This document shows, piece by piece, positions 1-64,000 of a stretch of 64,000 bases of DNA; the stretch's first letter is position 1; every line of letters starts with the position of its first letter. A model generated the notes under the pieces. The model saw nothing but the letters and a program-made list of their open reading frames with translations, did not search any database and was not told the DNA's origin. A program made the translations under genes and the position numbers. This DNA comes from an uncultured virus (IMG/VR IMGVR_UViG_3300043037_000115) (lineage: Duplodnaviria > Heunggongvirae > Uroviricota > Caudoviricetes): the IMG/VR virus record IMGVR_UViG_3300043037_000115. The stretch is one strand, 5' to 3'.

Positions 1-400
1 GACAGCTACCGGCTGAAAGACAAAATCAAATCCGGCGTGTTCGGAAAAAACAACTGAGGCAGGTGGGTCAAAATTCAGTTGCCGACCGAAACGAAAAGTG
101 GGTCAGTTTTCAACTGCCGTTGACACCACCCAAGCGTATTGGCTTTGTTCTTCTATAAACCCCGGTCCGGCCATGCACGAAGGCCTCGGCCATGCCGCTG
201 CTTTCTGGACTGGGTGTAGGCGTAAAAGGCCTGCAACCCCAGCCAAGAAGGCCGTCGGCTGACTGAGAACTCGTGAGTAAGCGGCGGTGTCTGCCTCTTG
301 CTGGCAATGGTGACGGTTAAAGCCATTGCCAGCAAAAGAAATATTTTTGATAATTTCGGCTTGTAGTACAGAGATTGGCCAGACTGTGGGATTTTGACTA

Positions 401-1639
401 CTAAACGTCTCTGTAGTTGAGAATTTTGCACTTTCTAATGCATGCATCAGTGAGATGGTAGTCTCTGCTTAGGGTTTTATTGTCAGAGGCTGTTCGACAA
501 TGATTCGTCTTGATGCCTGTAAGAGATCTAAATGCCTGCGCCTGTGTTTGTCCGTCAAAATAAATGCGGTCCCACAGCCATAATCCGATAAGCCGCACTT
601 GGCTGTCCAGCTGTTCATACTTTGAGGTGTATATTGCCGTATGGACTTTTGACAGAGGAATTGTGTTTTGTATTCCTCTAGGTGCTGTTTCTGGATATGT
701 GGTGTAATGCCATGCGTTATAAGCAACAACTTGGTGGTGAATCGTTTGTACATTACGTTCTATAAAAGATTTTGTTGTATTGGGTTTTTCCAGAGACTTA
801 CATGGGATAACAACCTGTATCAGTGCTTGATCGCTAAAGAGAAAAGGATTTTTTGTGTCTAGTTGCTTTTTTTTCTTTAGCATGTTTAGGGTTGAAGTTA
901 TAGCAATCTTTGTTGCAGAGCTGTCTGAATAGGCGTTTGGCGTAATGTAAAGGTAATAATATCCTTCGCGATGTTTCTCAAAGAATGAATTGCCATTTTT
1001 TTCTTTATAGTTGAATGTTATTTCAGTATCTTTTTTTCTTGCATATCTAATGAACTGAATGTTTTGTATCTTTTTAATGCATGAAGAAATTTCTTTCTTG
1101 CATTGCAGTACGTCTTCAACTTCACTTGTTAGACTTGCGCTAATGTGTTTAGTTGTGAATGTGTAGCCATATTTGTGAGACACAAAAAGAAAGAAATCTA
1201 AAGCTTTTCGTTCCTCTTTGTGGAGATCTGCCATGTTGAAAATATGGTTTTTTTCCATGGGAAGCAATTGAAATTGATACTTACTCTTTTTATTTTTAAT
1301 GTTGTTGTATTCAATAATTAACTCTCTGAGTACTGCGCTTGCAACTTCCATGTCGATTCCATGCTCAACTAGCATCATTTTTAATGTCATGCTGTATTTG
1401 TCGTAACGCCTTTTGAAGGCGTTGCTCTTAGCGATGTCGGAAAGAAAGCATCTTGCAGCATAATGGTAGTCGAAAAATAGTTGCTGCTCGATTTTTTGAA
1501 CGTCCTCGTCGTTTAGAGCCTGCGGGCCAAGTGTATGACACGCCTCCTTTTTTGCCTTGCGCAGGTAGCTTTTGGTTTCATTTGATTTGTGATCTGTAAG
1601 CTCAGACACTCCTGTGTCTTGAAGGTCATCTTTTTGCAT
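401..1639 (-). CDS. AT-rich hypothetical protein (412 aa), island cargo
   Basis: Long ORF starting 3 bp after the integrase stop; much lower GC than the prophages. Confidence 0.75.
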   Translation of the reverse strand: MQKDDLQDTGVSELTDHKSNETKSYLRKAKKEACHTLGPQALNDEDVQKIEQQLFFDYHYAARCFLSDIAKSNAFKRRYDKYSMTLKMMLVEHGIDMEVASAVLRELIIEYNNIKNKKSKYQFQLLPMEKNHIFNMADLHKEERKALDFFLFVSHKYGYTFTTKHISASLTSEVEDVLQCKKEISSCIKKIQNIQFIRYARKKDTEITFNYKEKNGNSFFEKHREGYYYLYITPNAYSDSSATKIAITSTLNMLKKKKQLDTKNPFLFSDQALIQVVIPCKSLEKPNTTKSFIERNVQTIHHQVVAYNAWHYTTYPETAPRGIQNTIPLSKVHTAIYTSKYEQLDSQVRLIGLWLWDRIYFDGQTQAQAFRSLTGIKTNHCRTASDNKTLSRDYHLTDACIRKCKILNYRDV

Positions 1640-1642
1640 AAT

Positions 1643-2806
1643 CTATTCCTTGGTGCTCAGTGCTTTGTAATAGTCGGGAGCAAGGTGTGCATACCGCTCC
1701 GTCATGGCAAGTGATGAATGTCCTAACAGCTCTTTGACATTATAAAGCGGAGTTCCATTGGCGACAAGTCGCGATGCAAACGTATGTCGTAACGTATGAA
1801 AACATACCCGGTTTCTGGTGTCCGTTACATCCGAATTGAAGAGCTCATCAGCAACACGTCCGAATGTTTTGGAAACTCTTGCCATGGGTTTGCCTTCATA
1901 GTCAGGAAAAATTAGATCTCCAGCTCGATCTGGTCTATTTAGTAATAACATGCTGCGTATCGTTTGGTTTATGTATGTGAATCTGTTCCTTCGTGATTTT
2001 GGATCGCGGATAAATAGTCTTTCATGTTCAAGGTCAACATCTTCCCAACGCAGGTTGGCGATTTCTCCAAAGCGAAGGCCGCACTCCAGTGACAGGAGAG
2101 CTATGTCGTGCGTCTTTTGCGACTTATCCCGTAAGGCCGAAAGGAGTGTGTCTATTTCAGCTGGCTTCAAGTAGCGCTGTCTCTTGTTATCTCTTGCGGG
2201 GAGCTTGAGCCTTTTTGCAGGACATGTGCCGTCTGCTATCCCGTAGTTCTGGGCTAGAGTCCACATCTGAGAGAACAGTGCTAAGGCATATTTGATGGTA
2301 GCAGGGGCACGCCCTGCTTTCATCATCCGTCTTTTCACTTCTTCCAGATCTTTTGTCGTGGTTGTGGCCAGTGGAATTTGCCCTATGATGGGGCAGAGCC
2401 ATTTTTCCCATAGTGCTTTTTCGGCGTCGAGGCTGCCTTGCGCTTTATGGCTCTGGCTCGGCCAGTAATATTCATGCCAAAATGAACCTGAGGTTATGAA
2501 TCTGGCTTTAGCCGCTTGTTGCGCTTGTTTATTTCGTTCCTCTTCCTCACGTAGAGCCCGTCTTTGGCTGGCAAGAGTTGTGGCGCCCTTGCCTGTGCGC
2601 TTAGCCTCTTTTAGTTCTGCAAGTCTTATTCTGGCTTTTTCAAGCGTTACTCCTTCAGATGCCCAGCCTAGAGCTTCTTGGTGCATTTTGCCTTCTGACG
2701 AGTGACGCAGCACAAAATATCTGTCTGGCTTGACCCCGTGTTTTCGTGTGGGGTGTTCTTTATAGCGGATACCTCGATCAATCTTGATCCAATTTGCTTT
2801 TGTCAT
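1643..2806 (-). CDS. Tyrosine recombinase/integrase with N-terminal arm-binding domain
   Basis: Motifs GLRFGE, FHTLRH, LGHSS, RYAH; GGAGG RBS before ATG at 2806. Confidence 0.95.
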   Translation of the reverse strand: MTKANWIKIDRGIRYKEHPTRKHGVKPDRYFVLRHSSEGKMHQEALGWASEGVTLEKARIRLAELKEAKRTGKGATTLASQRRALREEEERNKQAQQAAKARFITSGSFWHEYYWPSQSHKAQGSLDAEKALWEKWLCPIIGQIPLATTTTKDLEEVKRRMMKAGRAPATIKYALALFSQMWTLAQNYGIADGTCPAKRLKLPARDNKRQRYLKPAEIDTLLSALRDKSQKTHDIALLSLECGLRFGEIANLRWEDVDLEHERLFIRDPKSRRNRFTYINQTIRSMLLLNRPDRAGDLIFPDYEGKPMARVSKTFGRVADELFNSDVTDTRNRVCFHTLRHTFASRLVANGTPLYNVKELLGHSSLAMTERYAHLAPDYYKALSTKE

Positions 2807-2839
2807 CACAGCCTCCCAGGCACATATGCCTAAAAAATC

Positions 2840-2863
2840 TGTGCCAGTTTTGTGCCAGTTTTG
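2840..2863. repeat. Tandem TGTGCCAGTTT repeats, putative integrase arm-type sites
   Basis: tgtgccagttttgtgccagttttg between the integrase start and the att core. Confidence 0.55.
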
Positions 2864-2974
2864 CAAGAGAAGCTGAGTGAAGTGTAGGCTGGGATAGTGA
2901 AGAGTGACTTGTCTAATACACTTTTTTTTATGGAATATGTTGTTTTCTAGATATCACCTGAGTTCACATGGCCA

Positions 2975-2985
2975 TTGAATGGTAA
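2975..2985 (+). other. Hybrid att junction (left inversion breakpoint)
   Basis: TTGA-ATGG (island att arm) joined to TAAcccATG (phage stop codon plus terS start). Confidence 0.8.
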
Positions 2986-2988
2986 CCC

Positions 2989-3519
2989 ATGGCCCACGCG
3001 GAAGAAACGCGCCGTGCGGTGCGTAGCGCCTATATTTATGACCAGCTGCCGTTAGAGCGTGCGGCAGTTGCGGGCGGGGTGCCTGCTTCCACAGCCGCCC
3101 GCTGGAAGCGTAAAGCCAAGGCCGAAGGCGACGACTGGGACAAGGCCCGCCTTGCCTGTGCCCTCATGTCCGGCGCTACCGGCGGTGTGGAAAGTGTCAC
3201 CCGCCAGATGCTTGCCGACTATCTGGTGCAGCACAAAGCATTAATAGATCAATTACGTGATGATACGGACAGTGAGCTAAGCGCCGCACAAAAGGCGGAT
3301 ATACTGGCCAGCCTTGCCGACAGCTTTAACAAAACCGTATCCGCCTGCCGCAAGGTTATGCCTGAAACAAATGAACTGGCCATCGCTTTGGAAGTACTGG
3401 CCCTGCTGGGAGAGTTTGTACGCGAACACTTCCCGGAAAGGGGCGAGGCTCTGGTGGCTGTGCTGGAACCGTTCGGGCATGTACTCTCGCAACACTATGG
3501 CAGCAAAGGAAATAAGTAG
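2989..3519 (+). CDS. Mu gp27-like small terminase (DUF1804-like)
   Basis: N-terminal HTH, GDDWDKAR motif, position before terL. Confidence 0.8.
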   Translation: MAHAEETRRAVRSAYIYDQLPLERAAVAGGVPASTAARWKRKAKAEGDDWDKARLACALMSGATGGVESVTRQMLADYLVQHKALIDQLRDDTDSELSAAQKADILASLADSFNKTVSACRKVMPETNELAIALEVLALLGEFVREHFPERGEALVAVLEPFGHVLSQHYGSKGNK

Positions 3520-3527
3520 AGGTTGCC

Positions 3528-5192
3528 ATGGGACGCTTGAAGGAAAAGCTGAGCCGTAAAGATTTTCTGCAGGCATTAGCAGATCTGTCTGCCACACTGC
3601 GTCAGCAGATAGAGGCGGATTGTCAGGGTTTTGCCGCGGACCCCGAAGCCAGCAGGCAGCGCCGCGAACGCGCCAAAGGCGATTTTGTTTTTTTCAGGCG
3701 CACGTATTTTCCTCATTACGTGCGCACTTCTTCTGACGGCGGCGATTCGTTGCTGCACCAGTGGCTGGATACGGAGCTGCCCGCCATTATTGAGGCTGTA
3801 ACCGGCATCAAACTGGCAGTTGCCGCACCGCGTGGCGAGGCGAAAAGCACCTATGTGGCGCTGTTTTTTGTACTGTGGTGCGTTGTTACCCAGCGTAAGC
3901 ACTATATTTTGTTGATAGCTGACGCGCTGACGCAGGCCGCCGCCCTGCTGGAAGCTGTCAAGGTTGAGCTGGAAGCGAATCCGCGGCTAGCCATGGACTT
4001 TGCAGAGGCCTGCGGGCGCGGCCGTGTGTGGAACGAAGCGACCACAGTAACCGCCGGTAATATCAAACTGCAGGCTCTGGGCGCCGGCAAGCGTATGCGC
4101 GGGCTGCGTCATGGCCCGTACCGGCCTGATCTGGCCATTCTGGACGATCTGGAAAACGACGAGAACGTACAGAAACCCGAGCAACGCGACAAGCTGCAGG
4201 GCTGGCTGCAGCGTACTGTCTTATCGCTGGGACCAGCCGACGACAGCATGGATGTTATCTATGTGGGTACCATCCTGCACTATGACAGCGTGCTTGCCCG
4301 CACCATGAAAAAGCCCATGTGGCGGTCCAAAGCCTTTCGCGCCATCGTCACCTGGCCTGAACGCATGGACTTGTGGGACAAGTGGGAAAACCTGCTGCAG
4401 GCGGAAGGTCAGGAGTCCGCCGACCGTTTTTACAACGAGAACACACAGGCCATGCAGCGCGGTGCGGTGGTGTCGTGGCCGGCCATGCGTCCGCTGTACA
4501 AGCTGATGCTCAAACGGGCAGAAGACCATAGCGCCTTTGATGCCGAACAGCAGAACGATCCGCTTTCTTCCGACAGCGCCCCTTTTGCCGCCTGTATTGC
4601 CTTCTGGGTGGACAGGCGCAGCGACTGGCTGCTGTTCGGCGCGGTGGACCCATCACTGGGCAAGCATGGTGCCGGCCGTGACCCATCGGCCATTCTGGTA
4701 GGCGGATTCAACCGTGCCAGCATGACGCTGGATGTGGTGGAAGCCCTTATCCGCAAGCGGCATCCCGACAGGATAATCGAAGACATTATTGCCATTCATC
4801 TGCAGTACCGCTGCCTGATGTGGGCGGTAGAGGCTGTGCAGTTTCAGGAATTTTTTGCGCATGTCCTGACCCAGCGCGCAGCGGAAAGGGGGATTCCCCT
4901 GCCTGTCCGGCCCATCACCAACAGTACCGACAAACTGCTGCGCATTGAAACGCTGCAGCCCTATATGGCTCAGGGGCGCATCAGAGTGCATTCCAGCCAG
5001 AATACGCTGATTGACCAGTTACGGCACTTTCCCAAAGCAGATCACGATGACGGCCCGGATGCCCTTGAAATGCTCTGGCGTCTGGCATCGGGCGGTTTTG
5101 TAAGCTTGAGGGACGCTTTTGAAGCCGTTCCGCAGGCGAATGCCTTCAGGGGAATGTCTGACATCGAGGAGGATTCCCGTGGTTTCTTTTAA
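3528..5192 (+). CDS. Terminase large subunit
   Basis: APRGEAKST Walker A, ILDDLE Walker B, C-terminal HDDGPDA nuclease motif. Confidence 0.93.
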   Translation: MGRLKEKLSRKDFLQALADLSATLRQQIEADCQGFAADPEASRQRRERAKGDFVFFRRTYFPHYVRTSSDGGDSLLHQWLDTELPAIIEAVTGIKLAVAAPRGEAKSTYVALFFVLWCVVTQRKHYILLIADALTQAAALLEAVKVELEANPRLAMDFAEACGRGRVWNEATTVTAGNIKLQALGAGKRMRGLRHGPYRPDLAILDDLENDENVQKPEQRDKLQGWLQRTVLSLGPADDSMDVIYVGTILHYDSVLARTMKKPMWRSKAFRAIVTWPERMDLWDKWENLLQAEGQESADRFYNENTQAMQRGAVVSWPAMRPLYKLMLKRAEDHSAFDAEQQNDPLSSDSAPFAACIAFWVDRRSDWLLFGAVDPSLGKHGAGRDPSAILVGGFNRASMTLDVVEALIRKRHPDRIIEDIIAIHLQYRCLMWAVEAVQFQEFFAHVLTQRAAERGIPLPVRPITNSTDKLLRIETLQPYMAQGRIRVHSSQNTLIDQLRHFPKADHDDGPDALEMLWRLASGGFVSLRDAFEAVPQANAFRGMSDIEEDSRGFF

Positions 5193-6780
5193 TGACCTTA
5201 TGCAAGCTGCACGCGGCTTTGTGCGTTCGGCACTGGCCAAGGGGCTGCAGCAGACCGATGGATACTCCGCCGTCGGCACGCTGGAAGTGCTGAACAAATG
5301 GGCCAACCTGACACACGGGCTGACGCCTGCACGCCTGCGCACCATACTGCAGTCGGCCGATGAAGGTGAAATACTGGAGCAGCACAAACTGTTTGCCGAT
5401 ATGGAAGACCGTTGCGACCATCTGGCGGCAGAGTTGTCCAAGCGCAAGCGCGCTCTCCTGACGCTGGACTGGGACATTCAGCCGGGGCGTGCAGGAGATG
5501 CCAAGGCGGAACGGGTAGCGGAAGCGGTTAAAGAACAGTTTGAAGCCCTCAGCAATGTGGAAGACCTGATGCTGGATATGGCTGACGCCATAGGCCACGG
5601 CTTTGCCGCGCTTGAAATCGAATGGGGCCGCGAAGGATCGCTGCACCTGCCGCAGGCTTTTCATTTCCGCCCGCAGACGTGGTTTCAGACGCACCCGAAT
5701 AATTTGAACAGCCTCCGGCTGCGTGATGGCACATCAGAAGGCGCAGAGCTTCTCCCCTTCGGCTGGGTGCTGCATGTGCACCGTTCACGTTCCGGCTGGC
5801 TGCCCCGTGCCGGTCTGTTCCGTGTACTGGCGTGGAGCTTTCTGCTGCGTGAATATGCACTGTCCGCCCATGCCGCATATGTTGACGTGCATGGCCTGCC
5901 GTTCCGCCTGGGCAAATACCCCCCCGGCAGCAGCAAGGAAGATAAAGCCGCTTTGCGTCGGGCGCTGCAGTATCTGGGGCGCGATGCTTCCGGCATTATT
6001 CCTCAGGGGATGGAAATCCTGTTTGAAACGCCGGCCAACAGCAGCCATGATCATTTCGGGGCGCTGGCAGACCGCTGCGAACGCGGCATGAGCAAAGCCA
6101 TTCTGGGGGGCACGCTGACCAGTCAGGCCGACGGAAAAACCAGCACCAATGCCCTGGGCAACGTGCATAACGAAATCAGGCATGACCTGCTGATCTCCGA
6201 TGCGCTGCAGCTGGCCGGTACGTTGACGCGTCAGGTGCTGGCGCCGCTGGCCATCCTCAACAGCGGTGTAAACGACCCGCGTCTGCTGCCGTGGTTCCGC
6301 TTTGATACGCGTGAGGCAGAAGACTTGACCCAGTATGCCGATGCGCTGCCGAAGCTCGCTGCGGTCATGCGCATTCCGGCGTCATGGGTGCATGAAAAAC
6401 TTAAAATTCCTGTGGCCGGCAAGGATGAAGACATTCTTATGCCTGTTGCGCCTGCAGCCAGCCCCGCAGTGCCTGCAGCTCTGGCAGCGTTGTCTGCTGT
6501 TGCAGCACCGGCAGGTGGTGATGCCTACCCCGACCAGACTGCGGTGGACGCTGTTCCCGTGCCGGATAAAGAGCTGCATAAGGCTATGGAAGCCATGCTG
6601 GCCCCCTTGATGGATGAGGTGCGGCAGGGAGCTGACCCCGCTGATCTGCTCGGAAGACTGGGGGAACTGTATCCGCAGATGGACGGCGGGCAGCTGGAAG
6701 ACTTGCTGGCGCGGGCCTTGTTTGTGGCCGAAGTGTGGGGCAGCCTCAGTGCCTCTGACGAACAGCGTCCGGACTCATAG
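5179..6780 (+). CDS. Portal protein (Mu gp29/DUF935-like)
   Basis: SKAILGGTLTS...ALGNVHNEIR motif; GTG start with GGAGG RBS. Confidence 0.9.
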   Translation: MVSFNDLMQAARGFVRSALAKGLQQTDGYSAVGTLEVLNKWANLTHGLTPARLRTILQSADEGEILEQHKLFADMEDRCDHLAAELSKRKRALLTLDWDIQPGRAGDAKAERVAEAVKEQFEALSNVEDLMLDMADAIGHGFAALEIEWGREGSLHLPQAFHFRPQTWFQTHPNNLNSLRLRDGTSEGAELLPFGWVLHVHRSRSGWLPRAGLFRVLAWSFLLREYALSAHAAYVDVHGLPFRLGKYPPGSSKEDKAALRRALQYLGRDASGIIPQGMEILFETPANSSHDHFGALADRCERGMSKAILGGTLTSQADGKTSTNALGNVHNEIRHDLLISDALQLAGTLTRQVLAPLAILNSGVNDPRLLPWFRFDTREAEDLTQYADALPKLAAVMRIPASWVHEKLKIPVAGKDEDILMPVAPAASPAVPAALAALSAVAAPAGGDAYPDQTAVDAVPVPDKELHKAMEAMLAPLMDEVRQGADPADLLGRLGELYPQMDGGQLEDLLARALFVAEVWGSLSASDEQRPDS

Positions 6781-6781
6781 T

Positions 6782-8056
6782 ATGCCGCAGCCTGTGAACC
6801 TTTCTTATGCCATCGGCCTGCCGCCCGCCGATGCCATCGCCTACTTTGAATCAAAGGGCTATGCCGTAACTGCCAACTGGCATGAGATGTGGCAGCAGGC
6901 CCATGCCCGTGCGTTTACCGTGGCCGGTGTGGCAAAGCTGGATGTGCTGGAAGATATACGCAATGCCCTTGCGGTAAAATTGCGCGAAGGCAAAAGCGAG
7001 CGCTGGTTCATGCAGCAGCTGGAACCCGTATTGCGCAAAAAAGGCTGGTGGGGCAAACGGCTGGAACAAGGCGCGGACGGTACCCCGCGTGTCGTGCGCA
7101 TGGGCAGTCCGGCACGGCTGCGGCTTATCTTTCGTCAGAATGTACAGACAGCATACATGGCCGGCCGGTACAGACAGCAGCGGCAAAATGCTGCTGCCCG
7201 CCCGTACTGGCAGTATGTGGCGGTGCTGGATGCGAAAACGCGCCCGGCGCACAGCGCCCTGCACGGCAGAGTGTTTGCCCATGATGATGCCTTTTGGGGC
7301 AGCCATTACCCGCCTAACGGCTGGGGGTGCCGTTGCCGCGTGCGGACGTTGTCCGGCCATCGCCTGCAGCGCGAGGGCCTGCAGGTGGAAAGCAGCGCGG
7401 GCCGTATGGTCACCAGACAGCAGCAGGTCACAGACTCCCGCACCGGCGAGGTACATAACCGCGAAGTCACAGGATACCGCCTGCCCGGCACGGCAACCCG
7501 CAAAGGCGGCGAAGAAGCTGTTGCCTGGACAGACTTAGGCTTTTCGTACAACGCCGGTGCCGCCGGTATGGAACATATGCTGGCACAGGCAGTGCAAAAG
7601 CTTGAAGCCGCCAGCCACCCTGCAGCAGCCGCCACAGTGCGCCACCTGACAGCCGGACCGGCTTTTGCGCAATGGCAGGCCGCGCCGCAGGGCAGTTTTC
7701 CTGTTGCAAAGCTGGCACCGCACCACGCGGAACAGCTGGATACGGGCGCCACGGTTGCACGGCTTTCATCTGAGACATATGCAAAACAGCGTAGTCAGCA
7801 TCCGGAACTGCAGCAGGCCGATTACGCCCGCATACAGGATGTGGTGGAGCGGGGAGAAGTTGTCCGGCAAAATCCGCAGAAACTGCTGTTCTTTATGGAT
7901 GACCCGCAAGGGTATGTAACAGTGGTCAAAGCCACCCGCAAAAAAGACGAGCTGTATGTGGTCAGCTTCTGGCGGCTGAGCGCCGATGACGCAGGCAGGC
8001 AGCGCATTATCCGGCAGCTGCGGGCAAAGGATAAGGGCGGGAAAGAAGGCAGGTAA
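6782..8056 (+). CDS. MuF head morphogenesis protein with C-terminal PBECR-like nuclease extension
   Basis: TRPAH...PPNGWGCRC MuF motif; C-terminal KQ..HPEL..DY..VVSFWR segment resembles PBECR2 (RelE-like fold). Confidence 0.85.
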   Translation: MPQPVNLSYAIGLPPADAIAYFESKGYAVTANWHEMWQQAHARAFTVAGVAKLDVLEDIRNALAVKLREGKSERWFMQQLEPVLRKKGWWGKRLEQGADGTPRVVRMGSPARLRLIFRQNVQTAYMAGRYRQQRQNAAARPYWQYVAVLDAKTRPAHSALHGRVFAHDDAFWGSHYPPNGWGCRCRVRTLSGHRLQREGLQVESSAGRMVTRQQQVTDSRTGEVHNREVTGYRLPGTATRKGGEEAVAWTDLGFSYNAGAAGMEHMLAQAVQKLEAASHPAAAATVRHLTAGPAFAQWQAAPQGSFPVAKLAPHHAEQLDTGATVARLSSETYAKQRSQHPELQQADYARIQDVVERGEVVRQNPQKLLFFMDDPQGYVTVVKATRKKDELYVVSFWRLSADDAGRQRIIRQLRAKDKGGKEGR

Positions 8057-8062
8057 AAAAGG

Positions 8063-8170
8063 GAGCGGACGGTGGGGCCTGCCACCCGCAAACGCGGAAA
8101 CCCCACAAAGCGCTCCGGACAAAAAAGCCCGTGCTACGGCAGGCAGAATATCACCGTGTCACATCCGCTC
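8063..8170 (+). ncRNA. Candidate structured, pseudoknotted RNA after MuF
   Basis: Helices 8063-69/8164-70, 8069-74/8152-57, 8072-77/8101-06, 8077-83/8138-44, 8109-13/8131-35. Confidence 0.5.
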
Positions 8171-8192
8171 ATCTGTATAGGGGAGAATAGCC

Positions 8193-8684
8193 ATGATTGA
8201 AATCACGGTCAATCTGGACGCGTTAGAAAAGCAGCTCGCCAGACTGGCAGACCTGGGCCGCGACATGAGTCCCGTTACCATGCAGCTGGCCGGCATTCTG
8301 GCAGACGCCTCGGAACGGGCCTTTGCAGAAGAACGCGACCCCGTCAGCGGCGAAGCATGGCATCCGCTTTCGCCGGTCACCATAGGCCAACGCGCAAAAA
8401 CAGGACATGAAGACAGCCCCATCCTGCAGGTGCGGGGCCTGCTGGCAGCCAGCATCCAGACAGCGTACGGCCCGGACTTCGCCGTGGCAGGCACCAACGA
8501 ACCCCACGCCCGTACGCACCAGTTCGGCGCTCTGCGCGGTGCCCATGGCCGCACCGGGCGCGGCGGTCCTATACCATGGGGCACAGTTGTGCCCCGCCCG
8601 TTTCTGGGTATCGGGCCGGATGATGAAGAAGAAATTATGGGAGTGCTTCGTGACAATGTACGAAAAGCACTTGGCGGCGATTAG
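8193..8684 (+). CDS. Virion morphogenesis protein (Mu gpG-like)
   Basis: GTN...HQFG and PRPFLG motifs. Confidence 0.88.
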   Translation: MIEITVNLDALEKQLARLADLGRDMSPVTMQLAGILADASERAFAEERDPVSGEAWHPLSPVTIGQRAKTGHEDSPILQVRGLLAASIQTAYGPDFAVAGTNEPHARTHQFGALRGAHGRTGRGGPIPWGTVVPRPFLGIGPDDEEEIMGVLRDNVRKALGGD

Positions 8685-8804
8685 AGCGAAGATATTGCCG
8701 CTTGCGGACATCGGTCTGCAAACAGGCGGCTTCGCAAAATCTAACGCAGGGCTAACGCCCTTTGCCAAGGGATTATCCAGCGACAAAGAAAGTACTCCTA
8801 CCTT

Positions 8805-8856
8805 CTGAACCCCTTCCACCTGTCCTGACCATCCGTGCCCCCGTATATCGGGGGCA
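8805..8856 (+). promoter_or_regulatory. Late promoter (activator box plus palindromic -10) for the protease/capsid operon
   Basis: CTGAACCCCTTCCACCTGTCCTG also at 21474 and 30317(-); TATATC inside TGCCCCCG/CGGGGGCA. Confidence 0.75.
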
Positions 8857-10088
8857 TGACGCATTTATCCACCAGACATACCGCATACCCTGCCGCCAGT
8901 CTTGCGGTGCCGCTGTCACAAGGCGGTGCCGGGCACTCTGATCTGCCGGAAATGCTATCGCAAAAAGAGCTGCCGGCGGGCTGCAACATCCAGTTGTTTC
9001 CGGAAGGCCGCTTTGCCGCGCGTGACGGCCGCCCTGCCACCATTACAGAAGGCAGGCTCACCCACTGGCAGATGGATGCCTCCATTGCCGAAGCCATCAT
9101 CGCAGCCGCAGAGGCCCGCGAAACACCCATTGTCATAGATTACGAGCATCAGTCTCTGAACGCCCGTGCCAACGGGCAGCCCGCGCCCGCTTCCGGCTGG
9201 CTGCAGCGGCTTGTCTATGTGGCCGGCAAAGGTCTGTTCGCCTCCGTCAGCTGGACGGATAAGGCGCGCGGCTACATTGATGCCGGCGAATACAAATACA
9301 TATCCCCGTACTTTTCTTTTGATCCCGAAACCGGCGCCGTGCTGGCGCTGATCAACGCGGCCCTGACCAACACCCCCGCGCTGGACGGCTTAGACGCCGT
9401 GGCGCTGGCGCTGGGCAATGTGCACGCGGCCTCTGCGCACGTACAGGCCGCACAGACAACAGAACAGGAGACAACCATGGATGAACTACTGGAACGCCTG
9501 CGCTGGATGCTCAACTTGCCGGTAACGGCAACAGCAGCCGACATCACGGCGCAGCTGGACAAGCTCAAAGACATGCTGGGGGCAAGCGATGCGGCAGCAG
9601 CGTCGGACCAGCCCGGGGGCACCCCCGTAAGCCTGCTGGACGTGTTGCAGCACAAAGACAGCCAGATTGCGGCGCTGACGCAGCAGGCCGCAACCCCTGA
9701 CCCTGCCAGGTTTGCACCCGTAGCGGCCCTCACCGCATTGCAGCAGGCCAACGCGGCATTGAAAAACCGTGTTGCCGAGCTTGAAACCAGCAGCATTGAG
9801 AACGCGCTGAATGCGGAAATCGACGCCGCGCTCAGCGACGGAAGGCTGAACAAGGCTGTGGAGGGCTGGGCACGCGGCCTGGCCAAGGATGCCCCCGACA
9901 CACTGCGTACCTTCCTGAGCAGCGCCGTGCCTGTGGCGGCCCTTGGGGCCATGCAGACCGGCGGCGTACCGCCCGCCGGTACGCAGGACTCCAGCGCGGC
10001 CCTGACGGCAGAAGAAGATTACGTCATCAACCAGCTCGGGATTACGCCCGAGGAATACCACGCCGCAAAAAGCGGTAAAGGAAACTAG
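8856..10088 (+). CDS. Mu gpI-like prohead protease/scaffold
   Basis: IDYEHQ, YKYISP, AALTNTPAL motifs. Confidence 0.9.
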   Translation: MTHLSTRHTAYPAASLAVPLSQGGAGHSDLPEMLSQKELPAGCNIQLFPEGRFAARDGRPATITEGRLTHWQMDASIAEAIIAAAEARETPIVIDYEHQSLNARANGQPAPASGWLQRLVYVAGKGLFASVSWTDKARGYIDAGEYKYISPYFSFDPETGAVLALINAALTNTPALDGLDAVALALGNVHAASAHVQAAQTTEQETTMDELLERLRWMLNLPVTATAADITAQLDKLKDMLGASDAAAASDQPGGTPVSLLDVLQHKDSQIAALTQQAATPDPARFAPVAALTALQQANAALKNRVAELETSSIENALNAEIDAALSDGRLNKAVEGWARGLAKDAPDTLRTFLSSAVPVAALGAMQTGGVPPAGTQDSSAALTAEEDYVINQLGITPEEYHAAKSGKGN

Positions 10089-10090
10089 CC

Positions 10091-11020
10091 ATGGCCATTG
10101 TCACAAATGCTTTGCTTGCCAACCTGCGTACCGGCTTTGTCGCGGCCTACCAGCGCGGCCTGTCCAGAGCGCAGCCCATGTGGTCGCAGGTCGCAACGCG
10201 TATCCCCAGCAGCAACGCGCAAAACACCTACGGCTGGCTGGGGCAGTTTCCCAAGCTGCGTGAATGGGTGGGCGACCGTGTTTTCCGCAACATGAAGGAA
10301 GAAGGCTACGCCATTGTCAACAAGCTGTTTGAAGGCACTGTGGGCGTAACCCGCACCGCCATTGAGGACGACCAGCTGGGCATCTATACCCCGCTGTTTG
10401 AAGAGATGGGCTACGGGGCGGCCACGCATCCCGACGAGCTGGTTTTCGGCCTGCTGAAAAACGGTCACACAACCAACTGCTTTGACGGGCAGTCCTTCTT
10501 TGACACCGACCACCCCGTCTATGCCGAAGTGGACGGCACCGGTGCCGTTTCTCTGGTCAGCAACAATCTGGTGCCCGCAGCGGATGCCGGACCCGCCTGG
10601 TTCCTGCTCGATGTATCCCGCCCGCTCAAGCCGCTGATCTTTCAGGAACGTACCAAGCCCGAGCTGCAGGTCATTACCAACGCCGACAATGAACATGTCT
10701 TTATCAAAGACGAAATTCCTTACGGCGTGCGGTATCGCTGCAATGCCGGTTTCGGGTTCTGGCAGATGGCCGTACGCAGCCAGCATGCGCTTAACGCCGA
10801 CAGCTTTGAGCAGGCTCTGCAAGCTCTGCAGACCATGAAGGCGGACGGCGGGCGGCCTCTGGGCCTCGGCACCGGCGGCAAAAACACATTGCTGCTGGTC
10901 GTACCGTCCACCCTGAACGGCGCGGCCCGCAAAGTCATAGGCGTTTCCGAGCTGCCCGGCGGCGGCACCAACCCCTGGTACGATGCCGCAACCATCCATT
11001 CCGTCCCGTGGCTGCTGTAG
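10091..11020 (+). CDS. Major capsid protein (Mu gpT-like)
   Basis: YGWLGQFPKLREWVGDR and CFDGQSFFDTDHP motifs. Confidence 0.93.
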   Translation: MAIVTNALLANLRTGFVAAYQRGLSRAQPMWSQVATRIPSSNAQNTYGWLGQFPKLREWVGDRVFRNMKEEGYAIVNKLFEGTVGVTRTAIEDDQLGIYTPLFEEMGYGAATHPDELVFGLLKNGHTTNCFDGQSFFDTDHPVYAEVDGTGAVSLVSNNLVPAADAGPAWFLLDVSRPLKPLIFQERTKPELQVITNADNEHVFIKDEIPYGVRYRCNAGFGFWQMAVRSQHALNADSFEQALQALQTMKADGGRPLGLGTGGKNTLLLVVPSTLNGAARKVIGVSELPGGGTNPWYDAATIHSVPWLL

Positions 11021-11028
11021 GAGGACAC

Positions 11029-11322
11029 ATGCGGTATCTCGTACGCACTACTCAAGGTATAGGCCGCCGCTTTCGGGCCGGCCTGTGCTTTGGCCCTGAA
11101 CCGGAAACGGTGGACAGCGACGTGCTGAAAAAAAGCCAGCTGCAGGCCCTGCAGAGTGACCCTTATCTGCAGGTTACTCCACTTGGCACAGCAGATGCCG
11201 GAAAAGAGGAAACAAAGGCCGCGGTGTCTGAACTGCCTCTTGATGTGGTGCCCGAAGCAGAACCTGAACCTGAAGCGGAGAAAGCTGCTTCCGGGAAGAA
11301 GTCGGGGAAAAACAAAAAGTAA
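11029..11322 (+). CDS. Small Mu-like head-associated protein (HI1506-related)
   Basis: RRFRAGLCF...LQSDPYLQV; position after capsid; GGAGG RBS. Confidence 0.65.
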   Translation: MRYLVRTTQGIGRRFRAGLCFGPEPETVDSDVLKKSQLQALQSDPYLQVTPLGTADAGKEETKAAVSELPLDVVPEAEPEPEAEKAASGKKSGKNKK

Positions 11323-11726
11323 TGTCATATGCCACCATTGACCATCTGATAGCAGCGTTCGGGCTGGACGAGGTGATAGCCGTCACTGATCGCGCCCAGT
11401 CAGGAGAACCGGATACCGCTGTTGCGCTGGGGGCCTTGGAGGAGGCCTCCAGCGAAGCGGACAGCTATCTGTCTGTGCGCTATGCGCTGCCGCTGCAGGC
11501 TGTTCCGCCGGTGCTGCGTACTGCGGTATGCGACATCGCGCTGTACAGGCTTACCGGCGGCCCCGCCACCCAGACCGAGGTCATAGCCACCCGCTACAAG
11601 GCTGCGGTGGCGTGGCTGCGCGATGTTGCCTCAGGCAGGGCTTCACTGCCCGAGGTCACCCCGCCGGAGCAGGAACAGGCAGACGGCGTGGACATATACA
11701 CGGGCACGCGCGGCTGGCTGGCCTGA
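11322..11726 (+). CDS. Head-tail adaptor (Mu gp36/DUF1320-like)
   Basis: MSYAT..., RYALPL, CDIALYRL, RYKAAVAWL motifs. Confidence 0.88.
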   Translation: MSYATIDHLIAAFGLDEVIAVTDRAQSGEPDTAVALGALEEASSEADSYLSVRYALPLQAVPPVLRTAVCDIALYRLTGGPATQTEVIATRYKAAVAWLRDVASGRASLPEVTPPEQEQADGVDIYTGTRGWLA

Positions 11727-11742
11727 CGCTACAGGAGCAACC

Positions 11743-12351
11743 ATGCAGACAACCATTGCCGCCATAGAAGATGCAATAGCTGGCCGTATCAGTCAGGCTG
11801 CCCTGCCGTACCTGCGTACGGTCGGCACCTACGGGGGCCAGCTGGACGGTGTGGCCTCTCATATCGTGCAGGCTCTGCCGGCCATATGGGTGGCGTTTCA
11901 GGGTGCCGGGCAACCGGCACCGGCAGGCACTTCGCATGATGTATGGCATGTGCCCGCCACGTGGGTTGTGCTGGCCGTCTCGCGCTCGTTGCGCGGCGAA
12001 GCCGCCGGACGCAAGGGCGACGGTGCAACCCCCGGCACGTATCAGATGCTGCACGACGTAACGGCGTTGCTTCTGGGGCAGGACTTTGAAGACCAGGGGC
12101 TGGAGATGTCACCGCTCCGGCCGGGCAGGGTGCGCAGCCTGTTCAATGGCCGTCTGCAGTCCAGTGCCATCAGCGTCTATTCGCAGGAATGGCACACCCG
12201 TTATGCACTGCGTGCTCCGCTGCAGCCCCTTGCACCGGATGGCGAAGGCACCCCGCCGCATGATCTGTGCGGCATTGACCTGCGGTATCATCTGCATCCG
12301 GACGACGGGCGGGCAGATGCCAGTGATTCCGTTACCTTTCAGCAGGAGTAA
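11743..12351 (+). CDS. Mu gp37-like (DUF1834) tail terminator
   Basis: TYGGQL, PAIWV motifs and synteny. Confidence 0.75.
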   Translation: MQTTIAAIEDAIAGRISQAALPYLRTVGTYGGQLDGVASHIVQALPAIWVAFQGAGQPAPAGTSHDVWHVPATWVVLAVSRSLRGEAAGRKGDGATPGTYQMLHDVTALLLGQDFEDQGLEMSPLRPGRVRSLFNGRLQSSAISVYSQEWHTRYALRAPLQPLAPDGEGTPPHDLCGIDLRYHLHPDDGRADASDSVTFQQE

Positions 12352-12354
12352 ACC

Positions 12355-12564
12355 ATGCTTGTACAGGCAGTCCGAGGCGTGCGTGTTCCCGCGGAAGATA
12401 CCCCGCGCCGCCACATAGACGACAGTGCACCGGTGGAGGTGCCCGATACAGCGTACTATCGCCGCCGCATGGCGGATGGCGATCTGGTGGAAGTTGCAGA
12501 TGTCAAATCCGCCGCTTCCGTCCCCAAAACCGTCAGCAAGGAGGCCCGCCGTGGCAAGTCCTAA
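12355..12564 (+). CDS. Mu gp38-like (DUF2635)
   Basis: VPDTAYYRRRMADGDL motif. Confidence 0.8.
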   Translation: MLVQAVRGVRVPAEDTPRRHIDDSAPVEVPDTAYYRRRMADGDLVEVADVKSAASVPKTVSKEARRGKS

Positions 12565-13972
12565 CGTCAGTTTCGACACCTTGCCCGCTTCCATCCGCAA
12601 GCCGGGCAAGTACATAGAGTTTAACACCCGTCTTGCTGTACGCACGCTGCCGGCCAACACGCAGCGCGTGCTTATTGTGGCGCAAAGTACGGCACAGGGT
12701 GCCCAGCCCGCCGGTCAGCCCGTGGCCGTGTTTTCAGATGATGAAGCCCGCATTCTGTTCGGCACCGGCAGCATTGCCCACGCCATGGTAAAAGCGGCCA
12801 TTGTCAGCAACCCGTACCTGCAGATCGATGTGCTGCCTGTTGCCGATGATGCCGCCGGTATTGCCGCCAGCGGTACGGTTACTGTCACGGGCACAGCCGC
12901 CAGTGCGGGCGTTGTCAGTCTGGCTGTGGCCGACAGCAGTGTACGCATTGCTGTGGCAAAAGGTGATGCCGCTGCCGCCGTGGCCGCCGCGTTGGCAGCG
13001 GCCGTCAACGCACGTGCGGAACTGCCCGTAACGGCCACCGCGCAGACAGGCACCGTCACCCTGACAGCCCGCAACAAAGGCACGCTGGGCAACCGTATTC
13101 CGCTGGCCCTCAGCGAGACTGCAGACGGAGTGGCAGCGGAAATCGCGGCCATGAGCGGCGGTCAGGCCGACCCCGATATCACCGCTGCACTGGCTGCCGT
13201 ATTCGGCGGGGGGCACCACATCATTGTCAGCCCCTACACGGATCAGGAAAACCTGACAGCCTTGCGCACGCACCTTGATGCCGTTTCCCACGCACTGGAA
13301 CAGCGCGGCGCCATAGGTGTGTGCGGCCTTACCGGCACTCTGGCACAGGCCACCACGCTGGCCGGCCAGATTAACTCCGGCCGTATAACCATGGCCCTGC
13401 TGCCCGGTACGGAAAGTACTTCATGGCAAGTGGCAGCGGCCTATGCCGCGCAGATTGCGGGAGAAGAAGACCCCGCGCGGCCCCTCAACACCTTGCCGCT
13501 TACCGGCATTGTTGCGCCGCCTGTGCCGCGGCGCCTCAGCCGTATGGAGCAGGAAACAGCCCTGCATAACGGCATCACCCCGCTGGAAGTGGCGCCGGGT
13601 GAAATCGTGCGCATTGTACGCAGCGTCAGCACGTATACGCTGGACCCCCAGGGCATAGACGACATCGCACTGCTTGATGTGACCACCATCCGTACCCTTG
13701 ACTATGTGCGCAAGGCCGTGCGCGAACGCATCAGTCTGCGCTTTCCGCGTGAAAAACTGTCCGCCCGCACAGCGCCCAAAGTGCGCAGCGAGATTCTGGA
13801 CGTGCTGGTAAAAATGGAAGAGCTGGAAATTGTGGAGGAAGTGGAAGCCAACAAGTCCGGCGTCATCGTGGAACGCGACAGTCAGGACCCCAACAGGCTT
13901 AACGCCAAAATTCCGGTGGACGTGGTCAACGGCCTGCATGTGTTTGCCGGGCGCATCGACCTGCTGCTGTAA
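12551..13972 (+). CDS. Contractile tail sheath (Mu gpL-like)
   Basis: SFDTLPASIRKPG N-terminus, VVNGLHVFAG C-terminus. Confidence 0.92.
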   Translation: MASPNVSFDTLPASIRKPGKYIEFNTRLAVRTLPANTQRVLIVAQSTAQGAQPAGQPVAVFSDDEARILFGTGSIAHAMVKAAIVSNPYLQIDVLPVADDAAGIAASGTVTVTGTAASAGVVSLAVADSSVRIAVAKGDAAAAVAAALAAAVNARAELPVTATAQTGTVTLTARNKGTLGNRIPLALSETADGVAAEIAAMSGGQADPDITAALAAVFGGGHHIIVSPYTDQENLTALRTHLDAVSHALEQRGAIGVCGLTGTLAQATTLAGQINSGRITMALLPGTESTSWQVAAAYAAQIAGEEDPARPLNTLPLTGIVAPPVPRRLSRMEQETALHNGITPLEVAPGEIVRIVRSVSTYTLDPQGIDDIALLDVTTIRTLDYVRKAVRERISLRFPREKLSARTAPKVRSEILDVLVKMEELEIVEEVEANKSGVIVERDSQDPNRLNAKIPVDVVNGLHVFAGRIDLLL

Positions 13973-13986
13973 GCGATAATTCCTCG

Positions 13987-14010
13987 GCCCCCGCAAGGGG
14001 GCTTTCTTTT
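13987..14010 (+). terminator. Intrinsic terminator after sheath
   Basis: GGCCCCC-GCAA-GGGGGCT followed by a T-rich tract. Confidence 0.7.
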
Positions 14011-14057
14011 GATTTGAATACAGGATAGCGTATACAGGTGTTCATAAGGGAGGATGT

Positions 14058-14540
14058 ATGAGAACATTAATTCTAGTGCTGGCTTTGCTGCTGACAAACA
14101 TCCCTGTAACCCAAGCCGGGCAGCAGGATGTACCATCCAGCTACGGCTACTCACAGGATGACTATCCGCAGTTGCCCGTCTTTCAGGACGATGTGCGTAA
14201 ACTTTATAATGATTTTTTAGCTATCAAGCGTACGGAACCTTTTTTTCATATGGGCATGCTTGCACCGGCCGCTAAACAGTGGAAAACAGAACTCCAAGCC
14301 GCTGAGCAGAAGTACAAAAAAATAAGACTTCCATATCAAGTTGAAGAAACCTTCCTCGAACTCTCTTCTATGGCGATGGAGTATGCTCTTGCGCGTGCCG
14401 CACTTCGGCACCAGACGACCTACTATCAAATGGATAGCCGGGAAGAACTTATTGCTATACATCGCAAAAGGGTCGAAGAGGCTCTGCAACTACGTATAGA
14501 CAGTCCTAAAAAACAACTTGAAGTAATTACCTTCGATTAA
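14058..14540 (+). CDS. Moron: exported hypothetical protein
   Basis: Signal-peptide-like N-terminus, lower GC, GGAGG RBS, inserted between sheath and tube. Confidence 0.75.
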   Translation: MRTLILVLALLLTNIPVTQAGQQDVPSSYGYSQDDYPQLPVFQDDVRKLYNDFLAIKRTEPFFHMGMLAPAAKQWKTELQAAEQKYKKIRLPYQVEETFLELSSMAMEYALARAALRHQTTYYQMDSREELIAIHRKRVEEALQLRIDSPKKQLEVITFD

Positions 14541-14601
14541 AAACAGCACTTTGAATAATCAGAAAGATACAGGTAGTCTTATTTATCGCTCTTAGTAGCT
14601 A

Positions 14602-14663
14602 CTGAACACCTTCATCCTGATAAAAAGCCCGCATCGCCACTATAGTGGCGATGCGGGCTTTTT
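14602..14663 (+). promoter_or_regulatory. Late promoter variant overlapping a terminator-like palindrome
   Basis: CTGAACACCTTC box 39 bp before TATAGT, which is centred in AAAAAGCCCGCATCGCCAC/GTGGCGATGCGGGCTTTTT. Confidence 0.65.
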
Positions 14664-14701
14664 GTATGCCTGCTATCTGCAACTCAACATGGAGCACTCA
14701 G

Positions 14702-15076
14702 ATGGCTTTGAAAGAATATTTAGGCGCAATCGTTTTGGAAGTGGACGGACAGGAATACGAAGTTGAATCCGTGGACATCAGCCATAAGAGCGGCCGCAAG
14801 CTGGTAAAAACCATGAACCGCACAGGCCGCGCCAGCGGCTATTCCGAAGGTGTTCATGAATTTTCGCTGCGTGTGACTGCGCCCGTGCCCAAAGAAGGCG
14901 CCCCCGACTGGGACAACATTGTCGGCGCAAAGCTGACCATTTATCCCGTATCAGCCGGTGGCAGGCGCGAATCCTACCTTGACTGCGTCAGCATGGAAGA
15001 TTCGCGCAAATACAGCGTGGATAACGAGGCCAAGGTGGACGTCACGCTGGCCGCTCTGGACAGAATCGAAGAATAA
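14702..15076 (+). CDS. Tail tube protein
   Basis: Size and position after sheath; GGAG RBS. Confidence 0.75.
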   Translation: MALKEYLGAIVLEVDGQEYEVESVDISHKSGRKLVKTMNRTGRASGYSEGVHEFSLRVTAPVPKEGAPDWDNIVGAKLTIYPVSAGGRRESYLDCVSMEDSRKYSVDNEAKVDVTLAALDRIEE

Positions 15077-15093
15077 CCCCCAAGGAGCCAGAC

Positions 15094-15519
15094 ATGACAC
15101 ACCCCGCACAAACGCCCGGCGCACCGGACAGCCAGTCCGGTCCCGGCATCGTAGAAGGCCGCACCGTTATCCAGCCGGTACCCCCGCCTCTGGGGGCGCA
15201 CCGCGGCGCCCTGACAGAACGGGGCACCCTGACCATAGGCTACCGTGACGAATCCGGCACATGGCATAAGGATTTTGAAATCCGTCTGCCGACCATGCTG
15301 GATGTGGAAGTGGCCATGGCACAAGCCGGCGAAGGCGCATCGCTGGCCGCCATAACCCGCCACACATGGGCACGCACGCTGGTACGCATAGGCACTGTGA
15401 CCCACATAACCGCCGATATGCTGGCCTCGCTGGCCGATACGGAATACGGCGTGCTGCTGGCCGCGGAAGAAGCGCTGCGAAAAAAGCTGAAAGCCGCGAG
15501 CGCCACCTTGCCCGGATAA
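15094..15519 (+). CDS. Tail assembly chaperone
   Basis: Between tube and tape measure; A AAA AAG slippery site at 15480-15486. Confidence 0.75.
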   Translation: MTHPAQTPGAPDSQSGPGIVEGRTVIQPVPPPLGAHRGALTERGTLTIGYRDESGTWHKDFEIRLPTMLDVEVAMAQAGEGASLAAITRHTWARTLVRIGTVTHITADMLASLADTEYGVLLAAEEALRKKLKAASATLPG

Positions 15520-15701
15520 GGCAGGCCCAGCTGGTTCTGGTGCGTCATGGCTTTGCCTATGCCGAGGTGCAGGCCATGACGCAGCCGGAGATGCTGCATT
15601 TTATCGAGCTGCTCGGCGGCAGAAAAACAGGCGAACCGGCGGGGACCCGCAGAGTGGTAAACCGGCGGCTGGTCCCGAAAAATAAACACATCAGCAAGTA
15701 A
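15480..15701 (+). CDS. -1 frameshift extension of the tail chaperone (G-T type)
   Basis: In-frame A_AAA_AAG; -1 frame open to 15701 (...GFAYAEVQAMTQPEM...). Confidence 0.65.
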   Translation, partial: KKAESRERHLARIRQAQLVLVRHGFAYAEVQAMTQPEMLHFIELLGGRKTGEPAGTRRVVNRRLVPKNKHISK

Positions 15702-15716
15702 TGATACTCAAATGAG

Positions 15717-17687
15717 GTGCCCATGTCCGGTATGGATGTACAGATAGCCTTGCGCCTGCGGGACAATATGAGCACGCAGGCAAGGCGTGCCCTTGACGAG
15801 GTTGCGCGCGGCGCAGGCAAGGCTTCTGACGCGGCACATACGCTTGCACGGGCCACAGCTTCAGCAGACAGGCAGGGCTTTTCGCGTCTTGTACACGGCC
15901 TGCGCACGGTGGACAGCCTGAGCCGCAGGGCGGAAAACAGCATGAAAGCTCTGGGCCGCACCGCTGCCGGTGTGGCCCGGTCCACCGCACAGCTGGGTAC
16001 AGGGCTGGCCGCCGGAGCCTATGTCGGGCAGCGGGCACTGGCCCGGCCCGTAGATTTTGAACTGCGCATGGCCCGTATGGCAAACACGGCGTATGCAGAC
16101 CGCGATGCCGCAGGACGCAGTGCGGGCATGGCGGAACTGACAAAAGTCGTGGATATGGCCGCCCGACTGGGCGGCAACCGCGATCAGGCTGCTGAGGCAC
16201 TGGACGCCATGCTGGCGTCCGGTGCGCTGGAAACCGGTGTGGCCATGCGTCTGCTGCCGGTGCTGCAGCGATATGCACAGGCCTCCGGCGCGGCCTCTAC
16301 AGAGCTGGCAGACATTGTCATCCGCGGAGTCCAACAGGGCTTTTTTTCACCCGATCAGGCACCGGCAGCACTGGATAAAGCCATTGTGGCAGGTCAACAG
16401 GGCGGGTTCGAGCTGAAAGACATGGCCCGCTGGCTGCCCCAGATGATGGCCAGCGCTCAGGGCATGAAAGGCATGGCCGGTTATGAACGTCTGCTGGCAT
16501 CGGCGCAGGCATCGGCCATTACCGCCGGCAGCAAAGATCAGGCGGGCAACAACCTGGTCAACCTGCTGGCCAAGATGAACAGCCAGGACGCCCAGCGTAA
16601 TTTTGAAAAATTCGGTATCGACCTTGCCGGTAGCCTTGCCGCAGCCCGAGATAAGGGTGCTCTGCCTCTGGATACTTTTATTCGCCTGCTGGAAACCCGC
16701 ATTGTTGCCGGTGATAAACGCTTTGCCGCCCTGCAGCAGCGCGCCGCCGGAGAAAAAGGACCGGAGCGGACAGCCATACTCAACGACATGGCAGACATAC
16801 TGCAGGCCGGAGCGGTCGGCCAGATAGTGCAGGACAGGCAAGCCCTGATGGCTCTGGTGGCTGAAATGTCGCAGAAAAAGTACATCGCGGATGTGCAAGC
16901 TGCCATGCAGAACGCATCTGGAGCCGGAGGGACTTCCTACGATGTTGTTTCTGAAACAGTCATGTTTAAAATTCAAAGACTGATGACAGAGGTGGAGATA
17001 GCGTATTCTGCTGTGCTGGAATCCATAAAAAAGCCTCTCGCCTCTACCGTTGATACAGTCGTAAAAACAGCCGAAAGTTTTCCTAAACTCACAACCGCTG
17101 TTGCTGGTGCGACAACTATTATCGCCATGTTTGGTGCCACCGCTGCCGCAATGAGCGGCTGGAACATGCTTACCGGCCGCGGCGGGGGCGGTGCCCTGCG
17201 CGGAGGCCGTGCCAGCGGTGTTGCCGGTATGGTGCGCGCTGTGGGCAGGCAAGGCAAAGGGGCGGTAAAATCACTCGGCAGGATTTTCGGGCGGGGCGGC
17301 GCCCCGCTTGCCCTTGCTGCGACCGCAGCCGATATCATTACCACAGAAGCCAGTGGCAATCTGACCCGCAACGAGAAAAACGCAGCCCACGTGGGTACTG
17401 CAGGAGGCCTTGCAGGAGCGCTGGCCGGAGGTAAAGTCGGCGCGATGGCCGGTGGCGCTTTTGGCGCTATTGCCGGCCCCGCAGGTATTGCCATAGGCGC
17501 CGGTGTGGGCGGGCTGATTGGTGCAGGTTTTGGCGCGTGGGGGGGCCAGAGCCTCGGCGATATGCTGGGCAATCTTATTTTTTCCGACGATTCCACCACC
17601 ACGGTACACACCCATATCAATATAGATGGCCGCGAACTGGCCAGCGCGGTTGAATCTGTGCAGCTGCGTAATGCACGCAGGCACTAG
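15717..17687 (+). CDS. Tape measure protein
   Basis: Long Ala/Gly-rich helical ORF, GGFELKDMARWLP motif, synteny. Confidence 0.85.
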   Translation: MPMSGMDVQIALRLRDNMSTQARRALDEVARGAGKASDAAHTLARATASADRQGFSRLVHGLRTVDSLSRRAENSMKALGRTAAGVARSTAQLGTGLAAGAYVGQRALARPVDFELRMARMANTAYADRDAAGRSAGMAELTKVVDMAARLGGNRDQAAEALDAMLASGALETGVAMRLLPVLQRYAQASGAASTELADIVIRGVQQGFFSPDQAPAALDKAIVAGQQGGFELKDMARWLPQMMASAQGMKGMAGYERLLASAQASAITAGSKDQAGNNLVNLLAKMNSQDAQRNFEKFGIDLAGSLAAARDKGALPLDTFIRLLETRIVAGDKRFAALQQRAAGEKGPERTAILNDMADILQAGAVGQIVQDRQALMALVAEMSQKKYIADVQAAMQNASGAGGTSYDVVSETVMFKIQRLMTEVEIAYSAVLESIKKPLASTVDTVVKTAESFPKLTTAVAGATTIIAMFGATAAAMSGWNMLTGRGGGGALRGGRASGVAGMVRAVGRQGKGAVKSLGRIFGRGGAPLALAATAADIITTEASGNLTRNEKNAAHVGTAGGLAGALAGGKVGAMAGGAFGAIAGPAGIAIGAGVGGLIGAGFGAWGGQSLGDMLGNLIFSDDSTTTVHTHINIDGRELASAVESVQLRNARRH

Positions 17688-17696
17688 GAGGCGGTT

Positions 17697-19088
17697 ATGA
17701 GCTGGAAGGACTCGCTGCAGGACGCCCGCTTTCGTAACGTGACGTTTGAGGTGCTGCGCATACGGGACACAGGCAGCCATGCAGTGCAGGAACATAAGTA
17801 CCCGTACCGTGACGGGGCAGAACAGGAAGATATGGGCACCGACGCACAGCGTATCAGCCTGACCGGCGTTTTTTACGGGCCGCAGTACGAAACCGGCCTT
17901 AACGCACTGCGTGCCGCCTTGCGCGAGCATGGCAAAGGCGAACTGATGCACCCTGTGTTCGGGCCGGTGGATGTGGTGGTGCTTACATGGGACTGTTCGT
18001 TTGACGGTGAACGGCCGGACTATGCCGAAGTGCAGATGGAATTTGCCGAGGCCGGCCGGGATATGCCGTTTTTTGCTGCCGGAGCGCAGGGCCACCGTGC
18101 CCGGGCACAGGCGGCTGACATCAGCGTGCAGTCAGCCACCCGTACCGCGGCGGAACAGTCCGGCGCATCGCTGTCACGCTGGCTTGTGACCGTGGCCAGA
18201 AACGTCTCACCTGCTCAGCGCCTTGCGGTGCTGAACATACTGCAAGGGGCGCTGCGGGACTATGCGGGCGGCGTACGCTCGGTGCACGATGCAGCCTCGT
18301 ATTTCGATCTGCCTTCAGCCTATCTGGCAGATATGGAGGCCGCACAGCAGCTGCTGGCCGACCCTGTCCGGAGCCTCGGCCTGCAGGGGCTGGGGTACCG
18401 CAACTGGCAGCGGCTTTCGCGTCTTTTTCCGGCACGCACGCTGTCCGGCGGCACGCGCCCGTATTCCGACAGTGTCGGCAGCTACGCAGGCACCATCACC
18501 ACGGGGCCGTCATCCGGACTGCCGGAATCGTCCCCCGGTATTTTTCTGCCGCCGGTACCGCCCTCTGACGGCGCAGATCTGCTCGCCGGTCTGCCAGACT
18601 TGCCGGCAGACCCGCCGGCAGAATCACAAACGGATGTGGCAGCGCAGACTCAGGCCCATGTGGCGGTACATGCCAACATTGCCCAGACGGAGATTGTGGC
18701 ATCGCAGGCCACCGCCATGCTGGTTGCAGAGGCAGATACCCCGGCCATGACCCCGCACGAGATAGAAGCCCTCACGGGCAATACCCGTACCCGTCTGCAG
18801 GACTGCATAACGCAGGCCCGCACCGTGCTGTCTCCGCCGGATGGCTACGCGGCGGCACAGGCGCTGCGCACAGCGGCTCTTGCCGTACAGCAGGCGGCGG
18901 CCGCCGTCATCAACCAGCGGCCGCCGCTGGTGGCGCATACGGTGTCGGCGCCGTGCAACCTGCATCTGCTGGCCCACAGGCTGTACGGCGACCATACCCG
19001 TGCCGCCGAGCTGGCGCGGCTGAATCCTGCCATCCGCAACCCCAACTTTATCGCACGGGGCGAGGTGCTGCATGTCTATGCCCTCTGA
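17697..19088 (+). CDS. Mu gpN-like DNA circularisation/tail initiator protein
   Basis: MSWKDSLQDARFRNV, HKYPYRDG, LMHPVFG motifs; C-terminal LYGDHTRA..LN. Confidence 0.9.
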   Translation: MSWKDSLQDARFRNVTFEVLRIRDTGSHAVQEHKYPYRDGAEQEDMGTDAQRISLTGVFYGPQYETGLNALRAALREHGKGELMHPVFGPVDVVVLTWDCSFDGERPDYAEVQMEFAEAGRDMPFFAAGAQGHRARAQAADISVQSATRTAAEQSGASLSRWLVTVARNVSPAQRLAVLNILQGALRDYAGGVRSVHDAASYFDLPSAYLADMEAAQQLLADPVRSLGLQGLGYRNWQRLSRLFPARTLSGGTRPYSDSVGSYAGTITTGPSSGLPESSPGIFLPPVPPSDGADLLAGLPDLPADPPAESQTDVAAQTQAHVAVHANIAQTEIVASQATAMLVAEADTPAMTPHEIEALTGNTRTRLQDCITQARTVLSPPDGYAAAQALRTAALAVQQAAAAVINQRPPLVAHTVSAPCNLHLLAHRLYGDHTRAAELARLNPAIRNPNFIARGEVLHVYAL

Positions 19089-20172
19089 ACAACGTGTATC
19101 CGTAACCATTGCCGGACGCGGGCACACCGACTGGCTGACCTATGAGATTGAAAGCGATCTTATGACACCGGCGGATGGCTGGCATGTCACACTGGGCCTG
19201 CCTGACGGCAAGCTGCCGCGGGAGGTGACACCATGGGCGCGGGTGCATGTGGCCGTGGGCGGACAAACCGTATTGCAAGGCAGGGTGGACAGCGTGGAAC
19301 AGCGCGTGAGCAAAGGCGAACACACTCTTGCCCTGACCGGCCGCGATGATGCCGCCGTGCTGGTGGACTGCTCCGCGCCGCTGTTTGTGGCGCGCGAGGT
19401 TACCCTGACAGATATAGTCAGCACCATTGTCCGGCCGCTGGGCATAGCCAAAGTGCGCATCGGCGGCGGCAGCTTCAGCGACCGGCGCGAAAAAATCACC
19501 GTGGAGCCTGGCATGACGGCATGGGATGCGCTGCAACGCGCGGCAGAGGCCAACGGCATGTGGCCGTGGTTTTCTCCGGACGGTACACTGATTGTCAGCG
19601 GGCCGGACTATGCAGCACCGCCGGTGGCAGACCTTATTCTGCGCAGAGACGGTAAAGGCAATAACGTTACCGGCATGTCTGTACGCCGCGATATGGCGGA
19701 GCGGTACAGCACCGTCACGGTACTGGGGCAGACCCACGGGACAGAAGGCGCGGACGGTCAGCATAACCTGCGGGCACAGGCAACGGATACCGGCGCGGCA
19801 ACATACCGCCCGCGCATAGTGGTAGAGCCGGAATGCGACACCCAGCCGCTGGCCGCCCGCCGTGCCCGCAAACTGCTGGCAGACGGCATGTGTGCCGGGC
19901 TTACCATCACGGCCACGGTGCGCGGCCACCGCATTGCAGACAGCGCAGGCAAGGGCCTGTTGTGGCAGCCGGGGCAGCGCGTGCGCGTCTGCTCAGAACC
20001 GCATCATATTGATGATGTGTACTTTTGTACCGCCCGTACATTCACAGGCGGTAAAGAGCGCGGCAGTGTGACAGAACTTACATTAAAGCCGGACGGTCTG
20101 TGGCTGCCGGATACCGGCCTGCGCAACGGCCGCACAACCGGTCAGGCCCTGCAGGTGGTGGATGTATGGTAA
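19072..20172 (+). CDS. Baseplate hub (Mu gpP-like)
   Basis: GRDDAAVLVDCS and WQPGQRV motifs. Confidence 0.88.
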   Translation: MSMPSEQRVSVTIAGRGHTDWLTYEIESDLMTPADGWHVTLGLPDGKLPREVTPWARVHVAVGGQTVLQGRVDSVEQRVSKGEHTLALTGRDDAAVLVDCSAPLFVAREVTLTDIVSTIVRPLGIAKVRIGGGSFSDRREKITVEPGMTAWDALQRAAEANGMWPWFSPDGTLIVSGPDYAAPPVADLILRRDGKGNNVTGMSVRRDMAERYSTVTVLGQTHGTEGADGQHNLRAQATDTGAATYRPRIVVEPECDTQPLAARRARKLLADGMCAGLTITATVRGHRIADSAGKGLLWQPGQRVRVCSEPHHIDDVYFCTARTFTGGKERGSVTELTLKPDGLWLPDTGLRNGRTTGQALQVVDVW

Positions 20173-20792
20173 TGCGACAGGTTCAGCAGGCAGTGGCGCG
20201 GGCGCTTTCCACCATACGCCTTGCCTTCAGGGCGCGGCTTACCGGCTTGGACACCGCCCCGCGTGTTCAGCTGGTGCAGGCCGATGCGCTGGCGGGTGAA
20301 CGCCTGCAGGCGGCAGAGCTGTTTCAGCATTTCGGGTTTACCAGCGCTCCGCCGGAAGGCACCCAGCTGATTGTCCTGCCTCTGGGCGGTCGTACCGCCC
20401 ACAGCGTTATTGTGGCCACAGAACACGGCAACTACCGCATGGACGTTGCACAGGGCGAGGCCTGCATCTACAACCAGTGGGGGGCGCGCATCCATCTGAA
20501 GAAAGACCGTATAATAGAAGCCGACTGCGACCACTTCCGCATCAATGCGGCCCAAAGCATCACCATGCAGACAAAGTCATGGCAGGCCACGGCGACTGAG
20601 GGCGCAACCTTTGCCAGCCCCACGCTGGCCTTCGGCGGCATGGACGGTGAACAGGCGCAGGCCAGCATAAATGCCCACATAAACACAACCGGCGACATAA
20701 CCTCGCAGGGAGATCATGTCGCCGGTGGCATAAGCCAGAGGCATCACCGCCATCAGGGGGATTCCGGCGGGACTAGTGGGGAGCCTGAGTAG
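20166..20792 (+). CDS. Baseplate spike (Mu gp45-like)
   Basis: FQHFGFTSAPP and C-terminal HxH iron-binding motif. Confidence 0.88.
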   Translation: MVMRQVQQAVARALSTIRLAFRARLTGLDTAPRVQLVQADALAGERLQAAELFQHFGFTSAPPEGTQLIVLPLGGRTAHSVIVATEHGNYRMDVAQGEACIYNQWGARIHLKKDRIIEADCDHFRINAAQSITMQTKSWQATATEGATFASPTLAFGGMDGEQAQASINAHINTTGDITSQGDHVAGGISQRHHRHQGDSGGTSGEPE

Positions 20793-20793
20793 C

Positions 20794-21462
20794 TTATAAT
20801 TTTTTTAAAGTGTTAGCCTTTGTTTTATTGACGAGAGATATTTCAATTGCACTCTCGACAATATCCAGAGCAATTATGACTTGCTTTTCATTTGGCTGAC
20901 TTTTTCTGTGAACAACATCGTTTCCAAATTTTGTAACATCAATAAGATAATTCGCCTGATCTTGTGTAAAAATATTTTTTTTTATACTATTTTTGATGTT
21001 TTCTTGAAAATTCTTTTTATCTTCTTTGTTCACGTGAACCATAAACTGTTCAGTGAAAGTCCTTAATCCCATAATTACAATTGAATAAAGCCCATTGTTT
21101 AGTCCTGAGTATATTTCATTGTATAATGTGCCTGATGATTCAGACCATAGTACTTCTTCAATACAACTTTTAGGTTTAAATTTGTTTTTTGGATAAATAG
21201 CTACATCAATTTTATTTTCTTCATGATATTCTTTTTCAGAAAAGTAAGATTCTATTGCAAAAAATATGTATCCACATCCATTACATTCAACGATGTAGTA
21301 TTTGTCCCATCCATCAACCCCACACCTGTATTCATACTCTTCATAGTTATCATAACTATGCTCGACAGCGCCAAGCACTTTACAGTGACGATATCCATCA
21401 CATCTTGTACAATAAATTTTTTTGTCATCTACATTTTCAATTATTTCTGTTTTGGATGTCAC
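20794..21462 (-). CDS. Moron: Zn-ribbon plus DUF4145/HEPN-like protein
   Basis: Very AT-rich, antisense to tail genes; two CxxC pairs; GNDVVH motif. Confidence 0.7.
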   Translation of the reverse strand: MTSKTEIIENVDDKKIYCTRCDGYRHCKVLGAVEHSYDNYEEYEYRCGVDGWDKYYIVECNGCGYIFFAIESYFSEKEYHEENKIDVAIYPKNKFKPKSCIEEVLWSESSGTLYNEIYSGLNNGLYSIVIMGLRTFTEQFMVHVNKEDKKNFQENIKNSIKKNIFTQDQANYLIDVTKFGNDVVHRKSQPNEKQVIIALDIVESAIEISLVNKTKANTLKKL

Positions 21463-21473
21463 TGGTACTCCTC

Positions 21474-21524
21474 CTGAACCCCTTCCACCTGTCCTGTATC
21501 TCAGCCGCCACTACAGTGGCGGCA
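21474..21524 (+). promoter_or_regulatory. Late promoter for baseplate/fibre genes
   Basis: Identical 23-bp box; TACAGT inside GCCGCCAC/GTGGCGGC; ATG 7 nt after the -10. Confidence 0.75.
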
Positions 21525-21880
21525 TGGGAAACGATGCAGGGTTAAATCCATATACAGGCGACTACACCGGAGAGCGCATCAGCCATCTGGGCAACGCCAT
21601 CTATCTGCGCATCATGACGCCTCTGGGCACATGGTGGGCAGACCCCACGGTAGGTTCGCGCCTGCACGAAATAGCGCGCGAAAAAGACCTGCCCCGCATC
21701 CGTACCCTTGCACAGCAATATGCCCAGCAGGCATTGGCCCCGTTGGTTGAGGCAGGCAGAGCGCAGTCCATACAGGTGACGGCCATGCAGCCGCATAACG
21801 GTGTATGCCTGTTGATTATCTGTGCCACTGATTCAACCGGTAATCAACAGACTTTCCAATACCCTGTTCGTGTTATCTGA
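21524..21880 (+). CDS. Baseplate wedge protein (Mu gp46-like)
   Basis: WWADPTVGSRLH and YAQQALAPL motifs. Confidence 0.85.
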   Translation: MGNDAGLNPYTGDYTGERISHLGNAIYLRIMTPLGTWWADPTVGSRLHEIAREKDLPRIRTLAQQYAQQALAPLVEAGRAQSIQVTAMQPHNGVCLLIICATDSTGNQQTFQYPVRVI

Positions 21881-21899
21881 ACAGATTACAGGATTCGCC

Positions 21900-22961
21900 A
21901 TGCCGTATATCACGCCAGACTTCGCCGCTATCCGTCAGGGTATTCTGCGCGATACGCAAAACCTGCAACCCGATGCCGCGACGTTGCCCGACAGCGACAA
22001 CTACGTGCGGGCCAGTGCCACGGCATCGGCCATCGAAGGGTTGTACCAGCACCAGCTGTGGATTGCCCGCCAGATTCTGCCGGACACGGCGGATACCGAA
22101 TACCTTGAAATTCATTGCGGCCTGCGCGGCATCACCCGCAAACCGGCTACCAGAGCCACAGGCACCCTGACGCTGCACGGTGCACCGCAGACACCCGCAG
22201 CGGCAGGCATCCGTGCCGCACACCCCGCATCAGGAGAACAATTTGCCACCACGGCGGCGGCTGTGCTGGATGAAACCGGCACCGCGGCCGTGCCCTGCCG
22301 GGCCGTAACGGCCAAGGCCCTGCCGGATTACACGGCAGAGCCGGTAACGCTGGTCAATGCGCCATCCGGCATACTTTCCGGCGCACAGCTGTCCCTTGCC
22401 GGCGGCACCGATGCCGAAAGCGACGCCCAGCTGCTGGAGCGTCTGCTGCTGCATATGCGTACTCCGCCGGGCGGCGGCAACCGCTACGATTATCAGCGCT
22501 GGGCGCTGGAGGTGCCCGGCGTTACCGCGGCTTTTGTGTATCCCCTGCGCCGCGGCCTCGGCACAGTGGACGTGGCGGTGCTGTCCGCCGACGGTTTGCC
22601 CGCTGCAGAGCTGGTAACGGCGGTTCAGGCGCATATTGATGCACAGCGCCCTGTTACGGCCGCCGGCGTCACCGTGCTGGCCCCGCAGCCGCTGATGATA
22701 GACGTGCACGCCGCCGTGCGGCTGCAGGGCACCACCCTGCCCGTGGTAACGGCGCAGCTTCAGCAGTCGCTTGCCGTATTTTTCGCCGCACTGCTGCCGG
22801 GCGACCTTGTGGTGCGTTCCCATCTGGAGGCGCTCATATCCGGCATGGCAGGCGTGCAGGACAGACAGCTGATAACCCCCGCCGCTAACGTGCAGGCCGT
22901 GGTGGATGCCACCCGCCTGCAATGGCCCAGACCGGGGCAGGTGACGCTGGAGGCCATGTAA
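21900..22961 (+). CDS. Baseplate J-like protein (Mu gp47)
   Basis: GGTDAESD, GGNRYDYQRWA, RRGLGTVDV motifs. Confidence 0.9.
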   Translation: MPYITPDFAAIRQGILRDTQNLQPDAATLPDSDNYVRASATASAIEGLYQHQLWIARQILPDTADTEYLEIHCGLRGITRKPATRATGTLTLHGAPQTPAAAGIRAAHPASGEQFATTAAAVLDETGTAAVPCRAVTAKALPDYTAEPVTLVNAPSGILSGAQLSLAGGTDAESDAQLLERLLLHMRTPPGGGNRYDYQRWALEVPGVTAAFVYPLRRGLGTVDVAVLSADGLPAAELVTAVQAHIDAQRPVTAAGVTVLAPQPLMIDVHAAVRLQGTTLPVVTAQLQQSLAVFFAALLPGDLVVRSHLEALISGMAGVQDRQLITPAANVQAVVDATRLQWPRPGQVTLEAM

Positions 22962-23543
22962 ATGGGCCATATCCGGTTGTTGCAACACCTGCTGCCCCCC
23001 ACCAGCTACAGCGCGGAAGCCCCGCGCCTGCGGGCGCAGCTGCACGCAGAAGGCAACGCCCTTGATGCCGCGCTGGCCGCTTCTGTACGTGCCGTCATGG
23101 GCATAGACCCGTTCCGCGCACAGGAATGGCTGCCGGACTGGGAGCGTGTTTACGGCCTGCCCGATGCCTGTTCCCATCCTGATACCACGCTGCAGGAACG
23201 CATCATGGCATTGGCCATAGCCGTGCAGGAACAGGCCGGCCTGTCGCGGGCATGGTTTACGCGCCTTGCCATGCTGCTTGGCTACAGAGTGGTGGTGCAC
23301 GAATACCCGCCGTTCTGCGCCGGTTCACATGCGGGGGACATGCTGACCAACGGCGACTGGCAATGGGCATGGGGGGTAGCCGCACCTGCCATTACCGAAC
23401 GCCGCTTCAGCGCCGGACGCAGCGCCGCGGGCGAAACCCTGTCCTCATGGGGCGATCATCTGCTGGAATGTGTCTTCCGCAGGCTGAAACCGGCCCATAC
23501 CGAAGTCCTTTTTTCATACGGAGGAACCAATGCACCGGATTGA
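22962..23543 (+). CDS. Mu gp48-like (DUF2313/YmfQ)
   Basis: LPDWERVYGLPD and LECVFRRLKPAHT motifs. Confidence 0.88.
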   Translation: MGHIRLLQHLLPPTSYSAEAPRLRAQLHAEGNALDAALAASVRAVMGIDPFRAQEWLPDWERVYGLPDACSHPDTTLQERIMALAIAVQEQAGLSRAWFTRLAMLLGYRVVVHEYPPFCAGSHAGDMLTNGDWQWAWGVAAPAITERRFSAGRSAAGETLSSWGDHLLECVFRRLKPAHTEVLFSYGGTNAPD

Positions 23544-24957
23544 TTCACAAGGTGCCACCGCGGAGGGGCGCTTTACCGAAGGTAACCCCACCATACCGGA
23601 ACCTGCCACCGTGGTCAGCGCCGACTGGCTGAATGCCGTGCAGGATGAAATTCTGAATGTACTGGCAGAGGCGGGCATACAGCCGGAAAAAGCGGATAAC
23701 GCACAGCTGAAAGAAGCCATTCTCAAACTGGGACCGGAGCGTTTCAGGGGATTTTCCGCCGGAGGGCAGCATGCGTCATTTGAAGGTGACCTGAACACCA
23801 TCGCCCATAACAGTCTGTACGCCTGTGACCGGGCCAAAGTGCAGAATGCACCGGAGCTGCCTGCGGGTACGTGGGCTTTTGTGCATACCATGGTTCTGCC
23901 TGCCGATGCCGGACGCACACAGGTGTGCTGGCCTGCTGACGACCCTGACCACCCCGGCTGGAACCGCCGCCGTACCTCCACCGGCCAGTGGAGCGACTGG
24001 CGGGTGGTAGGCTCCGGCGAAGGCGGTATGCCCGTAGGCACGTTGCTGTTTTCCACCACCGGCACACCGCTGCCCGGCACCGTTCCTGTAAACGTAAAGC
24101 AGAAATTCGCATTGGAGGTGTACCCTCAGTTGACAGCATGGGTGCGCAGCTGCGGGGGCTATCTGGCCACAGAGGCGGAATGGGACGCAGAAGCCGCCGC
24201 ACAGGAAGGCTCCTGCGGCAAGTACTGCCTGACGGATACGCATATCATTCTGCCTTGCTACAGACACTACTTCTCGGCCGCGCAGAATGGTGCGGCAGGT
24301 AAAGCGGCAGGCGACTGGGCCGGTGATGCCATACGGAACATTACGGGTGAGCTGAAGTCCAGCACATCCCCCAATGCGCTGTTACCCAGCCTCAGAGACA
24401 CGGCAGGCGCCTCCGGCGCATTTCTGGTGCACCAAGAGGACCTTACGGGACGTGTGGAGAACATCGTCCAGAATGTATATGTAGGGGCTGACCGCGTCAT
24501 TTTCGACGCTTCCCGCGTAGTCCCCACAGCCGAAGAAAACCGCCCGAAAACCAGTTATCTGCTGCCCTGCATCAAAGCCTTTGATGTGGCTGTAAATACC
24601 GCACAGGTGGACATGCAGGCTCTTGCCGCACAGGTCAGCGCCATTAACGGCAACAAGGTTGACCGCAGCGAGTGGACGCAGAGTCTGGGCGAAAGCGGCT
24701 GGCAACGGCTGCCCAGCGGGCTGATTCTGCAGTGGGGCACCGGTTCTGTATCAACTGGAGTCGCCACAGAGGTAACGCTGCCGATCGCCTACCCGAACGC
24801 GCATCTTTCTTGCGTTGCTGTTATCGGCATTGACTACGGTTCTGTCGGCAACGACGCCATCGCTGTATACAACAGGATGGCAGGCAAGTTCACCCTGAAG
24901 GGAGAACACTCCGGTTCAACTGTAATGCCATATTCATACATTTCCATCGGCTACTAA
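23530..24957 (+). CDS. Tail fibre
   Basis: MHRID...FTEGNP...WLNAVQDE N-terminus; GWQRLPSGLILQWG C-terminal domain. Confidence 0.9.
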   Translation: MHRIDSQGATAEGRFTEGNPTIPEPATVVSADWLNAVQDEILNVLAEAGIQPEKADNAQLKEAILKLGPERFRGFSAGGQHASFEGDLNTIAHNSLYACDRAKVQNAPELPAGTWAFVHTMVLPADAGRTQVCWPADDPDHPGWNRRRTSTGQWSDWRVVGSGEGGMPVGTLLFSTTGTPLPGTVPVNVKQKFALEVYPQLTAWVRSCGGYLATEAEWDAEAAAQEGSCGKYCLTDTHIILPCYRHYFSAAQNGAAGKAAGDWAGDAIRNITGELKSSTSPNALLPSLRDTAGASGAFLVHQEDLTGRVENIVQNVYVGADRVIFDASRVVPTAEENRPKTSYLLPCIKAFDVAVNTAQVDMQALAAQVSAINGNKVDRSEWTQSLGESGWQRLPSGLILQWGTGSVSTGVATEVTLPIAYPNAHLSCVAVIGIDYGSVGNDAIAVYNRMAGKFTLKGEHSGSTVMPYSYISIGY

Positions 24958-25540
24958 GGAGGCCGCACAATGAAATACAGCCCTTCAACAAACGGCTTTT
25001 ATCACCCCGACATACACGGCAACAGCATCCCCGCCGATGCCGTGGCCGTCAGTCCCGAAGACCATGCCACACTGCTGGCCGCACAGGCGCGGGGGCAGAT
25101 AATCCGGCCCGATGAAAACGGCTGTCCCGTGGCCATAACACCCGCCGCACCGCCTGCGCCTACCCGCGCAGAACTGTACACGGCTAAACAGGCGGAAATC
25201 CGCGACGGGGCCGAAGCCATGCTGACCGCGCTGGCCGCGGAATACGCTCCGCTGGAACGCCAGACATGGGACCAGCAGGCGGCAGAGGCCGAAGCCCTGC
25301 AGGCGGATGCGGACGCACCGGCCCCGCTGGTGCGGGCCATTGCCGCCACGCGGGGCATGCCCGTGGGTGAGCTTGCCGCCCGTATCCTTGCCAACCGCAC
25401 CGCATGGGTTGCCGTATCCGGCCATGTGGTAGGCCAGCGCCTTGCCTATCAGGATGCGCTGGAAGCAACACAGGGGCTGGACGATGCGCAGGCGGCAGAT
25501 ACCATACAGGGCATCAACCCCGTCTACACGTTGCCGGAGG
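24025..25540 (+). repeat. Copy 1 of a ~1.5-kb inverted repeat (fibre tip plus chaperone), partner 42521-44036
   Basis: Position x maps to 68061-x with no indels seen; alternate-frame ORFs identical in both copies. Confidence 0.95.
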
Positions 25541-25548
25541 ATGCGTAG
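24970..25548 (+). CDS. Tail fibre assembly chaperone
   Basis: YSPSTNGFY N-terminus; follows the fibre gene. Confidence 0.8.
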   Translation: MKYSPSTNGFYHPDIHGNSIPADAVAVSPEDHATLLAAQARGQIIRPDENGCPVAITPAAPPAPTRAELYTAKQAEIRDGAEAMLTALAAEYAPLERQTWDQQAAEAEALQADADAPAPLVRAIAATRGMPVGELAARILANRTAWVAVSGHVVGQRLAYQDALEATQGLDDAQAADTIQGINPVYTLPEDA

Positions 25549-25782
25549 ATGACAGATATTCTTGATATGGCAGCCGAGGTGGAACGTTTGCAGCGCGAGG
25601 CCGCCATAGCCCGTGCCCGTTCCGGGACATTACGTTCCGCCGGCGGACCGCAGATCATTGACGGCATAGCCTGCTGCCGGGAATGCGGTGAACCTATTCC
25701 GGCGGCACGACTGGCCGCCGTGGCCGGTGTTTCTTTGTGTGTGGACTGCGCCGGCCGGCAGGAGCGACATGATGTTTACTGA
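25549..25782 (+). CDS. TraR/DksA C4 zinc-finger protein
   Basis: MTDILDMA...CRECGEPIPAARL..CVDC. Confidence 0.88.
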   Translation: MTDILDMAAEVERLQREAAIARARSGTLRSAGGPQIIDGIACCRECGEPIPAARLAAVAGVSLCVDCAGRQERHDVY

Positions 25783-26344
25783 TACAGCGGCACATACCAT
25801 GCTTGATGCGCTGGACATAGCGTATGCAGCTCTGCATGCGGCCTATCCGGGAGCCGACGGGGCAGATGCGGAGCTTTCCGGCGGAAACTATGCCCGCAGG
25901 CCCGTGGCACTGCAGGCAGCTTCCGCCCGCGCCCGCACTCTTTCAGCCCCCGTCACGTTTGAAGTTCCCTCCGGCGCCACAGTGGCCTGGTTGTCGTGGC
26001 GCAAGGCGGACGGAAGCTGCGTTGCGGTCACACCGCTGGGGGGCGAAGCGCCCAGAGCGGCCATCACCGACCCCGCAACAGATATCGTCACCTGTGAAAA
26101 CCACGGCTTCGCAGACGGATATACCGTGGTGTTCAGCGGAGAACCGCCTGCGGGGCTGCAGACAGGCGTTATCTATCATGTGCGCGATGTAGCGGGCGAC
26201 ACCTTCAGAGTGGCGGCAGCCGCTGGCGGCGCCGCCGTGGATATCACCGCAGACGGGGTGGCCCGTGTGACCCGCATCGTGCCGGAGATATACAACAACG
26301 CCGGTACCTACCAGCTTACCGGCGCGGTGCTGGCGCTGGAATAG
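25772..26344 (+). CDS. Putative virion fibre/structural protein
   Basis: ELSGGNYARRPV N-terminus and beta-rich YHVRD..DTFRVA..GGAAVDIT segment. Confidence 0.55.
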   Translation: MFTDTAAHTMLDALDIAYAALHAAYPGADGADAELSGGNYARRPVALQAASARARTLSAPVTFEVPSGATVAWLSWRKADGSCVAVTPLGGEAPRAAITDPATDIVTCENHGFADGYTVVFSGEPPAGLQTGVIYHVRDVAGDTFRVAAAAGGAAVDITADGVARVTRIVPEIYNNAGTYQLTGAVLALE

Positions 26345-26353
26345 GCTGCGGCG

Positions 26354-26551
26354 ATGAAACAATACCGTTGCCCGATCATAGGTGCAGAAACAACGGACCA
26401 GCGGCCTGCGGCGGCCGGCTGTGTGGCCTGGTGGTGGGTGGTACGCCTGCTGCCCGACGGTACCGCGCTGGTAGCCTGTCCGCAGGTCAGCCCGCAGCAG
26501 CACGCCGCGCTGCTGGCCGCCGGCTGTACAGAGGTCCCGACCGATGGCTGA
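26354..26551 (+). CDS. Small hypothetical protein
   Basis: Tightly packed in the operon; overlaps the next start. Confidence 0.5.
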   Translation: MKQYRCPIIGAETTDQRPAAAGCVAWWWVVRLLPDGTALVACPQVSPQQHAALLAAGCTEVPTDG

Positions 26552-27575
26552 TTTTTACACACCCTTCACAGGGGCGGCGGGCACCACGCTGGAAAGTCTG
26601 GGCTGGCATACGGTCATTGCCTACGGCGACTACAAGTACCGGCTGACAGGGGATGGCTATGCCTATGGCATGACCGTGGGCATGAGTCACTCCGACCGGC
26701 AGTACACCGATACCGAGCAGATCGTCACGGTTACGCGGCGTGACGATCTGACGGATAACACTCTGGTGTTGATGGCACGGCAGGACGCTCCGGACAACAA
26801 ATACGCGTGTGTCCGCATTTACATAAAGGCCGGCGAGATCAAGCTGGTGCAGGATTATACGACATACGGGACGTTTACCCGCGACCTAGCCGTTGGAGAT
26901 TCAGAGACTCTGGCTGTCCGGGCAGAGGGTGAGCAGTTCACGGTGTACCGCAATGGAGAACCGGTCATCGGGCCGGTTACGCTGACAAAATACAGACAGG
27001 GCCATGCCTGTATGGGGACATGGTCAACGGCATGGGACAAACAGCAAAGCGGGATTCTGTTCGGCAGCTATTCCTTTGCCGACCTTTCGACCGGCGCAGG
27101 AGCCTCCGGCACCGCGGCCGGTATCGCCCGTCTTGTGTGTCTGGCATCCGGCCGGCGCGGCGCCCACGGCCTTACCGGCGGCGCGCGTGTGCCATACCAG
27201 CAGACAACAGCCTGTAAAAACGGCACAGCGGCATCGCATGTCGCCGCCTGCGGAACAGATCCGGCCAGCGGCAATAAAATGGCGCTGTCAGGCTGTACCG
27301 GCCATATCCGCCACACGCCCACAGCACAGACAACAGGCACAAAACAGACCGCCGCCCTTGCCGTTAACAGCGGCGCAGTCCGCATTACTGCCCGGGCGCA
27401 CAAAAAGCTGGCAGGAACATCCTCGGCCCTGTGTCTTGCCCGCCTGCTGGCGTATGCCGGCCATGCCAAGATGCCCGTGCCGCCCCGGCAGCGCATTTAC
27501 ACCGCCCGCCCGCTGCACAGGCTGCATACAGCATCCACCATTCAAAGGCAGATCATCCTGCCGGCAACGAGGTGA
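26544..27575 (+). CDS. Putative auxiliary fibre (lectin-like N-terminus, Ala/Gly/Thr-rich C-terminus)
   Basis: Beta-rich VRAEGEQFTVYRNG segment; operon context. Confidence 0.5.
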   Translation: MADFYTPFTGAAGTTLESLGWHTVIAYGDYKYRLTGDGYAYGMTVGMSHSDRQYTDTEQIVTVTRRDDLTDNTLVLMARQDAPDNKYACVRIYIKAGEIKLVQDYTTYGTFTRDLAVGDSETLAVRAEGEQFTVYRNGEPVIGPVTLTKYRQGHACMGTWSTAWDKQQSGILFGSYSFADLSTGAGASGTAAGIARLVCLASGRRGAHGLTGGARVPYQQTTACKNGTAASHVAACGTDPASGNKMALSGCTGHIRHTPTAQTTGTKQTAALAVNSGAVRITARAHKKLAGTSSALCLARLLAYAGHAKMPVPPRQRIYTARPLHRLHTASTIQRQIILPATR

Positions 27576-27577
27576 TT

Positions 27578-27847
27578 ATGTACCCGTCCTGGCCGCCCAA
27601 GCTGGCAACTGAAAAACTGGATTACGCAGTGGATATGTCCGCAAGACTGGCCCCCGGAGAAAACATCTCCGAAGTCATATGGTCAGCGCCGGTTGCCCTG
27701 AAAGTCGAGCAGCAAACAATCTCCGGCCCGCTGCTCACCGCGCTGATCTCCGGCGGCTCCCCGGGGCACCATCATCCGGTGACAATTACCGCCCGGACAA
27801 CCGCCGGCAGAATCCTCGCAGAAAGAATCCTGCTGCCTGTCAGATAG
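27578..27847 (+). CDS. Putative fibre adaptor/base protein
   Basis: K..TEKLDYAVD..LAPGE.I motif; GAGG RBS. Confidence 0.55.
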   Translation: MYPSWPPKLATEKLDYAVDMSARLAPGENISEVIWSAPVALKVEQQTISGPLLTALISGGSPGHHHPVTITARTTAGRILAERILLPVR

Positions 27848-27858
27848 CCCGACAAACC

Positions 27859-27911
27859 TATGCCGAATCCATCCCCACGAAGTGCCAAATCCCGCGCCGC
27901 CTTACATTCCC
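27859..27911 (+). repeat. Prophage 1 right end (...TTACA at 27906) with TGCC(A/G)AAT sites and target duplication TTCCC
   Basis: Reverse complement is TGTAAG-N10-ATTTGGCAC, the same layout as the left end; flank TTCCC is the reverse complement of GGGAA at 40061. Confidence 0.85.
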
Positions 27912-27969
27912 AACGGAATCTCGCAAATCCTGGCTAACCGGAAATGTTATCCAAACGGTTATCCACACG

Positions 27970-28003
27970 AAAAAAGGCTTACAAGTCAAAACTTGTAAGC
28001 CTT
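27970..28003 (-). terminator. Intrinsic terminator downstream of the tRNA fragment
   Basis: AAGGCTTACAAGT/ACTTGTAAGCCTT stem followed by a T6 tract on the - strand. Confidence 0.85.
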
Positions 28004-28263
28004 AGAAATTCTTGGTGGAGCTGGAGGGAATTGAACCCACGACCTCTTGAATGCCATCCAAGTGTTGCTTTAATGTAGGCGATACTGGAAGCCACAAGGG
28101 CGCCGGTAATACCGCCGGCAACACCTCCTGCCACTGCCCCGGCACTGGCCGCACGCCTGTCCATGCCATCCATACGCTTATCCAGTGCATCAAGTTTGGC
28201 GTCCATACGCTCCAGCAGCATCAGCTCCTGTGTTCGTGCTTCCGTAGGCTTCTCATCGTGCAT
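27979..28263 (-). CDS. Pre-terminase membrane protein, reading through into the att (native stop displaced)
   Basis: 70 aa ending IKATLGW, then 24 aa encoded by the tRNA fragment and terminator. Confidence 0.7.
   Translation of the reverse strand: MHDEKPTEARTQELMLLERMDAKLDALDKRMDGMDRRAASAGAVAGGVAGGITGALVASSIAYIKATLGWHSRGRGFNSLQLHQEFLRLTSFDL
28013..28057 (-). pseudogene. 3' half of tRNA-Ala(GGC) = att site fragment (right inversion breakpoint)
   Basis: ATGGCATTCAAGAGGTCGTGGGTTCAATTCCCTCCAGCTCCACCA: anticodon loop, T-arm and CCA present; D-arm and 5' end absent. Confidence 0.85.
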
Positions 28264-28513
28264 TTCTGGCTCCGTCGCGTTCTATCAACCGGTCAAGTTT
28301 GGCATCCATGCGCTCCAGCCGGGACATGACCTCGGCGCGCATAGAACTGTAATCATCACGCCGCACGCAGGTGTCTTCCATACGGTCCCGCAGGCTTTGC
28401 AACTCTTTACTCCGCTGAGAATCGCGCGCCTGCATGGAGCGCCCCCACAAGGCGAAAATTGCAAGCAGCAAAGCCCACAGCCCGTTAAGGATAAGCAAAA
28501 ACAACTCGTTCAT
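28253..28513 (-). CDS. Small membrane/coiled-coil protein (Mu gp25-like position)
   Basis: N-terminal TM helix, VRRDDY motif, coiled coil. Confidence 0.7.
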   Translation of the reverse strand: MNELFLLILNGLWALLLAIFALWGRSMQARDSQRSKELQSLRDRMEDTCVRRDDYSSMRAEVMSRLERMDAKLDRLIERDGARNAR

Positions 28514-29172
28514 GGCTGTACCCAGTCAATCAGGCTGTTCAGCTGCACCTCCATAGCCCGGCAGCGGGCGCCGTAATCGCGGATGTTGGCCAGCAGGTCA
28601 GCCGGCGTTACTGTGCCGGTTCGCTGTGACGGGGGGGCAGCCTGTCCGGCCAGTATCCCGGTGTCAGCGGTGCCGGCGGCTCCGGACGCTGTATCAGTGA
28701 CGGGGGCGGTGCCGGCCGCTCCGGACAGGGAACCACCTCCGGAATCATGGGCAACGGCCCCGATGGCCTCGTTCCACAGCCGCACAAAATCAGGGCCAAG
28801 GCGGCAGTCAGTGCCGCTGGCTTCAAGGCGGACCACAACATCGCGTATTCTCCTGTCAAATTGCATTCGTTGACGGGCTATCTGCCGGCGTTTTTCGTCC
28901 AGTTGCGCGGACAATGCGTTGCCGCGTGACAGCTCTTTTTCATACTGCCGGTGCAGGGCCGCGTACGCCTGTGCATGCGCGCGGGCGCGCTGGGTTTGTT
29001 CCTGGGCATGGGCCAGACGCAGCAGCCCCATATCTCGCTCATATTCAGCCGCTGTCACACGGCATCCGGCGTGATAGCCCCCCACAAGCAGCGCTGCCGC
29101 GGCACAGGCGGCAGCCAGCGGCAGCCACCACCGGCCGAACAGCCCGGGCACAGACCAAAGGCTAAAAGGCAT
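28510..29172 (-). CDS. Inner-membrane spanin (Rz-like)
   Basis: N-terminal TM helix, coiled coil, FVRLWNEA motif; follows the endolysin. Confidence 0.8.
   Translation of the reverse strand: MPFSLWSVPGLFGRWWLPLAAACAAAALLVGGYHAGCRVTAAEYERDMGLLRLAHAQEQTQRARAHAQAYAALHRQYEKELSRGNALSAQLDEKRRQIARQRMQFDRRIRDVVVRLEASGTDCRLGPDFVRLWNEAIGAVAHDSGGGSLSGAAGTAPVTDTASGAAGTADTGILAGQAAPPSQRTGTVTPADLLANIRDYGARCRAMEVQLNSLIDWVQP
28608..28841 (-). CDS. Embedded outer-membrane spanin lipoprotein (Rz1-like)
   Basis: Lipobox LILCG-C, Pro-rich mature part, nested in Rz in another frame. Confidence 0.75.
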   Translation of the reverse strand: MLWSALKPAALTAALALILCGCGTRPSGPLPMIPEVVPCPERPAPPPSLIQRPEPPAPLTPGYWPDRLPPRHSEPAQ

Positions 29173-29860
29173 GGCAGCCTCCGGCAAAACTGCCTGCAGG
29201 CCAGCCCGCCGCTGAATACCGTGGCAAAAGCCGCTGCAGGATGCGTTGCGGGTACTGTCTGTTTTCACGGAATGCCGCAGCGCTGCGCCCTGCATTCACA
29301 ACCGCAACATCACGCCAGAGGCCGCTGTGCAGTCCTTTGGAAGCAGCAAGCCGCTGATCTTTGTAAACCCAGCCAAGGCCTCCGTTATAGGCAGAAAGAG
29401 TCATGGCCATTCGGTCGCACAAGGTGGCTGCTGTAACCCGCTTCCAAAGCCACAAATCGTACCCGACTAATGCACGGATGGCCCATGAAGGCGAAAACGG
29501 CGCAGGCTTTCCTGTATGAGGCAAAACCTCCGGCAGCCATCTGGCAGTGGCAGGCATAAACTGCGCCATGCCCTGTGCCCCGGCGTGTGATACGGCGTCG
29601 GCCCGCCACAGGCTTTCCTGGTGTATTTGCGCGGCGAAAACGGCCACCGGTGCATCAATACCCCACTGAGCGCGGGCCTCGCGTATCAGCGTGCGCTGAT
29701 GCTGCTTCGCCTCAGCGGGAATGTCGGAAGCGGCAAAGGCACATGTATACCAAAAGCATACAGCGGCAATTGCTCCCGTCATCAGACCGAAACCGACAAG
29801 CACCGACACAGCGCAGTACTTGCAAACGTCAAAAAGTGCAGTCAGCCATCCGCGCATCAC
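29162..29860 (-). CDS. Endolysin, SLT lytic transglycosylase
   Basis: QIHQES, GAQGMAQFMPAT, AYNGG motifs; N-terminal hydrophobic (SAR-like) segment. Confidence 0.92.
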   Translation of the reverse strand: MMRGWLTALFDVCKYCAVSVLVGFGLMTGAIAAVCFWYTCAFAASDIPAEAKQHQRTLIREARAQWGIDAPVAVFAAQIHQESLWRADAVSHAGAQGMAQFMPATARWLPEVLPHTGKPAPFSPSWAIRALVGYDLWLWKRVTAATLCDRMAMTLSAYNGGLGWVYKDQRLAASKGLHSGLWRDVAVVNAGRSAAAFRENRQYPQRILQRLLPRYSAAGWPAGSFAGGCHAF

Positions 29861-30213
29861 AGGCCCATCCCCACGGCCAGCATGGCCGCTCCCATGATAA
29901 TGGCCCGACGGATGTTGGCAGCAGCAAAGGGAATGCGGGTCAATCTGCTGGGCAACAACCTGAGCGGAGAGCGCAAGGTCTCTCCTTTGCCCACAGGTGT
30001 ACGGAACAGAAAAAAGTCAGGCCGCCCATAGGGAAAGGCCCACCGGTCAAGCCAGTAGCCTCCCACGCCGGCCACGGTGACCAGAGAAAATTTATACAGG
30101 ATAACAGGCAGCTGCTGAGGGGAAACCAGCGCGACAGCGGCCAGCAGAATCACGGCCAGCAGCAGACACCACCCCATGCGGGGCAGGCGCGGCGTAAATT
30201 GATGACGGGACAT
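29857..30213 (-). CDS. Putative holin
   Basis: 2-3 TM segments, GYWLDRWAFPYGRP motif, upstream of the endolysin. Confidence 0.8.
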   Translation of the reverse strand: MSRHQFTPRLPRMGWCLLLAVILLAAVALVSPQQLPVILYKFSLVTVAGVGGYWLDRWAFPYGRPDFFLFRTPVGKGETLRSPLRLLPSRLTRIPFAAANIRRAIIMGAAMLAVGMGL

Positions 30214-30265
30214 GGCGACCTCCGGAATATTGTATGTGGAGGCGCCGCAAAGAAAACGCCCCCGG

Positions 30266-30317
30266 TCGCCGCCAGTATGGCGGCGAACAGGGGGCAGGAC
30301 AGGTGGAAGGGGTTCAG
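30266..30317 (-). promoter_or_regulatory. Late (lysis) promoter
   Basis: Same 23-bp box on the - strand; CATACT inside TCGCCGCCA/TGGCGGCGA. Confidence 0.75.
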
Positions 30318-30351
30318 AAGGAGCTATCGCGGGAAAGGGTTAGCCATGCCG

Positions 30352-30564
30352 TCATACTCCATGCGTACTGACGGCATGAATCCAAAGGGCTACTGTACGT
30401 ATAATGAGAATGCCTACAGCAATGAATAGAATCGAGATTACAACTTGGCCGCGACTGGGGTTACGGATACGGCGCAGGGCACCTTCACGGCCAAATTTTA
30501 TCACAAAAAGCCCAGCTAATGTAACGAGGAAAGAAACGATTCCGATAAGGTAAAGAGTTGCCAT
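30352..30564 (-). CDS. Small two-TM membrane protein (moron-like)
   Basis: AGGAG RBS, two hydrophobic helices, lower GC. Confidence 0.6.
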   Translation of the reverse strand: MATLYLIGIVSFLVTLAGLFVIKFGREGALRRIRNPSRGQVVISILFIAVGILIIRTVALWIHAVSTHGV

Positions 30565-30573
30565 AGCATTCTC

Positions 30574-31026
30574 CTAAAAAAGGCTACCTTGCTGCAAAGC
30601 CGTGTTCTCAGCGGGTGCGTCTTCCGGCGTTTTCAAAATAATCCATATGCGTCTGTCAGAAAGCCTGTACTGCATAGCCAGTTCCATGACAACTTCCGCC
30701 CCACTGCGCCCTTTGGCGGTCTCTTGGTCAAACTGCTGTATGATGGCCCTGTCACGGGCGTTGCGCAACGCTTCTGTACAGCGCGGGATGTACAGCTTCA
30801 CCCCGCCGTAATGCTGACAGAGTTTCTGTGCTGCATCGTCGCCCACCGCATCGGACAAAGCCCAGAAGCGAACCTCGCCCGCTTTGGTGGCCCGCTTCGG
30901 TACGGGGAACGTGGTGCCACCCAGAGCCTCGACAAGCTTGATGGTCTTCGGCATCCCGATTATGGCGGCCAGCTCTCTGGCGGCATCGGGCAGTGTGTTG
31001 GCGGCAACAGTATGCAGCGTGTTCAT
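30574..31026 (-). CDS. mor: Mor/C-family transcription activator
   Basis: LGGTTFPVP, YGGVKLYIP, RDRAI, YRLSDRRIWIILK motifs. Confidence 0.88.
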   Translation of the reverse strand: MNTLHTVAANTLPDAARELAAIIGMPKTIKLVEALGGTTFPVPKRATKAGEVRFWALSDAVGDDAAQKLCQHYGGVKLYIPRCTEALRNARDRAIIQQFDQETAKGRSGAEVVMELAMQYRLSDRRIWIILKTPEDAPAENTALQQGSLF

Positions 31027-31430
31027 TCCATGCCCCCGTTGCGGCGCGCATTTTTTACCAGCGCAACCAGAATGCCACGCAGCATCTCCGGGGTACACCA
31101 TTCCAGCTTATCCACGCCGTACATATGACGGGCTATGGCCTCAGCATATGCCCACGGGCGGCGTTCTTCGGCCAGCAGGGCTTCCACTTTGGCCAGCAAC
31201 CTCTGGCAGTCCGGATTGACTACCGGCTTTTTACCGGCTTTTTTGGGTGGTGAGGGTTTCCAGCCTTTGGCCTTCATATCAGACAGTACCCGGCCGATTT
31301 CTCCGGCACTCATGGCGGCGGCGCTATGTTTGCCAGTTACGCGGTACAGCAGGGCACGATAAACATCATCGGTCAGCGCCATGTCTTTTTTGGCAATATG
31401 CAGCTTTGCCAGCATAATTTTTCTATTCAT
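31023..31430 (-). CDS. gemA: GemA/gp16-like (DUF1018)
   Basis: KLHIAKKDMALTDDVYRALL..TGKHS motif. Confidence 0.85.
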   Translation of the reverse strand: MNRKIMLAKLHIAKKDMALTDDVYRALLYRVTGKHSAAAMSAGEIGRVLSDMKAKGWKPSPPKKAGKKPVVNPDCQRLLAKVEALLAEERRPWAYAEAIARHMYGVDKLEWCTPEMLRGILVALVKNARRNGGME

Positions 31431-31998
31431 GGGGTACCCCCTTTCTGTCTGCCTGATGCGTGGCGATTACTGTATGCAGCGCGTCAACACATACCGCGGC
31501 CATCCGTTCTGCGGACTCGGGCTTATTACGGTCACGAAAAAACATAGCCACCAGCCTGTCGTGCCGCATATCGCGGATAGCCGGGATACATGCGTTGGTT
31601 GTCACCAGTTCAAATCGCCGGGGCTGTTCCGACGTCCCGATAGGCAGGCATGTTTTCTGGGTGCTAGCCGTGGGCTGCATGTGGCGCACCGGCAGGCCCA
31701 TATCTGCGGCCATCTGTATTTCCGCCTGCACACCGGTGGAATCTTCCCATCCGGGCATGCATACAATATGCAGTTCTTCCGCCCAGCCACGCAAAAAAGA
31801 CAGACAATGGTCCTTCCAGTAGCTCCAATCGCCCGGCACACGTCCCAATATGCCGATGGGGTGCCCATGTGTTATGGGCGAATAGACAATATGTCCTCTC
31901 GCCATCAGCGCGGCGGCCGCCATTGTGGCAGCCTCAAAGCGCTCCCGGCGCCTGGCGGCCAGACGGTGCGTGTACGGGCAGGCAAGGTAGATGCGCAT
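31423..31998 (-). CDS. DUF1937 / nucleoside deoxyribosyltransferase-like protein
   Basis: IYLACPY, VYSPITH, GWEDSTGVQAEI motifs. Confidence 0.75.
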   Translation of the reverse strand: MRIYLACPYTHRLAARRRERFEAATMAAAALMARGHIVYSPITHGHPIGILGRVPGDWSYWKDHCLSFLRGWAEELHIVCMPGWEDSTGVQAEIQMAADMGLPVRHMQPTASTQKTCLPIGTSEQPRRFELVTTNACIPAIRDMRHDRLVAMFFRDRNKPESAERMAAVCVDALHTVIATHQADRKGVPHE

Positions 31999-32010
31999 AT
32001 GTGCTCCCTG

Positions 32011-32202
32011 TCAGCTGCGGGGTGAATCCAGCAGCAACATCATGCCGCAGGCGTCATATTCCAAATCAAAAATCAGTGGTTTGCCGCGGTATACGCACGG
32101 ATGCCAACGGCCATCGACGTAGCGCTCAATGACAAACACAGGGCAGATCCGGACGGTATCAAGCCACTGTGCCACACGATAGTTCCCCAACTTACGAGCC
32201 AT
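32011..32202 (-). CDS. Hypothetical early protein
   Basis: AAGGA RBS; in the early operon. Confidence 0.45.
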   Translation of the reverse strand: MARKLGNYRVAQWLDTVRICPVFVIERYVDGRWHPCVYRGKPLIFDLEYDACGMMLLLDSPRS

Positions 32203-32277
32203 AACTTTCCTTTTGGCTGCTCATCAGGCCGGAGCCGCCACGCCCCGGCGACCGCCACACGGGCGGTTTCGCTTCAA

Positions 32278-32571
32278 TTACATTACGGTAGGATGCGGCG
32301 GAAAAATCTGTGGACCGCCTGCGCTGCCCCCGTCTGCAGCTCCGCATTTCCGGGCCATTTCACTCACCTCTTTTTTTAAGAGCAAAAGCGCCTGACTGAA
32401 TTTTGTGTCCGACGGCCCTACCTGCCCGACGCCCCCCGTCGCCACTCCGGCTACGCTATCCCCGAAGCCTGCAACGCTGAAAACACAATACGAGGTGTCT
32501 TCCGGCAGCCGCGATTCAAGAGCCTGTGCTATTGCCTGTATTATCCGTGCCTTATTCTTATTGCTGGCCAT
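32278..32571 (-). CDS. Hypothetical early protein
   Basis: GGAGG before MASNK; operon packing. Confidence 0.5.
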   Translation of the reverse strand: MASNKNKARIIQAIAQALESRLPEDTSYCVFSVAGFGDSVAGVATGGVGQVGPSDTKFSQALLLLKKEVSEMARKCGAADGGSAGGPQIFPPHPTVM

Positions 32572-33094
32572 ACAGCCCTCCACCTTGCGACAAGCTGCTG
32601 CGCAAACGGAAAAGTACCTCTCCCTGCACGGTGCGATAGTTGATCCGTGCGGCCTCCTGCAACGCCACGAGCAAATCTGTATCGCGGTCATCAGAAAACA
32701 ACTGCTCAACGCCGTACGTGGCCTCTGATTTTACCGCCGCAGGTTTTACCGCCGCAGATTCCATCCGTTCCCGCTTCAGCACCCGCTGATAGCAGGCTCC
32801 GCACATGCCGCGCCCCGTAATTGGCTTCTCCTTGTTGCACGCCTTGCAAACGGCTTTCTTCTTCGCCATATCAACCTCCCGGGCAGCAGGGGCTACCCCT
32901 TCTAACTGTACCGGAGCCACCTCTTTGCCCCATGCTTTCCAATCCGTGCAGTCCCGGCATTGTCGCGGCCGCACAACGGGGTAGCCCCTCGTGGTCATCT
33001 GGGGGGTATCGTTCCGCGATCTGTTGCTCTCGCAGTGCGCCAGTGTAATGCGGGCATGTAGCCGCGTGCAGGGGTAAAGAGGTGCATGTGCCAT
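32558..33094 (-). CDS. Cys-rich hypothetical early protein
   Basis: Several CxxC pairs; AGGAG RBS. Confidence 0.6.
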   Translation of the reverse strand: MAHAPLYPCTRLHARITLAHCESNRSRNDTPQMTTRGYPVVRPRQCRDCTDWKAWGKEVAPVQLEGVAPAAREVDMAKKKAVCKACNKEKPITGRGMCGACYQRVLKRERMESAAVKPAAVKSEATYGVEQLFSDDRDTDLLVALQEAARINYRTVQGEVLFRLRSSLSQGGGLYGQQ

Positions 33095-33103
33095 ATGCCG
33101 CTC

Positions 33104-33706
33104 CTACAATGCCGCCATATCCAAGGGCAGAGGCTTGTAAGCGCCATCGCCGGTGCGCTCATACGCGCGGAAATACGCCTTGGTGCCCGTAACGGTCAGC
33201 CCGTCGGAGATGGCCTCCATGGCGCGGTGCCAACGGTCATCGTCCATTTTCAAACGCCGCAGGCCCAATATGCGACCGGTATTGATGCGTCCCTCTTTAT
33301 CCACCTGAAACGCATCATTAACGAGAGCCTGAAGTTTGGTATCGGCCCCTTCGGCCCACTCCCGTATGCATTCGTCAATCAGCGCCTTGGCGGCCTGCAG
33401 GCGTTCGTCAAAGGCCAGATGTTCGCTGATCTGCCGCTTCAGCTGATACCTGCCGTCAAAGCTTTGCAGGGTCACGTTGCCTTTCTTGCCACCGATTTTC
33501 GCGCCGTACTCATCGGCAGCCATGCTGACAAAAGCCTCAATATCGCCCATAATTTCAGCCTTGAGTGTCCGCAGGGCGGCCTGCATTTCCAAGACTTTAC
33601 CCACCTTTTCCATCACCAGTTCGTGACGGGCCATATCAATGGGCTTGACCTGCTCAACAGGGATCAGGTGACCTTGTGCATTTTCCATGTAATTTTCGTG
33701 GTTCAT
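33104..33706 (-). CDS. DUF3164-like early protein
   Basis: GGKKGNVTLQSFDG and FDERLQAAKALIDEC motifs. Confidence 0.85.
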   Translation of the reverse strand: MNHENYMENAQGHLIPVEQVKPIDMARHELVMEKVGKVLEMQAALRTLKAEIMGDIEAFVSMAADEYGAKIGGKKGNVTLQSFDGRYQLKRQISEHLAFDERLQAAKALIDECIREWAEGADTKLQALVNDAFQVDKEGRINTGRILGLRRLKMDDDRWHRAMEAISDGLTVTGTKAYFRAYERTGDGAYKPLPLDMAAL

Positions 33707-33715
33707 TGCATGCTC

Positions 33716-33931
33716 CTATGCGTCTCCCGCTGCCAGCGGCATGCGGGTTTCAAGTCCTTTAACTGCGTCGGAAAGACGTATAATCACGTTCAACTGGCGG
33801 GTTACGCCCTCAATATCTCCTCGCTGCAGCAGCACTTTGGCTTCAATGGCGCCGCGTTCCAGCTCCTCGGAAATGAACCCGCGCAGGGATTCAGCCTCTC
33901 CGGTCGTGTCTCGGGTAACAATGCTGTTCAT
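33716..33931 (-). CDS. Hypothetical early protein
   Basis: GGAGG before MNSIV. Confidence 0.55.
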   Translation of the reverse strand: MNSIVTRDTTGEAESLRGFISEELERGAIEAKVLLQRGDIEGVTRQLNVIIRLSDAVKGLETRMPLAAGDA

Positions 33932-34239
33932 GCTTTCCTCCTGTGGGAACATTCCTGACAGGCCCGCCAATGACGTAGTGCTGTCGGGCTTGATGTTGGC
34001 ATCCGGCCACTGTGGTCTGCGCATTCGTCAGCCGATATTTCTCTGCCCAGATAAGGACATTCAGTGCGCAGAAATGTTTTGATTATCCGTTCTGCCATTT
34101 TATCCGTTTTGCCCGGATACTTGCCGGCCAGCAGCAGGCTGACTGAAGTGCGGGACACGCCAAGCTCTCTGGCGATCTGGGCAATGCTCCGGCCGTGCTG
34201 TGCGTTACGCAGCAGAGTCATCCAGTGGCTGCTGTTCAT
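33928..34239 (-). CDS. HTH protein with C-terminal Cys cluster
   Basis: SIAQIARELGVSRTSVSLL..GKY; CPYL..C..WRACQEC. Confidence 0.8.
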   Translation of the reverse strand: MNSSHWMTLLRNAQHGRSIAQIARELGVSRTSVSLLLAGKYPGKTDKMAERIIKTFLRTECPYLGREISADECADHSGRMPTSSPTALRHWRACQECSHRRKA

Positions 34240-34817
34240 TTCCCGTCTCCTGCCTCCAACTCTTTGCGGGTGGGGATGTATACGACCTCACCGGTATTCA
34301 CATCGGTAACTATGCGGGTCTGCTTGTTAAACGAAGGAGCCTGCGGGCCTGTATAGCGTTCACGCCGCATCCGGTATCGTTGCTGCTGATTTTTGGTTCG
34401 CTTTGGCATTGCCAGCAGGTAGCCTGCCAGCCAGAGCGCCCGCACATAATCGCCAAGGTTACGCTCGGCATACCGTTCTGAGCCGTCGCACAACATGGTT
34501 TGCAGATCGGAAACACTGAATACCTCCAGCATCTGCATGGCCCGCCATGCCTTGGCCCTCAGGGTTCCGTGTGACCGGCTCTGTGCGTTTCCCGCTCTGG
34601 GGCCGGAAAAAAAACGCTGGCCGCTTTTCAGAGCGTACAGGCCCTCGGGGGTTATTTCATGCACCCCCTCAAGAGAATTAACCAAACCACGGCTCTGTAA
34701 GCTCTTGCAGGCTCTGCGCACCTGCTCGCGGTTCAGGCCGAAGTGCGTGGCGATCTGCCGCGTCAGCTGCGGACCTGCAGAAAGCAGCGTTAAAATGTCT
34801 TTCCCGCGCCACGCCAT
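34236..34817 (-). CDS. Winged-helix DNA-binding protein downstream of B
   Basis: Tandem wHTH-like segments; TGPQAP motif. Confidence 0.7.
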   Translation of the reverse strand: MAWRGKDILTLLSAGPQLTRQIATHFGLNREQVRRACKSLQSRGLVNSLEGVHEITPEGLYALKSGQRFFSGPRAGNAQSRSHGTLRAKAWRAMQMLEVFSVSDLQTMLCDGSERYAERNLGDYVRALWLAGYLLAMPKRTKNQQQRYRMRRERYTGPQAPSFNKQTRIVTDVNTGEVVYIPTRKELEAGDGK

Positions 34818-35606
34818 TTAACGGCCCTCCGCTGCGGCGGTCCGTGAGCCTCCGGAGCGCTTTCTGCCGGGGGCACTTTCCTTAACCATGCGCGGAGCAC
34901 GCATCTGCCAGTCGTATGAAAGAGGCATGCCGGCAATGTCTGCTATTTCCACCGTGGAAATTTCGTTAACCTTGGCAATGCGTTCAATGGCGGCGATAAT
35001 GTTCAGCACCTCACGCATTCTGCCGCAGCTGAGCCGGTGCACCTCTGCTATTACGCTCTGGGCCAGCTCCACTTCAGCAAGCTGCCGGCATGCGTGCGAT
35101 ACGTCCGCCAGCGTCGCCGGCTTAAACTCCACAACCTGAGCAATGCGGCTGTTAATCTGTTTGTGTCGGCCAATGTTCTGCTGGATGCGCTCCATCCCGA
35201 TCAGAACCACAGTCACCTCGGCTCGGTCGGAAAGGTCACGTATTTTTTCCAGCACAGCCGCGTTCTTGTGTAGAGTGAACTCCGCTTCATCGATGACGAG
35301 CGGCGCCTGTGTTTCCACGATGTGCTCAAGCAGGCGACCAAAAAGCTGCTGCGCTGTACCGCGCATGTCCACACGCAGCTCCTTTGCCAGCTCGGTGAGG
35401 AAGTATTTCGGAGTCCAGTCCACATTAGCCCGCAAAAATACGGCACCATTTTCAATGGCCCAGTGTGAGACAGTATGACTTTTGCCGTAGCCCGGTGCGC
35501 CATGCACCAGCATCATTCCGGCTTCTGCCGCGCCTCGCTGTTCCACCGCCGAAATACCGGCAGTAAAGCGGGTATAGTTTTCTGTTTGTACAAACTGTTT
35601 CAGCAT
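34818..35606 (-). CDS. Transposition ATPase (MuB-like AAA+)
   Basis: GAPGYGKS Walker A, LVIDEAE Walker B, VVLIGM. Confidence 0.93.
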   Translation of the reverse strand: MLKQFVQTENYTRFTAGISAVEQRGAAEAGMMLVHGAPGYGKSHTVSHWAIENGAVFLRANVDWTPKYFLTELAKELRVDMRGTAQQLFGRLLEHIVETQAPLVIDEAEFTLHKNAAVLEKIRDLSDRAEVTVVLIGMERIQQNIGRHKQINSRIAQVVEFKPATLADVSHACRQLAEVELAQSVIAEVHRLSCGRMREVLNIIAAIERIAKVNEISTVEIADIAGMPLSYDWQMRAPRMVKESAPGRKRSGGSRTAAAEGR

Positions 35607-35621
35607 CAGTTGCTCCTGTTG

Positions 35622-37766
35622 TTAACGGGGATTTCCGGCGGCAGGCTCTGCCCAGTGCGGCCAGGCGATACCTTCATATTCGTACCGGTCATGGCTGGCG
35701 GCGTATTCCGCGCTCTCCACATAGTCCATCAGCCATGGTTCATCATTGGTTTCCCAGCGGTCTTTGTTACGCATCAGCCATTCATAGCGTTCATACGCAT
35801 GCATAAAGCGCGGTCGCTTTTGCACAACATGCAGGGTAATCGGGGGGTCTTCTGCGGAACATGCAGCTTTGACTGGTTCAGGGCGCTGCAGTGAGTCGGC
35901 CAGCAGGTCGATGGTTACTGGATGCTGTGCCTCAGGCAGTGCCAGCGTTGCAGCGGGGTCAATTGCCTGAGCCTTGCGCTCAAGCCGCCTGAGCTGCTGC
36001 TGTGCTCTGCGTTCGCGGGCGGCTTCAATACGCGATTGCTGAAAGTAGGGCGTGCTGTTTCCGTCCAGTAGCGCGTCGCATATTTTCCGGCCATCCATCG
36101 TCCATATGTAAACCCGTGAAGCATCCCACACATCGTATCGCACCATGACTGCGTCGCCATGGTATGGCGCAAGCTCTTCCGAGTAGTAGGTTCCGCCGTA
36201 GAAGGTGACTTCGCCCCTGCGAGTGAAACGCCGCTCCGCGGGCATAAACAGCTCATCCTTCATATCTTCGGGCACGCGCACCGGTTCAAAGCCGTTTTGC
36301 ACGTGGTGTTCCCAGCACTCGTCAGGCGACATATGTCTCCGGCGGCCTGTTTCATCTGTTATTTTAGGCAGCGCACGGTGCGGTGTGGCGTTATATTCCA
36401 CAACACGTTCAAGCATCAGCTCCTTAAAGTCTTCCCAGCTGGGCAAAAACGCTGTCTGCACCTTACGCTTCAAGGCTTCTCTGGTGATTTTGTACACCTT
36501 CTTCGCTGCGTCCTTGTCCATGTCACTATGCGTGCATGACGGCAGGCGTTTGGCCACAGGCTCGCAGATGGTGCCCACAGCCCGTTCCATCAGCCCTTTG
36601 CCCTGCGGGCGACCGGGTAAGGATGCAGCCCGCTCAATACCCAGTCGGGTAAGAATGCCCGTCCCCTCGGTCGACAGTTGCAGATTGTCGTAACCGGGGC
36701 CGTTGTCGGCATAAAACATGGCAGGGATGCCACCGAACATGCACGCCATGCGCAACGCATCAAGTACGCTCTGCATGTTTTCAGACATGCTCAGCGAAAT
36801 ACCAACGCACCGCCTCGTGGCGACATCCAGCACCAGGGTAACTTCCGGCTTGAATGGTCGGCCGTTCAGTGGATTGCGCACCTCTGCATCAAAAGTAGTT
36901 CCGTCGGCTGTGTAGCAATCTGTGGGCAGCATATGCGTTGTTGAACGCCGCTTGCATGGAGCCATGGAAAGCAGGGCATTGCCCGTTTTCCGGCCCCGTG
37001 AAAGCTCCGGCAGTGCCACTTTTTTGGCCCAGCGGCGCACTGCGTCCAGAGAGGGCGCCTTACCGGTCAGCTTGCCGCTTTCATACGCGGCAAGCAGGTC
37101 TTTATGAGCCTGCACCATAGATGGCTTTTGCGGTTGCTGAAAAAAGCTCAAAAAAAGCGGTGCCCAGTCCGGTACGGTATAGTCCGGCTGCCGGTGCTTA
37201 GGTGCCAGAGCTTCCTCGCCGCCGCGTTCATAATCGCTGCACCACGCATACAGCCTGCGGCGTGAAATGCCGCGCTTTGCCTTACCGTTGCCGGTCTTGT
37301 CATTGGCTACGGAAACCAGCTGTTGCAGATGCAAAGCAAGGCTGCCATCTGCCGCTGCGCTGACAAGGCTCTGTATGGCCGCTTCTTTTCCTACAACGCC
37401 CATCAGCCGATGAACTTCACGCACAAAGGCCAGTCTGGCAGTTGCGACTTCGCGCTGCCGTTTGCTTAAGCCCGAAAGATTGCCAAGGCGTGAGGCAATG
37501 CCCGCCCGGCGCCCGGTTCCGGCAGCATCCGGCACAGCTGGCACTCTGCCGGAATCAGGGTCTTGCATACGCAGCAGGCCGGCAGCTATGGCCCGACGAG
37601 TGGCCTTTGGCATAGATTCCACCAGCCACTCGTTGCCACCCCCGCGCCCTTTACGAGGCCGGGACTGCCAGCCTTCGCTTTTGGCACGACGATTTAAAGA
37701 GCGGATTTGCTGATTAAGCACTTCTGCTACTTCTTTAGTAGTGTATGCGTCCTTGTACATCGTCAT
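35622..37766 (-). CDS. DDE transposase (MuA-like)
   Basis: ADGTTFD, YADNGPGY, KGLMER motifs; N-terminal KGRGGG..W Mu DNA-binding motif. Confidence 0.95.
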   Translation of the reverse strand: MTMYKDAYTTKEVAEVLNQQIRSLNRRAKSEGWQSRPRKGRGGGNEWLVESMPKATRRAIAAGLLRMQDPDSGRVPAVPDAAGTGRRAGIASRLGNLSGLSKRQREVATARLAFVREVHRLMGVVGKEAAIQSLVSAAADGSLALHLQQLVSVANDKTGNGKAKRGISRRRLYAWCSDYERGGEEALAPKHRQPDYTVPDWAPLFLSFFQQPQKPSMVQAHKDLLAAYESGKLTGKAPSLDAVRRWAKKVALPELSRGRKTGNALLSMAPCKRRSTTHMLPTDCYTADGTTFDAEVRNPLNGRPFKPEVTLVLDVATRRCVGISLSMSENMQSVLDALRMACMFGGIPAMFYADNGPGYDNLQLSTEGTGILTRLGIERAASLPGRPQGKGLMERAVGTICEPVAKRLPSCTHSDMDKDAAKKVYKITREALKRKVQTAFLPSWEDFKELMLERVVEYNATPHRALPKITDETGRRRHMSPDECWEHHVQNGFEPVRVPEDMKDELFMPAERRFTRRGEVTFYGGTYYSEELAPYHGDAVMVRYDVWDASRVYIWTMDGRKICDALLDGNSTPYFQQSRIEAARERRAQQQLRRLERKAQAIDPAATLALPEAQHPVTIDLLADSLQRPEPVKAACSAEDPPITLHVVQKRPRFMHAYERYEWLMRNKDRWETNDEPWLMDYVESAEYAASHDRYEYEGIAWPHWAEPAAGNPR

Positions 37767-37800
37767 AAATACTCTCGCGTTGTGATTCCGGCCCTGACTG

Positions 37801-38100
37801 TTAAGAACCATCAACCGTCCAAAACTCCGGGGACTGATGCGAATAGAACGCAACGCCCTCAGCCATTGCGCGGGATAAATCTACAACCATCTTCAACGCT
37901 TTGTTATCGTCAGCCTCCAGCGTAACGGGACTGTATTTATACCCCTTGCCGTCGTAGCAGAGGGTACAATGCAATCCCACAACACTTGTCACGGCAGGTA
38001 TAGGCCCACAACACAGGGGGATTGCGCCATTACCACACTTTGTATCAATCCGGACAATGCCATTGCGGCAAATACTGGCGACTACCTTTTGGGTGCTCAT
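37801..38100 (-). CDS. Hypothetical early protein
   Basis: GAGGAG RBS before MSTQK. Confidence 0.5.
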   Translation of the reverse strand: MSTQKVVASICRNGIVRIDTKCGNGAIPLCCGPIPAVTSVVGLHCTLCYDGKGYKYSPVTLEADDNKALKMVVDLSRAMAEGVAFYSHQSPEFWTVDGS

Positions 38101-38351
38101 GCCACGCTCCTCTGTTGCAAATCCGCCGGCAAGCTCAGCACATCTGCAGGGCATCCCATCTCCAGCAAGGCTTTCAGAACCTTGCGGTGATTGCGTCTGC
38201 CTCTTACCGTTGCCGCAACAGCCTGAGGGCTAACCCCGACCTGTCGTGCAACATCAGTCATTGACAATCCGCGTGCGTCCAGAAATTCTCTGATCCGATA
38301 CGGCTGACGGTGTATTCCGGCTCCGGTTGCCGCATGTGCATTCCCAATCAT
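38097..38351 (-). CDS. Ner/Cro-like HTH regulator
   Basis: GLSMTDVARQVGVSPQAVAATVRG. Confidence 0.75.
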   Translation of the reverse strand: MIGNAHAATGAGIHRQPYRIREFLDARGLSMTDVARQVGVSPQAVAATVRGRRNHRKVLKALLEMGCPADVLSLPADLQQRSVA

Positions 38352-38797
38352 CGAATTGACTCCAGTTGTTTTTTACGACGCTGTAACGCTTTGATCTGGT
38401 CTTCAACTTCCGCCTGCTCCAGACGCAGCCTCTGCGACTCATCAATCACAGTGCCACCATGCACGGCAGCCTGAACCGCCAAAGGCTCAAGACTGCCAAC
38501 AACGTCACAAAAGACAGCTAATGCACGATGGCTAGGCATATGTTCAGGGGATGAAGGAGATAACCACTTTGCCAGAATCTGATCTGAAAGCTGCTTGGCG
38601 TTTCCACCGGTAAGACGCACGCCCGCCTGCAATGCCAGTGCGTTCATGCGGTCAACAACCTCCTCACGCGAAACCCTGTTGCGGCTACAAAAATGCTTAC
38701 AGGCTTCGTTCATGGCAGATTTGATTTCCCTGTCTAGCAGGGCAACCCTGTTTGCCACGTTGTCGAAGAGGGAAAGCTGCTTCATTTCTCCGTCCAT
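38348..38797 (-). CDS. Phage regulatory protein (CII-like)
   Basis: First gene of the early operon; SREEVVDRM..LAKWLSP pattern. Confidence 0.55.
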   Translation of the reverse strand: MDGEMKQLSLFDNVANRVALLDREIKSAMNEACKHFCSRNRVSREEVVDRMNALALQAGVRLTGGNAKQLSDQILAKWLSPSSPEHMPSHRALAVFCDVVGSLEPLAVQAAVHGGTVIDESQRLRLEQAEVEDQIKALQRRKKQLESIR

Positions 38798-38813
38798 CAA
38801 AGTCACATTTGGC

Positions 38814-39060
38814 GTCAAAATTTAGTAAAAAATGGGACGTTGACCGTTGCATGGAGCGGCTGTAAACTGAGGTTGAACTTGTATCTCCGTTTATCAACCG
38901 CCCATGTCTTCTTTTAGGTCAAAATACTGTCCATATCAAGCAGAAAAATGGGTAAAGGTTTGATTTCTGCCTTGCGTGCTGTTTTTCTAGTCAAAAGAGC
39001 TAATTAGTACACAGCGCGCAATTTTGTACAAAGTAAGACTTAATCCGCGGAACATTTACC
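38814..39060. promoter_or_regulatory. Divergent repressor/early control region
   Basis: AT-rich; GTCAAAA repeated at 38814, 38918 and 38990. Confidence 0.5.
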
Positions 39061-39061
39061 C

Positions 39062-39826
39062 ATGAAAACGCTAGGTTCAAGAATAAGAGCCGCAAGGGGC
39101 GCAACCTCTCAGGATGCCTTCTCCAAGCAACTCAAGATCAGTAAGGGTTCCCTTGGATTTTACGAGCGGGACGAAAATCTGCCCAACACAGATGTGGCAC
39201 TAAAAATCTGTTCAGAAACTGGAGTCCGCTTAGAGTGGCTTCTGTTAGGGCACGGCCCTATGTATGATCATGAACGAACGGCAATAGAGCATGCACGATC
39301 CGGCATTGCGAAAGCTGGTGATCCTCTTTCTTTGGTGAAGCTCAACGAGCCGGCGCCCTTTGATGAAAGGGCACTGAATCGCTGTCCCCAACAACCAAAG
39401 GAAGGTGTTGAAACGGTTTGGATTCCTCGTTTGAAGGCTCGTCTCAGTGCGGGGGGCGGCAGCTTTGAAGTGGAAACGGAGTGCAACGGTAAGTTTGCGT
39501 TTCGTAAAGACTGGATTCGCACAAAGGGAAATGCGAATGACATGGTGCTGATGGAGGTTTCAGGCGACAGCATGGAGCCGGATATATGCGATGGGGACAT
39601 GGTATTGATTGATCAGAGTAAGAACCAAGTCATCGCCGGCGGCATATTTGCTGTCGGCGTCGAAGAGACTATCATGGTCAAACAATTAGATATGGAGCCT
39701 GGCACTCTCGTCATCCGTTCAAAAAACAAAAGATACCAAGATATAAAAATACCACGCGGGAGCGACCTGGCGGAAAACGTTCGCGTTATAGGTCGCGTTA
39801 TTTGGTGGTGTCGAGAGGCCCGTTAG
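39062..39826 (+). CDS. CI-like repressor (HTH plus S24 peptidase)
   Basis: N-terminal HTH; SAGGG cleavage site, GDSMEP serine, VKQL lysine. Confidence 0.93.
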   Translation: MKTLGSRIRAARGATSQDAFSKQLKISKGSLGFYERDENLPNTDVALKICSETGVRLEWLLLGHGPMYDHERTAIEHARSGIAKAGDPLSLVKLNEPAPFDERALNRCPQQPKEGVETVWIPRLKARLSAGGGSFEVETECNGKFAFRKDWIRTKGNANDMVLMEVSGDSMEPDICDGDMVLIDQSKNQVIAGGIFAVGVEETIMVKQLDMEPGTLVIRSKNKRYQDIKIPRGSDLAENVRVIGRVIWWCREAR

Positions 39827-39843
39827 AGCCGCACTTAGGTAAT

Positions 39844-39879
39844 AAAAAAAGCAGGTGCCCAAACAGCGCCTGCTTTTTT
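39844..39879. terminator. Bidirectional intrinsic terminator after the repressor
   Basis: AAAAAAAGCAGG...CCTGCTTTTTT. Confidence 0.75.
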
Positions 39880-39897
39880 ATTATTCTTAACCAAAGT

Positions 39898-40065
39898 TGT
39901 GCCAAAAGTTGCGCAGCTTTTTCCATTTTTTTATATTTTCTTCACAAATGCCATTGCGCGCGATTCGACACGTCAAATACGACTAATAGTCCGTTTTAGC
40001 TAAAGAAAAAGCACACGCAAGCCTCTCTGGCGTATGTGCCAAATTAACTAGCTCCCCACAGGGAA
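39898..40065 (-). repeat. Prophage 1 left end (TG at 40060 on -) with TGTGCCAAA sites and target duplication GGGAA
   Basis: TGTGGG-N10-ATTTGGCAC on the - strand; TGTGCCAAA at 39898 and 40035. Confidence 0.85.
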
Positions 40066-40160
40066 CCTTGGGTTTTCTTGTCGAGGTCCCATGAGTGTAA
40101 GCTGACACTCTATTTGAGAATTTTGCCATTTCAAAATGGGAAATTCGAGAGTTAAAATTT

Positions 40161-40188
40161 GGTGCCCCGGTCGGTATTCCGGGGCACC
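40161..40188. terminator. Hairpin/terminator after the formyltransferase gene
   Basis: GGTGCCCCGG-tcggtatt-CCGGGGCACC. Confidence 0.6.
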
Positions 40189-40193
40189 TGTTT

Positions 40194-40784
40194 TTAGATT
40201 GTATTTTTGAGAGGCTCACGGGCCAATGCTGGCTCCCATGTGGCGCATCGTTCATCTTGCCGCATTGTATGCAAGGTGCCATCTCTTACAAGCCGTGTGA
40301 CGGCCTGGGTGAGAAGGCGCACCCCCATTGGCCCCAGAGAGCGCCGCCACAAGGTCTGTGGGGTATCGTTCGGCAGAACATGGCACCAGTCTTGGCAGAC
40401 AATGTCTCCGGTATCAACACCATCGTCCATCAGATAAACAGAGCCACCGGCTATGGGATCACGCATGGCCAGCGTCCAGTGGATTGCGTTACGCCCGCGG
40501 TGCCTTGGGAGCAGCGACGGGTGATAGGCGAGAATCCCGTGTCGGGCTTTGAGTAAAGCCCCCGCACCGATATAACGATGGCAGTGGGCTGCCACCATGA
40601 GGTCGCAGTGCGGCAGATGTTTAAGGTTTGGTATGACCGGAACCCCCGCGTGCTTCAGGGCAAGCATAAAGCGGTCATCAGTTTTTTCCGGTGAAGCGGC
40701 CACAATACTAAGGGCCGGTATTCTGCCTAGCGCGTGCAAAACCTCTGTGGCCAACCAGCCTTGTCCTAAGATGGCCACCTTCAT
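40194..40784 (-). CDS. Formyltransferase-family (10-formyl-THF-binding) protein
   Basis: YHPSLLPRHRG and DDGVDTGDI motifs. Confidence 0.9.
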   Translation of the reverse strand: MKVAILGQGWLATEVLHALGRIPALSIVAASPEKTDDRFMLALKHAGVPVIPNLKHLPHCDLMVAAHCHRYIGAGALLKARHGILAYHPSLLPRHRGRNAIHWTLAMRDPIAGGSVYLMDDGVDTGDIVCQDWCHVLPNDTPQTLWRRSLGPMGVRLLTQAVTRLVRDGTLHTMRQDERCATWEPALAREPLKNTI

Positions 40785-41905
40785 GGGCGATCTCCCATGT
40801 AGCGAAAGCCCTGTACCGCCCGGAAGTGACCTCCATAACCCGATTTTGGGGACTGCTTTCCCCTCTTGCGGGCGCTTCTGGCTATACTCTCCCGGCTTCG
40901 AATCTTACTTTCACCATGCAGCCGGGCGCTGACCTGGCACCATTCCGGTCGACGGCGCAGGGCAACCGCAAGGCCGGGGTGTGAAGTATGAAACAAAACG
41001 GGCATTGGTATACCATAGCGGTTTTTGCCTCGCCGCCACATATCGCATACGGCATTCAGAAAACGCAGGCCGACCCCGGCTCCTTGCCATTCTGGCATAA
41101 CAACCAGCCGGCAGGCCCGCGCTTCGTAACGTGACCGGGTGCTCACCGCCAGATGCGCCACCGGTATACCGTCAATGAAGCCCACATAGCATGTTGCCGC
41201 AATCATTTGTGGTAGTTTTAAATAATGATGCGGCGCAAAGTATGGCCACCACTCCCAGCCGCATTGTCGGATTTCCAGTGTAATTGGGGGGCGTGGAAGG
41301 CACCCCCGTGCAAGTTGGCCGGTCGCCGTATCAAACATCCAGTCAGGTTGCACCCACTCTACGATGTCGTAATGGCAGGATAGCAATACGGCTTGCCCAC
41401 CGGTCCTGCGCCACGCCTTTGCAAAAGCATGGGCGCCGACCTTTGCTATCTGCCGGTCAACCACAGAGGTGAACTCGTCGATAACGATCTTTGCGGGCGG
41501 CTCACTGATTATGCGGGCCAGTTCAGCCCGGAAGCGTTCACCCATGGAAAGTACATGATAGGGCCGCAGCCATGAGGGCACATCTCCCAGCCCCACAGCC
41601 GAGAGCGCCCCCGTCACATCCTGCCAGTTTCCATCTTTGGCGATGGCGTCGATAATAGGGGCATCGGCGGGCCATGCGGATTCTTGGTGAAAACAAAAGC
41701 CTGCTTCACCCAACCGTTTTCCTATTGACGATTTGCCTGAACCCGACGGCCCTATAACGAGCCCTATCTGCCAGGGGACTTCTTCGACGGGCAAGTCCGC
41801 CTCAAGGGTGAAGTGGTTTCCCTGTTCCACATTAAAAAGGCTTTTAACGCTCGCGGCGCGGTAGCTGTTGTAGTCCGGGCAGGTGTTGTGCACTTTGATC
41901 CTCAT
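40781..41905 (-). CDS. ABC-ATPase fused to Mom-like GNAT acyltransferase
   Basis: GPSGSGKS, LSMGE, IVIDEF, LLSCH; then HHYL and RLVVMPEWQGAGVG. Confidence 0.88.
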   Translation of the reverse strand: MRIKVHNTCPDYNSYRAASVKSLFNVEQGNHFTLEADLPVEEVPWQIGLVIGPSGSGKSSIGKRLGEAGFCFHQESAWPADAPIIDAIAKDGNWQDVTGALSAVGLGDVPSWLRPYHVLSMGERFRAELARIISEPPAKIVIDEFTSVVDRQIAKVGAHAFAKAWRRTGGQAVLLSCHYDIVEWVQPDWMFDTATGQLARGCLPRPPITLEIRQCGWEWWPYFAPHHYLKLPQMIAATCYVGFIDGIPVAHLAVSTRSRYEARACRLVVMPEWQGAGVGLRFLNAVCDMWRRGKNRYGIPMPVLFHTSHPGLAVALRRRPEWCQVSARLHGESKIRSRESIARSARKRGKQSPKSGYGGHFRAVQGFRYMGDRP

Positions 41906-42078
41906 GTACGCACCACCTTGCATTTAAACCCAAGAGCTATCAGACGTTCATACACTTCTTTGTGCTCTGCCTCATCAGTGCAAAGTACAATCACACCAAA
42001 TTGTTCCCGGTAGCGCTCTGTTGCGGGGCGCCCTGGTGCCTCCTTCGGCAGAGATGGAAGCTTCCTTTCGTCAGTCAT
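41902..42078 (-). CDS. Small conserved-looking protein coupled to the ABC-GNAT gene
   Basis: 58 aa; ATGA overlap; QFGVIVLC.DE.EH..VYE.L..LG.KCKV. Confidence 0.7.
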   Translation of the reverse strand: MTDERKLPSLPKEAPGRPATERYREQFGVIVLCTDEAEHKEVYERLIALGFKCKVVRT

Positions 42079-42082
42079 GTAG

Positions 42083-42235
42083 TTATCCGTTTTGACGGTC
42101 CTGCCGTTCTGTCTTGGGGCTCTCGGCACTCACATGGTTGAATGTTCCACAACGCGGGCACTTGATTTCCAGCTCCGCGACCTCTCCCTTGGCCAACAGC
42201 TTATTGCAGTGGCCACAGCGTATCTCTTTTCTCAT
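42083..42235 (-). CDS. com: Com-family zinc-finger translational activator
   Basis: EIRCGHCNKLLA...EIKCPRCGTFN. Confidence 0.88.
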   Translation of the reverse strand: MRKEIRCGHCNKLLAKGEVAELEIKCPRCGTFNHVSAESPKTERQDRQNG

Positions 42236-42276
42236 TTTGGTTGTCAGATTGCTTGCCCCCGGATACAACCATTCCG

Positions 42277-42443
42277 GCCTGATCAGGCAACCGGAGCAGC
42301 GGTATATCTCTGCGGATGTGTCGCAAGCATCCGTGGGGCCGTGGTGCGGTGGGCGAACACCGCGCCGGTGGGGGATTGTGGTCCCCCGCCTGCTCCAACA
42401 GTATGTCAGCGGCCCGGCACCTACCGGGCCGCTTTCGTTTTTT
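42277..42443 (+). ncRNA. Candidate multi-stem ncRNA divergent from com
   Basis: TTGTCA-17-TACAAC promoter-like site, multi-helix junction with G-U pairs valid only on +, own terminator 42407-42443. Confidence 0.55.
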
Positions 42444-42506
42444 GCATCGCTATCAATTGTCAGAGAACACTAGAAGTTGCAGATTATTCCAACTTCACCA
42501 CACTCA

Positions 42507-43091
42507 TTAAGTATTGTTGACCTCCGGCAGTATGTAGACGGGGTTGATGCCCTGTATGGCATCTGCCACCTGCGCATCGTCCAGCCCCTGTGTTGCTTCC
42601 AGCGCATCCTGATAGGCAAGGCGCTGGCCTACCACATGGCCGGATACGGCAACCCATGCGGTGCGGTTGGCAAGGATACGGGCGGCAAGCTCACCCACGG
42701 GCATGCCCCGCGTGGCGGCAATGGCCCGCACCAGCGGGGCCGGTGCGTCCGCATCCGCCTGCAGGGCTTCGGCCTCTGCCGCCTGCTGGTCCCATGTCTG
42801 GCGTTCCAGCGGAGCGTATTCCGCGGCCAGCGCGGTCAGCATGGCTTCGGCCCCGTCGCGGATTTCCGCCTGTTTAGCCGTGTACAGTTCTGCGCGGGTA
42901 GGCGCAGGCGGTGCGGCGGGTGTTATGGCCACGGGACAGCCGTTTTCATCGGGCCGGATTATCTGCCCCCGCGCCTGTGCGGCCAGCAGTGTGGCATGGT
43001 CTTCGGGACTGACGGCCACGGCATCGGCGGGGATGCTGTTGCCGTGTATGTCGGGGTGATAAAAGCCGTTTGTTGAAGGGCTGTATTTCAT
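42507..43091 (-). CDS. Tail fibre assembly chaperone (near-identical to 24970-25548)
   Basis: Direct sequence comparison. Confidence 0.85.
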   Translation of the reverse strand: MKYSPSTNGFYHPDIHGNSIPADAVAVSPEDHATLLAAQARGQIIRPDENGCPVAITPAAPPAPTRAELYTAKQAEIRDGAEAMLTALAAEYAPLERQTWDQQAAEAEALQADADAPAPLVRAIAATRGMPVGELAARILANRTAWVAVSGHVVGQRLAYQDALEATQGLDDAQVADAIQGINPVYILPEVNNT

Positions 43092-44036
43092 TGTGCGGCC
43101 TCCTTAGTAGCCGATGGAAATGTATGAATATGGCATTACAGTTGAACCGGAGTGTTCTCCCTTCAGGGTGAACTTGCCTGCCATCCTGTTGTATACAGCG
43201 ATGGCGTCGTTGCCGACAGAACCGTAGTCAATGCCGATAACAGCAACGCAAGAAAGATGCGCGTTCGGGTAGGCGATCGGCAGCGTTACCTCTGTGGCGA
43301 CTCCAGTTGATACAGAACCGGTGCCCCACTGCAGAATCAGCCCGCTGGGCAGCCGTTGCCAGCCGCTTTCGCCCAGACTCTGCGTCCACTCGCTGCGGTC
43401 AACCTTGTTGCCGTTAATGGCGCTGACCTGTGCGGCAAGAGCCTGCATGTCCACCTGTGCGGTATTTACAGCCACATCAAAGGCTTTGATGCAGGGCAGC
43501 AGATAACTGGTTTTCGGGCGGTTTTCGTCGGCTGTGGGGACCACGCGGGAAGCGTCGAAAATGACGCGGTCAGCCCCTACATATACATTCTGGACGATGT
43601 TCTCCACGCGTCCCGCAAGGTCCTCTTGGTGCACCAGAAATGCGCCGGAGGCGGCTGCCGTGTCTCTGAGGCTGGGTAACAGCGCATTGGGGGATGTGCT
43701 GGACTTAAGCTCACCCGTAATATTCCGCATGGCATCACCGGCCCAGTCGCCTGCCGCTTTACCTGCCGCACCATTCTGCGCGGCCGAGAAGTAGTGCCGA
43801 TAACACGGCAGAATGATATGCGTATCCGTCAGGCAGTACTTGCCGCAGGAGCCTTCCTGTGCGGCGGCTTCTGCGTCCCATTCCGCCTCTGTGGCCAGAT
43901 AGCCCCCGCAGCTGCGCACCCACGCTTCCAGCTGGGGGTAGGTGCCCAGTGTAAATTTTTGTTTAACATTGACCGCCACTGTGCCGGGCAGCGGTGTGCC
44001 GGTGGTGGAAAAAAGCAATGCGCCCACAGGCATACC
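42521..44036 (-). repeat. Copy 2 of the ~1.5-kb inverted repeat
   Basis: See 24025-25540. Confidence 0.95.
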
Positions 44037-44699
44037 CGCAACAGCGCCCCACGCAAGGCCTCCATCTGTCTGCTTGATGATTGTCTGCCCCGGATCGCCA
44101 CCAGGCGGCAGCGTTGCATGCGGGTCGTTTTGGTCCCCGATGTGGTCATCAAGAGCTTTAAAAACGTTACCGTGGGCGTTGGGACTGACGTTGTGTGCCG
44201 CAACTGCCTCATCCACGGCCTGTTGCGTGGCAAGAACTTTAGACGGATCAATGGTCAGCGCAAGGGTAGCGGCGTTACCAAAAACCACAGGGGCATAAAT
44301 GGTATGCTCCAGCTTGGTGGGGTCGTCCGGCGAGGGTTTCCACATGACAGGATGTGCACCAATGGCCAGCAGCACATCATCCGCATAGATAGCAACTTCA
44401 CGAATATACCAGCCACCTGTTGTCATGGGGATGTGGGCGCGGAATTCCACGGCCTGCCCGCTTTCCGTCTGCCCGTCTTCTCGCAGGGTGATGGCATCCA
44501 GCGCGCCGCGCCAAACTTCATTGACGAGCGCCGTGGATGCGTTGGTGTGTTCCGGGGGCTGGCCCGAGCCGTCGCCTACGGCCATATGGGTAGCCTGCAG
44601 CTTCGCGCCTGACGTTTCTGCCGCACTCAGGGCCAACAAGCCCGCTTTAGTAATGATAAGGCTCACGGTGCTCTCCTTATAATCTGATTCTGCTGACAA
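43104..44699 (-). CDS. Tail fibre (P2 gpH-like N-terminus; C-terminus shared with prophage 1)
   Basis: IITKAG..MAVGDGSG..LVNEVWR..GGWYIREV N-terminus. Confidence 0.9.
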   Translation of the reverse strand: MSAESDYKESTVSLIITKAGLLALSAAETSGAKLQATHMAVGDGSGQPPEHTNASTALVNEVWRGALDAITLREDGQTESGQAVEFRAHIPMTTGGWYIREVAIYADDVLLAIGAHPVMWKPSPDDPTKLEHTIYAPVVFGNAATLALTIDPSKVLATQQAVDEAVAAHNVSPNAHGNVFKALDDHIGDQNDPHATLPPGGDPGQTIIKQTDGGLAWGAVAGMPVGALLFSTTGTPLPGTVAVNVKQKFTLGTYPQLEAWVRSCGGYLATEAEWDAEAAAQEGSCGKYCLTDTHIILPCYRHYFSAAQNGAAGKAAGDWAGDAMRNITGELKSSTSPNALLPSLRDTAAASGAFLVHQEDLAGRVENIVQNVYVGADRVIFDASRVVPTADENRPKTSYLLPCIKAFDVAVNTAQVDMQALAAQVSAINGNKVDRSEWTQSLGESGWQRLPSGLILQWGTGSVSTGVATEVTLPIAYPNAHLSCVAVIGIDYGSVGNDAIAVYNRMAGKFTLKGEHSGSTVMPYSYISIGY

Positions 44700-45324
44700 T
44701 ATGCATGTGCCAGGCTATCCGGACGGCCCCGGCGACCTTGGTAGAGTCCGGGCGCTCGTATTCCAGCCGCACCACGGAGGACAGCACGAGCGCCATGGCG
44801 CTGTGCGTCGCGGCATTGGCGGCTCTGTGGCGGGTGTTCAGCCCCGCCAGTTTGGAGCGGGCCGGTTTGGTTTCCTGCGCTGCCCATGTGATGAGCGCGT
44901 AATCCTGCATGTCCAGCCCGCTGCCGACCGGCACAACGGGCATGAACTCGGCCCAGCGCTCCGGGTCGTCATCACGCATGTTACGGATGGAGCATCCCGG
45001 ATAGCCGTAGTGTTCCAGTATGCGGGACATGCCGCGCACCTTGCCCGCCTGCCGATGCCACGCGTAGGCTGTAACGGCTCTGTTGCGGAACTGCGCGGCC
45101 GTTTCCAGCGGGTGGCGCTCAATGCCGCGTCCGGACGCCAGATCATCAACGCCATCAGCTTCACAGGTGGCGGGGTTGAGCTGATCCCGAAGCCAGAGGA
45201 TGTCCTCGCGCACGTCGTCAAAGACACGGGCTATCCCCTCGACCAACGCCGCCAGCGGTCCGGGGCGAAAGATGAGCGGCCAGCGCAGCACATCTCGGAA
45301 GTATGGCCAGAAAACGCGGGCCAT
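44677..45324 (-). CDS. Baseplate tail protein I-like
   Basis: RGIER..ET..FRNR, WAEF, KPARS motifs; follows gpJ. Confidence 0.75.
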   Translation of the reverse strand: MARVFWPYFRDVLRWPLIFRPGPLAALVEGIARVFDDVREDILWLRDQLNPATCEADGVDDLASGRGIERHPLETAAQFRNRAVTAYAWHRQAGKVRGMSRILEHYGYPGCSIRNMRDDDPERWAEFMPVVPVGSGLDMQDYALITWAAQETKPARSKLAGLNTRHRAANAATHSAMALVLSSVVRLEYERPDSTKVAGAVRIAWHMHIVSRIRL

Positions 45325-46493
45325 TATGCAGCTTCCTCCATATGGCTGAGCGTCAATGATTGCAGAATGGCCAAACCGTCGTCGGGCACGACCACATCCG
45401 CTGCGGGGCCGGTCCATTCCACACGTTTGACACCGGGTACCGCCATGACCGCGGCTGTAAGGCGGTCCAATGTCAGATCTTCTCCAATCTGCAGGGGAGA
45501 TATGCCCGCGACGGTAGTCGGGTCCGTGAACAGCGCACGAATGCGCTTTTCCGCTGCTCCCAGCGCGGTTTCAACTACCGTGCCCGGTAACAGGAACAGA
45601 GTTCCGGTAATCGCCGCCGCAATGGCCTGCGGGGCTTTGACAAGCAGGTCGTCATTTACGAAAACCTCGGCATCGATGGCGGCCCGCACCTTATCCAGCA
45701 GGTCGGTGGTAGGAATGCCAGCCGCGCCTTTGATGATCGCGTCCACGGTGCCTTGACCACGGGGATGTTGATCCAGCACGGTACAGGCCACCACGCCGGT
45801 TACTCCCAGCGCGGCCCGCTTGTAGACGTGATATGAGGAACCGTTGTTGCCCTGCCATGCCAAGGGGTAACGGGCCTGTACCAGCCTGTCCGGTTCGGTA
45901 TCCGCGCCTTCGGTATCCAGCCAATCGGCCCGGACTTCCACGGCGGTAATGCCCTTGACCGGAGTAATGAGCTCCAGCGCCTGTCCCGCGGTCAGGTTGG
46001 CGGCGGCTCCGTACTCCTCGGCGACAACAGCCACGGCCACTTCGGTCTGGCCCTCAGCTATAACCGTGTCGGCAATAGAGATGTAACGGTATGTTGCGCC
46101 GGTGCCATCCGGCATGGTGCGTACAATGCGGCCTGCGGGAATAAGCGTGTTGCCCTGCGCGGTCTGGCGGATAAACCGTAATTTGCCCGTGGCCTTGGTG
46201 GCCTGCTTGCGCGGTTGCTCGACCTGATCTGCGTGCAGGTCCAGCCATTCACCGCTGGCCTGCTTGGGGATGCCCTCCACAAGAATGGCGGCAAGAAACT
46301 GGTACAGCTGATACAGCCCCCATGCGAAAATCTCGATCAGGCCGCGCACCACGCCCTTGTTCAGGTTCAGGCGCAACGGCAGCCATCCCTTGGCCTGATA
46401 CTCGTCCTGCACTTCTTCGATACGGGCAAAGAGCATCTGGCGGCATTCATCAAGCGTTTTAGAGAGTCGAGGCGTCTGGGCGGACATCGGCAA
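45324..46493 (-). CDS. Baseplate J-like protein
   Basis: ASGEWLDLHA, GADTEPD, PRGQGTVD motifs. Confidence 0.88.
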   Translation of the reverse strand: MPMSAQTPRLSKTLDECRQMLFARIEEVQDEYQAKGWLPLRLNLNKGVVRGLIEIFAWGLYQLYQFLAAILVEGIPKQASGEWLDLHADQVEQPRKQATKATGKLRFIRQTAQGNTLIPAGRIVRTMPDGTGATYRYISIADTVIAEGQTEVAVAVVAEEYGAAANLTAGQALELITPVKGITAVEVRADWLDTEGADTEPDRLVQARYPLAWQGNNGSSYHVYKRAALGVTGVVACTVLDQHPRGQGTVDAIIKGAAGIPTTDLLDKVRAAIDAEVFVNDDLLVKAPQAIAAAITGTLFLLPGTVVETALGAAEKRIRALFTDPTTVAGISPLQIGEDLTLDRLTAAVMAVPGVKRVEWTGPAADVVVPDDGLAILQSLTLSHMEEAA

Positions 46494-46911
46494 GTACCTG
46501 CTTCAGTTTTACGGCTCCGTCTTCGGCACTGGCCCGGAACACAAGGTTGTATGGGTGATCATCACCAATCCACTGCCATGCAGCCTCGGCGGTAATGCCG
46601 GTTTTGTCCCATGCGGAGATGGAGCACCGTTCCGTACCCGGCTGCACTCGCGGGTCTTTACGCACAATCCGTTTGACTTCTGCAATAAATCCCAGTCTAT
46701 TGGCCGTGGTGTTTTCTTCCTTGAACCAGTCCGGGATACGGCTCCCGAACTCGGTGTCATAGAAGAGCGTGCCCACGTAGGTATAGATAGCCAACCAGAT
46801 ATCCTGCACGCCGGTGTCAGCCCCATCAGTGAGGATAAGTTCACCGTTGGCCGCCACGAGGGCTTGCAGGTCAGTGTCGAGGGCTATGTCTTGGCCGAAG
46901 ATTGTATCCAT
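46459..46911 (-). CDS. Baseplate wedge gp25/W-like protein
   Basis: GTLFYDTEFGS and DPRV motifs. Confidence 0.75.
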   Translation of the reverse strand: MDTIFGQDIALDTDLQALVAANGELILTDGADTGVQDIWLAIYTYVGTLFYDTEFGSRIPDWFKEENTTANRLGFIAEVKRIVRKDPRVQPGTERCSISAWDKTGITAEAAWQWIGDDHPYNLVFRASAEDGAVKLKQVLADVRPDASTL

Positions 46912-46927
46912 ATTGCCGAGCTACGTT

Positions 46928-47320
46928 ATGAAATTTGATAACAGGTTGATACGTGATATACTGCGTGTCTTATCTAGGTATTGTGGCGAGTTTGTTCTCT
47001 CAGATATTTATAGAAAGCCCTACGATAAACGCTATCCGTTCAAACAAACTGGCGACTGCTGGAAAGATAGAATGAACTTGCTTCGCCCCTACTTGTTGAT
47101 GCAACACCTAAATTACATGGCAGAAATTGGACTCATTGAGTTAGAACGCAACCCTAGTATTCTTACTTGCCTACCAAAGGCTAAAATCACCAAAGACGGA
47201 CTAGCTCATATCAAATCTAATATTCAGCTATTCTTCAATAACGCTTGGATTAATGCCATAATTGTTGGCATAATAGGCTCAGTAATTTCGGGGCTTATCC
47301 TTTGGAAAATAACTAAATAG
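46928..47320 (+). CDS. Moron: wHTH (DUF2513-like) plus C-terminal TM helix
   Basis: AT-rich, antisense; MKFDNRLIRDIL, HLNYMAEIGLI, ITKDG, hydrophobic C-terminus. Confidence 0.7.
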   Translation: MKFDNRLIRDILRVLSRYCGEFVLSDIYRKPYDKRYPFKQTGDCWKDRMNLLRPYLLMQHLNYMAEIGLIELERNPSILTCLPKAKITKDGLAHIKSNIQLFFNNAWINAIIVGIIGSVISGLILWKITK

Positions 47321-48038
47321 CCCCTCCACTCCTCGATCCCGCATAACTCTCCCCCGCAGTATTCAGGTTGCCGCCAATATCCGCATTGTCGGCAACTGAC
47401 AGCGAGGAACATTGCACATGCCCCAGCACGGTAATGCTGCCTTCTTGCTGGGTGTGTGCCTTGACCGTTGTTGTTCCTACCTCCCCATCAGCGCCGGTTG
47501 CCTGCACGTTTCCTTCCTGAATGATGAGCGGGGCCTTGATGGTCCACACCCCGTCGATTGTCTCCGTCTTGTTGCCGCCCACTGTGGCCACCCGGTTGGC
47601 AGGGGTGACCTCGATAAGGTTCTTGCCTGCATCAATCTTGATGTAGGTGCTCGGGTCCAGCTGGATCACGAGCGCGCCAACCTCGCAGGCCGGGGCGACA
47701 TTGCCTTCCCAACGGAAGTTGCTGATACGCGGGTAGTTGGGATCTCCATCGTAATAGCTGAGGTCACACAGAGTACCGACCATGGGCGGGCAGACAACAC
47801 CGCGTTCCGGGCCGCCCCACAGGATGGGGATTTCCACCTTGGGCACCACCGGCTCTTTCGGGTCCGGGGTGTCATCGTTTCGCAGGGGCTGCACGTCCGC
47901 CCAGTAGCGGCCGTCACTGGCATAGCTCTGCACCACCTGGGCCTTGCGGGTAACACGGTAGTAGCTGCGCAGATTGGGCATGGACAATTCCACCACACGC
48001 TTGAAAAGCCGGAGCAGATCGGTATCAGAACCGTTCAT
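47313..48038 (-). CDS. Baseplate spike/assembly protein V-like
   Basis: OB-fold N-terminus (ADVQPL, PPMVG) and beta-helix-like C-terminus. Confidence 0.75.
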   Translation of the reverse strand: MNGSDTDLLRLFKRVVELSMPNLRSYYRVTRKAQVVQSYASDGRYWADVQPLRNDDTPDPKEPVVPKVEIPILWGGPERGVVCPPMVGTLCDLSYYDGDPNYPRISNFRWEGNVAPACEVGALVIQLDPSTYIKIDAGKNLIEVTPANRVATVGGNKTETIDGVWTIKAPLIIQEGNVQATGADGEVGTTTVKAHTQQEGSITVLGHVQCSSLSVADNADIGGNLNTAGESYAGSRSGGAI

Positions 48039-48858
48039 ATTCCCCTCCGTACCAGAGCCATGTCCTGGCTTTGGTCTGCTCTATGTGGTGTTCCACGTGT
48101 ACGGCCCTGTATTCGGCATCAATGCCGCGACGGACATCCTGCAACTTGAAAAGGCGACCATCCCGCATACCTGGTAACAGAAAAGTTTCCACGCTTCCCC
48201 GCGCTTTGGGTGACTGAGCAGGGTTGTGCGCAATCAACCCCGCTCCGGTGGCGATAACAGGCACCGCCTCCGGCTCATCATTGTGCGGGCCGTATTGAAT
48301 TGCTCCGGCATCATCCAGCCAGAGGGCGTGGTGGCTCATATCCTGCCCGTGGGCCATGGCGCAGCTGTGGGCCAGTTGTTCCATGGCCTGCCACACCGGC
48401 ACATCGCGGAGTGTGAGCCGGGGCAGATTCACGGCGGGCACGTCCACAGTGCCGACAGTGCAGCCGGTCTTGGCCAGAATAAGCCGGGCAAGTACATCGG
48501 CCGTTTCATCCATGTAGGCTTCCGTTACACGGGTACGCATGAAAGGCGCGAACTCCGGGCCAAGCACCTGCACAGTAAGCTGGTCGCGGTTACGGCCAAA
48601 CCCCGGCCGCCATCCATCCACAAGACCGGTCCATTCCCGCGCGGGCTGGCCCCGGTAACCGAAGCGGACAGACACGTGCTGACCAGGTTTCACGCGCTGC
48701 ATCAATACGCCTTCAGGATCAGGCACATCAATCTCGCCGTAACTGGTAACGGTATGGCGGTCGAAGGAAACAACACACCGGGGGCAACGGGCCACCACCA
48801 TACCGTCAATGACGACACGGACATTGATTCCGGCTATAGTGTTTTGTTGCAGGCTCAT
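48025..48858 (-). CDS. Baseplate hub-like protein
   Basis: VRFGY..WTGLVD; synteny. Confidence 0.6.
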   Translation of the reverse strand: MSLQQNTIAGINVRVVIDGMVVARCPRCVVSFDRHTVTSYGEIDVPDPEGVLMQRVKPGQHVSVRFGYRGQPAREWTGLVDGWRPGFGRNRDQLTVQVLGPEFAPFMRTRVTEAYMDETADVLARLILAKTGCTVGTVDVPAVNLPRLTLRDVPVWQAMEQLAHSCAMAHGQDMSHHALWLDDAGAIQYGPHNDEPEAVPVIATGAGLIAHNPAQSPKARGSVETFLLPGMRDGRLFKLQDVRRGIDAEYRAVHVEHHIEQTKARTWLWYGGEYERF

Positions 48859-49373
48859 CAGCGGCCCCCCAGTATACTGGGAGAAAGCCCCGGTTCTGTG
48901 GTCGTGGAACTGGTGGGCGCTGCACCGGCTACGCCGGTCGCCCGCTGCTCGGAAATCTGAATAGGCGGACGATGCTCCATGAAGCGCAACGTCGCCTCAA
49001 CAGTGTCGTCATTGTTGCCTTCGCTGGAATCAAGCGAATCAAAGACCACCTGATCCACATCCCGCGCGGCAAGATGCGGATTGGCCACCCGCAGCACTCG
49101 GGGGTTGGCGGCATTGTCATGGCCCTTGAACAGGCGGTTCAGTTCGGCCAGCTTGTCAAAGCAATCACTGTCATCGTCTGTGAGCAGAAGCAGCGATATT
49201 GAAACCTCGCTATCTTCCCAGCCCATGGGGGTTTTGGTCTTGCCGGAAAGGCCATCCTGCAGGGCTTCGTCGTACCGGACTCTGCCGCCAACACTCAGGC
49301 GTTGCAGGACACCCGGCACGAGGGTATCGCCGAGGCGGATCTCGCCGTGCTCGAAGGTCAGCAGGCCATCCAT
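48858..49373 (-). CDS. Tail tube initiator-like protein
   Basis: Follows the tape measure; SGKTKTPMGWED. Confidence 0.55.
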   Translation of the reverse strand: MDGLLTFEHGEIRLGDTLVPGVLQRLSVGGRVRYDEALQDGLSGKTKTPMGWEDSEVSISLLLLTDDDSDCFDKLAELNRLFKGHDNAANPRVLRVANPHLAARDVDQVVFDSLDSSEGNNDDTVEATLRFMEHRPPIQISEQRATGVAGAAPTSSTTTEPGLSPSILGGR

Positions 49374-49374
49374 G

Positions 49375-51582
49375 CTATGCCTCCTTCACCTGGCTGAGTC
49401 CGGACGCGGAACCGTCGAATTCCGCCACGAGACGTTGCAGCGCCGCCACGAAGCCTTCCCCGTCCTTCACACCGGGCAGGGTTACGGACAGATGCTGGAT
49501 TACGACACGGCCGCTCTCACGGCTGGCCTGCTCACGCCTCTGACCGGCTTGCGCTCCCTTGGCGTTGGCAGCTGCGGTATTAGGGGCCTGCCCGGTGACA
49601 ATAGCCACGCCGGAAAGCGCATCTACCGCCGTGGCCCGCAACCGCGGTGCGGCACCGGTGATGCCTTCACCCAGCGTATCCATGACCTTCTGGCCAGAGA
49701 GTGTGAGCTGAGACAGCGGGCCTTCCCTGGCATCTGAAAACGGCAACAGATTACGCACCCGGCCAAGGATGGAGGAGACAGCTTCAAACGGAGCCCTGGC
49801 CATGGAGGTAATGCCGTCCACAAAGGTGCCGATGAGCCTGCGGCCCGACTCGTATAGAGAAATATCCCCTTTGAAGTAGCTGATCATGGTGCCTATGGCG
49901 CTGGTGACCATTTTGATGGGGGTAACGGCTACACGCACAGCCGCAGCCAGCAAGCGAAAGGCCCCGCCTACCACCACGCCCACAAAATTACCCAAAACAC
50001 GCCACCAGTTGATAGTGTCTGCAGAGCCGAACACGTCATCATCGGATCCGAACACGGCAGAATATGCTTCCTTGATGACTGTAAATGCCTCAGCAATCAC
50101 CGCTCCGGCCTCGTGAAAGGAATCCCCGATCTTATTAAAAGAAGCGCCCAGATCTCCGCCCACCACTTCCACAAAATCCATAATGCCTGACCGCAGCCAT
50201 TCAAAAATGGAGATGAGCGGCTTGAACACCCCCTTCAGTTTGTCCCAATACGCGATAACAAGCACGGCCCCGGCGATGAGCCCGGCCACGAGCAATCCGA
50301 CCGGGTTGGCCAGCATGGCAATATTGAGTGCTCCCATGGCAGCGGTCGCAGCCCATGTTGCAGCGCTGAACAGAGTGACGGCCACTATGACGGCGGCCAA
50401 GCCACCAGCCACGGCCAGCACGGCTTTGCCGACGGGGTGTGAGGCGAGCACATTGAGCCAGCCGACAAGGGTAGTTACAGCTCGAACGGCAATTGTAAGC
50501 GCCGGGGTGAATACTGAACCAATGCTGATGGACAGCCCCTCCCAGCCGGAACCGAGAATGGTGATGGAGCCCTTGAGGTTGTCCAACTGCCTGCTTGCCA
50601 TCTCAGCTGCGGCACCGGCACTGGAACGCAGGGAGTCCGCATAGTTTCCAAGGCTGGTTACGCCCTTGCTCAGCAAGGCGGTAACGGAGCCGACTGCTTC
50701 TTCCCCAAAAATCTTCTTGAGGTACTCGGCCTTTTCGCCGGTTCCCATACCCGCCAATGCGCTTTCAAGGTTCCCCATTACAGACAGGAAGGGAAGCATG
50801 TTGCCCTGTGCATCACGAGTGTTTATGCCCAGCTTCTGCAATGCGGCGGCGGCTTCGCCGGTGGGAGCGGCAAGACGGGTAAACATGATTTTGGTTGCGG
50901 TGCCCGCCACGGCGGCGTTGATGTTGGCATCTGCCAGTTTGCCGGTTATGGCAGCTAGCAGCGCAAAATCTTCTCCAGAACTGGCGACAATGGCACCGGC
51001 GTTCTGAAGGGCCATGCCTAGCCCTTCCACATCAGTGGCACTTGTGGTGGATGTGGCGGCGATGATGTCCGCCACCTTTCCGGCCTTGGCCGCGTCCATC
51101 TGAAACGAGTTGAGCGCACCGGACGTGACCGTGGCCGCTGTGGCAAGATCGGTCTGCGCTGCTGCCGCCAGATCAAGCAGGCCGGGCATGGCTCCGACAA
51201 TCTTGTTAGCAGTAAAGCCCTTCTTGGCCAGCTCCGTCTGCGCTTCCACAACCTGGGCCGCGGAGAAGGCTGTGCTGGCCCCCAGGTCAAGAGCTGACCG
51301 CTGCATCAGCTGCATATCGGAGGCGCTCGCCCGACTGATTGCCCCAAGGCCGGATATGGCCGCCTCAAACTCTGCCGCAACACCGATAGCAGGGGCAAAG
51401 GCCCCTAACACCACCCCGGCGGCTAACGCTAAAGGCAGCAGCTTCTTGGTCAGGTTGCCCATGGACTGAGACAGCGACGACCCTTCCGAGCGGGTGGCGC
51501 GGAATGAATCCCGAACCCGCTTGAGCGGGCCGGAGATGTTGTCCATCAGGCTGAATGTGGCGAAGACGTCGAAGACTTCCAT
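49375..51582 (-). CDS. Tape measure protein (TP901-type)
   Basis: LGASTAFSA, MPGLLDLAAA, LDNLKGS, LPFSDAREGPLS motifs. Confidence 0.92.
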   Translation of the reverse strand: MEVFDVFATFSLMDNISGPLKRVRDSFRATRSEGSSLSQSMGNLTKKLLPLALAAGVVLGAFAPAIGVAAEFEAAISGLGAISRASASDMQLMQRSALDLGASTAFSAAQVVEAQTELAKKGFTANKIVGAMPGLLDLAAAAQTDLATAATVTSGALNSFQMDAAKAGKVADIIAATSTTSATDVEGLGMALQNAGAIVASSGEDFALLAAITGKLADANINAAVAGTATKIMFTRLAAPTGEAAAALQKLGINTRDAQGNMLPFLSVMGNLESALAGMGTGEKAEYLKKIFGEEAVGSVTALLSKGVTSLGNYADSLRSSAGAAAEMASRQLDNLKGSITILGSGWEGLSISIGSVFTPALTIAVRAVTTLVGWLNVLASHPVGKAVLAVAGGLAAVIVAVTLFSAATWAATAAMGALNIAMLANPVGLLVAGLIAGAVLVIAYWDKLKGVFKPLISIFEWLRSGIMDFVEVVGGDLGASFNKIGDSFHEAGAVIAEAFTVIKEAYSAVFGSDDDVFGSADTINWWRVLGNFVGVVVGGAFRLLAAAVRVAVTPIKMVTSAIGTMISYFKGDISLYESGRRLIGTFVDGITSMARAPFEAVSSILGRVRNLLPFSDAREGPLSQLTLSGQKVMDTLGEGITGAAPRLRATAVDALSGVAIVTGQAPNTAAANAKGAQAGQRREQASRESGRVVIQHLSVTLPGVKDGEGFVAALQRLVAEFDGSASGLSQVKEA

Positions 51583-51583
51583 G

Positions 51584-51796
51584 TTACTTGGCTCCCATAA
51601 GGGTGGCGATCAGGTTGGCGGTGACGGCTCCCTGCTGCCGCAGAATGCGTGCTTCCAGTTCCAGCGCTCTGGCTATCTGCTCCCCGAACTCCTCCATATC
51701 CTCGGCGGGTTCTTCCCTGAGCCAGTGGCGCACGATATCGGCGTAGGCCAGAGCGGCGTTGCCACGCACCGCCGCTCTGGCTTGTTCTAGTTTCCC
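51584..51796 (-). CDS. -1 frameshift extension of the tail chaperone
   Basis: G_GGA_AAC directly before TAG; -1 frame open to 51584; 12-bp hairpin downstream. Confidence 0.75.
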   Translation of the reverse strand, partial: GKLEQARAAVRGNAALAYADIVRHWLREEPAEDMEEFGEQIARALELEARILRQQGAVTANLIATLMGAK

Positions 51797-52116
51797 GGTT
51801 CAACCACTCCCGCGCCGCATTTTTTGAACACAGCATCGGCAAAGCTCATGGCCAGCATGGGTTCATCACGGATAATTTCGGCAATCCGCTCCTTCTCATC
51901 CGGGTGAATAATCTGACGCAGAGTATTGCACATTGTGTCGAACTGTTTGGCCTTTTCCACCTTGGCGATGACGGTGAGTTCCTTACGGCCAGGACGACGA
52001 AAACGCAGAGTGATATGCTGGTCATTGCCGTCGAAGTCTTCATAGTCCGCGGTGAAAGGGCGGTATTTATCGCTTGTGATTGCCATGTCGTTCAATTCAC
52101 TTTTGGGTTCTGCCAT
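51787..52116 (-). CDS. Tail assembly chaperone
   Basis: Between tube and tape measure; FRRP motif. Confidence 0.75.
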   Translation of the reverse strand: MAEPKSELNDMAITSDKYRPFTADYEDFDGNDQHITLRFRRPGRKELTVIAKVEKAKQFDTMCNTLRQIIHPDEKERIAEIIRDEPMLAMSFADAVFKKCGAGVVEPGN

Positions 52117-52128
52117 CAGGCCTGCTCC

Positions 52129-52569
52129 TTATTTGTAGTCCGCCACACCATCGCGCATGATCATCTGCGCGGTGCCGGACAGCTTGACGGTTACTTCTTC
52201 ATCGCCCTGCTTGGTTCCTTCATCCACATCGTCGATGAGAATTCCCTTCAGGATAACTTCGTGCTGTTTGGCGCCGTCCGGTTCGAAAGCGAGGGCCACA
52301 TCGAACACGGACTTGAAGATGCCGCCCCGTAATGCACTGACAAGATCCTGATATTCGCTGACCAGCAGGATCATATCCACGCTGGCCTCATAGTTGCCGC
52401 GCGCAGCCCCTACGGAAACAGCACCCTTGCCGTACACACGTTTCTTTTTCTGACTGGCCTTCCAGTTAAGTTCACTGATTCCGACAAAGGCACCATGAGG
52501 ACCGGTGATGCTCACGCTCTCCCAGTCGTGCACGGCACCGTTGACGGTGACGGTTGCGTTAGCTGTCAT
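52129..52569 (-). CDS. Tail tube protein
   Basis: VNG..DWESV, VYGKG, GNYEA; follows the sheath. Confidence 0.8.
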   Translation of the reverse strand: MTANATVTVNGAVHDWESVSITGPHGAFVGISELNWKASQKKKRVYGKGAVSVGAARGNYEASVDMILLVSEYQDLVSALRGGIFKSVFDVALAFEPDGAKQHEVILKGILIDDVDEGTKQGDEEVTVKLSGTAQMIMRDGVADYK

Positions 52570-52579
52570 GGTCTAGCTC

Positions 52580-54271
52580 CTATGCCGCCATGCGCGGATC
52601 GAATTTGCCGCCCGCGTAGACGTAGGATGAAAACAGTTTGATGGTATCAATGATGGGGATGCCGATGAGGGTGGTTTCCGTGGCCACGCCATTGTTGACG
52701 AAATCCTGATCCATGGGGATTGAGACGGCATACCCGGCCAGCTCCTTGGGCTTGGCCTTGACCATGGTGTCCAGCGCATTTTCGAGATTGGCCCGCAGAT
52801 AGGCTAAACCACTGGCATCAGCGCCTTGCAGCGGATCACCCAGTTCATCCTTCAGGGACTTGAGCGCCTGAATACGCATGAGGCGCACCGCCTTGAAGGT
52901 TACCCGCAGCACTTCAAGGCGCTGATAGTCGCTTGTGGAATCCGCCATGGTCCGGGCTGTTCCCCAGTAGACGGCCTGCAACCCGGCGTACCGGGTAAGC
53001 GTGATGTATCCGGCTTCTTCCAGTTCGCTCTGCATGGCCTCGGTGTAGCCTTCCGGCAGAGAGATGCCGGTAATGCCCTGGTCACGCACCCGGCCGATAT
53101 CACGCTGCACAGGTACTTCCATGATACGCCCGGCCAGCAGTCCTCCGGCATTGCGGAGTTTGCGCAGGCCGGTGCGGTCGCTGATCTCGCCGAATCCCAC
53201 GCACACACTGACGAAACGGTGGGCAAACCCCATACGCTCCTGCTTCAGGGCTGTTACCCAGTCATTCAGGTCTTCACCGGCTGCGGGCAGTCTGCCCTCA
53301 CACACAAAAAACGTAGGGCGGTGGCGGTTCCAAAGGTCGTCGGCCAGTGCGCCCATGGCAGCCCAATCCACGGAATCGGACGGACCGACCACATAGACGA
53401 ATTCCGGGTCCACGGTTTCCAGCGGGATGGTCAGGGCGTCGATAACGTCCGCGATGGTAGGCACCGGGGCAAGCAGGTCGAACTGGTATGTGGTACCCAG
53501 CGGATAATCGCCCGCCGGACAGGTGATGGTAACGCCGGTGTCGGCCACAGGAATCTGACCATCCACCGGGATGGTGCGATACGGGCCGAAATTGTCGCCG
53601 CCATCCACGGAAAGGCGATACTGGCCTTCGTTGCGGTCACCGCCCTTGACGATCTGCAGCACCACTTCGGCCCCGGCCTTTACGGTTCCCGCTGCAGTGA
53701 TCTCCGGCCCCAAACCGATGCGGGTAACAGGGCCGATGGGACCACGCACCGAGTAGCGGTAGCGGTCGCCAGCCACGAGATTGCCCGCTGCCAGCACGAT
53801 GGTGGTACCGGTATCGGCAACGCTGATCTGCCCATTCGCAGGCACAGCTGCGGCTACCCCAAATGTTGCCCCGCCGTCCTTGCTCAACTTGCACGTGGCA
53901 ACGCCGGGAGCACCGGCATCCACTATCTCGGCAATCACATCGGCGTTGCCACCGGGAAGACCGCTTACATCGGCATCGGGACCAGTGCCGGTATGCTTGA
54001 GCGTGCTGATGGTGCCACCGGGCGACCCTGCCACCGGAACAGCCAGCACAGTGCTGTCCTGTCCGCCGGTGGCAAAGACATGCTGCAGGCGGTCTACCAG
54101 AGGGCCGGTACCCAGCAGGCCTGTCAGATCGCTACGCTTACCCAGATAGTAGACCTTGCCTACTTCCCCGGCGCTGCATACACCGACAATAAGGGCCTTG
54201 CCGCTCACATCGCCGGGCACAAGGCCGCTGGTGCCGTCCACCAGAAATTCAAATACATCCTTACGGGCCAT
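52580..54271 (-). CDS. Tail sheath (DUF2586-like)
   Basis: IGRVRD, LEEAGYITL, SDYQRLEVLRV motifs. Confidence 0.85.
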   Translation of the reverse strand: MARKDVFEFLVDGTSGLVPGDVSGKALIVGVCSAGEVGKVYYLGKRSDLTGLLGTGPLVDRLQHVFATGGQDSTVLAVPVAGSPGGTISTLKHTGTGPDADVSGLPGGNADVIAEIVDAGAPGVATCKLSKDGGATFGVAAAVPANGQISVADTGTTIVLAAGNLVAGDRYRYSVRGPIGPVTRIGLGPEITAAGTVKAGAEVVLQIVKGGDRNEGQYRLSVDGGDNFGPYRTIPVDGQIPVADTGVTITCPAGDYPLGTTYQFDLLAPVPTIADVIDALTIPLETVDPEFVYVVGPSDSVDWAAMGALADDLWNRHRPTFFVCEGRLPAAGEDLNDWVTALKQERMGFAHRFVSVCVGFGEISDRTGLRKLRNAGGLLAGRIMEVPVQRDIGRVRDQGITGISLPEGYTEAMQSELEEAGYITLTRYAGLQAVYWGTARTMADSTSDYQRLEVLRVTFKAVRLMRIQALKSLKDELGDPLQGADASGLAYLRANLENALDTMVKAKPKELAGYAVSIPMDQDFVNNGVATETTLIGIPIIDTIKLFSSYVYAGGKFDPRMAA

Positions 54272-54273
54272 GG

Positions 54274-54492
54274 TTACCTCCCGCCGCCGACACGGCGTTC
54301 GCGCAGCCGGGTGACTGCGGCATCAAATTCGGCCTTGGTAACAGCCTTGTCGCCCGTCCAGATCTCTGCGCGGAGCATGCCTGCGAGTTCCCACGGTTTC
54401 AGGCCGTGTATGGCAGCCAGTTCGGCCACCTGCTGCAATGCGGCGCGGTCTGAGCCGGAGAGCGGCTCATCTTTTTTTCCCTTACTCACGTC
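54274..54492 (-). CDS. Small hypothetical protein
   Basis: Operon packing; GGAGG before GTG. Confidence 0.5.
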   Translation of the reverse strand, partial: DVSKGKKDEPLSGSDRAALQQVAELAAIHGLKPWELAGMLRAEIWTGDKAVTKAEFDAAVTRLRERRVGGGR

Positions 54493-55024
54493 CTGCCTCC
54501 TGATAGGTTGCATTAGGCGTTACATCCAGAATCCACGGGGTTTCCGTGTCGTCCGTCAGCATGGCGCTGAATTCTATATGGTAAACTTTCGACCATTTCT
54601 TGAGCACCTCCACCAAAGCGGAAGTGAAACCCCGCCAATCCGCGCTGGATACGGAACACGTGACACGGTTGCCGGAAGGGTCGGCAAACTGTCGGGGCAA
54701 GGCCCGGACAAAGGATTCGCACAGGGTATCAAACGTGGACTCATCATTCGTCCACAGGGTGACGGTGATGGGCTGCCGCACCCGATACAGCCTGCGCCGC
54801 AGGGTGCGCTTTCGCTCCGGCTCTGCCGGAGACGCGAATTTACCCACAACGCCGCCCGCCTTATTCAAGCGCTGCGTCTCCCAACGGACATCGATGCGCG
54901 GCACCGGCAATGTGATGTCGTCAGCATCTTCGGGATTCAGCACCACGGCCCCTTCCGGTATTCCGGCGGCCGCTGCGGCCCCTATGATCAGGTCGAAAAG
55001 GAAATTTCTCATATTGGTTGTCAT
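54482..55024 (-). CDS. Putative tail completion/terminator protein
   Basis: Synteny between gpG and the sheath. Confidence 0.55.
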   Translation of the reverse strand: MTTNMRNFLFDLIIGAAAAAGIPEGAVVLNPEDADDITLPVPRIDVRWETQRLNKAGGVVGKFASPAEPERKRTLRRRLYRVRQPITVTLWTNDESTFDTLCESFVRALPRQFADPSGNRVTCSVSSADWRGFTSALVEVLKKWSKVYHIEFSAMLTDDTETPWILDVTPNATYQEAGRE

Positions 55025-55512
55025 CCACCCAGCAGGGCTTGGCGCATGTGCTGCACCATCATCTCCCGCACTTCCTTGACGTCTTCCCCGGACAGACCGA
55101 GGTAGGTACGCTCAGGTATCGTTACCTGATCAACTTGGGCAAAGCCGCCACCCGGCAACGGGAACTTGAGCTTGCCTTTCTTGCCCCTGATGGTTCCCCC
55201 GCGCTGATGGATGGCCGCATATTTCATGCTGGTGCCGATCGTGACCTTGGCCGGGCTGGCTGCGTACCCTATGGATTTTTTGAGAGTTCCCTTGTCCGTC
55301 AGGGTAACGCCGCCTTCGTTCCTGGCCCGGAGTGATGGCTCCCATTTGGAACCGTCCGGGCGCTCCTGATCTTCAAAACGTTGCTGCGTACTGGAAACGA
55401 GCGCCTCGCCGATAGCATCGGCCAGCTGCTGGGTGCGCTGGGCATGCGATATGCCCGCATCCACGGCCCGCATCAGGCCGTCCATGGGCATGGAGAAGGA
55501 TGCGCCAGCCAT
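55021..55512 (-). CDS. Virion morphogenesis protein (gpG-like)
   Basis: YAAIHQRGG and IPERTYLG motifs. Confidence 0.85.
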   Translation of the reverse strand: MAGASFSMPMDGLMRAVDAGISHAQRTQQLADAIGEALVSSTQQRFEDQERPDGSKWEPSLRARNEGGVTLTDKGTLKKSIGYAASPAKVTIGTSMKYAAIHQRGGTIRGKKGKLKFPLPGGGFAQVDQVTIPERTYLGLSGEDVKEVREMMVQHMRQALLGG

Positions 55513-55943
55513 CAGCGCCACCCCTTGAGGTTCAGTGTTGCCGGACGCGTCACCACGGCCAGGGTGCCGTTGGCCCCTGTCGAAGGTTCCAGCCCCAGCT
55601 CATCCAGCCCCAGCTCCAGCTTGTTATCCCGGATCAGAGCCAAGTCCTTGCGGGCCTGCTTATAGAGATCCTGCAGCACCAGCAGCTTGTTGCCTGCGTT
55701 GGTGTCGTCCTTCACCGCCGTTATGCCGCCGATAGCTTCATACGCCGCCATGACAGCCGCCATGCGCTTGATGGTTTCAGGCACTGTGACGAGCGGCAGC
55801 ACGTAATGACGGCGAAGAGCATCGTCGATGGCACCACACACGCTGGCGATCTTTCGTCCCACGATGCCGGGCGTTACCTTGTCTGCCGCATCCAGATACG
55901 CGGCAGGAATGTAGTCGTGCAGGTCGTCTCGTTCGCAGTACAT
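55512..55943 (-). CDS. Head-tail adaptor (gp36/DUF1320-like)
   Basis: MYC..DDL, YVLPL..VP motifs. Confidence 0.8.
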   Translation of the reverse strand: MYCERDDLHDYIPAAYLDAADKVTPGIVGRKIASVCGAIDDALRRHYVLPLVTVPETIKRMAAVMAAYEAIGGITAVKDDTNAGNKLLVLQDLYKQARKDLALIRDNKLELGLDELGLEPSTGANGTLAVVTRPATLNLKGWR

Positions 55944-56056
55944 GCTTGTTCCGGGCGTTTTGAACTAGTTTTGAACTAGTGTTACAGGTTCGACTCGGCC
56001 CGACATCCAGAGGGCCTTGTTCAGGCCCTCTGGAGCGGTCTTCGCACAGTGGGGGA

Positions 56057-57046
56057 TTACGCGAGGACGGTGGCCTTGACCGTGGCCTCGGGGGCGACAG
56101 CCGGCAGCGGCTTGGATTCGCCGACCAGCAGGATGCCGGAAGGGTTGTCCCGCTTGATGGGCTTGATGAACATGGGCATGGCGTGCAGGTTGGCGTCCAG
56201 ATCGTCCACGGGGCCGTAGAAGAAGGCCGTATTGCCGGTGGCAATCATGCGGACTTCCTTGTCGTCCAGCTTGGGCTTGGTGGTCTTGGTGGACGGGTCA
56301 TAGTAGGTTTCGGCCATCTTGCGGATGGTGTGACCACCAAGCGAGATGGAGCCGTCCTTTTCCACCAGAACGGGAATTTTGGGCTTGTCGGTGGCCTCAA
56401 TGAGCTTGAGCACCGTGGAAAAAGCCAGTCTCCCGGCAAACGTGATCTTGGAACCGCCATACCCGGCCTTGTCGAGGTCCGTGGCCATGTCTTCCAACAA
56501 TTCGTACACAATCATGAGACTCGCATCGGCATGGTCCCATTTCTCAGCAGCTGCCAAGGCATGATCGAGCGGAGCTCCGTAATCCACCTGATACGTGGTG
56601 AAAGAGCCGTTGGACTGCAGCAGAGGATAAGCAATCCGGCCATCGAAGGCGGCCTGGGCGCAGAGAACTTCCGACGTGAGGCGGGCCGCCCTTCGCAGAG
56701 CCAGCTGCTTGCGATTGGACCACTGCTCCAGCGTGGTGGGGCTGGCGATCTTGAGGTTGTTAAGATCCACGGCGCTCAGCTCGTCATGGATACGCACCGG
56801 CAGGGGTTCGATGTAGGAGGTCTCAGTATCTTCGCCACGCAAGGGAATGGACGCACTGCCACGGCGCACAACCGGCACGGCACCTACAACCTGCTTGATG
56901 TCGGAGACAGGAATGACGGGGGATTCATAGTTCGCCCGCACGTCCGCCGGGAACAGCAGGTCCATGACCGTAGTGGTCAGAGGCGGAGCGGCCTCGAACC
57001 GCCTGGCGATACGAGCTGCGGTAAAATACGGCTTCAGATCAAACAT
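56057..57046 (-). CDS. Major capsid protein (lambda gpE-like)
   Basis: Size, position after decoration/protease, ESKPLP C-terminus. Confidence 0.8.
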   Translation of the reverse strand: MFDLKPYFTAARIARRFEAAPPLTTTVMDLLFPADVRANYESPVIPVSDIKQVVGAVPVVRRGSASIPLRGEDTETSYIEPLPVRIHDELSAVDLNNLKIASPTTLEQWSNRKQLALRRAARLTSEVLCAQAAFDGRIAYPLLQSNGSFTTYQVDYGAPLDHALAAAEKWDHADASLMIVYELLEDMATDLDKAGYGGSKITFAGRLAFSTVLKLIEATDKPKIPVLVEKDGSISLGGHTIRKMAETYYDPSTKTTKPKLDDKEVRMIATGNTAFFYGPVDDLDANLHAMPMFIKPIKRDNPSGILLVGESKPLPAVAPEATVKATVLA

Positions 57047-57049
57047 GGG

Positions 57050-57406
57050 CTACACACTCTCCTCAGCGTAGATGTGGCGCTCTTCGAGTTTGACGAGGGT
57101 TGCGGCATCCGGTGCAGCGCCGCCGGACACGGTGAGCAGGTCGGCGCGGACGCGGCCCAGCACGCACAGGGAGATGCCGGGGTCGGTACCTGCCGCATTG
57201 CAGGTGGCCACGCCTTTGACAGTCTGCGCGGGGTCAGCCGCAGGGTCATAGATGACGGCTTTCCCCGCATCCAAAGCGACGACTGCGCCCATGGGGATGA
57301 CGGCAGCGGCCTGCTTGGGGTATTCGCGTTCAATGTGCGGACCGGTACCGGTCGTGACACTGACGACCGTGTGGCTGGTACGCATGACTGCATCATGTAC
57401 ACTCAT
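57050..57406 (-). CDS. Head decoration protein (gpD-like)
   Basis: Small beta-rich ORF before the capsid; IPMGAVVA..YDP. Confidence 0.65.
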   Translation of the reverse strand: MSVHDAVMRTSHTVVSVTTGTGPHIEREYPKQAAAVIPMGAVVALDAGKAVIYDPAADPAQTVKGVATCNAAGTDPGISLCVLGRVRADLLTVSGGAAPDAATLVKLEERHIYAEESV

Positions 57407-57417
57407 GGTTTATTCCC

Positions 57418-58311
57418 CTAGAACTTGGCGGCAAGGCCGCTGGTGTTGACGGTTTCTTCACCGCCGGGCTTCTGATCGGGCGAAGAAAATTCAAACAGCC
57501 CGTGGGCCTGACGCCCTTCAAGCCAGTTGAAGAAGTGATCTTCAACGGTTTTCTTTCCTTCGCCCTCGCTGAAGCAGATTTCATCGCCGGGCTTGCCGCC
57601 AAGGCGCTCTGCAAACGCGAGGATGCGGTCTTTTTCCGCGGGCAGCACTTTGCCATCCTTGATCAGGGCATCAACCTTGGCCGTGCGGGCCTCTTTGGCC
57701 TTTGCCGCCTGTGCCTCGGCGAAGCTCTTTTCTGCCGCTTCCCTGGCCTTGTTGGCATCGGCTGCGGACTTGTCGGCATCGGCCTTTTCCTTTTCCAGCC
57801 GGGCGTTGTCCGCCTTCAGTTTTTCAATGAGTTCCTTGTCGCCCATTGTGTTCTCCGTGCCGGTGATACCCGGCTGGTTTGGTGCCGGTTGCCCCGGCGT
57901 CTCCGAAAAGTCGAAGTGAATCTCAGTTGTGTCTTCTCCGGAGCCGAGGTTGATATCGCCCAAGCCTTTGATAGCTGGCGGGGTCGCTCCGAGCAGGCCG
58001 ACATGCCGGAGGGTTCCATCCGGGTAGAGACTCATGCTGACCTTTTTATAGTGGCCATTATCCACGGCTTTCTTCAGGCTGTCGGGAACCTGGGCAAACT
58101 GTGCCAATAAATATTCCCCTTCACGTTTGAGACGATTCACCCACCCGAAAGCCGGGCCGTTGTTCGCAGGATGGCCCAGCACCAGCGGGGCTTCGTGGTC
58201 CTTGGGGTTATAGGCGGCCACGACTTTGTCGAAGTCTGCCTCCGTCAGTTGCACCTGCTGGCCGGACATGGCGGTATGCAGGCCGGTGCGGCCTATCTTG
58301 GTCCATTTCAT
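57418..58311 (-). CDS. Prohead protease/scaffold
   Basis: EAPLVLGHP, AFGWV, YKKVS, LRHVGLLGA.PPAIKGL motifs. Confidence 0.88.
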   Translation of the reverse strand: MKWTKIGRTGLHTAMSGQQVQLTEADFDKVVAAYNPKDHEAPLVLGHPANNGPAFGWVNRLKREGEYLLAQFAQVPDSLKKAVDNGHYKKVSMSLYPDGTLRHVGLLGATPPAIKGLGDINLGSGEDTTEIHFDFSETPGQPAPNQPGITGTENTMGDKELIEKLKADNARLEKEKADADKSAADANKAREAAEKSFAEAQAAKAKEARTAKVDALIKDGKVLPAEKDRILAFAERLGGKPGDEICFSEGEGKKTVEDHFFNWLEGRQAHGLFEFSSPDQKPGGEETVNTSGLAAKF

Positions 58312-58466
58312 GGCGTTTCTCCTTGGGGGTTGGTTGACTCGCCGGAATGGCGGGCGTATTCTATAAGCAGATAGTTCATGCGGCGTACCCTGAACCTCGT
58401 CCGGGTGAGGGTAGAAGCAAGGGTGTCGCAGGCTCGGAAGCCCGGTTCTTCCGGGCCATTGTTTTT

Positions 58467-59747
58467 TTAGGGCTCGCGGTACAGCAGCGCTCCCTGCCGC
58501 TGGCGCTCCATGTATTTGAGCATGGCAGCTTCGTTGCCGAGCTTGGGGGTAAAGGTGGTGGCTCCCTGCCATTCACGGCCCCGCACCAGATTGAACACGG
58601 CAAAGCCCCCAATCCTGGCTTCCTCCTCATCCCGGAACAGCCTGATCAGCCGCAACACCGGCATAGGCTTTCCTGCCACCTCCGCTGGCACCTGCCAGAC
58701 CTCCCACGGTTCTTTGACAGTTCTGGCCAACAGCTTCAGATATTGCTCACGGCCACTCTTCAGCACTTTCCAACCGCCTGTTTTCTTGTCGATAAACAAT
58801 CCCTTGCCGATAACGACGGGGATACCGCCCGGAATCGTATGCACAGCGCTGGCATTGATATCGGCAAGGTTGAACTCTTTGAGGAAGGCAGCCACATACT
58901 CTTCCGCCTTCAGGCCCCCGGGCAGAATGTCCTTTGCCGTAACCGGCAGGATGTGGCGCTTGGCCAATGAGGCCAGTGGCGGCCTGCACGGGGCACCGGC
59001 TTGTGGATCGGCAAAGGATGTGCCGCCGGTGCGGCAAAGCGTGGGAAGAGGCAGGTCTTTGATCTTGGCGTCCAGTTCCGAAGGTGCGAGTCCATGTAAC
59101 CAGTCTTGCCCCACGTTTCCCGCAAAGCCGGCATCGGGCACCGGGCGACGGGCCGGAAGACGATTGCCTGTGCGCGGGTCCACCGGTTCAATGAGGTCCG
59201 GCATATCCTTCTGGATTTCCACACCGCTTTGCTTGGCCTGCCGCTCAGAAAGCGTTTGCACTGTGCAGCGGCAGGCGAAGCCGTTGGGTGGATAATAGGT
59301 GCTCCAGAATTCATGATCGTGGGGATAGACAAGCCCATGCAGCGCCAAATGATCCGGGCGGGTGCGTTTGTCGGCCACGGCCACATAGCGCCAGTAGGGA
59401 CGCAAAGCCGTGGTACGCTGCATCTGTGCATAACGCCCGGCCATGTAGGCGCTCTGTACGTTGGTGCGGTAGATGTTCTCCAGCCGCCAGCGCGGCAGCC
59501 TGGCTCCCTCCAGTACGGCGTCCATACGCCCCTTGAAGTCTTTGAGAGTTTCCCCGTTGGCCATGGCTTCATGGACAGCCTGTTGCACGGCGGCTATCTG
59601 GTCCTGCCGGGACAGCCCCGACACGGCGAAGGCACGTGCGCGGGCCTGCCCGGAAAGGTTCTTGAACACCTCCGGGGTGACGGACACCTTGTCCTGCCAA
59701 TAGGCAAGGGCCTCTTTGGGGGGCAGCGCTACAGGCTCAACGGTCAT
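58467..59747 (-). CDS. MuF head morphogenesis protein with C-terminal PBECR-like extension
   Basis: TRPDH..PPNGFACRC; C-terminal R..YL.LLA.T.KEP.EVW..WQGATTF..QRQG.LLY. Confidence 0.85.
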   Translation of the reverse strand: MTVEPVALPPKEALAYWQDKVSVTPEVFKNLSGQARARAFAVSGLSRQDQIAAVQQAVHEAMANGETLKDFKGRMDAVLEGARLPRWRLENIYRTNVQSAYMAGRYAQMQRTTALRPYWRYVAVADKRTRPDHLALHGLVYPHDHEFWSTYYPPNGFACRCTVQTLSERQAKQSGVEIQKDMPDLIEPVDPRTGNRLPARRPVPDAGFAGNVGQDWLHGLAPSELDAKIKDLPLPTLCRTGGTSFADPQAGAPCRPPLASLAKRHILPVTAKDILPGGLKAEEYVAAFLKEFNLADINASAVHTIPGGIPVVIGKGLFIDKKTGGWKVLKSGREQYLKLLARTVKEPWEVWQVPAEVAGKPMPVLRLIRLFRDEEEARIGGFAVFNLVRGREWQGATTFTPKLGNEAAMLKYMERQRQGALLYREP

Positions 59748-61308
59748 CGGGCTTGCTCTGCATGGCGTAACGGCCGAAGAGGTCCGCATTGGTCAACAGG
59801 TCGCCCATGAAAGCGGCTTGCTCATCCTCGTCCATGGACTTGCCGAGCAGCTCCGCCAGCATGAGCTGCAAGTCCTCCCACGATTCTGCGGCCTGCAGCA
59901 CAGTCTTGACCTCGGCCATGAATTTCTCATTTCGCTTGGCAGCTTCCGGCAGGCTCGTTTTCACGAAGGCATCTAAAACTTGTTGATACGGGTCCGAATT
60001 GCCTGCCGTATCGTGCTCGGCAAAGTCCGTGTCTCCGGCTGCAGTGGCGTTGGGTTCTTTGTGATTCGGCGCGTCTTCTGGTTCGCCATCCAGCTCGAAC
60101 TCATCTTCCGTGAGATCATAGGTCCTCACGAAATAGGTTTTCTTGAACCGCACACCGAGATTCTTCAGCTTGGTGTCCAATTCAGCCTGCGCGGCGTAGT
60201 CATCAGGTTCCACGTAACCGAAGAGAGGCGCAAATTCGCCCGCCGCGTTGACCTGCATATAGGCCCACGCGATATTGTTCATGGCGGTTTCCACCATGAG
60301 AGCGTCAGCATCAGAATAATCGCCAAGTAGTTGGTAATGGGTCTGCGTGGCCGCGTTGGAGTGCCCGTTCCCCACATCGCTGGTCAGGGTCTGCCCCTTG
60401 ATCACCTTGTTGATGGATTTGTCCCAGTGGGTGATGAATTCAAGGTGCTGGGAACCACCCTTGGCAGAAAACTCCACGGCCTCCACCTTGGCCCCGTTTG
60501 GCACGACGGCAACAGCGTCCTGCACCATGGCGGCAAGGTCGGCGGCCATGCGGTTGATCTCGGGCTGTGTGGCACTGGCGCGGGCGGTGCCGAGCAGCCA
60601 CGGCTGCCCGTATTTCTCCGTGAACCGGCACCAGAATTCGATGCCGCCACGCTTGAAGGCCACAGGCCAGAGGCAACGGGACAGGAGACGCAGCCCATAC
60701 GGGTTCTTGTAGGTGGGAAAATGGCGGGCCAGCACAAACTTATACGGGTGCACCGGCCGGGCCTGCGTAAAGAACTCACCCCGGAACATGAGCCGGTTGT
60801 CATCATCGAAGGCAAACCACTCCACCGGTTTTGGGTCAGCCGCGACCAGGCGAAGCCGTCCACCATCCGGGACAAACACAAGTTCTATGGGCGTCATGCC
60901 GAAGTACGGCGCATCGAGAATGCCACTGATCAGCACATCCATGTCCAATTGCTCAAAGTCCCGGACAATATCGTCGCACAGCCGTTCGGCCTGTGCAGTG
61001 GGCTCCTCCCCATTGGCGGCCCCCGGAGAAAAACGATACTCGCGGCGGTTCAAGGTCTTGAGCTTGCGGGACTGAATAGCCTGTGTGACCTCATCATCGG
61101 CCATAAGGTCTTCCAATACGTGGACGCTGTCCCCACGTTTACGGAGCACCGGATCAGGGTCCGGCAGCCAGCCCAATGCTGCACCAAGATCAAAACCGCC
61201 AAGGGCATTGCGGCGGGTGGCGAGTTGCTCTCCCAGTGCAGCGCGATCGGCGGCGCTGGAAAAATCAATCACGGACCCATCAGGTCCGTACAATACGGGT
61301 GTCTTCAT
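59737..61308 (-). CDS. Portal protein (DUF935-like)
   Basis: NPYG..LL, F.EKYG.P, GQTLTS motifs. Confidence 0.9.
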   Translation of the reverse strand: MKTPVLYGPDGSVIDFSSAADRAALGEQLATRRNALGGFDLGAALGWLPDPDPVLRKRGDSVHVLEDLMADDEVTQAIQSRKLKTLNRREYRFSPGAANGEEPTAQAERLCDDIVRDFEQLDMDVLISGILDAPYFGMTPIELVFVPDGGRLRLVAADPKPVEWFAFDDDNRLMFRGEFFTQARPVHPYKFVLARHFPTYKNPYGLRLLSRCLWPVAFKRGGIEFWCRFTEKYGQPWLLGTARASATQPEINRMAADLAAMVQDAVAVVPNGAKVEAVEFSAKGGSQHLEFITHWDKSINKVIKGQTLTSDVGNGHSNAATQTHYQLLGDYSDADALMVETAMNNIAWAYMQVNAAGEFAPLFGYVEPDDYAAQAELDTKLKNLGVRFKKTYFVRTYDLTEDEFELDGEPEDAPNHKEPNATAAGDTDFAEHDTAGNSDPYQQVLDAFVKTSLPEAAKRNEKFMAEVKTVLQAAESWEDLQLMLAELLGKSMDEDEQAAFMGDLLTNADLFGRYAMQSKPDDR

Positions 61309-61318
61309 GTAATCCTCG

Positions 61319-62791
61319 TTAGTATCCGTGCGTCATTCTGCGGGCCATTCCACCACCAGCGGTTGCACAGGCCCACTCCTCACCGGCTTCGATGCTGTTG
61401 CGGGCATACAGGGCCAAAGCCAGTGCCACAGCGCTGTCGCAGTGACGTTGCCCATCTTTGCCCTTGATGCTGGCCTCCGGCGGGCGTGCAATGCCCTTGA
61501 ACACCTTGATGCCGCGTAAATCGTCCAGCACTCCGGCATCCTTGGGTAGCAGTATGGTGCGGTCTTCCAGCCGGGCCTTGAGCGGGGGCATGTGCTCCCG
61601 GTACCAGCCCTGTGACAGCATCACCTCTTGGATCAGCTCCGGGCCGTACCGCTGCCGGGCGTATTCCGCGAGGGCCTGCCCGTTGCCGCGTGCGTCCAGC
61701 GCCCCACCGGAAAAGCGCGGCAGGCGGTCTACAAAGTAGGCCAGCATCTGTTCCTGTGTGCGGTACGGGGCGTTGCGGAGTTCCAGCAGGAACGGTGTAA
61801 CGAGGGAAAGGTTCTCCAGTTCGAGAAGCGGAACATCGACGGTCAGGTCACCGGAACGGCCGAAGTCTTCACCGAAAAAATGACGGCCCCCACCATATTC
61901 ACGGTGGAGCTTATCCAGCAGGGGACGGAGTTCGCCTTCGCACCAGTCCTGCACCTCGCGGTAGGCCCGGTCCAGTGGCCAGTCCACGAAGTTCGCCGTG
62001 GGAGGAGACCAACGCAGCACGGGGATCTCGGCACTCATGCAAGGTTCAATAAGGTTGCGGCTTAGCCAATTGCCGCTTGAGCGGCTGGGGACGCAGAAGA
62101 GTTCCTCGTCCGCGCCATCGCCATAATCGGCAATAAGCTTCTGCCGCCATCGAGTCTCCGCTTCCGCGCTCCACGTCAGGCCTTTGGCCGAGCAGATGGC
62201 TTTGTACAGCCCTTCGGCCAACGCATCATCAAGGTCGGTGCGGTGCAGAGAGTACTCCCGTTTTCCCGCCCTGATATCCTGAATATATTGGTTGAACTCG
62301 GAATCTTCGCCGTTGTGTGTGGAGATTACGGCCACGTCGCCGCCCCACATGGTGAGCGCGATGGCGGCCTTGAGCAGTTCGCCGAGGTCCTCTACGAACG
62401 CGGCTTCGTCTATCCGCACCCGGCCCTGCTTGGAGCGCAGGTTTGAAGGATTGGACGAAAGGCCTTGCACCACATGACCGGAAGCGAACCGGACCTGATA
62501 AATGGTGACGTCCTTGTCCTCATCCGCCAGCACGATTTCTTCCAGTTCTCCGGCAACAAGGTTGAACTTCTTGGCCCAGCTCGCCACATCGGCCACATAC
62601 TGCCTGGTCATGTCTTTGTTGTAGGAGAGGTAGTATGTGGACATGCCGCCATCATCCTTGACCTTGGAGGCAACAAGGGCGCTGTCCGCGGCATCGCCCC
62701 ACGAGGCGCCGATACGGCGGGATTTCTCCCAGAATTTGACCGGGGCGCGGTCGTTGATCCAACGCTTCTGGTACGGCAGCAGCTTGGCCAT
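61319..62791 (-). CDS. Terminase large subunit (Mu gp28-like)
   Basis: LLPYQKRW, EKSRRIGAS, IDEAAF, DFGRSGD, HCDSA motifs. Confidence 0.93.
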   Translation of the reverse strand: MAKLLPYQKRWINDRAPVKFWEKSRRIGASWGDAADSALVASKVKDDGGMSTYYLSYNKDMTRQYVADVASWAKKFNLVAGELEEIVLADEDKDVTIYQVRFASGHVVQGLSSNPSNLRSKQGRVRIDEAAFVEDLGELLKAAIALTMWGGDVAVISTHNGEDSEFNQYIQDIRAGKREYSLHRTDLDDALAEGLYKAICSAKGLTWSAEAETRWRQKLIADYGDGADEELFCVPSRSSGNWLSRNLIEPCMSAEIPVLRWSPPTANFVDWPLDRAYREVQDWCEGELRPLLDKLHREYGGGRHFFGEDFGRSGDLTVDVPLLELENLSLVTPFLLELRNAPYRTQEQMLAYFVDRLPRFSGGALDARGNGQALAEYARQRYGPELIQEVMLSQGWYREHMPPLKARLEDRTILLPKDAGVLDDLRGIKVFKGIARPPEASIKGKDGQRHCDSAVALALALYARNSIEAGEEWACATAGGGMARRMTHGY

Positions 62792-62803
62792 CAGATGATC
62801 TCC

Positions 62804-63400
62804 CTACAATATCTCGCGGATACGGGCTTCCAGATCAGCGGAGAGCCCCTTGGTCTTGGTGGTATCTTCCGCGGGCCTGGCTGCAGCTTCCATCTCTGTC
62901 ACCAGCTTCAGTGCCTTTTGCACGTCGGCTACGGCCTTGAAGTCAATATCCTCCGGCGAGGCAAGCAGCATGGCCAGCTTGGTTTCAATGGCTTCACGCA
63001 GGGCTTTGACGGCGTCTCCGGCGGTGCGGATGGGGCGTTTTTCACTTCGGGTGGCAGCTTCCAGAGCCTTGCCCGCGCGTTCCGCTTCGGCCTGTCGCAT
63101 GGCCAGAGATTCCAGCGAGGCCACGGCAAAGCCGGTTTGGGCATCTTTCGAATCGATCAACTTCTTCAGCATGACCGACCGGGCCATGATGGTGTCCGCA
63201 CGAAGTTCCGCCTCGGCCTGTGCGATACGGTCCCGCTTTTTGCGCCAGCCGTACTTCTCTGACCACCGCTTGAGCGTAGATTCGGCGACACCGACTTCCT
63301 TGGCGACCTCCCGGTAAGACAAGCGGGCCACGCAGTAGAGTTCCTGCGACTTCCAGACTGTTTCCGGCTGATGTTCACGCCCGCGTTGAATGGTGCCCAT
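62804..63400 (-). CDS. Putative small terminase (N-terminal HTH)
   Basis: SYREVAKEVGVAESTLKRW..W; directly before terL. Confidence 0.7.
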   Translation of the reverse strand: MGTIQRGREHQPETVWKSQELYCVARLSYREVAKEVGVAESTLKRWSEKYGWRKKRDRIAQAEAELRADTIMARSVMLKKLIDSKDAQTGFAVASLESLAMRQAEAERAGKALEAATRSEKRPIRTAGDAVKALREAIETKLAMLLASPEDIDFKAVADVQKALKLVTEMEAAARPAEDTTKTKGLSADLEARIREIL

Positions 63401-63404
63401 GGTA

Positions 63405-63701
63405 CTAGCCCCGGCTCAGGTTGGGACGCTTGACACCCGGCGCGGTGGCGCGGCACTTGGCCACGTCTTCGCCTCTGGCGGTAAGGGTGGCCACAAGGCA
63501 GGAATCTCCATCCAGCGTTACAAGGCCTTGTTCAGCAAGCCACGCCAGTTCCGTACGCATTTTGTCCCTGCTGGGGGCGAAACCGTATTCACCCACGGCA
63601 TCAGCAATGAGGCTTTCGTTAGAGCGCATGGCAGGCGATTCATCCAGCAAGCGCAAAATGGTGATGCGCAGATGTTCCGTTACATGTTCCGAATAACTCA
63701 C
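63405..63701 (-). CDS. Mu gp26-like wHTH protein
   Basis: RITILRLL, ELAWLAEQGLV, LTARGEDVA, PGVKRP motifs. Confidence 0.8.
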   Translation of the reverse strand: MSYSEHVTEHLRITILRLLDESPAMRSNESLIADAVGEYGFAPSRDKMRTELAWLAEQGLVTLDGDSCLVATLTARGEDVAKCRATAPGVKRPNLSRG

Positions 63702-64000
63702 TTGCTTCCTCCATTAAGCAGATAACTTTCCTGCCGCTCCAGAACGCGGTCCAGTTTGTCCACAACACGCTCCACACCACCAAGTTTTTCATTGGTGGCA
63801 CGGACATCACCGCGTAGCCCTTCGATGGCCAGCGCGAGATTATGCAGGGCCTTGCTGTCCGGCGCGCAATCCAGCTTTTCTTCATTGGCCTTCACGCGGC
63901 TTCGCAGCTCTATGACATCCTTACGCAGGGACCAGATTTCTTTGATCAGCCACATGGCCAGGGGGACGAATAGAATTTGAGCGAGACGTAGCAGGAAATT
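63698..64000 (-). CDS. Mu gp25-like (DUF2730-like) membrane/coiled-coil protein, probably 5'-truncated by the window
   Basis: Hydrophobic segment then coiled coil; position before gp26. Confidence 0.55.
   Translation of the reverse strand, partial: NFLLRLAQILFVPLAMWLIKEIWSLRKDVIELRSRVKANEEKLDCAPDSKALHNLALAIEGLRGDVRATNEKLGGVERVVDKLDRVLERQESYLLNGGSK

Follow-up and report, generated by a model that had tools for sequence, protein, structure and literature searches.

The window is a stretch of 64,000 nucleotides from an uncultured virus (IMG/VR record IMGVR_UViG_3300043037_000115), and all coordinates below refer to it. It contains one end of an integrase-bearing island beside a Mu-like prophage whose two parts point in opposite directions, with a tRNA gene fragment and a piece of chromosomal flank lying between the two parts. 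J1 and J2 denote the left and right junctions of the segment discussed below.

1–125, no strand: end of a multi-copy repeat that cuts the left part of the island (word depth 811–1398 in run X1, versus 83.5 for the rest)
401–1639, minus: island ORF of 412 aa, low in G+C (0.39–0.44)
1643–2806, minus: tyrosine integrase of the island, start codon ATG at 2806, 387 aa (PF00589, 4.4e-29; phrog_1 integrase, 3.3e-59)
2840–2863, plus: tandem repeat, two copies of TGTGCCAGTTTTG between the integrase start and the core, with no further exact copy in the window
2975–2982, plus: J1, with the half att core on the island side (TTGA + ATGG), crossover within 2979–2982
2983–27906, plus: prophage late region (packaging, head, tail), ending at the phage right end ...CCTTACA (Pfam; match to G001 contig C5 ends at 27906; end alignment)
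2989–3519, plus: DUF1804 gene, the first past J1, called terS in an earlier note (PF08822, 5.7e-60)
8801–8830 plus, 21468–21496 plus and 30292–30321 minus: three copies of a 30-nt repeat, 97% identical or complementary
27907–27911, plus: target-site duplication at the phage right end, TTCCC, the reverse complement of GGGAA (G001 C1 205606–205610, common to both flanks)
27907–28012, minus: chromosomal flank that follows the tRNA fragment and includes its terminator hairpin (100% identity to G001 C1 205497–205610)
27979–28263, minus: last gene of the lysis-side module (phrog_1103), stop codon lost
28013–28057, minus: J2 and a displaced tRNA-Ala(GGC) 3' fragment of 45 nt, from anticodon loop to CCA, crossover in 28054–28057
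28054–40060, minus: early, regulatory and lysis genes of the prophage, up to its left end ...CCCCACA (Pfam, PHROGs; match to G001 contig C4 ends at 40060; end alignment)
40061–40065, plus: target-site duplication at the phage left end, GGGAA (common to both flanks in G001 C1)

The integrase gene is intact and full length, with a PF00589 match that spans profile positions 2–169 of 172, and its ATG lies 169 bp from the TTGA of the att core. The neighboring 412-aa ORF matched no Pfam family above the cut-off and no PHROG. Tandem repeats comparable to the TGTGCCAGTTTTG pair were found at the same place upstream of homologous integrases, and these repeats are likely arm-type integrase binding sites. 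In all 15 of the best homologues examined, the 3' part of a tRNA gene, starting from the anticodon arm, lies upstream of the integrase start and divergent from it, and eight of these 15 loci carry the same GAATGGCATTCAA core from tRNA-Ala(GGC). No promoter-like site was found between 2600 and 3200, which leaves a role of the island in driving the terS block unsupported. The repeat at 1–125 is probably an insertion sequence, judging from its copy number, and the contigs of runs X7 and X15 that cover 123–2982 diverge from the window before 123. The other end of the island and its left part fall beyond the window, where a regenerated whole tRNA gene would be expected.

Pfam and PHROG annotation of both strands agreed with the gene content given in the earlier note. 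The plus strand from 2989 to 27847 encodes DUF1804, the large terminase, Portal_Mu, Mu F, I and T proteins, sheath, tape measure, baseplate and fibres, while the minus strand of 28054–40060 encodes transposase A, B, GemA, Mor, holin, an SLT lysin, an Rz-like spanin and two small genes, with the repressor on the plus strand. Transposase A is a DDE enzyme with Mu-specific domains (PF09299, PF02316 and rve in 35622–37853), and the B protein is of the AAA+ type (AAA_22/TniB in 34818–35606). Each copy of the 30-nt repeat sits upstream of a late gene block, and the three copies are probably Mor-dependent late promoters. The phage ends are of the TG...CA type, and both read TGT...ATTTGGCAC on the same strand, with ATTTGGCAC at the same offset. 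Two other candidates for the ends were rejected. The GTTATCCACA repeats had suggested ends different from those set at 27906 and 40060 by the G001 matches, GTTATCC repeats being chromosomal flank, and the 9-nt AATGCCATT at 39948 lies inside the phage as a chance match.

The prophage resembles the Casadabanvirus-type Mu-like phages (the DMS3 and D3112 group), its DUF1804 protein being 50% identical to that of DMS3. In DMS3, GemA, the late activator, endolysin, spanin, a small gene, the DUF1804 gene, terminase and portal follow one another on one strand, which is the order of the window's phage once restored, and the distance from the DUF1804 start to the left end is approximately 12.0 kb (12,013 bases) in the window's phage and 12,263 in DMS3. 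Phages of this type differ from the window's phage, whose tail is contractile (sheath, baseplate J) and whose genome is now split rather than collinear.

Positions 2983–28053 of the window, an approximately 25-kb piece of chromosome that carries two thirds of the prophage, are inverted relative to the ancestral order. J1 reads ...gccaTTGA ATGG/TAA ccc ATG on the plus strand, where the slash marks the junction, with TTGA at 2975–2978, ATGG at 2979–2982, TAA at 2983–2985 and the DUF1804 start at 2989. J2 reads ...aacaCTTGG ATGG/CAT TCAAG agg...ctccacca on the minus strand, with ATGG at 28057–28054, CAT at 28053–28051 and the A of CCA at 28013. These two junctions are the parental sequences with their arms exchanged, exact reciprocal products in which no base was gained or lost. 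Of the two breakpoints, one falls in the overlap of an att core, and its partner site, oppositely oriented, is not an att site; four contiguous identical bases (7/8) are common to both sites at the crossover. Because of the inversion, the phage ends lie in direct rather than inverted orientation and the late region is reversed, so that the collinear Mu-like order of the relatives is absent. The phrog_1103 gene, natively of 69 aa, now runs on through the tRNA fragment for 25 more codons.

Both parental junctions were found in other samples or genomes, and only in those where island and phage do not adjoin. The phage junction is uninverted, as ...CACTTGGATGG TAA CCC ATG..., in contig C4 of the nearest genome, G001, and in IMG/VR record 2528311093_000006; both match window 28380–28054 and then 2975–3395 at 99–100% identity, and the junction encodes ...ATLGW-stop, CCC and the ATG of the DUF1804 terS-like gene. 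A 24,644-nt contig of run X4 matches the window from 2975 on, with 14,851 nt preceding, and carries a copy of the 30-nt repeat, the putative late promoter, 2.37 kb upstream in direct orientation; run X4 holds 0.93 of the sampled words, yet none of its contigs covers 301–2700. The island junction is uninverted in all three metagenome contigs that hold the island arm and in contigs of runs X7 and X15, where the arm continues CATTCAAGAGG..., that is, ATGG/CATTCAAGAGGTC..., giving the layout integrase, 169 bp, TTGA-ATGGCAT-TCAAG...CCA. Thus, a displaced anticodon-arm tRNA fragment stands at the island end in the restored junction, in the three metagenome contigs, in runs X7 and X15 and in the 15 homologue loci. 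The J1/collinear pattern gave no match in the metagenome and genome contig sets, and the island arm was not found in the genome contig set, sets that may leave out near relatives. The nearest virus record, G002, is the window's own record reversed and was excluded as independent evidence.

The tRNA fragment and the chromosomal flank provided a second line of evidence. ARAGORN found no whole tRNA in the window; the tRNA-Ala(GGC) genes of G001, with the anticodon arm CTTGA-ATGGCAT-TCAAG, end in 45 nt that 28013–28057 (minus) matches at every position. In G001 C1, which has the empty site, the sequences that flank the phage ends adjoin each other and have 5 bp in common; in the window their orientations are opposite. 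The 5-bp duplication reversed at one end, together with phage ends that point alike, shows the flip independently of the junctions. The reading of the earlier note was therefore borne out on several points: its junction sequences are those at J1 and J2, the segment is inverted relative to its ancestor, and each product that it predicted from swapping arms at ATGG, an att core beside the integrase and a collinear phage, exists in other records. Its proposed comparison with related strains and phages likewise gave the uninverted order, the phrog_1103 gene being joined to DUF1804 in G001 and 2528311093_000006.

An inverted-repeat search at the junctions found no matched repeats longer than the 8-nt core, which rules out homologous recombination as the cause, and a Pfam profile search found no dedicated invertase in the window. 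The island integrase is the most likely cause, and we hold this with good confidence from the position of the break and the layout of its homologues: the break falls within 4 nt of the anticodon loop, the same layout occurs in 15 of 15 homologues, and the gene is intact and full length. Several observations argue against this explanation. The phage site is a weak match to the att core, no better than chance: it agrees at 8 of 11 positions, with TTG-ATGG alone in common, 152 sites in the window match the core equally well or better, where 175 would be expected by chance, and there were several closer matches that the event did not use. The 7-nt overlaps, ATGGCAT and ATGGTAA, differ at two of seven positions, both in the last three, and mismatched overlaps normally hamper tyrosine recombinases. 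There is no arm-type repeat near the phage site, the reacting island site would be a prophage-type junction and not attP, and a 4-nt microhomology is also expected from illegitimate recombination. Of the proposal in the earlier note that the island integrase used ATGGTAA as a secondary site, the agent thus remains probable while the idea of a recognizable 'pseudo-att' found no support. A related integrase encoded elsewhere in the genome could have acted instead.

The locus probably arose in three steps. A tyrosine-integrase island would first have entered a tRNA-Ala(GGC) gene, its integrase-proximal end becoming joined to the displaced 3' tRNA fragment and flank. A Mu-like phage would then have inserted approximately 100 bp downstream of this fragment, its right end on the tRNA side, and duplicated the 5-bp target GGGAA. 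Finally, the island integrase would have recombined the core of its own junction, TTGA-ATGGCAT-TCAAG, with a poorly matching prophage site, CTTGG-ATGGTAA-CCC, which lay 25 kb away in inverted orientation; strand exchange within the common ATGG, or at its left edge, would have produced a conservative, reciprocal inversion of 2983–28053. With its ends now direct and not inverted, the prophage would present the transposase with ends that it cannot pair, and the DUF1804, terminase, portal and F genes would be severed from the late promoter that precedes the lysis genes. Taken together with the 25-codon tail on the small gene, these changes suggest that the prophage was grounded. As a whole, this account of an island in a tRNA gene, phage insertion, a secondary-site inversion made by the integrase and a grounded prophage is likely, and the event was most likely a single irreversible accident.

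The alternative that survives best is a real inversion made without the integrase: illegitimate recombination at the 4-nt ATGG microhomology, for example through template switching or during repair of a break, would have produced it, and its falling in the att core would be accidental. The short identity at the crossover and the chance-level core match of the phage site are as this alternative would have them, but the break lies within 4 nt of an anticodon loop that is the att center for the clade of the adjacent integrase, such a position is very unlikely for a random breakpoint in a genome of approximately 3.6 Mb, and the two products are reciprocal to the base, nothing having been lost or added. 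We therefore consider illegitimate recombination unlikely, with a small but appreciable chance of being correct.

Far less probable is a reversible switch, which the earlier note had raised, in which the island integrase flips the segment both ways and so silences and revives the prophage. Each hybrid site keeps, in principle, one good half-core and the integrase is intact, but the overlaps of the hybrid sites carry as many mismatches as those of the parents, which should make flipping back just as rare as the original flip, and the junctions lack the matched inverted repeats, and the window the dedicated invertase, of such a system. Contigs of run X1, the likely source, hold the inverted form alone at J1, where one contig passes 2982 unbranched and without a loose end, weak evidence since contigs drop rare variants, and the ancestral forms occur only elsewhere, where the two elements are not neighbors; the switch thus found no support. 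Nor would we give more than a very slight chance to a low-rate flip-back by the integrase, for example on induction, by which the island would hold the phage silent and immobile and could release it; if true, the att core would pair with a cryptic site, located at the stop codon of a phage gene, to form an on/off switch acting across elements. That the junctions are an artefact, a chimeric contig, is the least probable of all: the window is metagenome-assembled from the kind of sample in which related phages coexist, and the contig of a sibling record ends exactly at the phage end, but a 14,554-nt contig made from run X1 by an independent assembler (Logan) bridges J1 with no mismatches at an even depth of 83.5, J2 recurs in a second IMG/VR record with 100% identity over 460 nt, the 8 nt in common at the junctions are too short to mislead a k-mer assembler, and the reciprocal structure and reversed target duplication are what a real inversion predicts.

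Preferring the island integrase as the agent, we read the locus as a natural, HK022-like secondary-site inversion that may have grounded a neighboring prophage. It would then show, at single-base resolution, how the integrase of a mobile element disabled an unrelated prophage beside it in nature, and a route by which a prophage could be grounded without any mutation in the phage itself. It would also indicate that tens of kilobases beside tRNA islands can be rearranged when an integrase acts off target, and the site pair offers concrete material for probing how much mismatch anticodon-loop integrases tolerate in their overlaps. For annotation, the locus cautions that a Mu-like prophage with oppositely pointing halves can be one recently intact phage.

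For HK022, the passages of PMC5495485 and PMC6379469 that refer to Dorgai, Oberto and Weisberg (1993, J Bacteriol 175:693) describe an inversion promoted by Int between an att site and a secondary site in the prophage. As in that description, a heterobivalent tyrosine integrase would here have joined an att site to a poorly matching, inverted site in a prophage, a partial inversion that can ground it. The HK022 integrase and secondary site described there belong to the same phage, whereas here the integrase would be that of a separate island and the target an unrelated transposable phage next door, in a natural event in an environmental population known from sequence alone. In the parts of the Islander study consulted (Hudson, Lau and Williams 2015, PMC4383910), approximately half of tRNA islands are classed as anticodon-centered, and the present island resembles its class A attP islands in having a tyrosine integrase beside att and a displaced 3' tRNA fragment that starts from the anticodon arm; unlike in that class as described there, the fragment has been moved 25 kb from the integrase and reversed.

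The pTN3 integrase of Thermococcus, according to the portions of Cossu et al. (2017, PMC5495485) drawn on here, makes chromosomal inversions at non-att sequences. The event proposed here is similar in that the integrase of a mobile element would have inverted host DNA at a non-att sequence; the pTN3 enzyme is described in those portions as accepting any two similar sequences of approximately 100 bp or more, in a way that mimics homologous recombination, whereas only 4–8 nt are shared here and one partner is a true att core. A further likeness is to helper-embedded PICIs, as outlined in the relevant sections of PMC10111431, where the integrase of one element also acts inside the late region of another prophage; the PICIs in those sections use a specific, reused att site, with integration and a regulatory logic, whereas the window holds one inversion at a site of chance-level similarity.

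The left 3 kb of the window has a low G+C content (0.39-0.48) and carries the end of a tRNA-Ala(GGC) island, next to which the genes of a Mu-like prophage are arranged in two blocks. The motif TTGA-ATGG is located at 2975-2982, 169 bp off the integrase start, and is directly followed by TAA-CCC-ATG and the DUF1804 (terS-like) gene. The stretch separating the two phage blocks consists of 106 bp of DNA foreign to the phage, which includes a terminator hairpin, and an adjoining 45-nt tRNA 3' fragment on the minus strand. No whole tRNA was found in the window by ARAGORN.

1643-2806, minus: intact tyrosine integrase (PF00589, 4.4e-29; phrog_1, 3.3e-59)
2840-2863: tandem repeat, TGTGCCAGTTTTG x2, between the integrase start and the core, with no other copy in the window
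DUF1804 gene to 27847, plus: complete Mu-type late region (Pfam and PHROGs), with large terminase, Portal_Mu, Mu F, I, T, gp36, gp37, sheath, tape measure, DNA circularisation protein, baseplate and fibres
28054-40060, minus (repressor on plus): remainder of the Mu-like phage (Pfam and PHROGs), with repressor, Ner-like HTH, transposase A, B, DUF3164, GemA and Mor, and on the lysis side holin, SLT lysin, Rz-like spanin, lipoprotein-like gene and 69-aa phrog_1103 gene
8801-8830 (plus), 21468-21496 (plus) and 30292-30321 (minus): 30-nt element, three copies, 97% identical or complementary

Three independent lines of sequence comparison, namely the parental phage junction, the parental island junction and the insertion scar, confirm the observation of the earlier note that 2983-28053 is inverted relative to its ancestor. 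In contig 4 of G001, the nearest genome, reversed window 28380-28054 is directly joined to 2975-3395, the two overlapping by 8 nt; the aligned sequence is ...AAA GCA ACA CTT GGA TGG TAA CCC ATG..., which translates to ...KATLGW-stop, 3 bp and then the DUF1804 start. The uninverted phage junction is also identical in IMG/VR record 2528311093_000006, from a separate data set. A 24,644-nt contig of X4, an oil-metagenome run, matches the window from 2975 on and has 14,851 nt preceding it, including a copy of the 30-nt repeat in direct orientation 2.37 kb upstream of the 2975 equivalent, about the expected site of the lysis promoter. The gene order proposed in the earlier note, with the phage gene ahead of terS, agrees as well with that of DMS3, whose DUF1804 protein is 50% identical to that of the window phage and whose genes on one strand are GemA, late activator, endolysin, spanin, small gene, DUF1804 gene, terminase and portal. 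The DUF1804 gene of DMS3 starts 12.26 kb from the left end, compared with 12.0 kb between the left end and the right junction in the window.

The collinear relative in G001 contig 4 and IMG/VR 2528311093_000006 is a deletion derivative missing the equivalent of window 28381-36248, with a jump from the equivalent of 36249, inside transposase A, to 28380. The B, Mor and lysis genes are gone, and this prophage is also defective, by a route other than inversion.

The island arm continues as ATGG|CATTCAAGAGGTCGTGGGTTCAATTCCCTCCAGCTCCACCA in all three metagenome contigs that carry it, with two different downstream flanks, and contigs of X7 (wastewater) and X15 (sludge) likewise have the uninverted continuation from exactly 2982. 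Hence the island is mobile, and the tRNA fragment is its normal end. Window positions 1-125 are the end of a highly repeated element, with a depth 10-17x the rest in X1, the likely source sequencing run; this element breaks the island in this genome and not in the X7 and X15 copies.

Matches to G001 end at 27906 and 40060, and the flanks 27907-28020 and 40061-40098 are neighbours in G001 contig 1 with a 5-bp overlap, GGGAA. In the window this duplication is TTCCC at one phage end and GGGAA at the other, one flank being reversed, and a single strand carries TGT...ATTTGGCAC at both phage ends. The only simple route to this arrangement is a break within the prophage that postdates its insertion. 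At the contig 1 locus that matches the tRNA flank of the window (L015, about 1385-1400), G001 keeps only a 12-nt remnant, ttccctccacca, where the window has the 45-nt fragment, and a nearby tRNA is absent; this scar may have been left by a deletion or by a different island.

An integrase homologue (E <= 1e-30) was present in 116 of 201 genomes of the family of G001, the best being 62% identical. All 15 best homologue loci carry the 3' part of a tRNA, from the anticodon arm onward, at a distance of roughly 170-300 bp ahead of the integrase start and in divergent orientation, and no whole tRNA was found there by ARAGORN. The identical GAATGGCATTCAA core lies in this part at eight of these loci, and the other seven, with loop triplets (GGG, CTT, CGT, TGG) assigned by eye, read as parts of other tRNAs. 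Many of the 15 have tandem repeats like that of the window between integrase and core. This layout corresponds to the anticodon-centred att class of Islander (PMC4383910).

Exchanging arms between the parental sites yields exactly the two junctions, with no bases gained or lost, and the crossover is limited to the ATGG common to both. Since the homologue loci centre on the anticodon arm, the break lies at most 4 nt from the att-core centre of the neighbouring integrase. A break at this position and a conservative, reciprocal exchange are both hallmarks of site-specific recombination. The island integrase, named as the agent in the earlier note, would have recombined its core with the phage site, inverting the segment; break position and att layout make this agent likely, and its catalysis of the inversion, which we infer from position, is probable. 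The label of pseudo-att was overstated, as the phage site equals the core at 8 of 11 positions and 152 window sites are equal or better, against 175 expected by chance. The overlaps, ATGGCAT and ATGGTAA, differ at two of seven positions, both within the last three bases. Lambda-type integrases accept such mismatched partners only rarely, and their need for homology is greatest where the first strands are exchanged; ATGG at the left of the overlap would fit this need. Also against the integrase, the reacting site is the junction of an integrated element and not attP. Microhomology repair independent of the integrase, acting at the shared ATGG, is an unlikely source of the inversion.

An assembly artefact behind the junctions is likewise unlikely. 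In the independent Logan assembly of X1, a 14,554-nt contig spans 98-9000 with no mismatches and an even depth of 83.5, another IMG/VR record, 3300043120_000147 (L037), carries the right junction with 100% identity over 460 nt, and the sharing at the junctions is 8 nt only. The reversed copy of the window's own record (G002) was left out as independent support. L037 ends exactly at 27907, the boundary of the phage right end, which suggests an assembly branch at this point, the phage end having several flanks within that sample.

The reversible cross-element switch raised in the earlier note is unsupported: the left junction shows no branch or loose end in the X1 contig (weak evidence, as contigs drop rare variants), the ancestral junctions were found only where island and phage are not neighbours, the island there carrying other flanks and the phage occupying another place in G001 as a deletion derivative, and flipping back should be no more frequent than the original inversion, because the hybrid sites match each other no better than the parental ones did.

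The inversion is a well-documented variant of an already known type of event. In HK022, Int promotes inversion by recombining an att site with a secondary site located in the prophage (Dorgai et al. 1993, as described in PMC5495485 and PMC6379469), and in Thermococcus pTN3 the integrase drives chromosomal inversions via long similar sequences (PMC5495485). Unlike in these cases, enzyme and victim here do not come from one element, the transposable phage that fell victim landed by chance 100 bp from the displaced tRNA fragment of the island, and the event is natural with both parental states recoverable. No cross-element case of this kind was found in the open-access literature, and one may be in print elsewhere.

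Because the phage ends are in direct orientation, a Mu-type transpososome would be unable to pair them. Each of the 30-nt copies precedes a block of late genes (I/protease, gp46-baseplate and holin, respectively), and, judged by position, they are probably Mor-dependent late promoters; their orientation follows the inversion, and the DUF1804-to-G block (2989-8684) is cut off from the copy upstream of holin. The phrog_1103 gene has lost its stop and reads through the tRNA fragment for 25 extra codons. The remaining phage genes all look intact, so the inversion is probably recent.

Gene 20794-21462 (minus) lies inside the baseplate operon on the opposite strand, and its G+C of 0.45 is low for surroundings of about 0.6. 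With matches to DUF4145 and phrog_1305 ('DNA binding protein'), it has the look of a moron and possibly serves in defence or exclusion. At 14000-14650, another patch of low G+C (0.47) holds a 160-aa ORF (14058-14540) with no match among Pfam or PHROG families, and a perfect 21-nt hairpin is located at 14622-14663, between sheath and tube-region genes.

Another Mu-like prophage, different from the first, begins a mere 35 bp or so past the left end of the first.

40096-64000, minus: Portal_Mu, Mu F with PBECR2 nuclease domain, gp36, Phage_cap_E capsid, DUF2586, tape measure, Baseplate_J and tail fibre

The sequence from about 40096 starts TGTAAG, as does the right end of the first phage, and matches G001 contig ends; the tail fibres of both phages have the same Gp53-like_C tip. 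Between the structural parts of the two prophages, 40194-41923 (minus) holds a 380-aa ORF that matches ABC and GNAT weakly, and a short match of 196 aa to Formyl_trans_N that covers just the C-terminal part of this domain; both may be gene fragments, or else cargo that the second phage carries.
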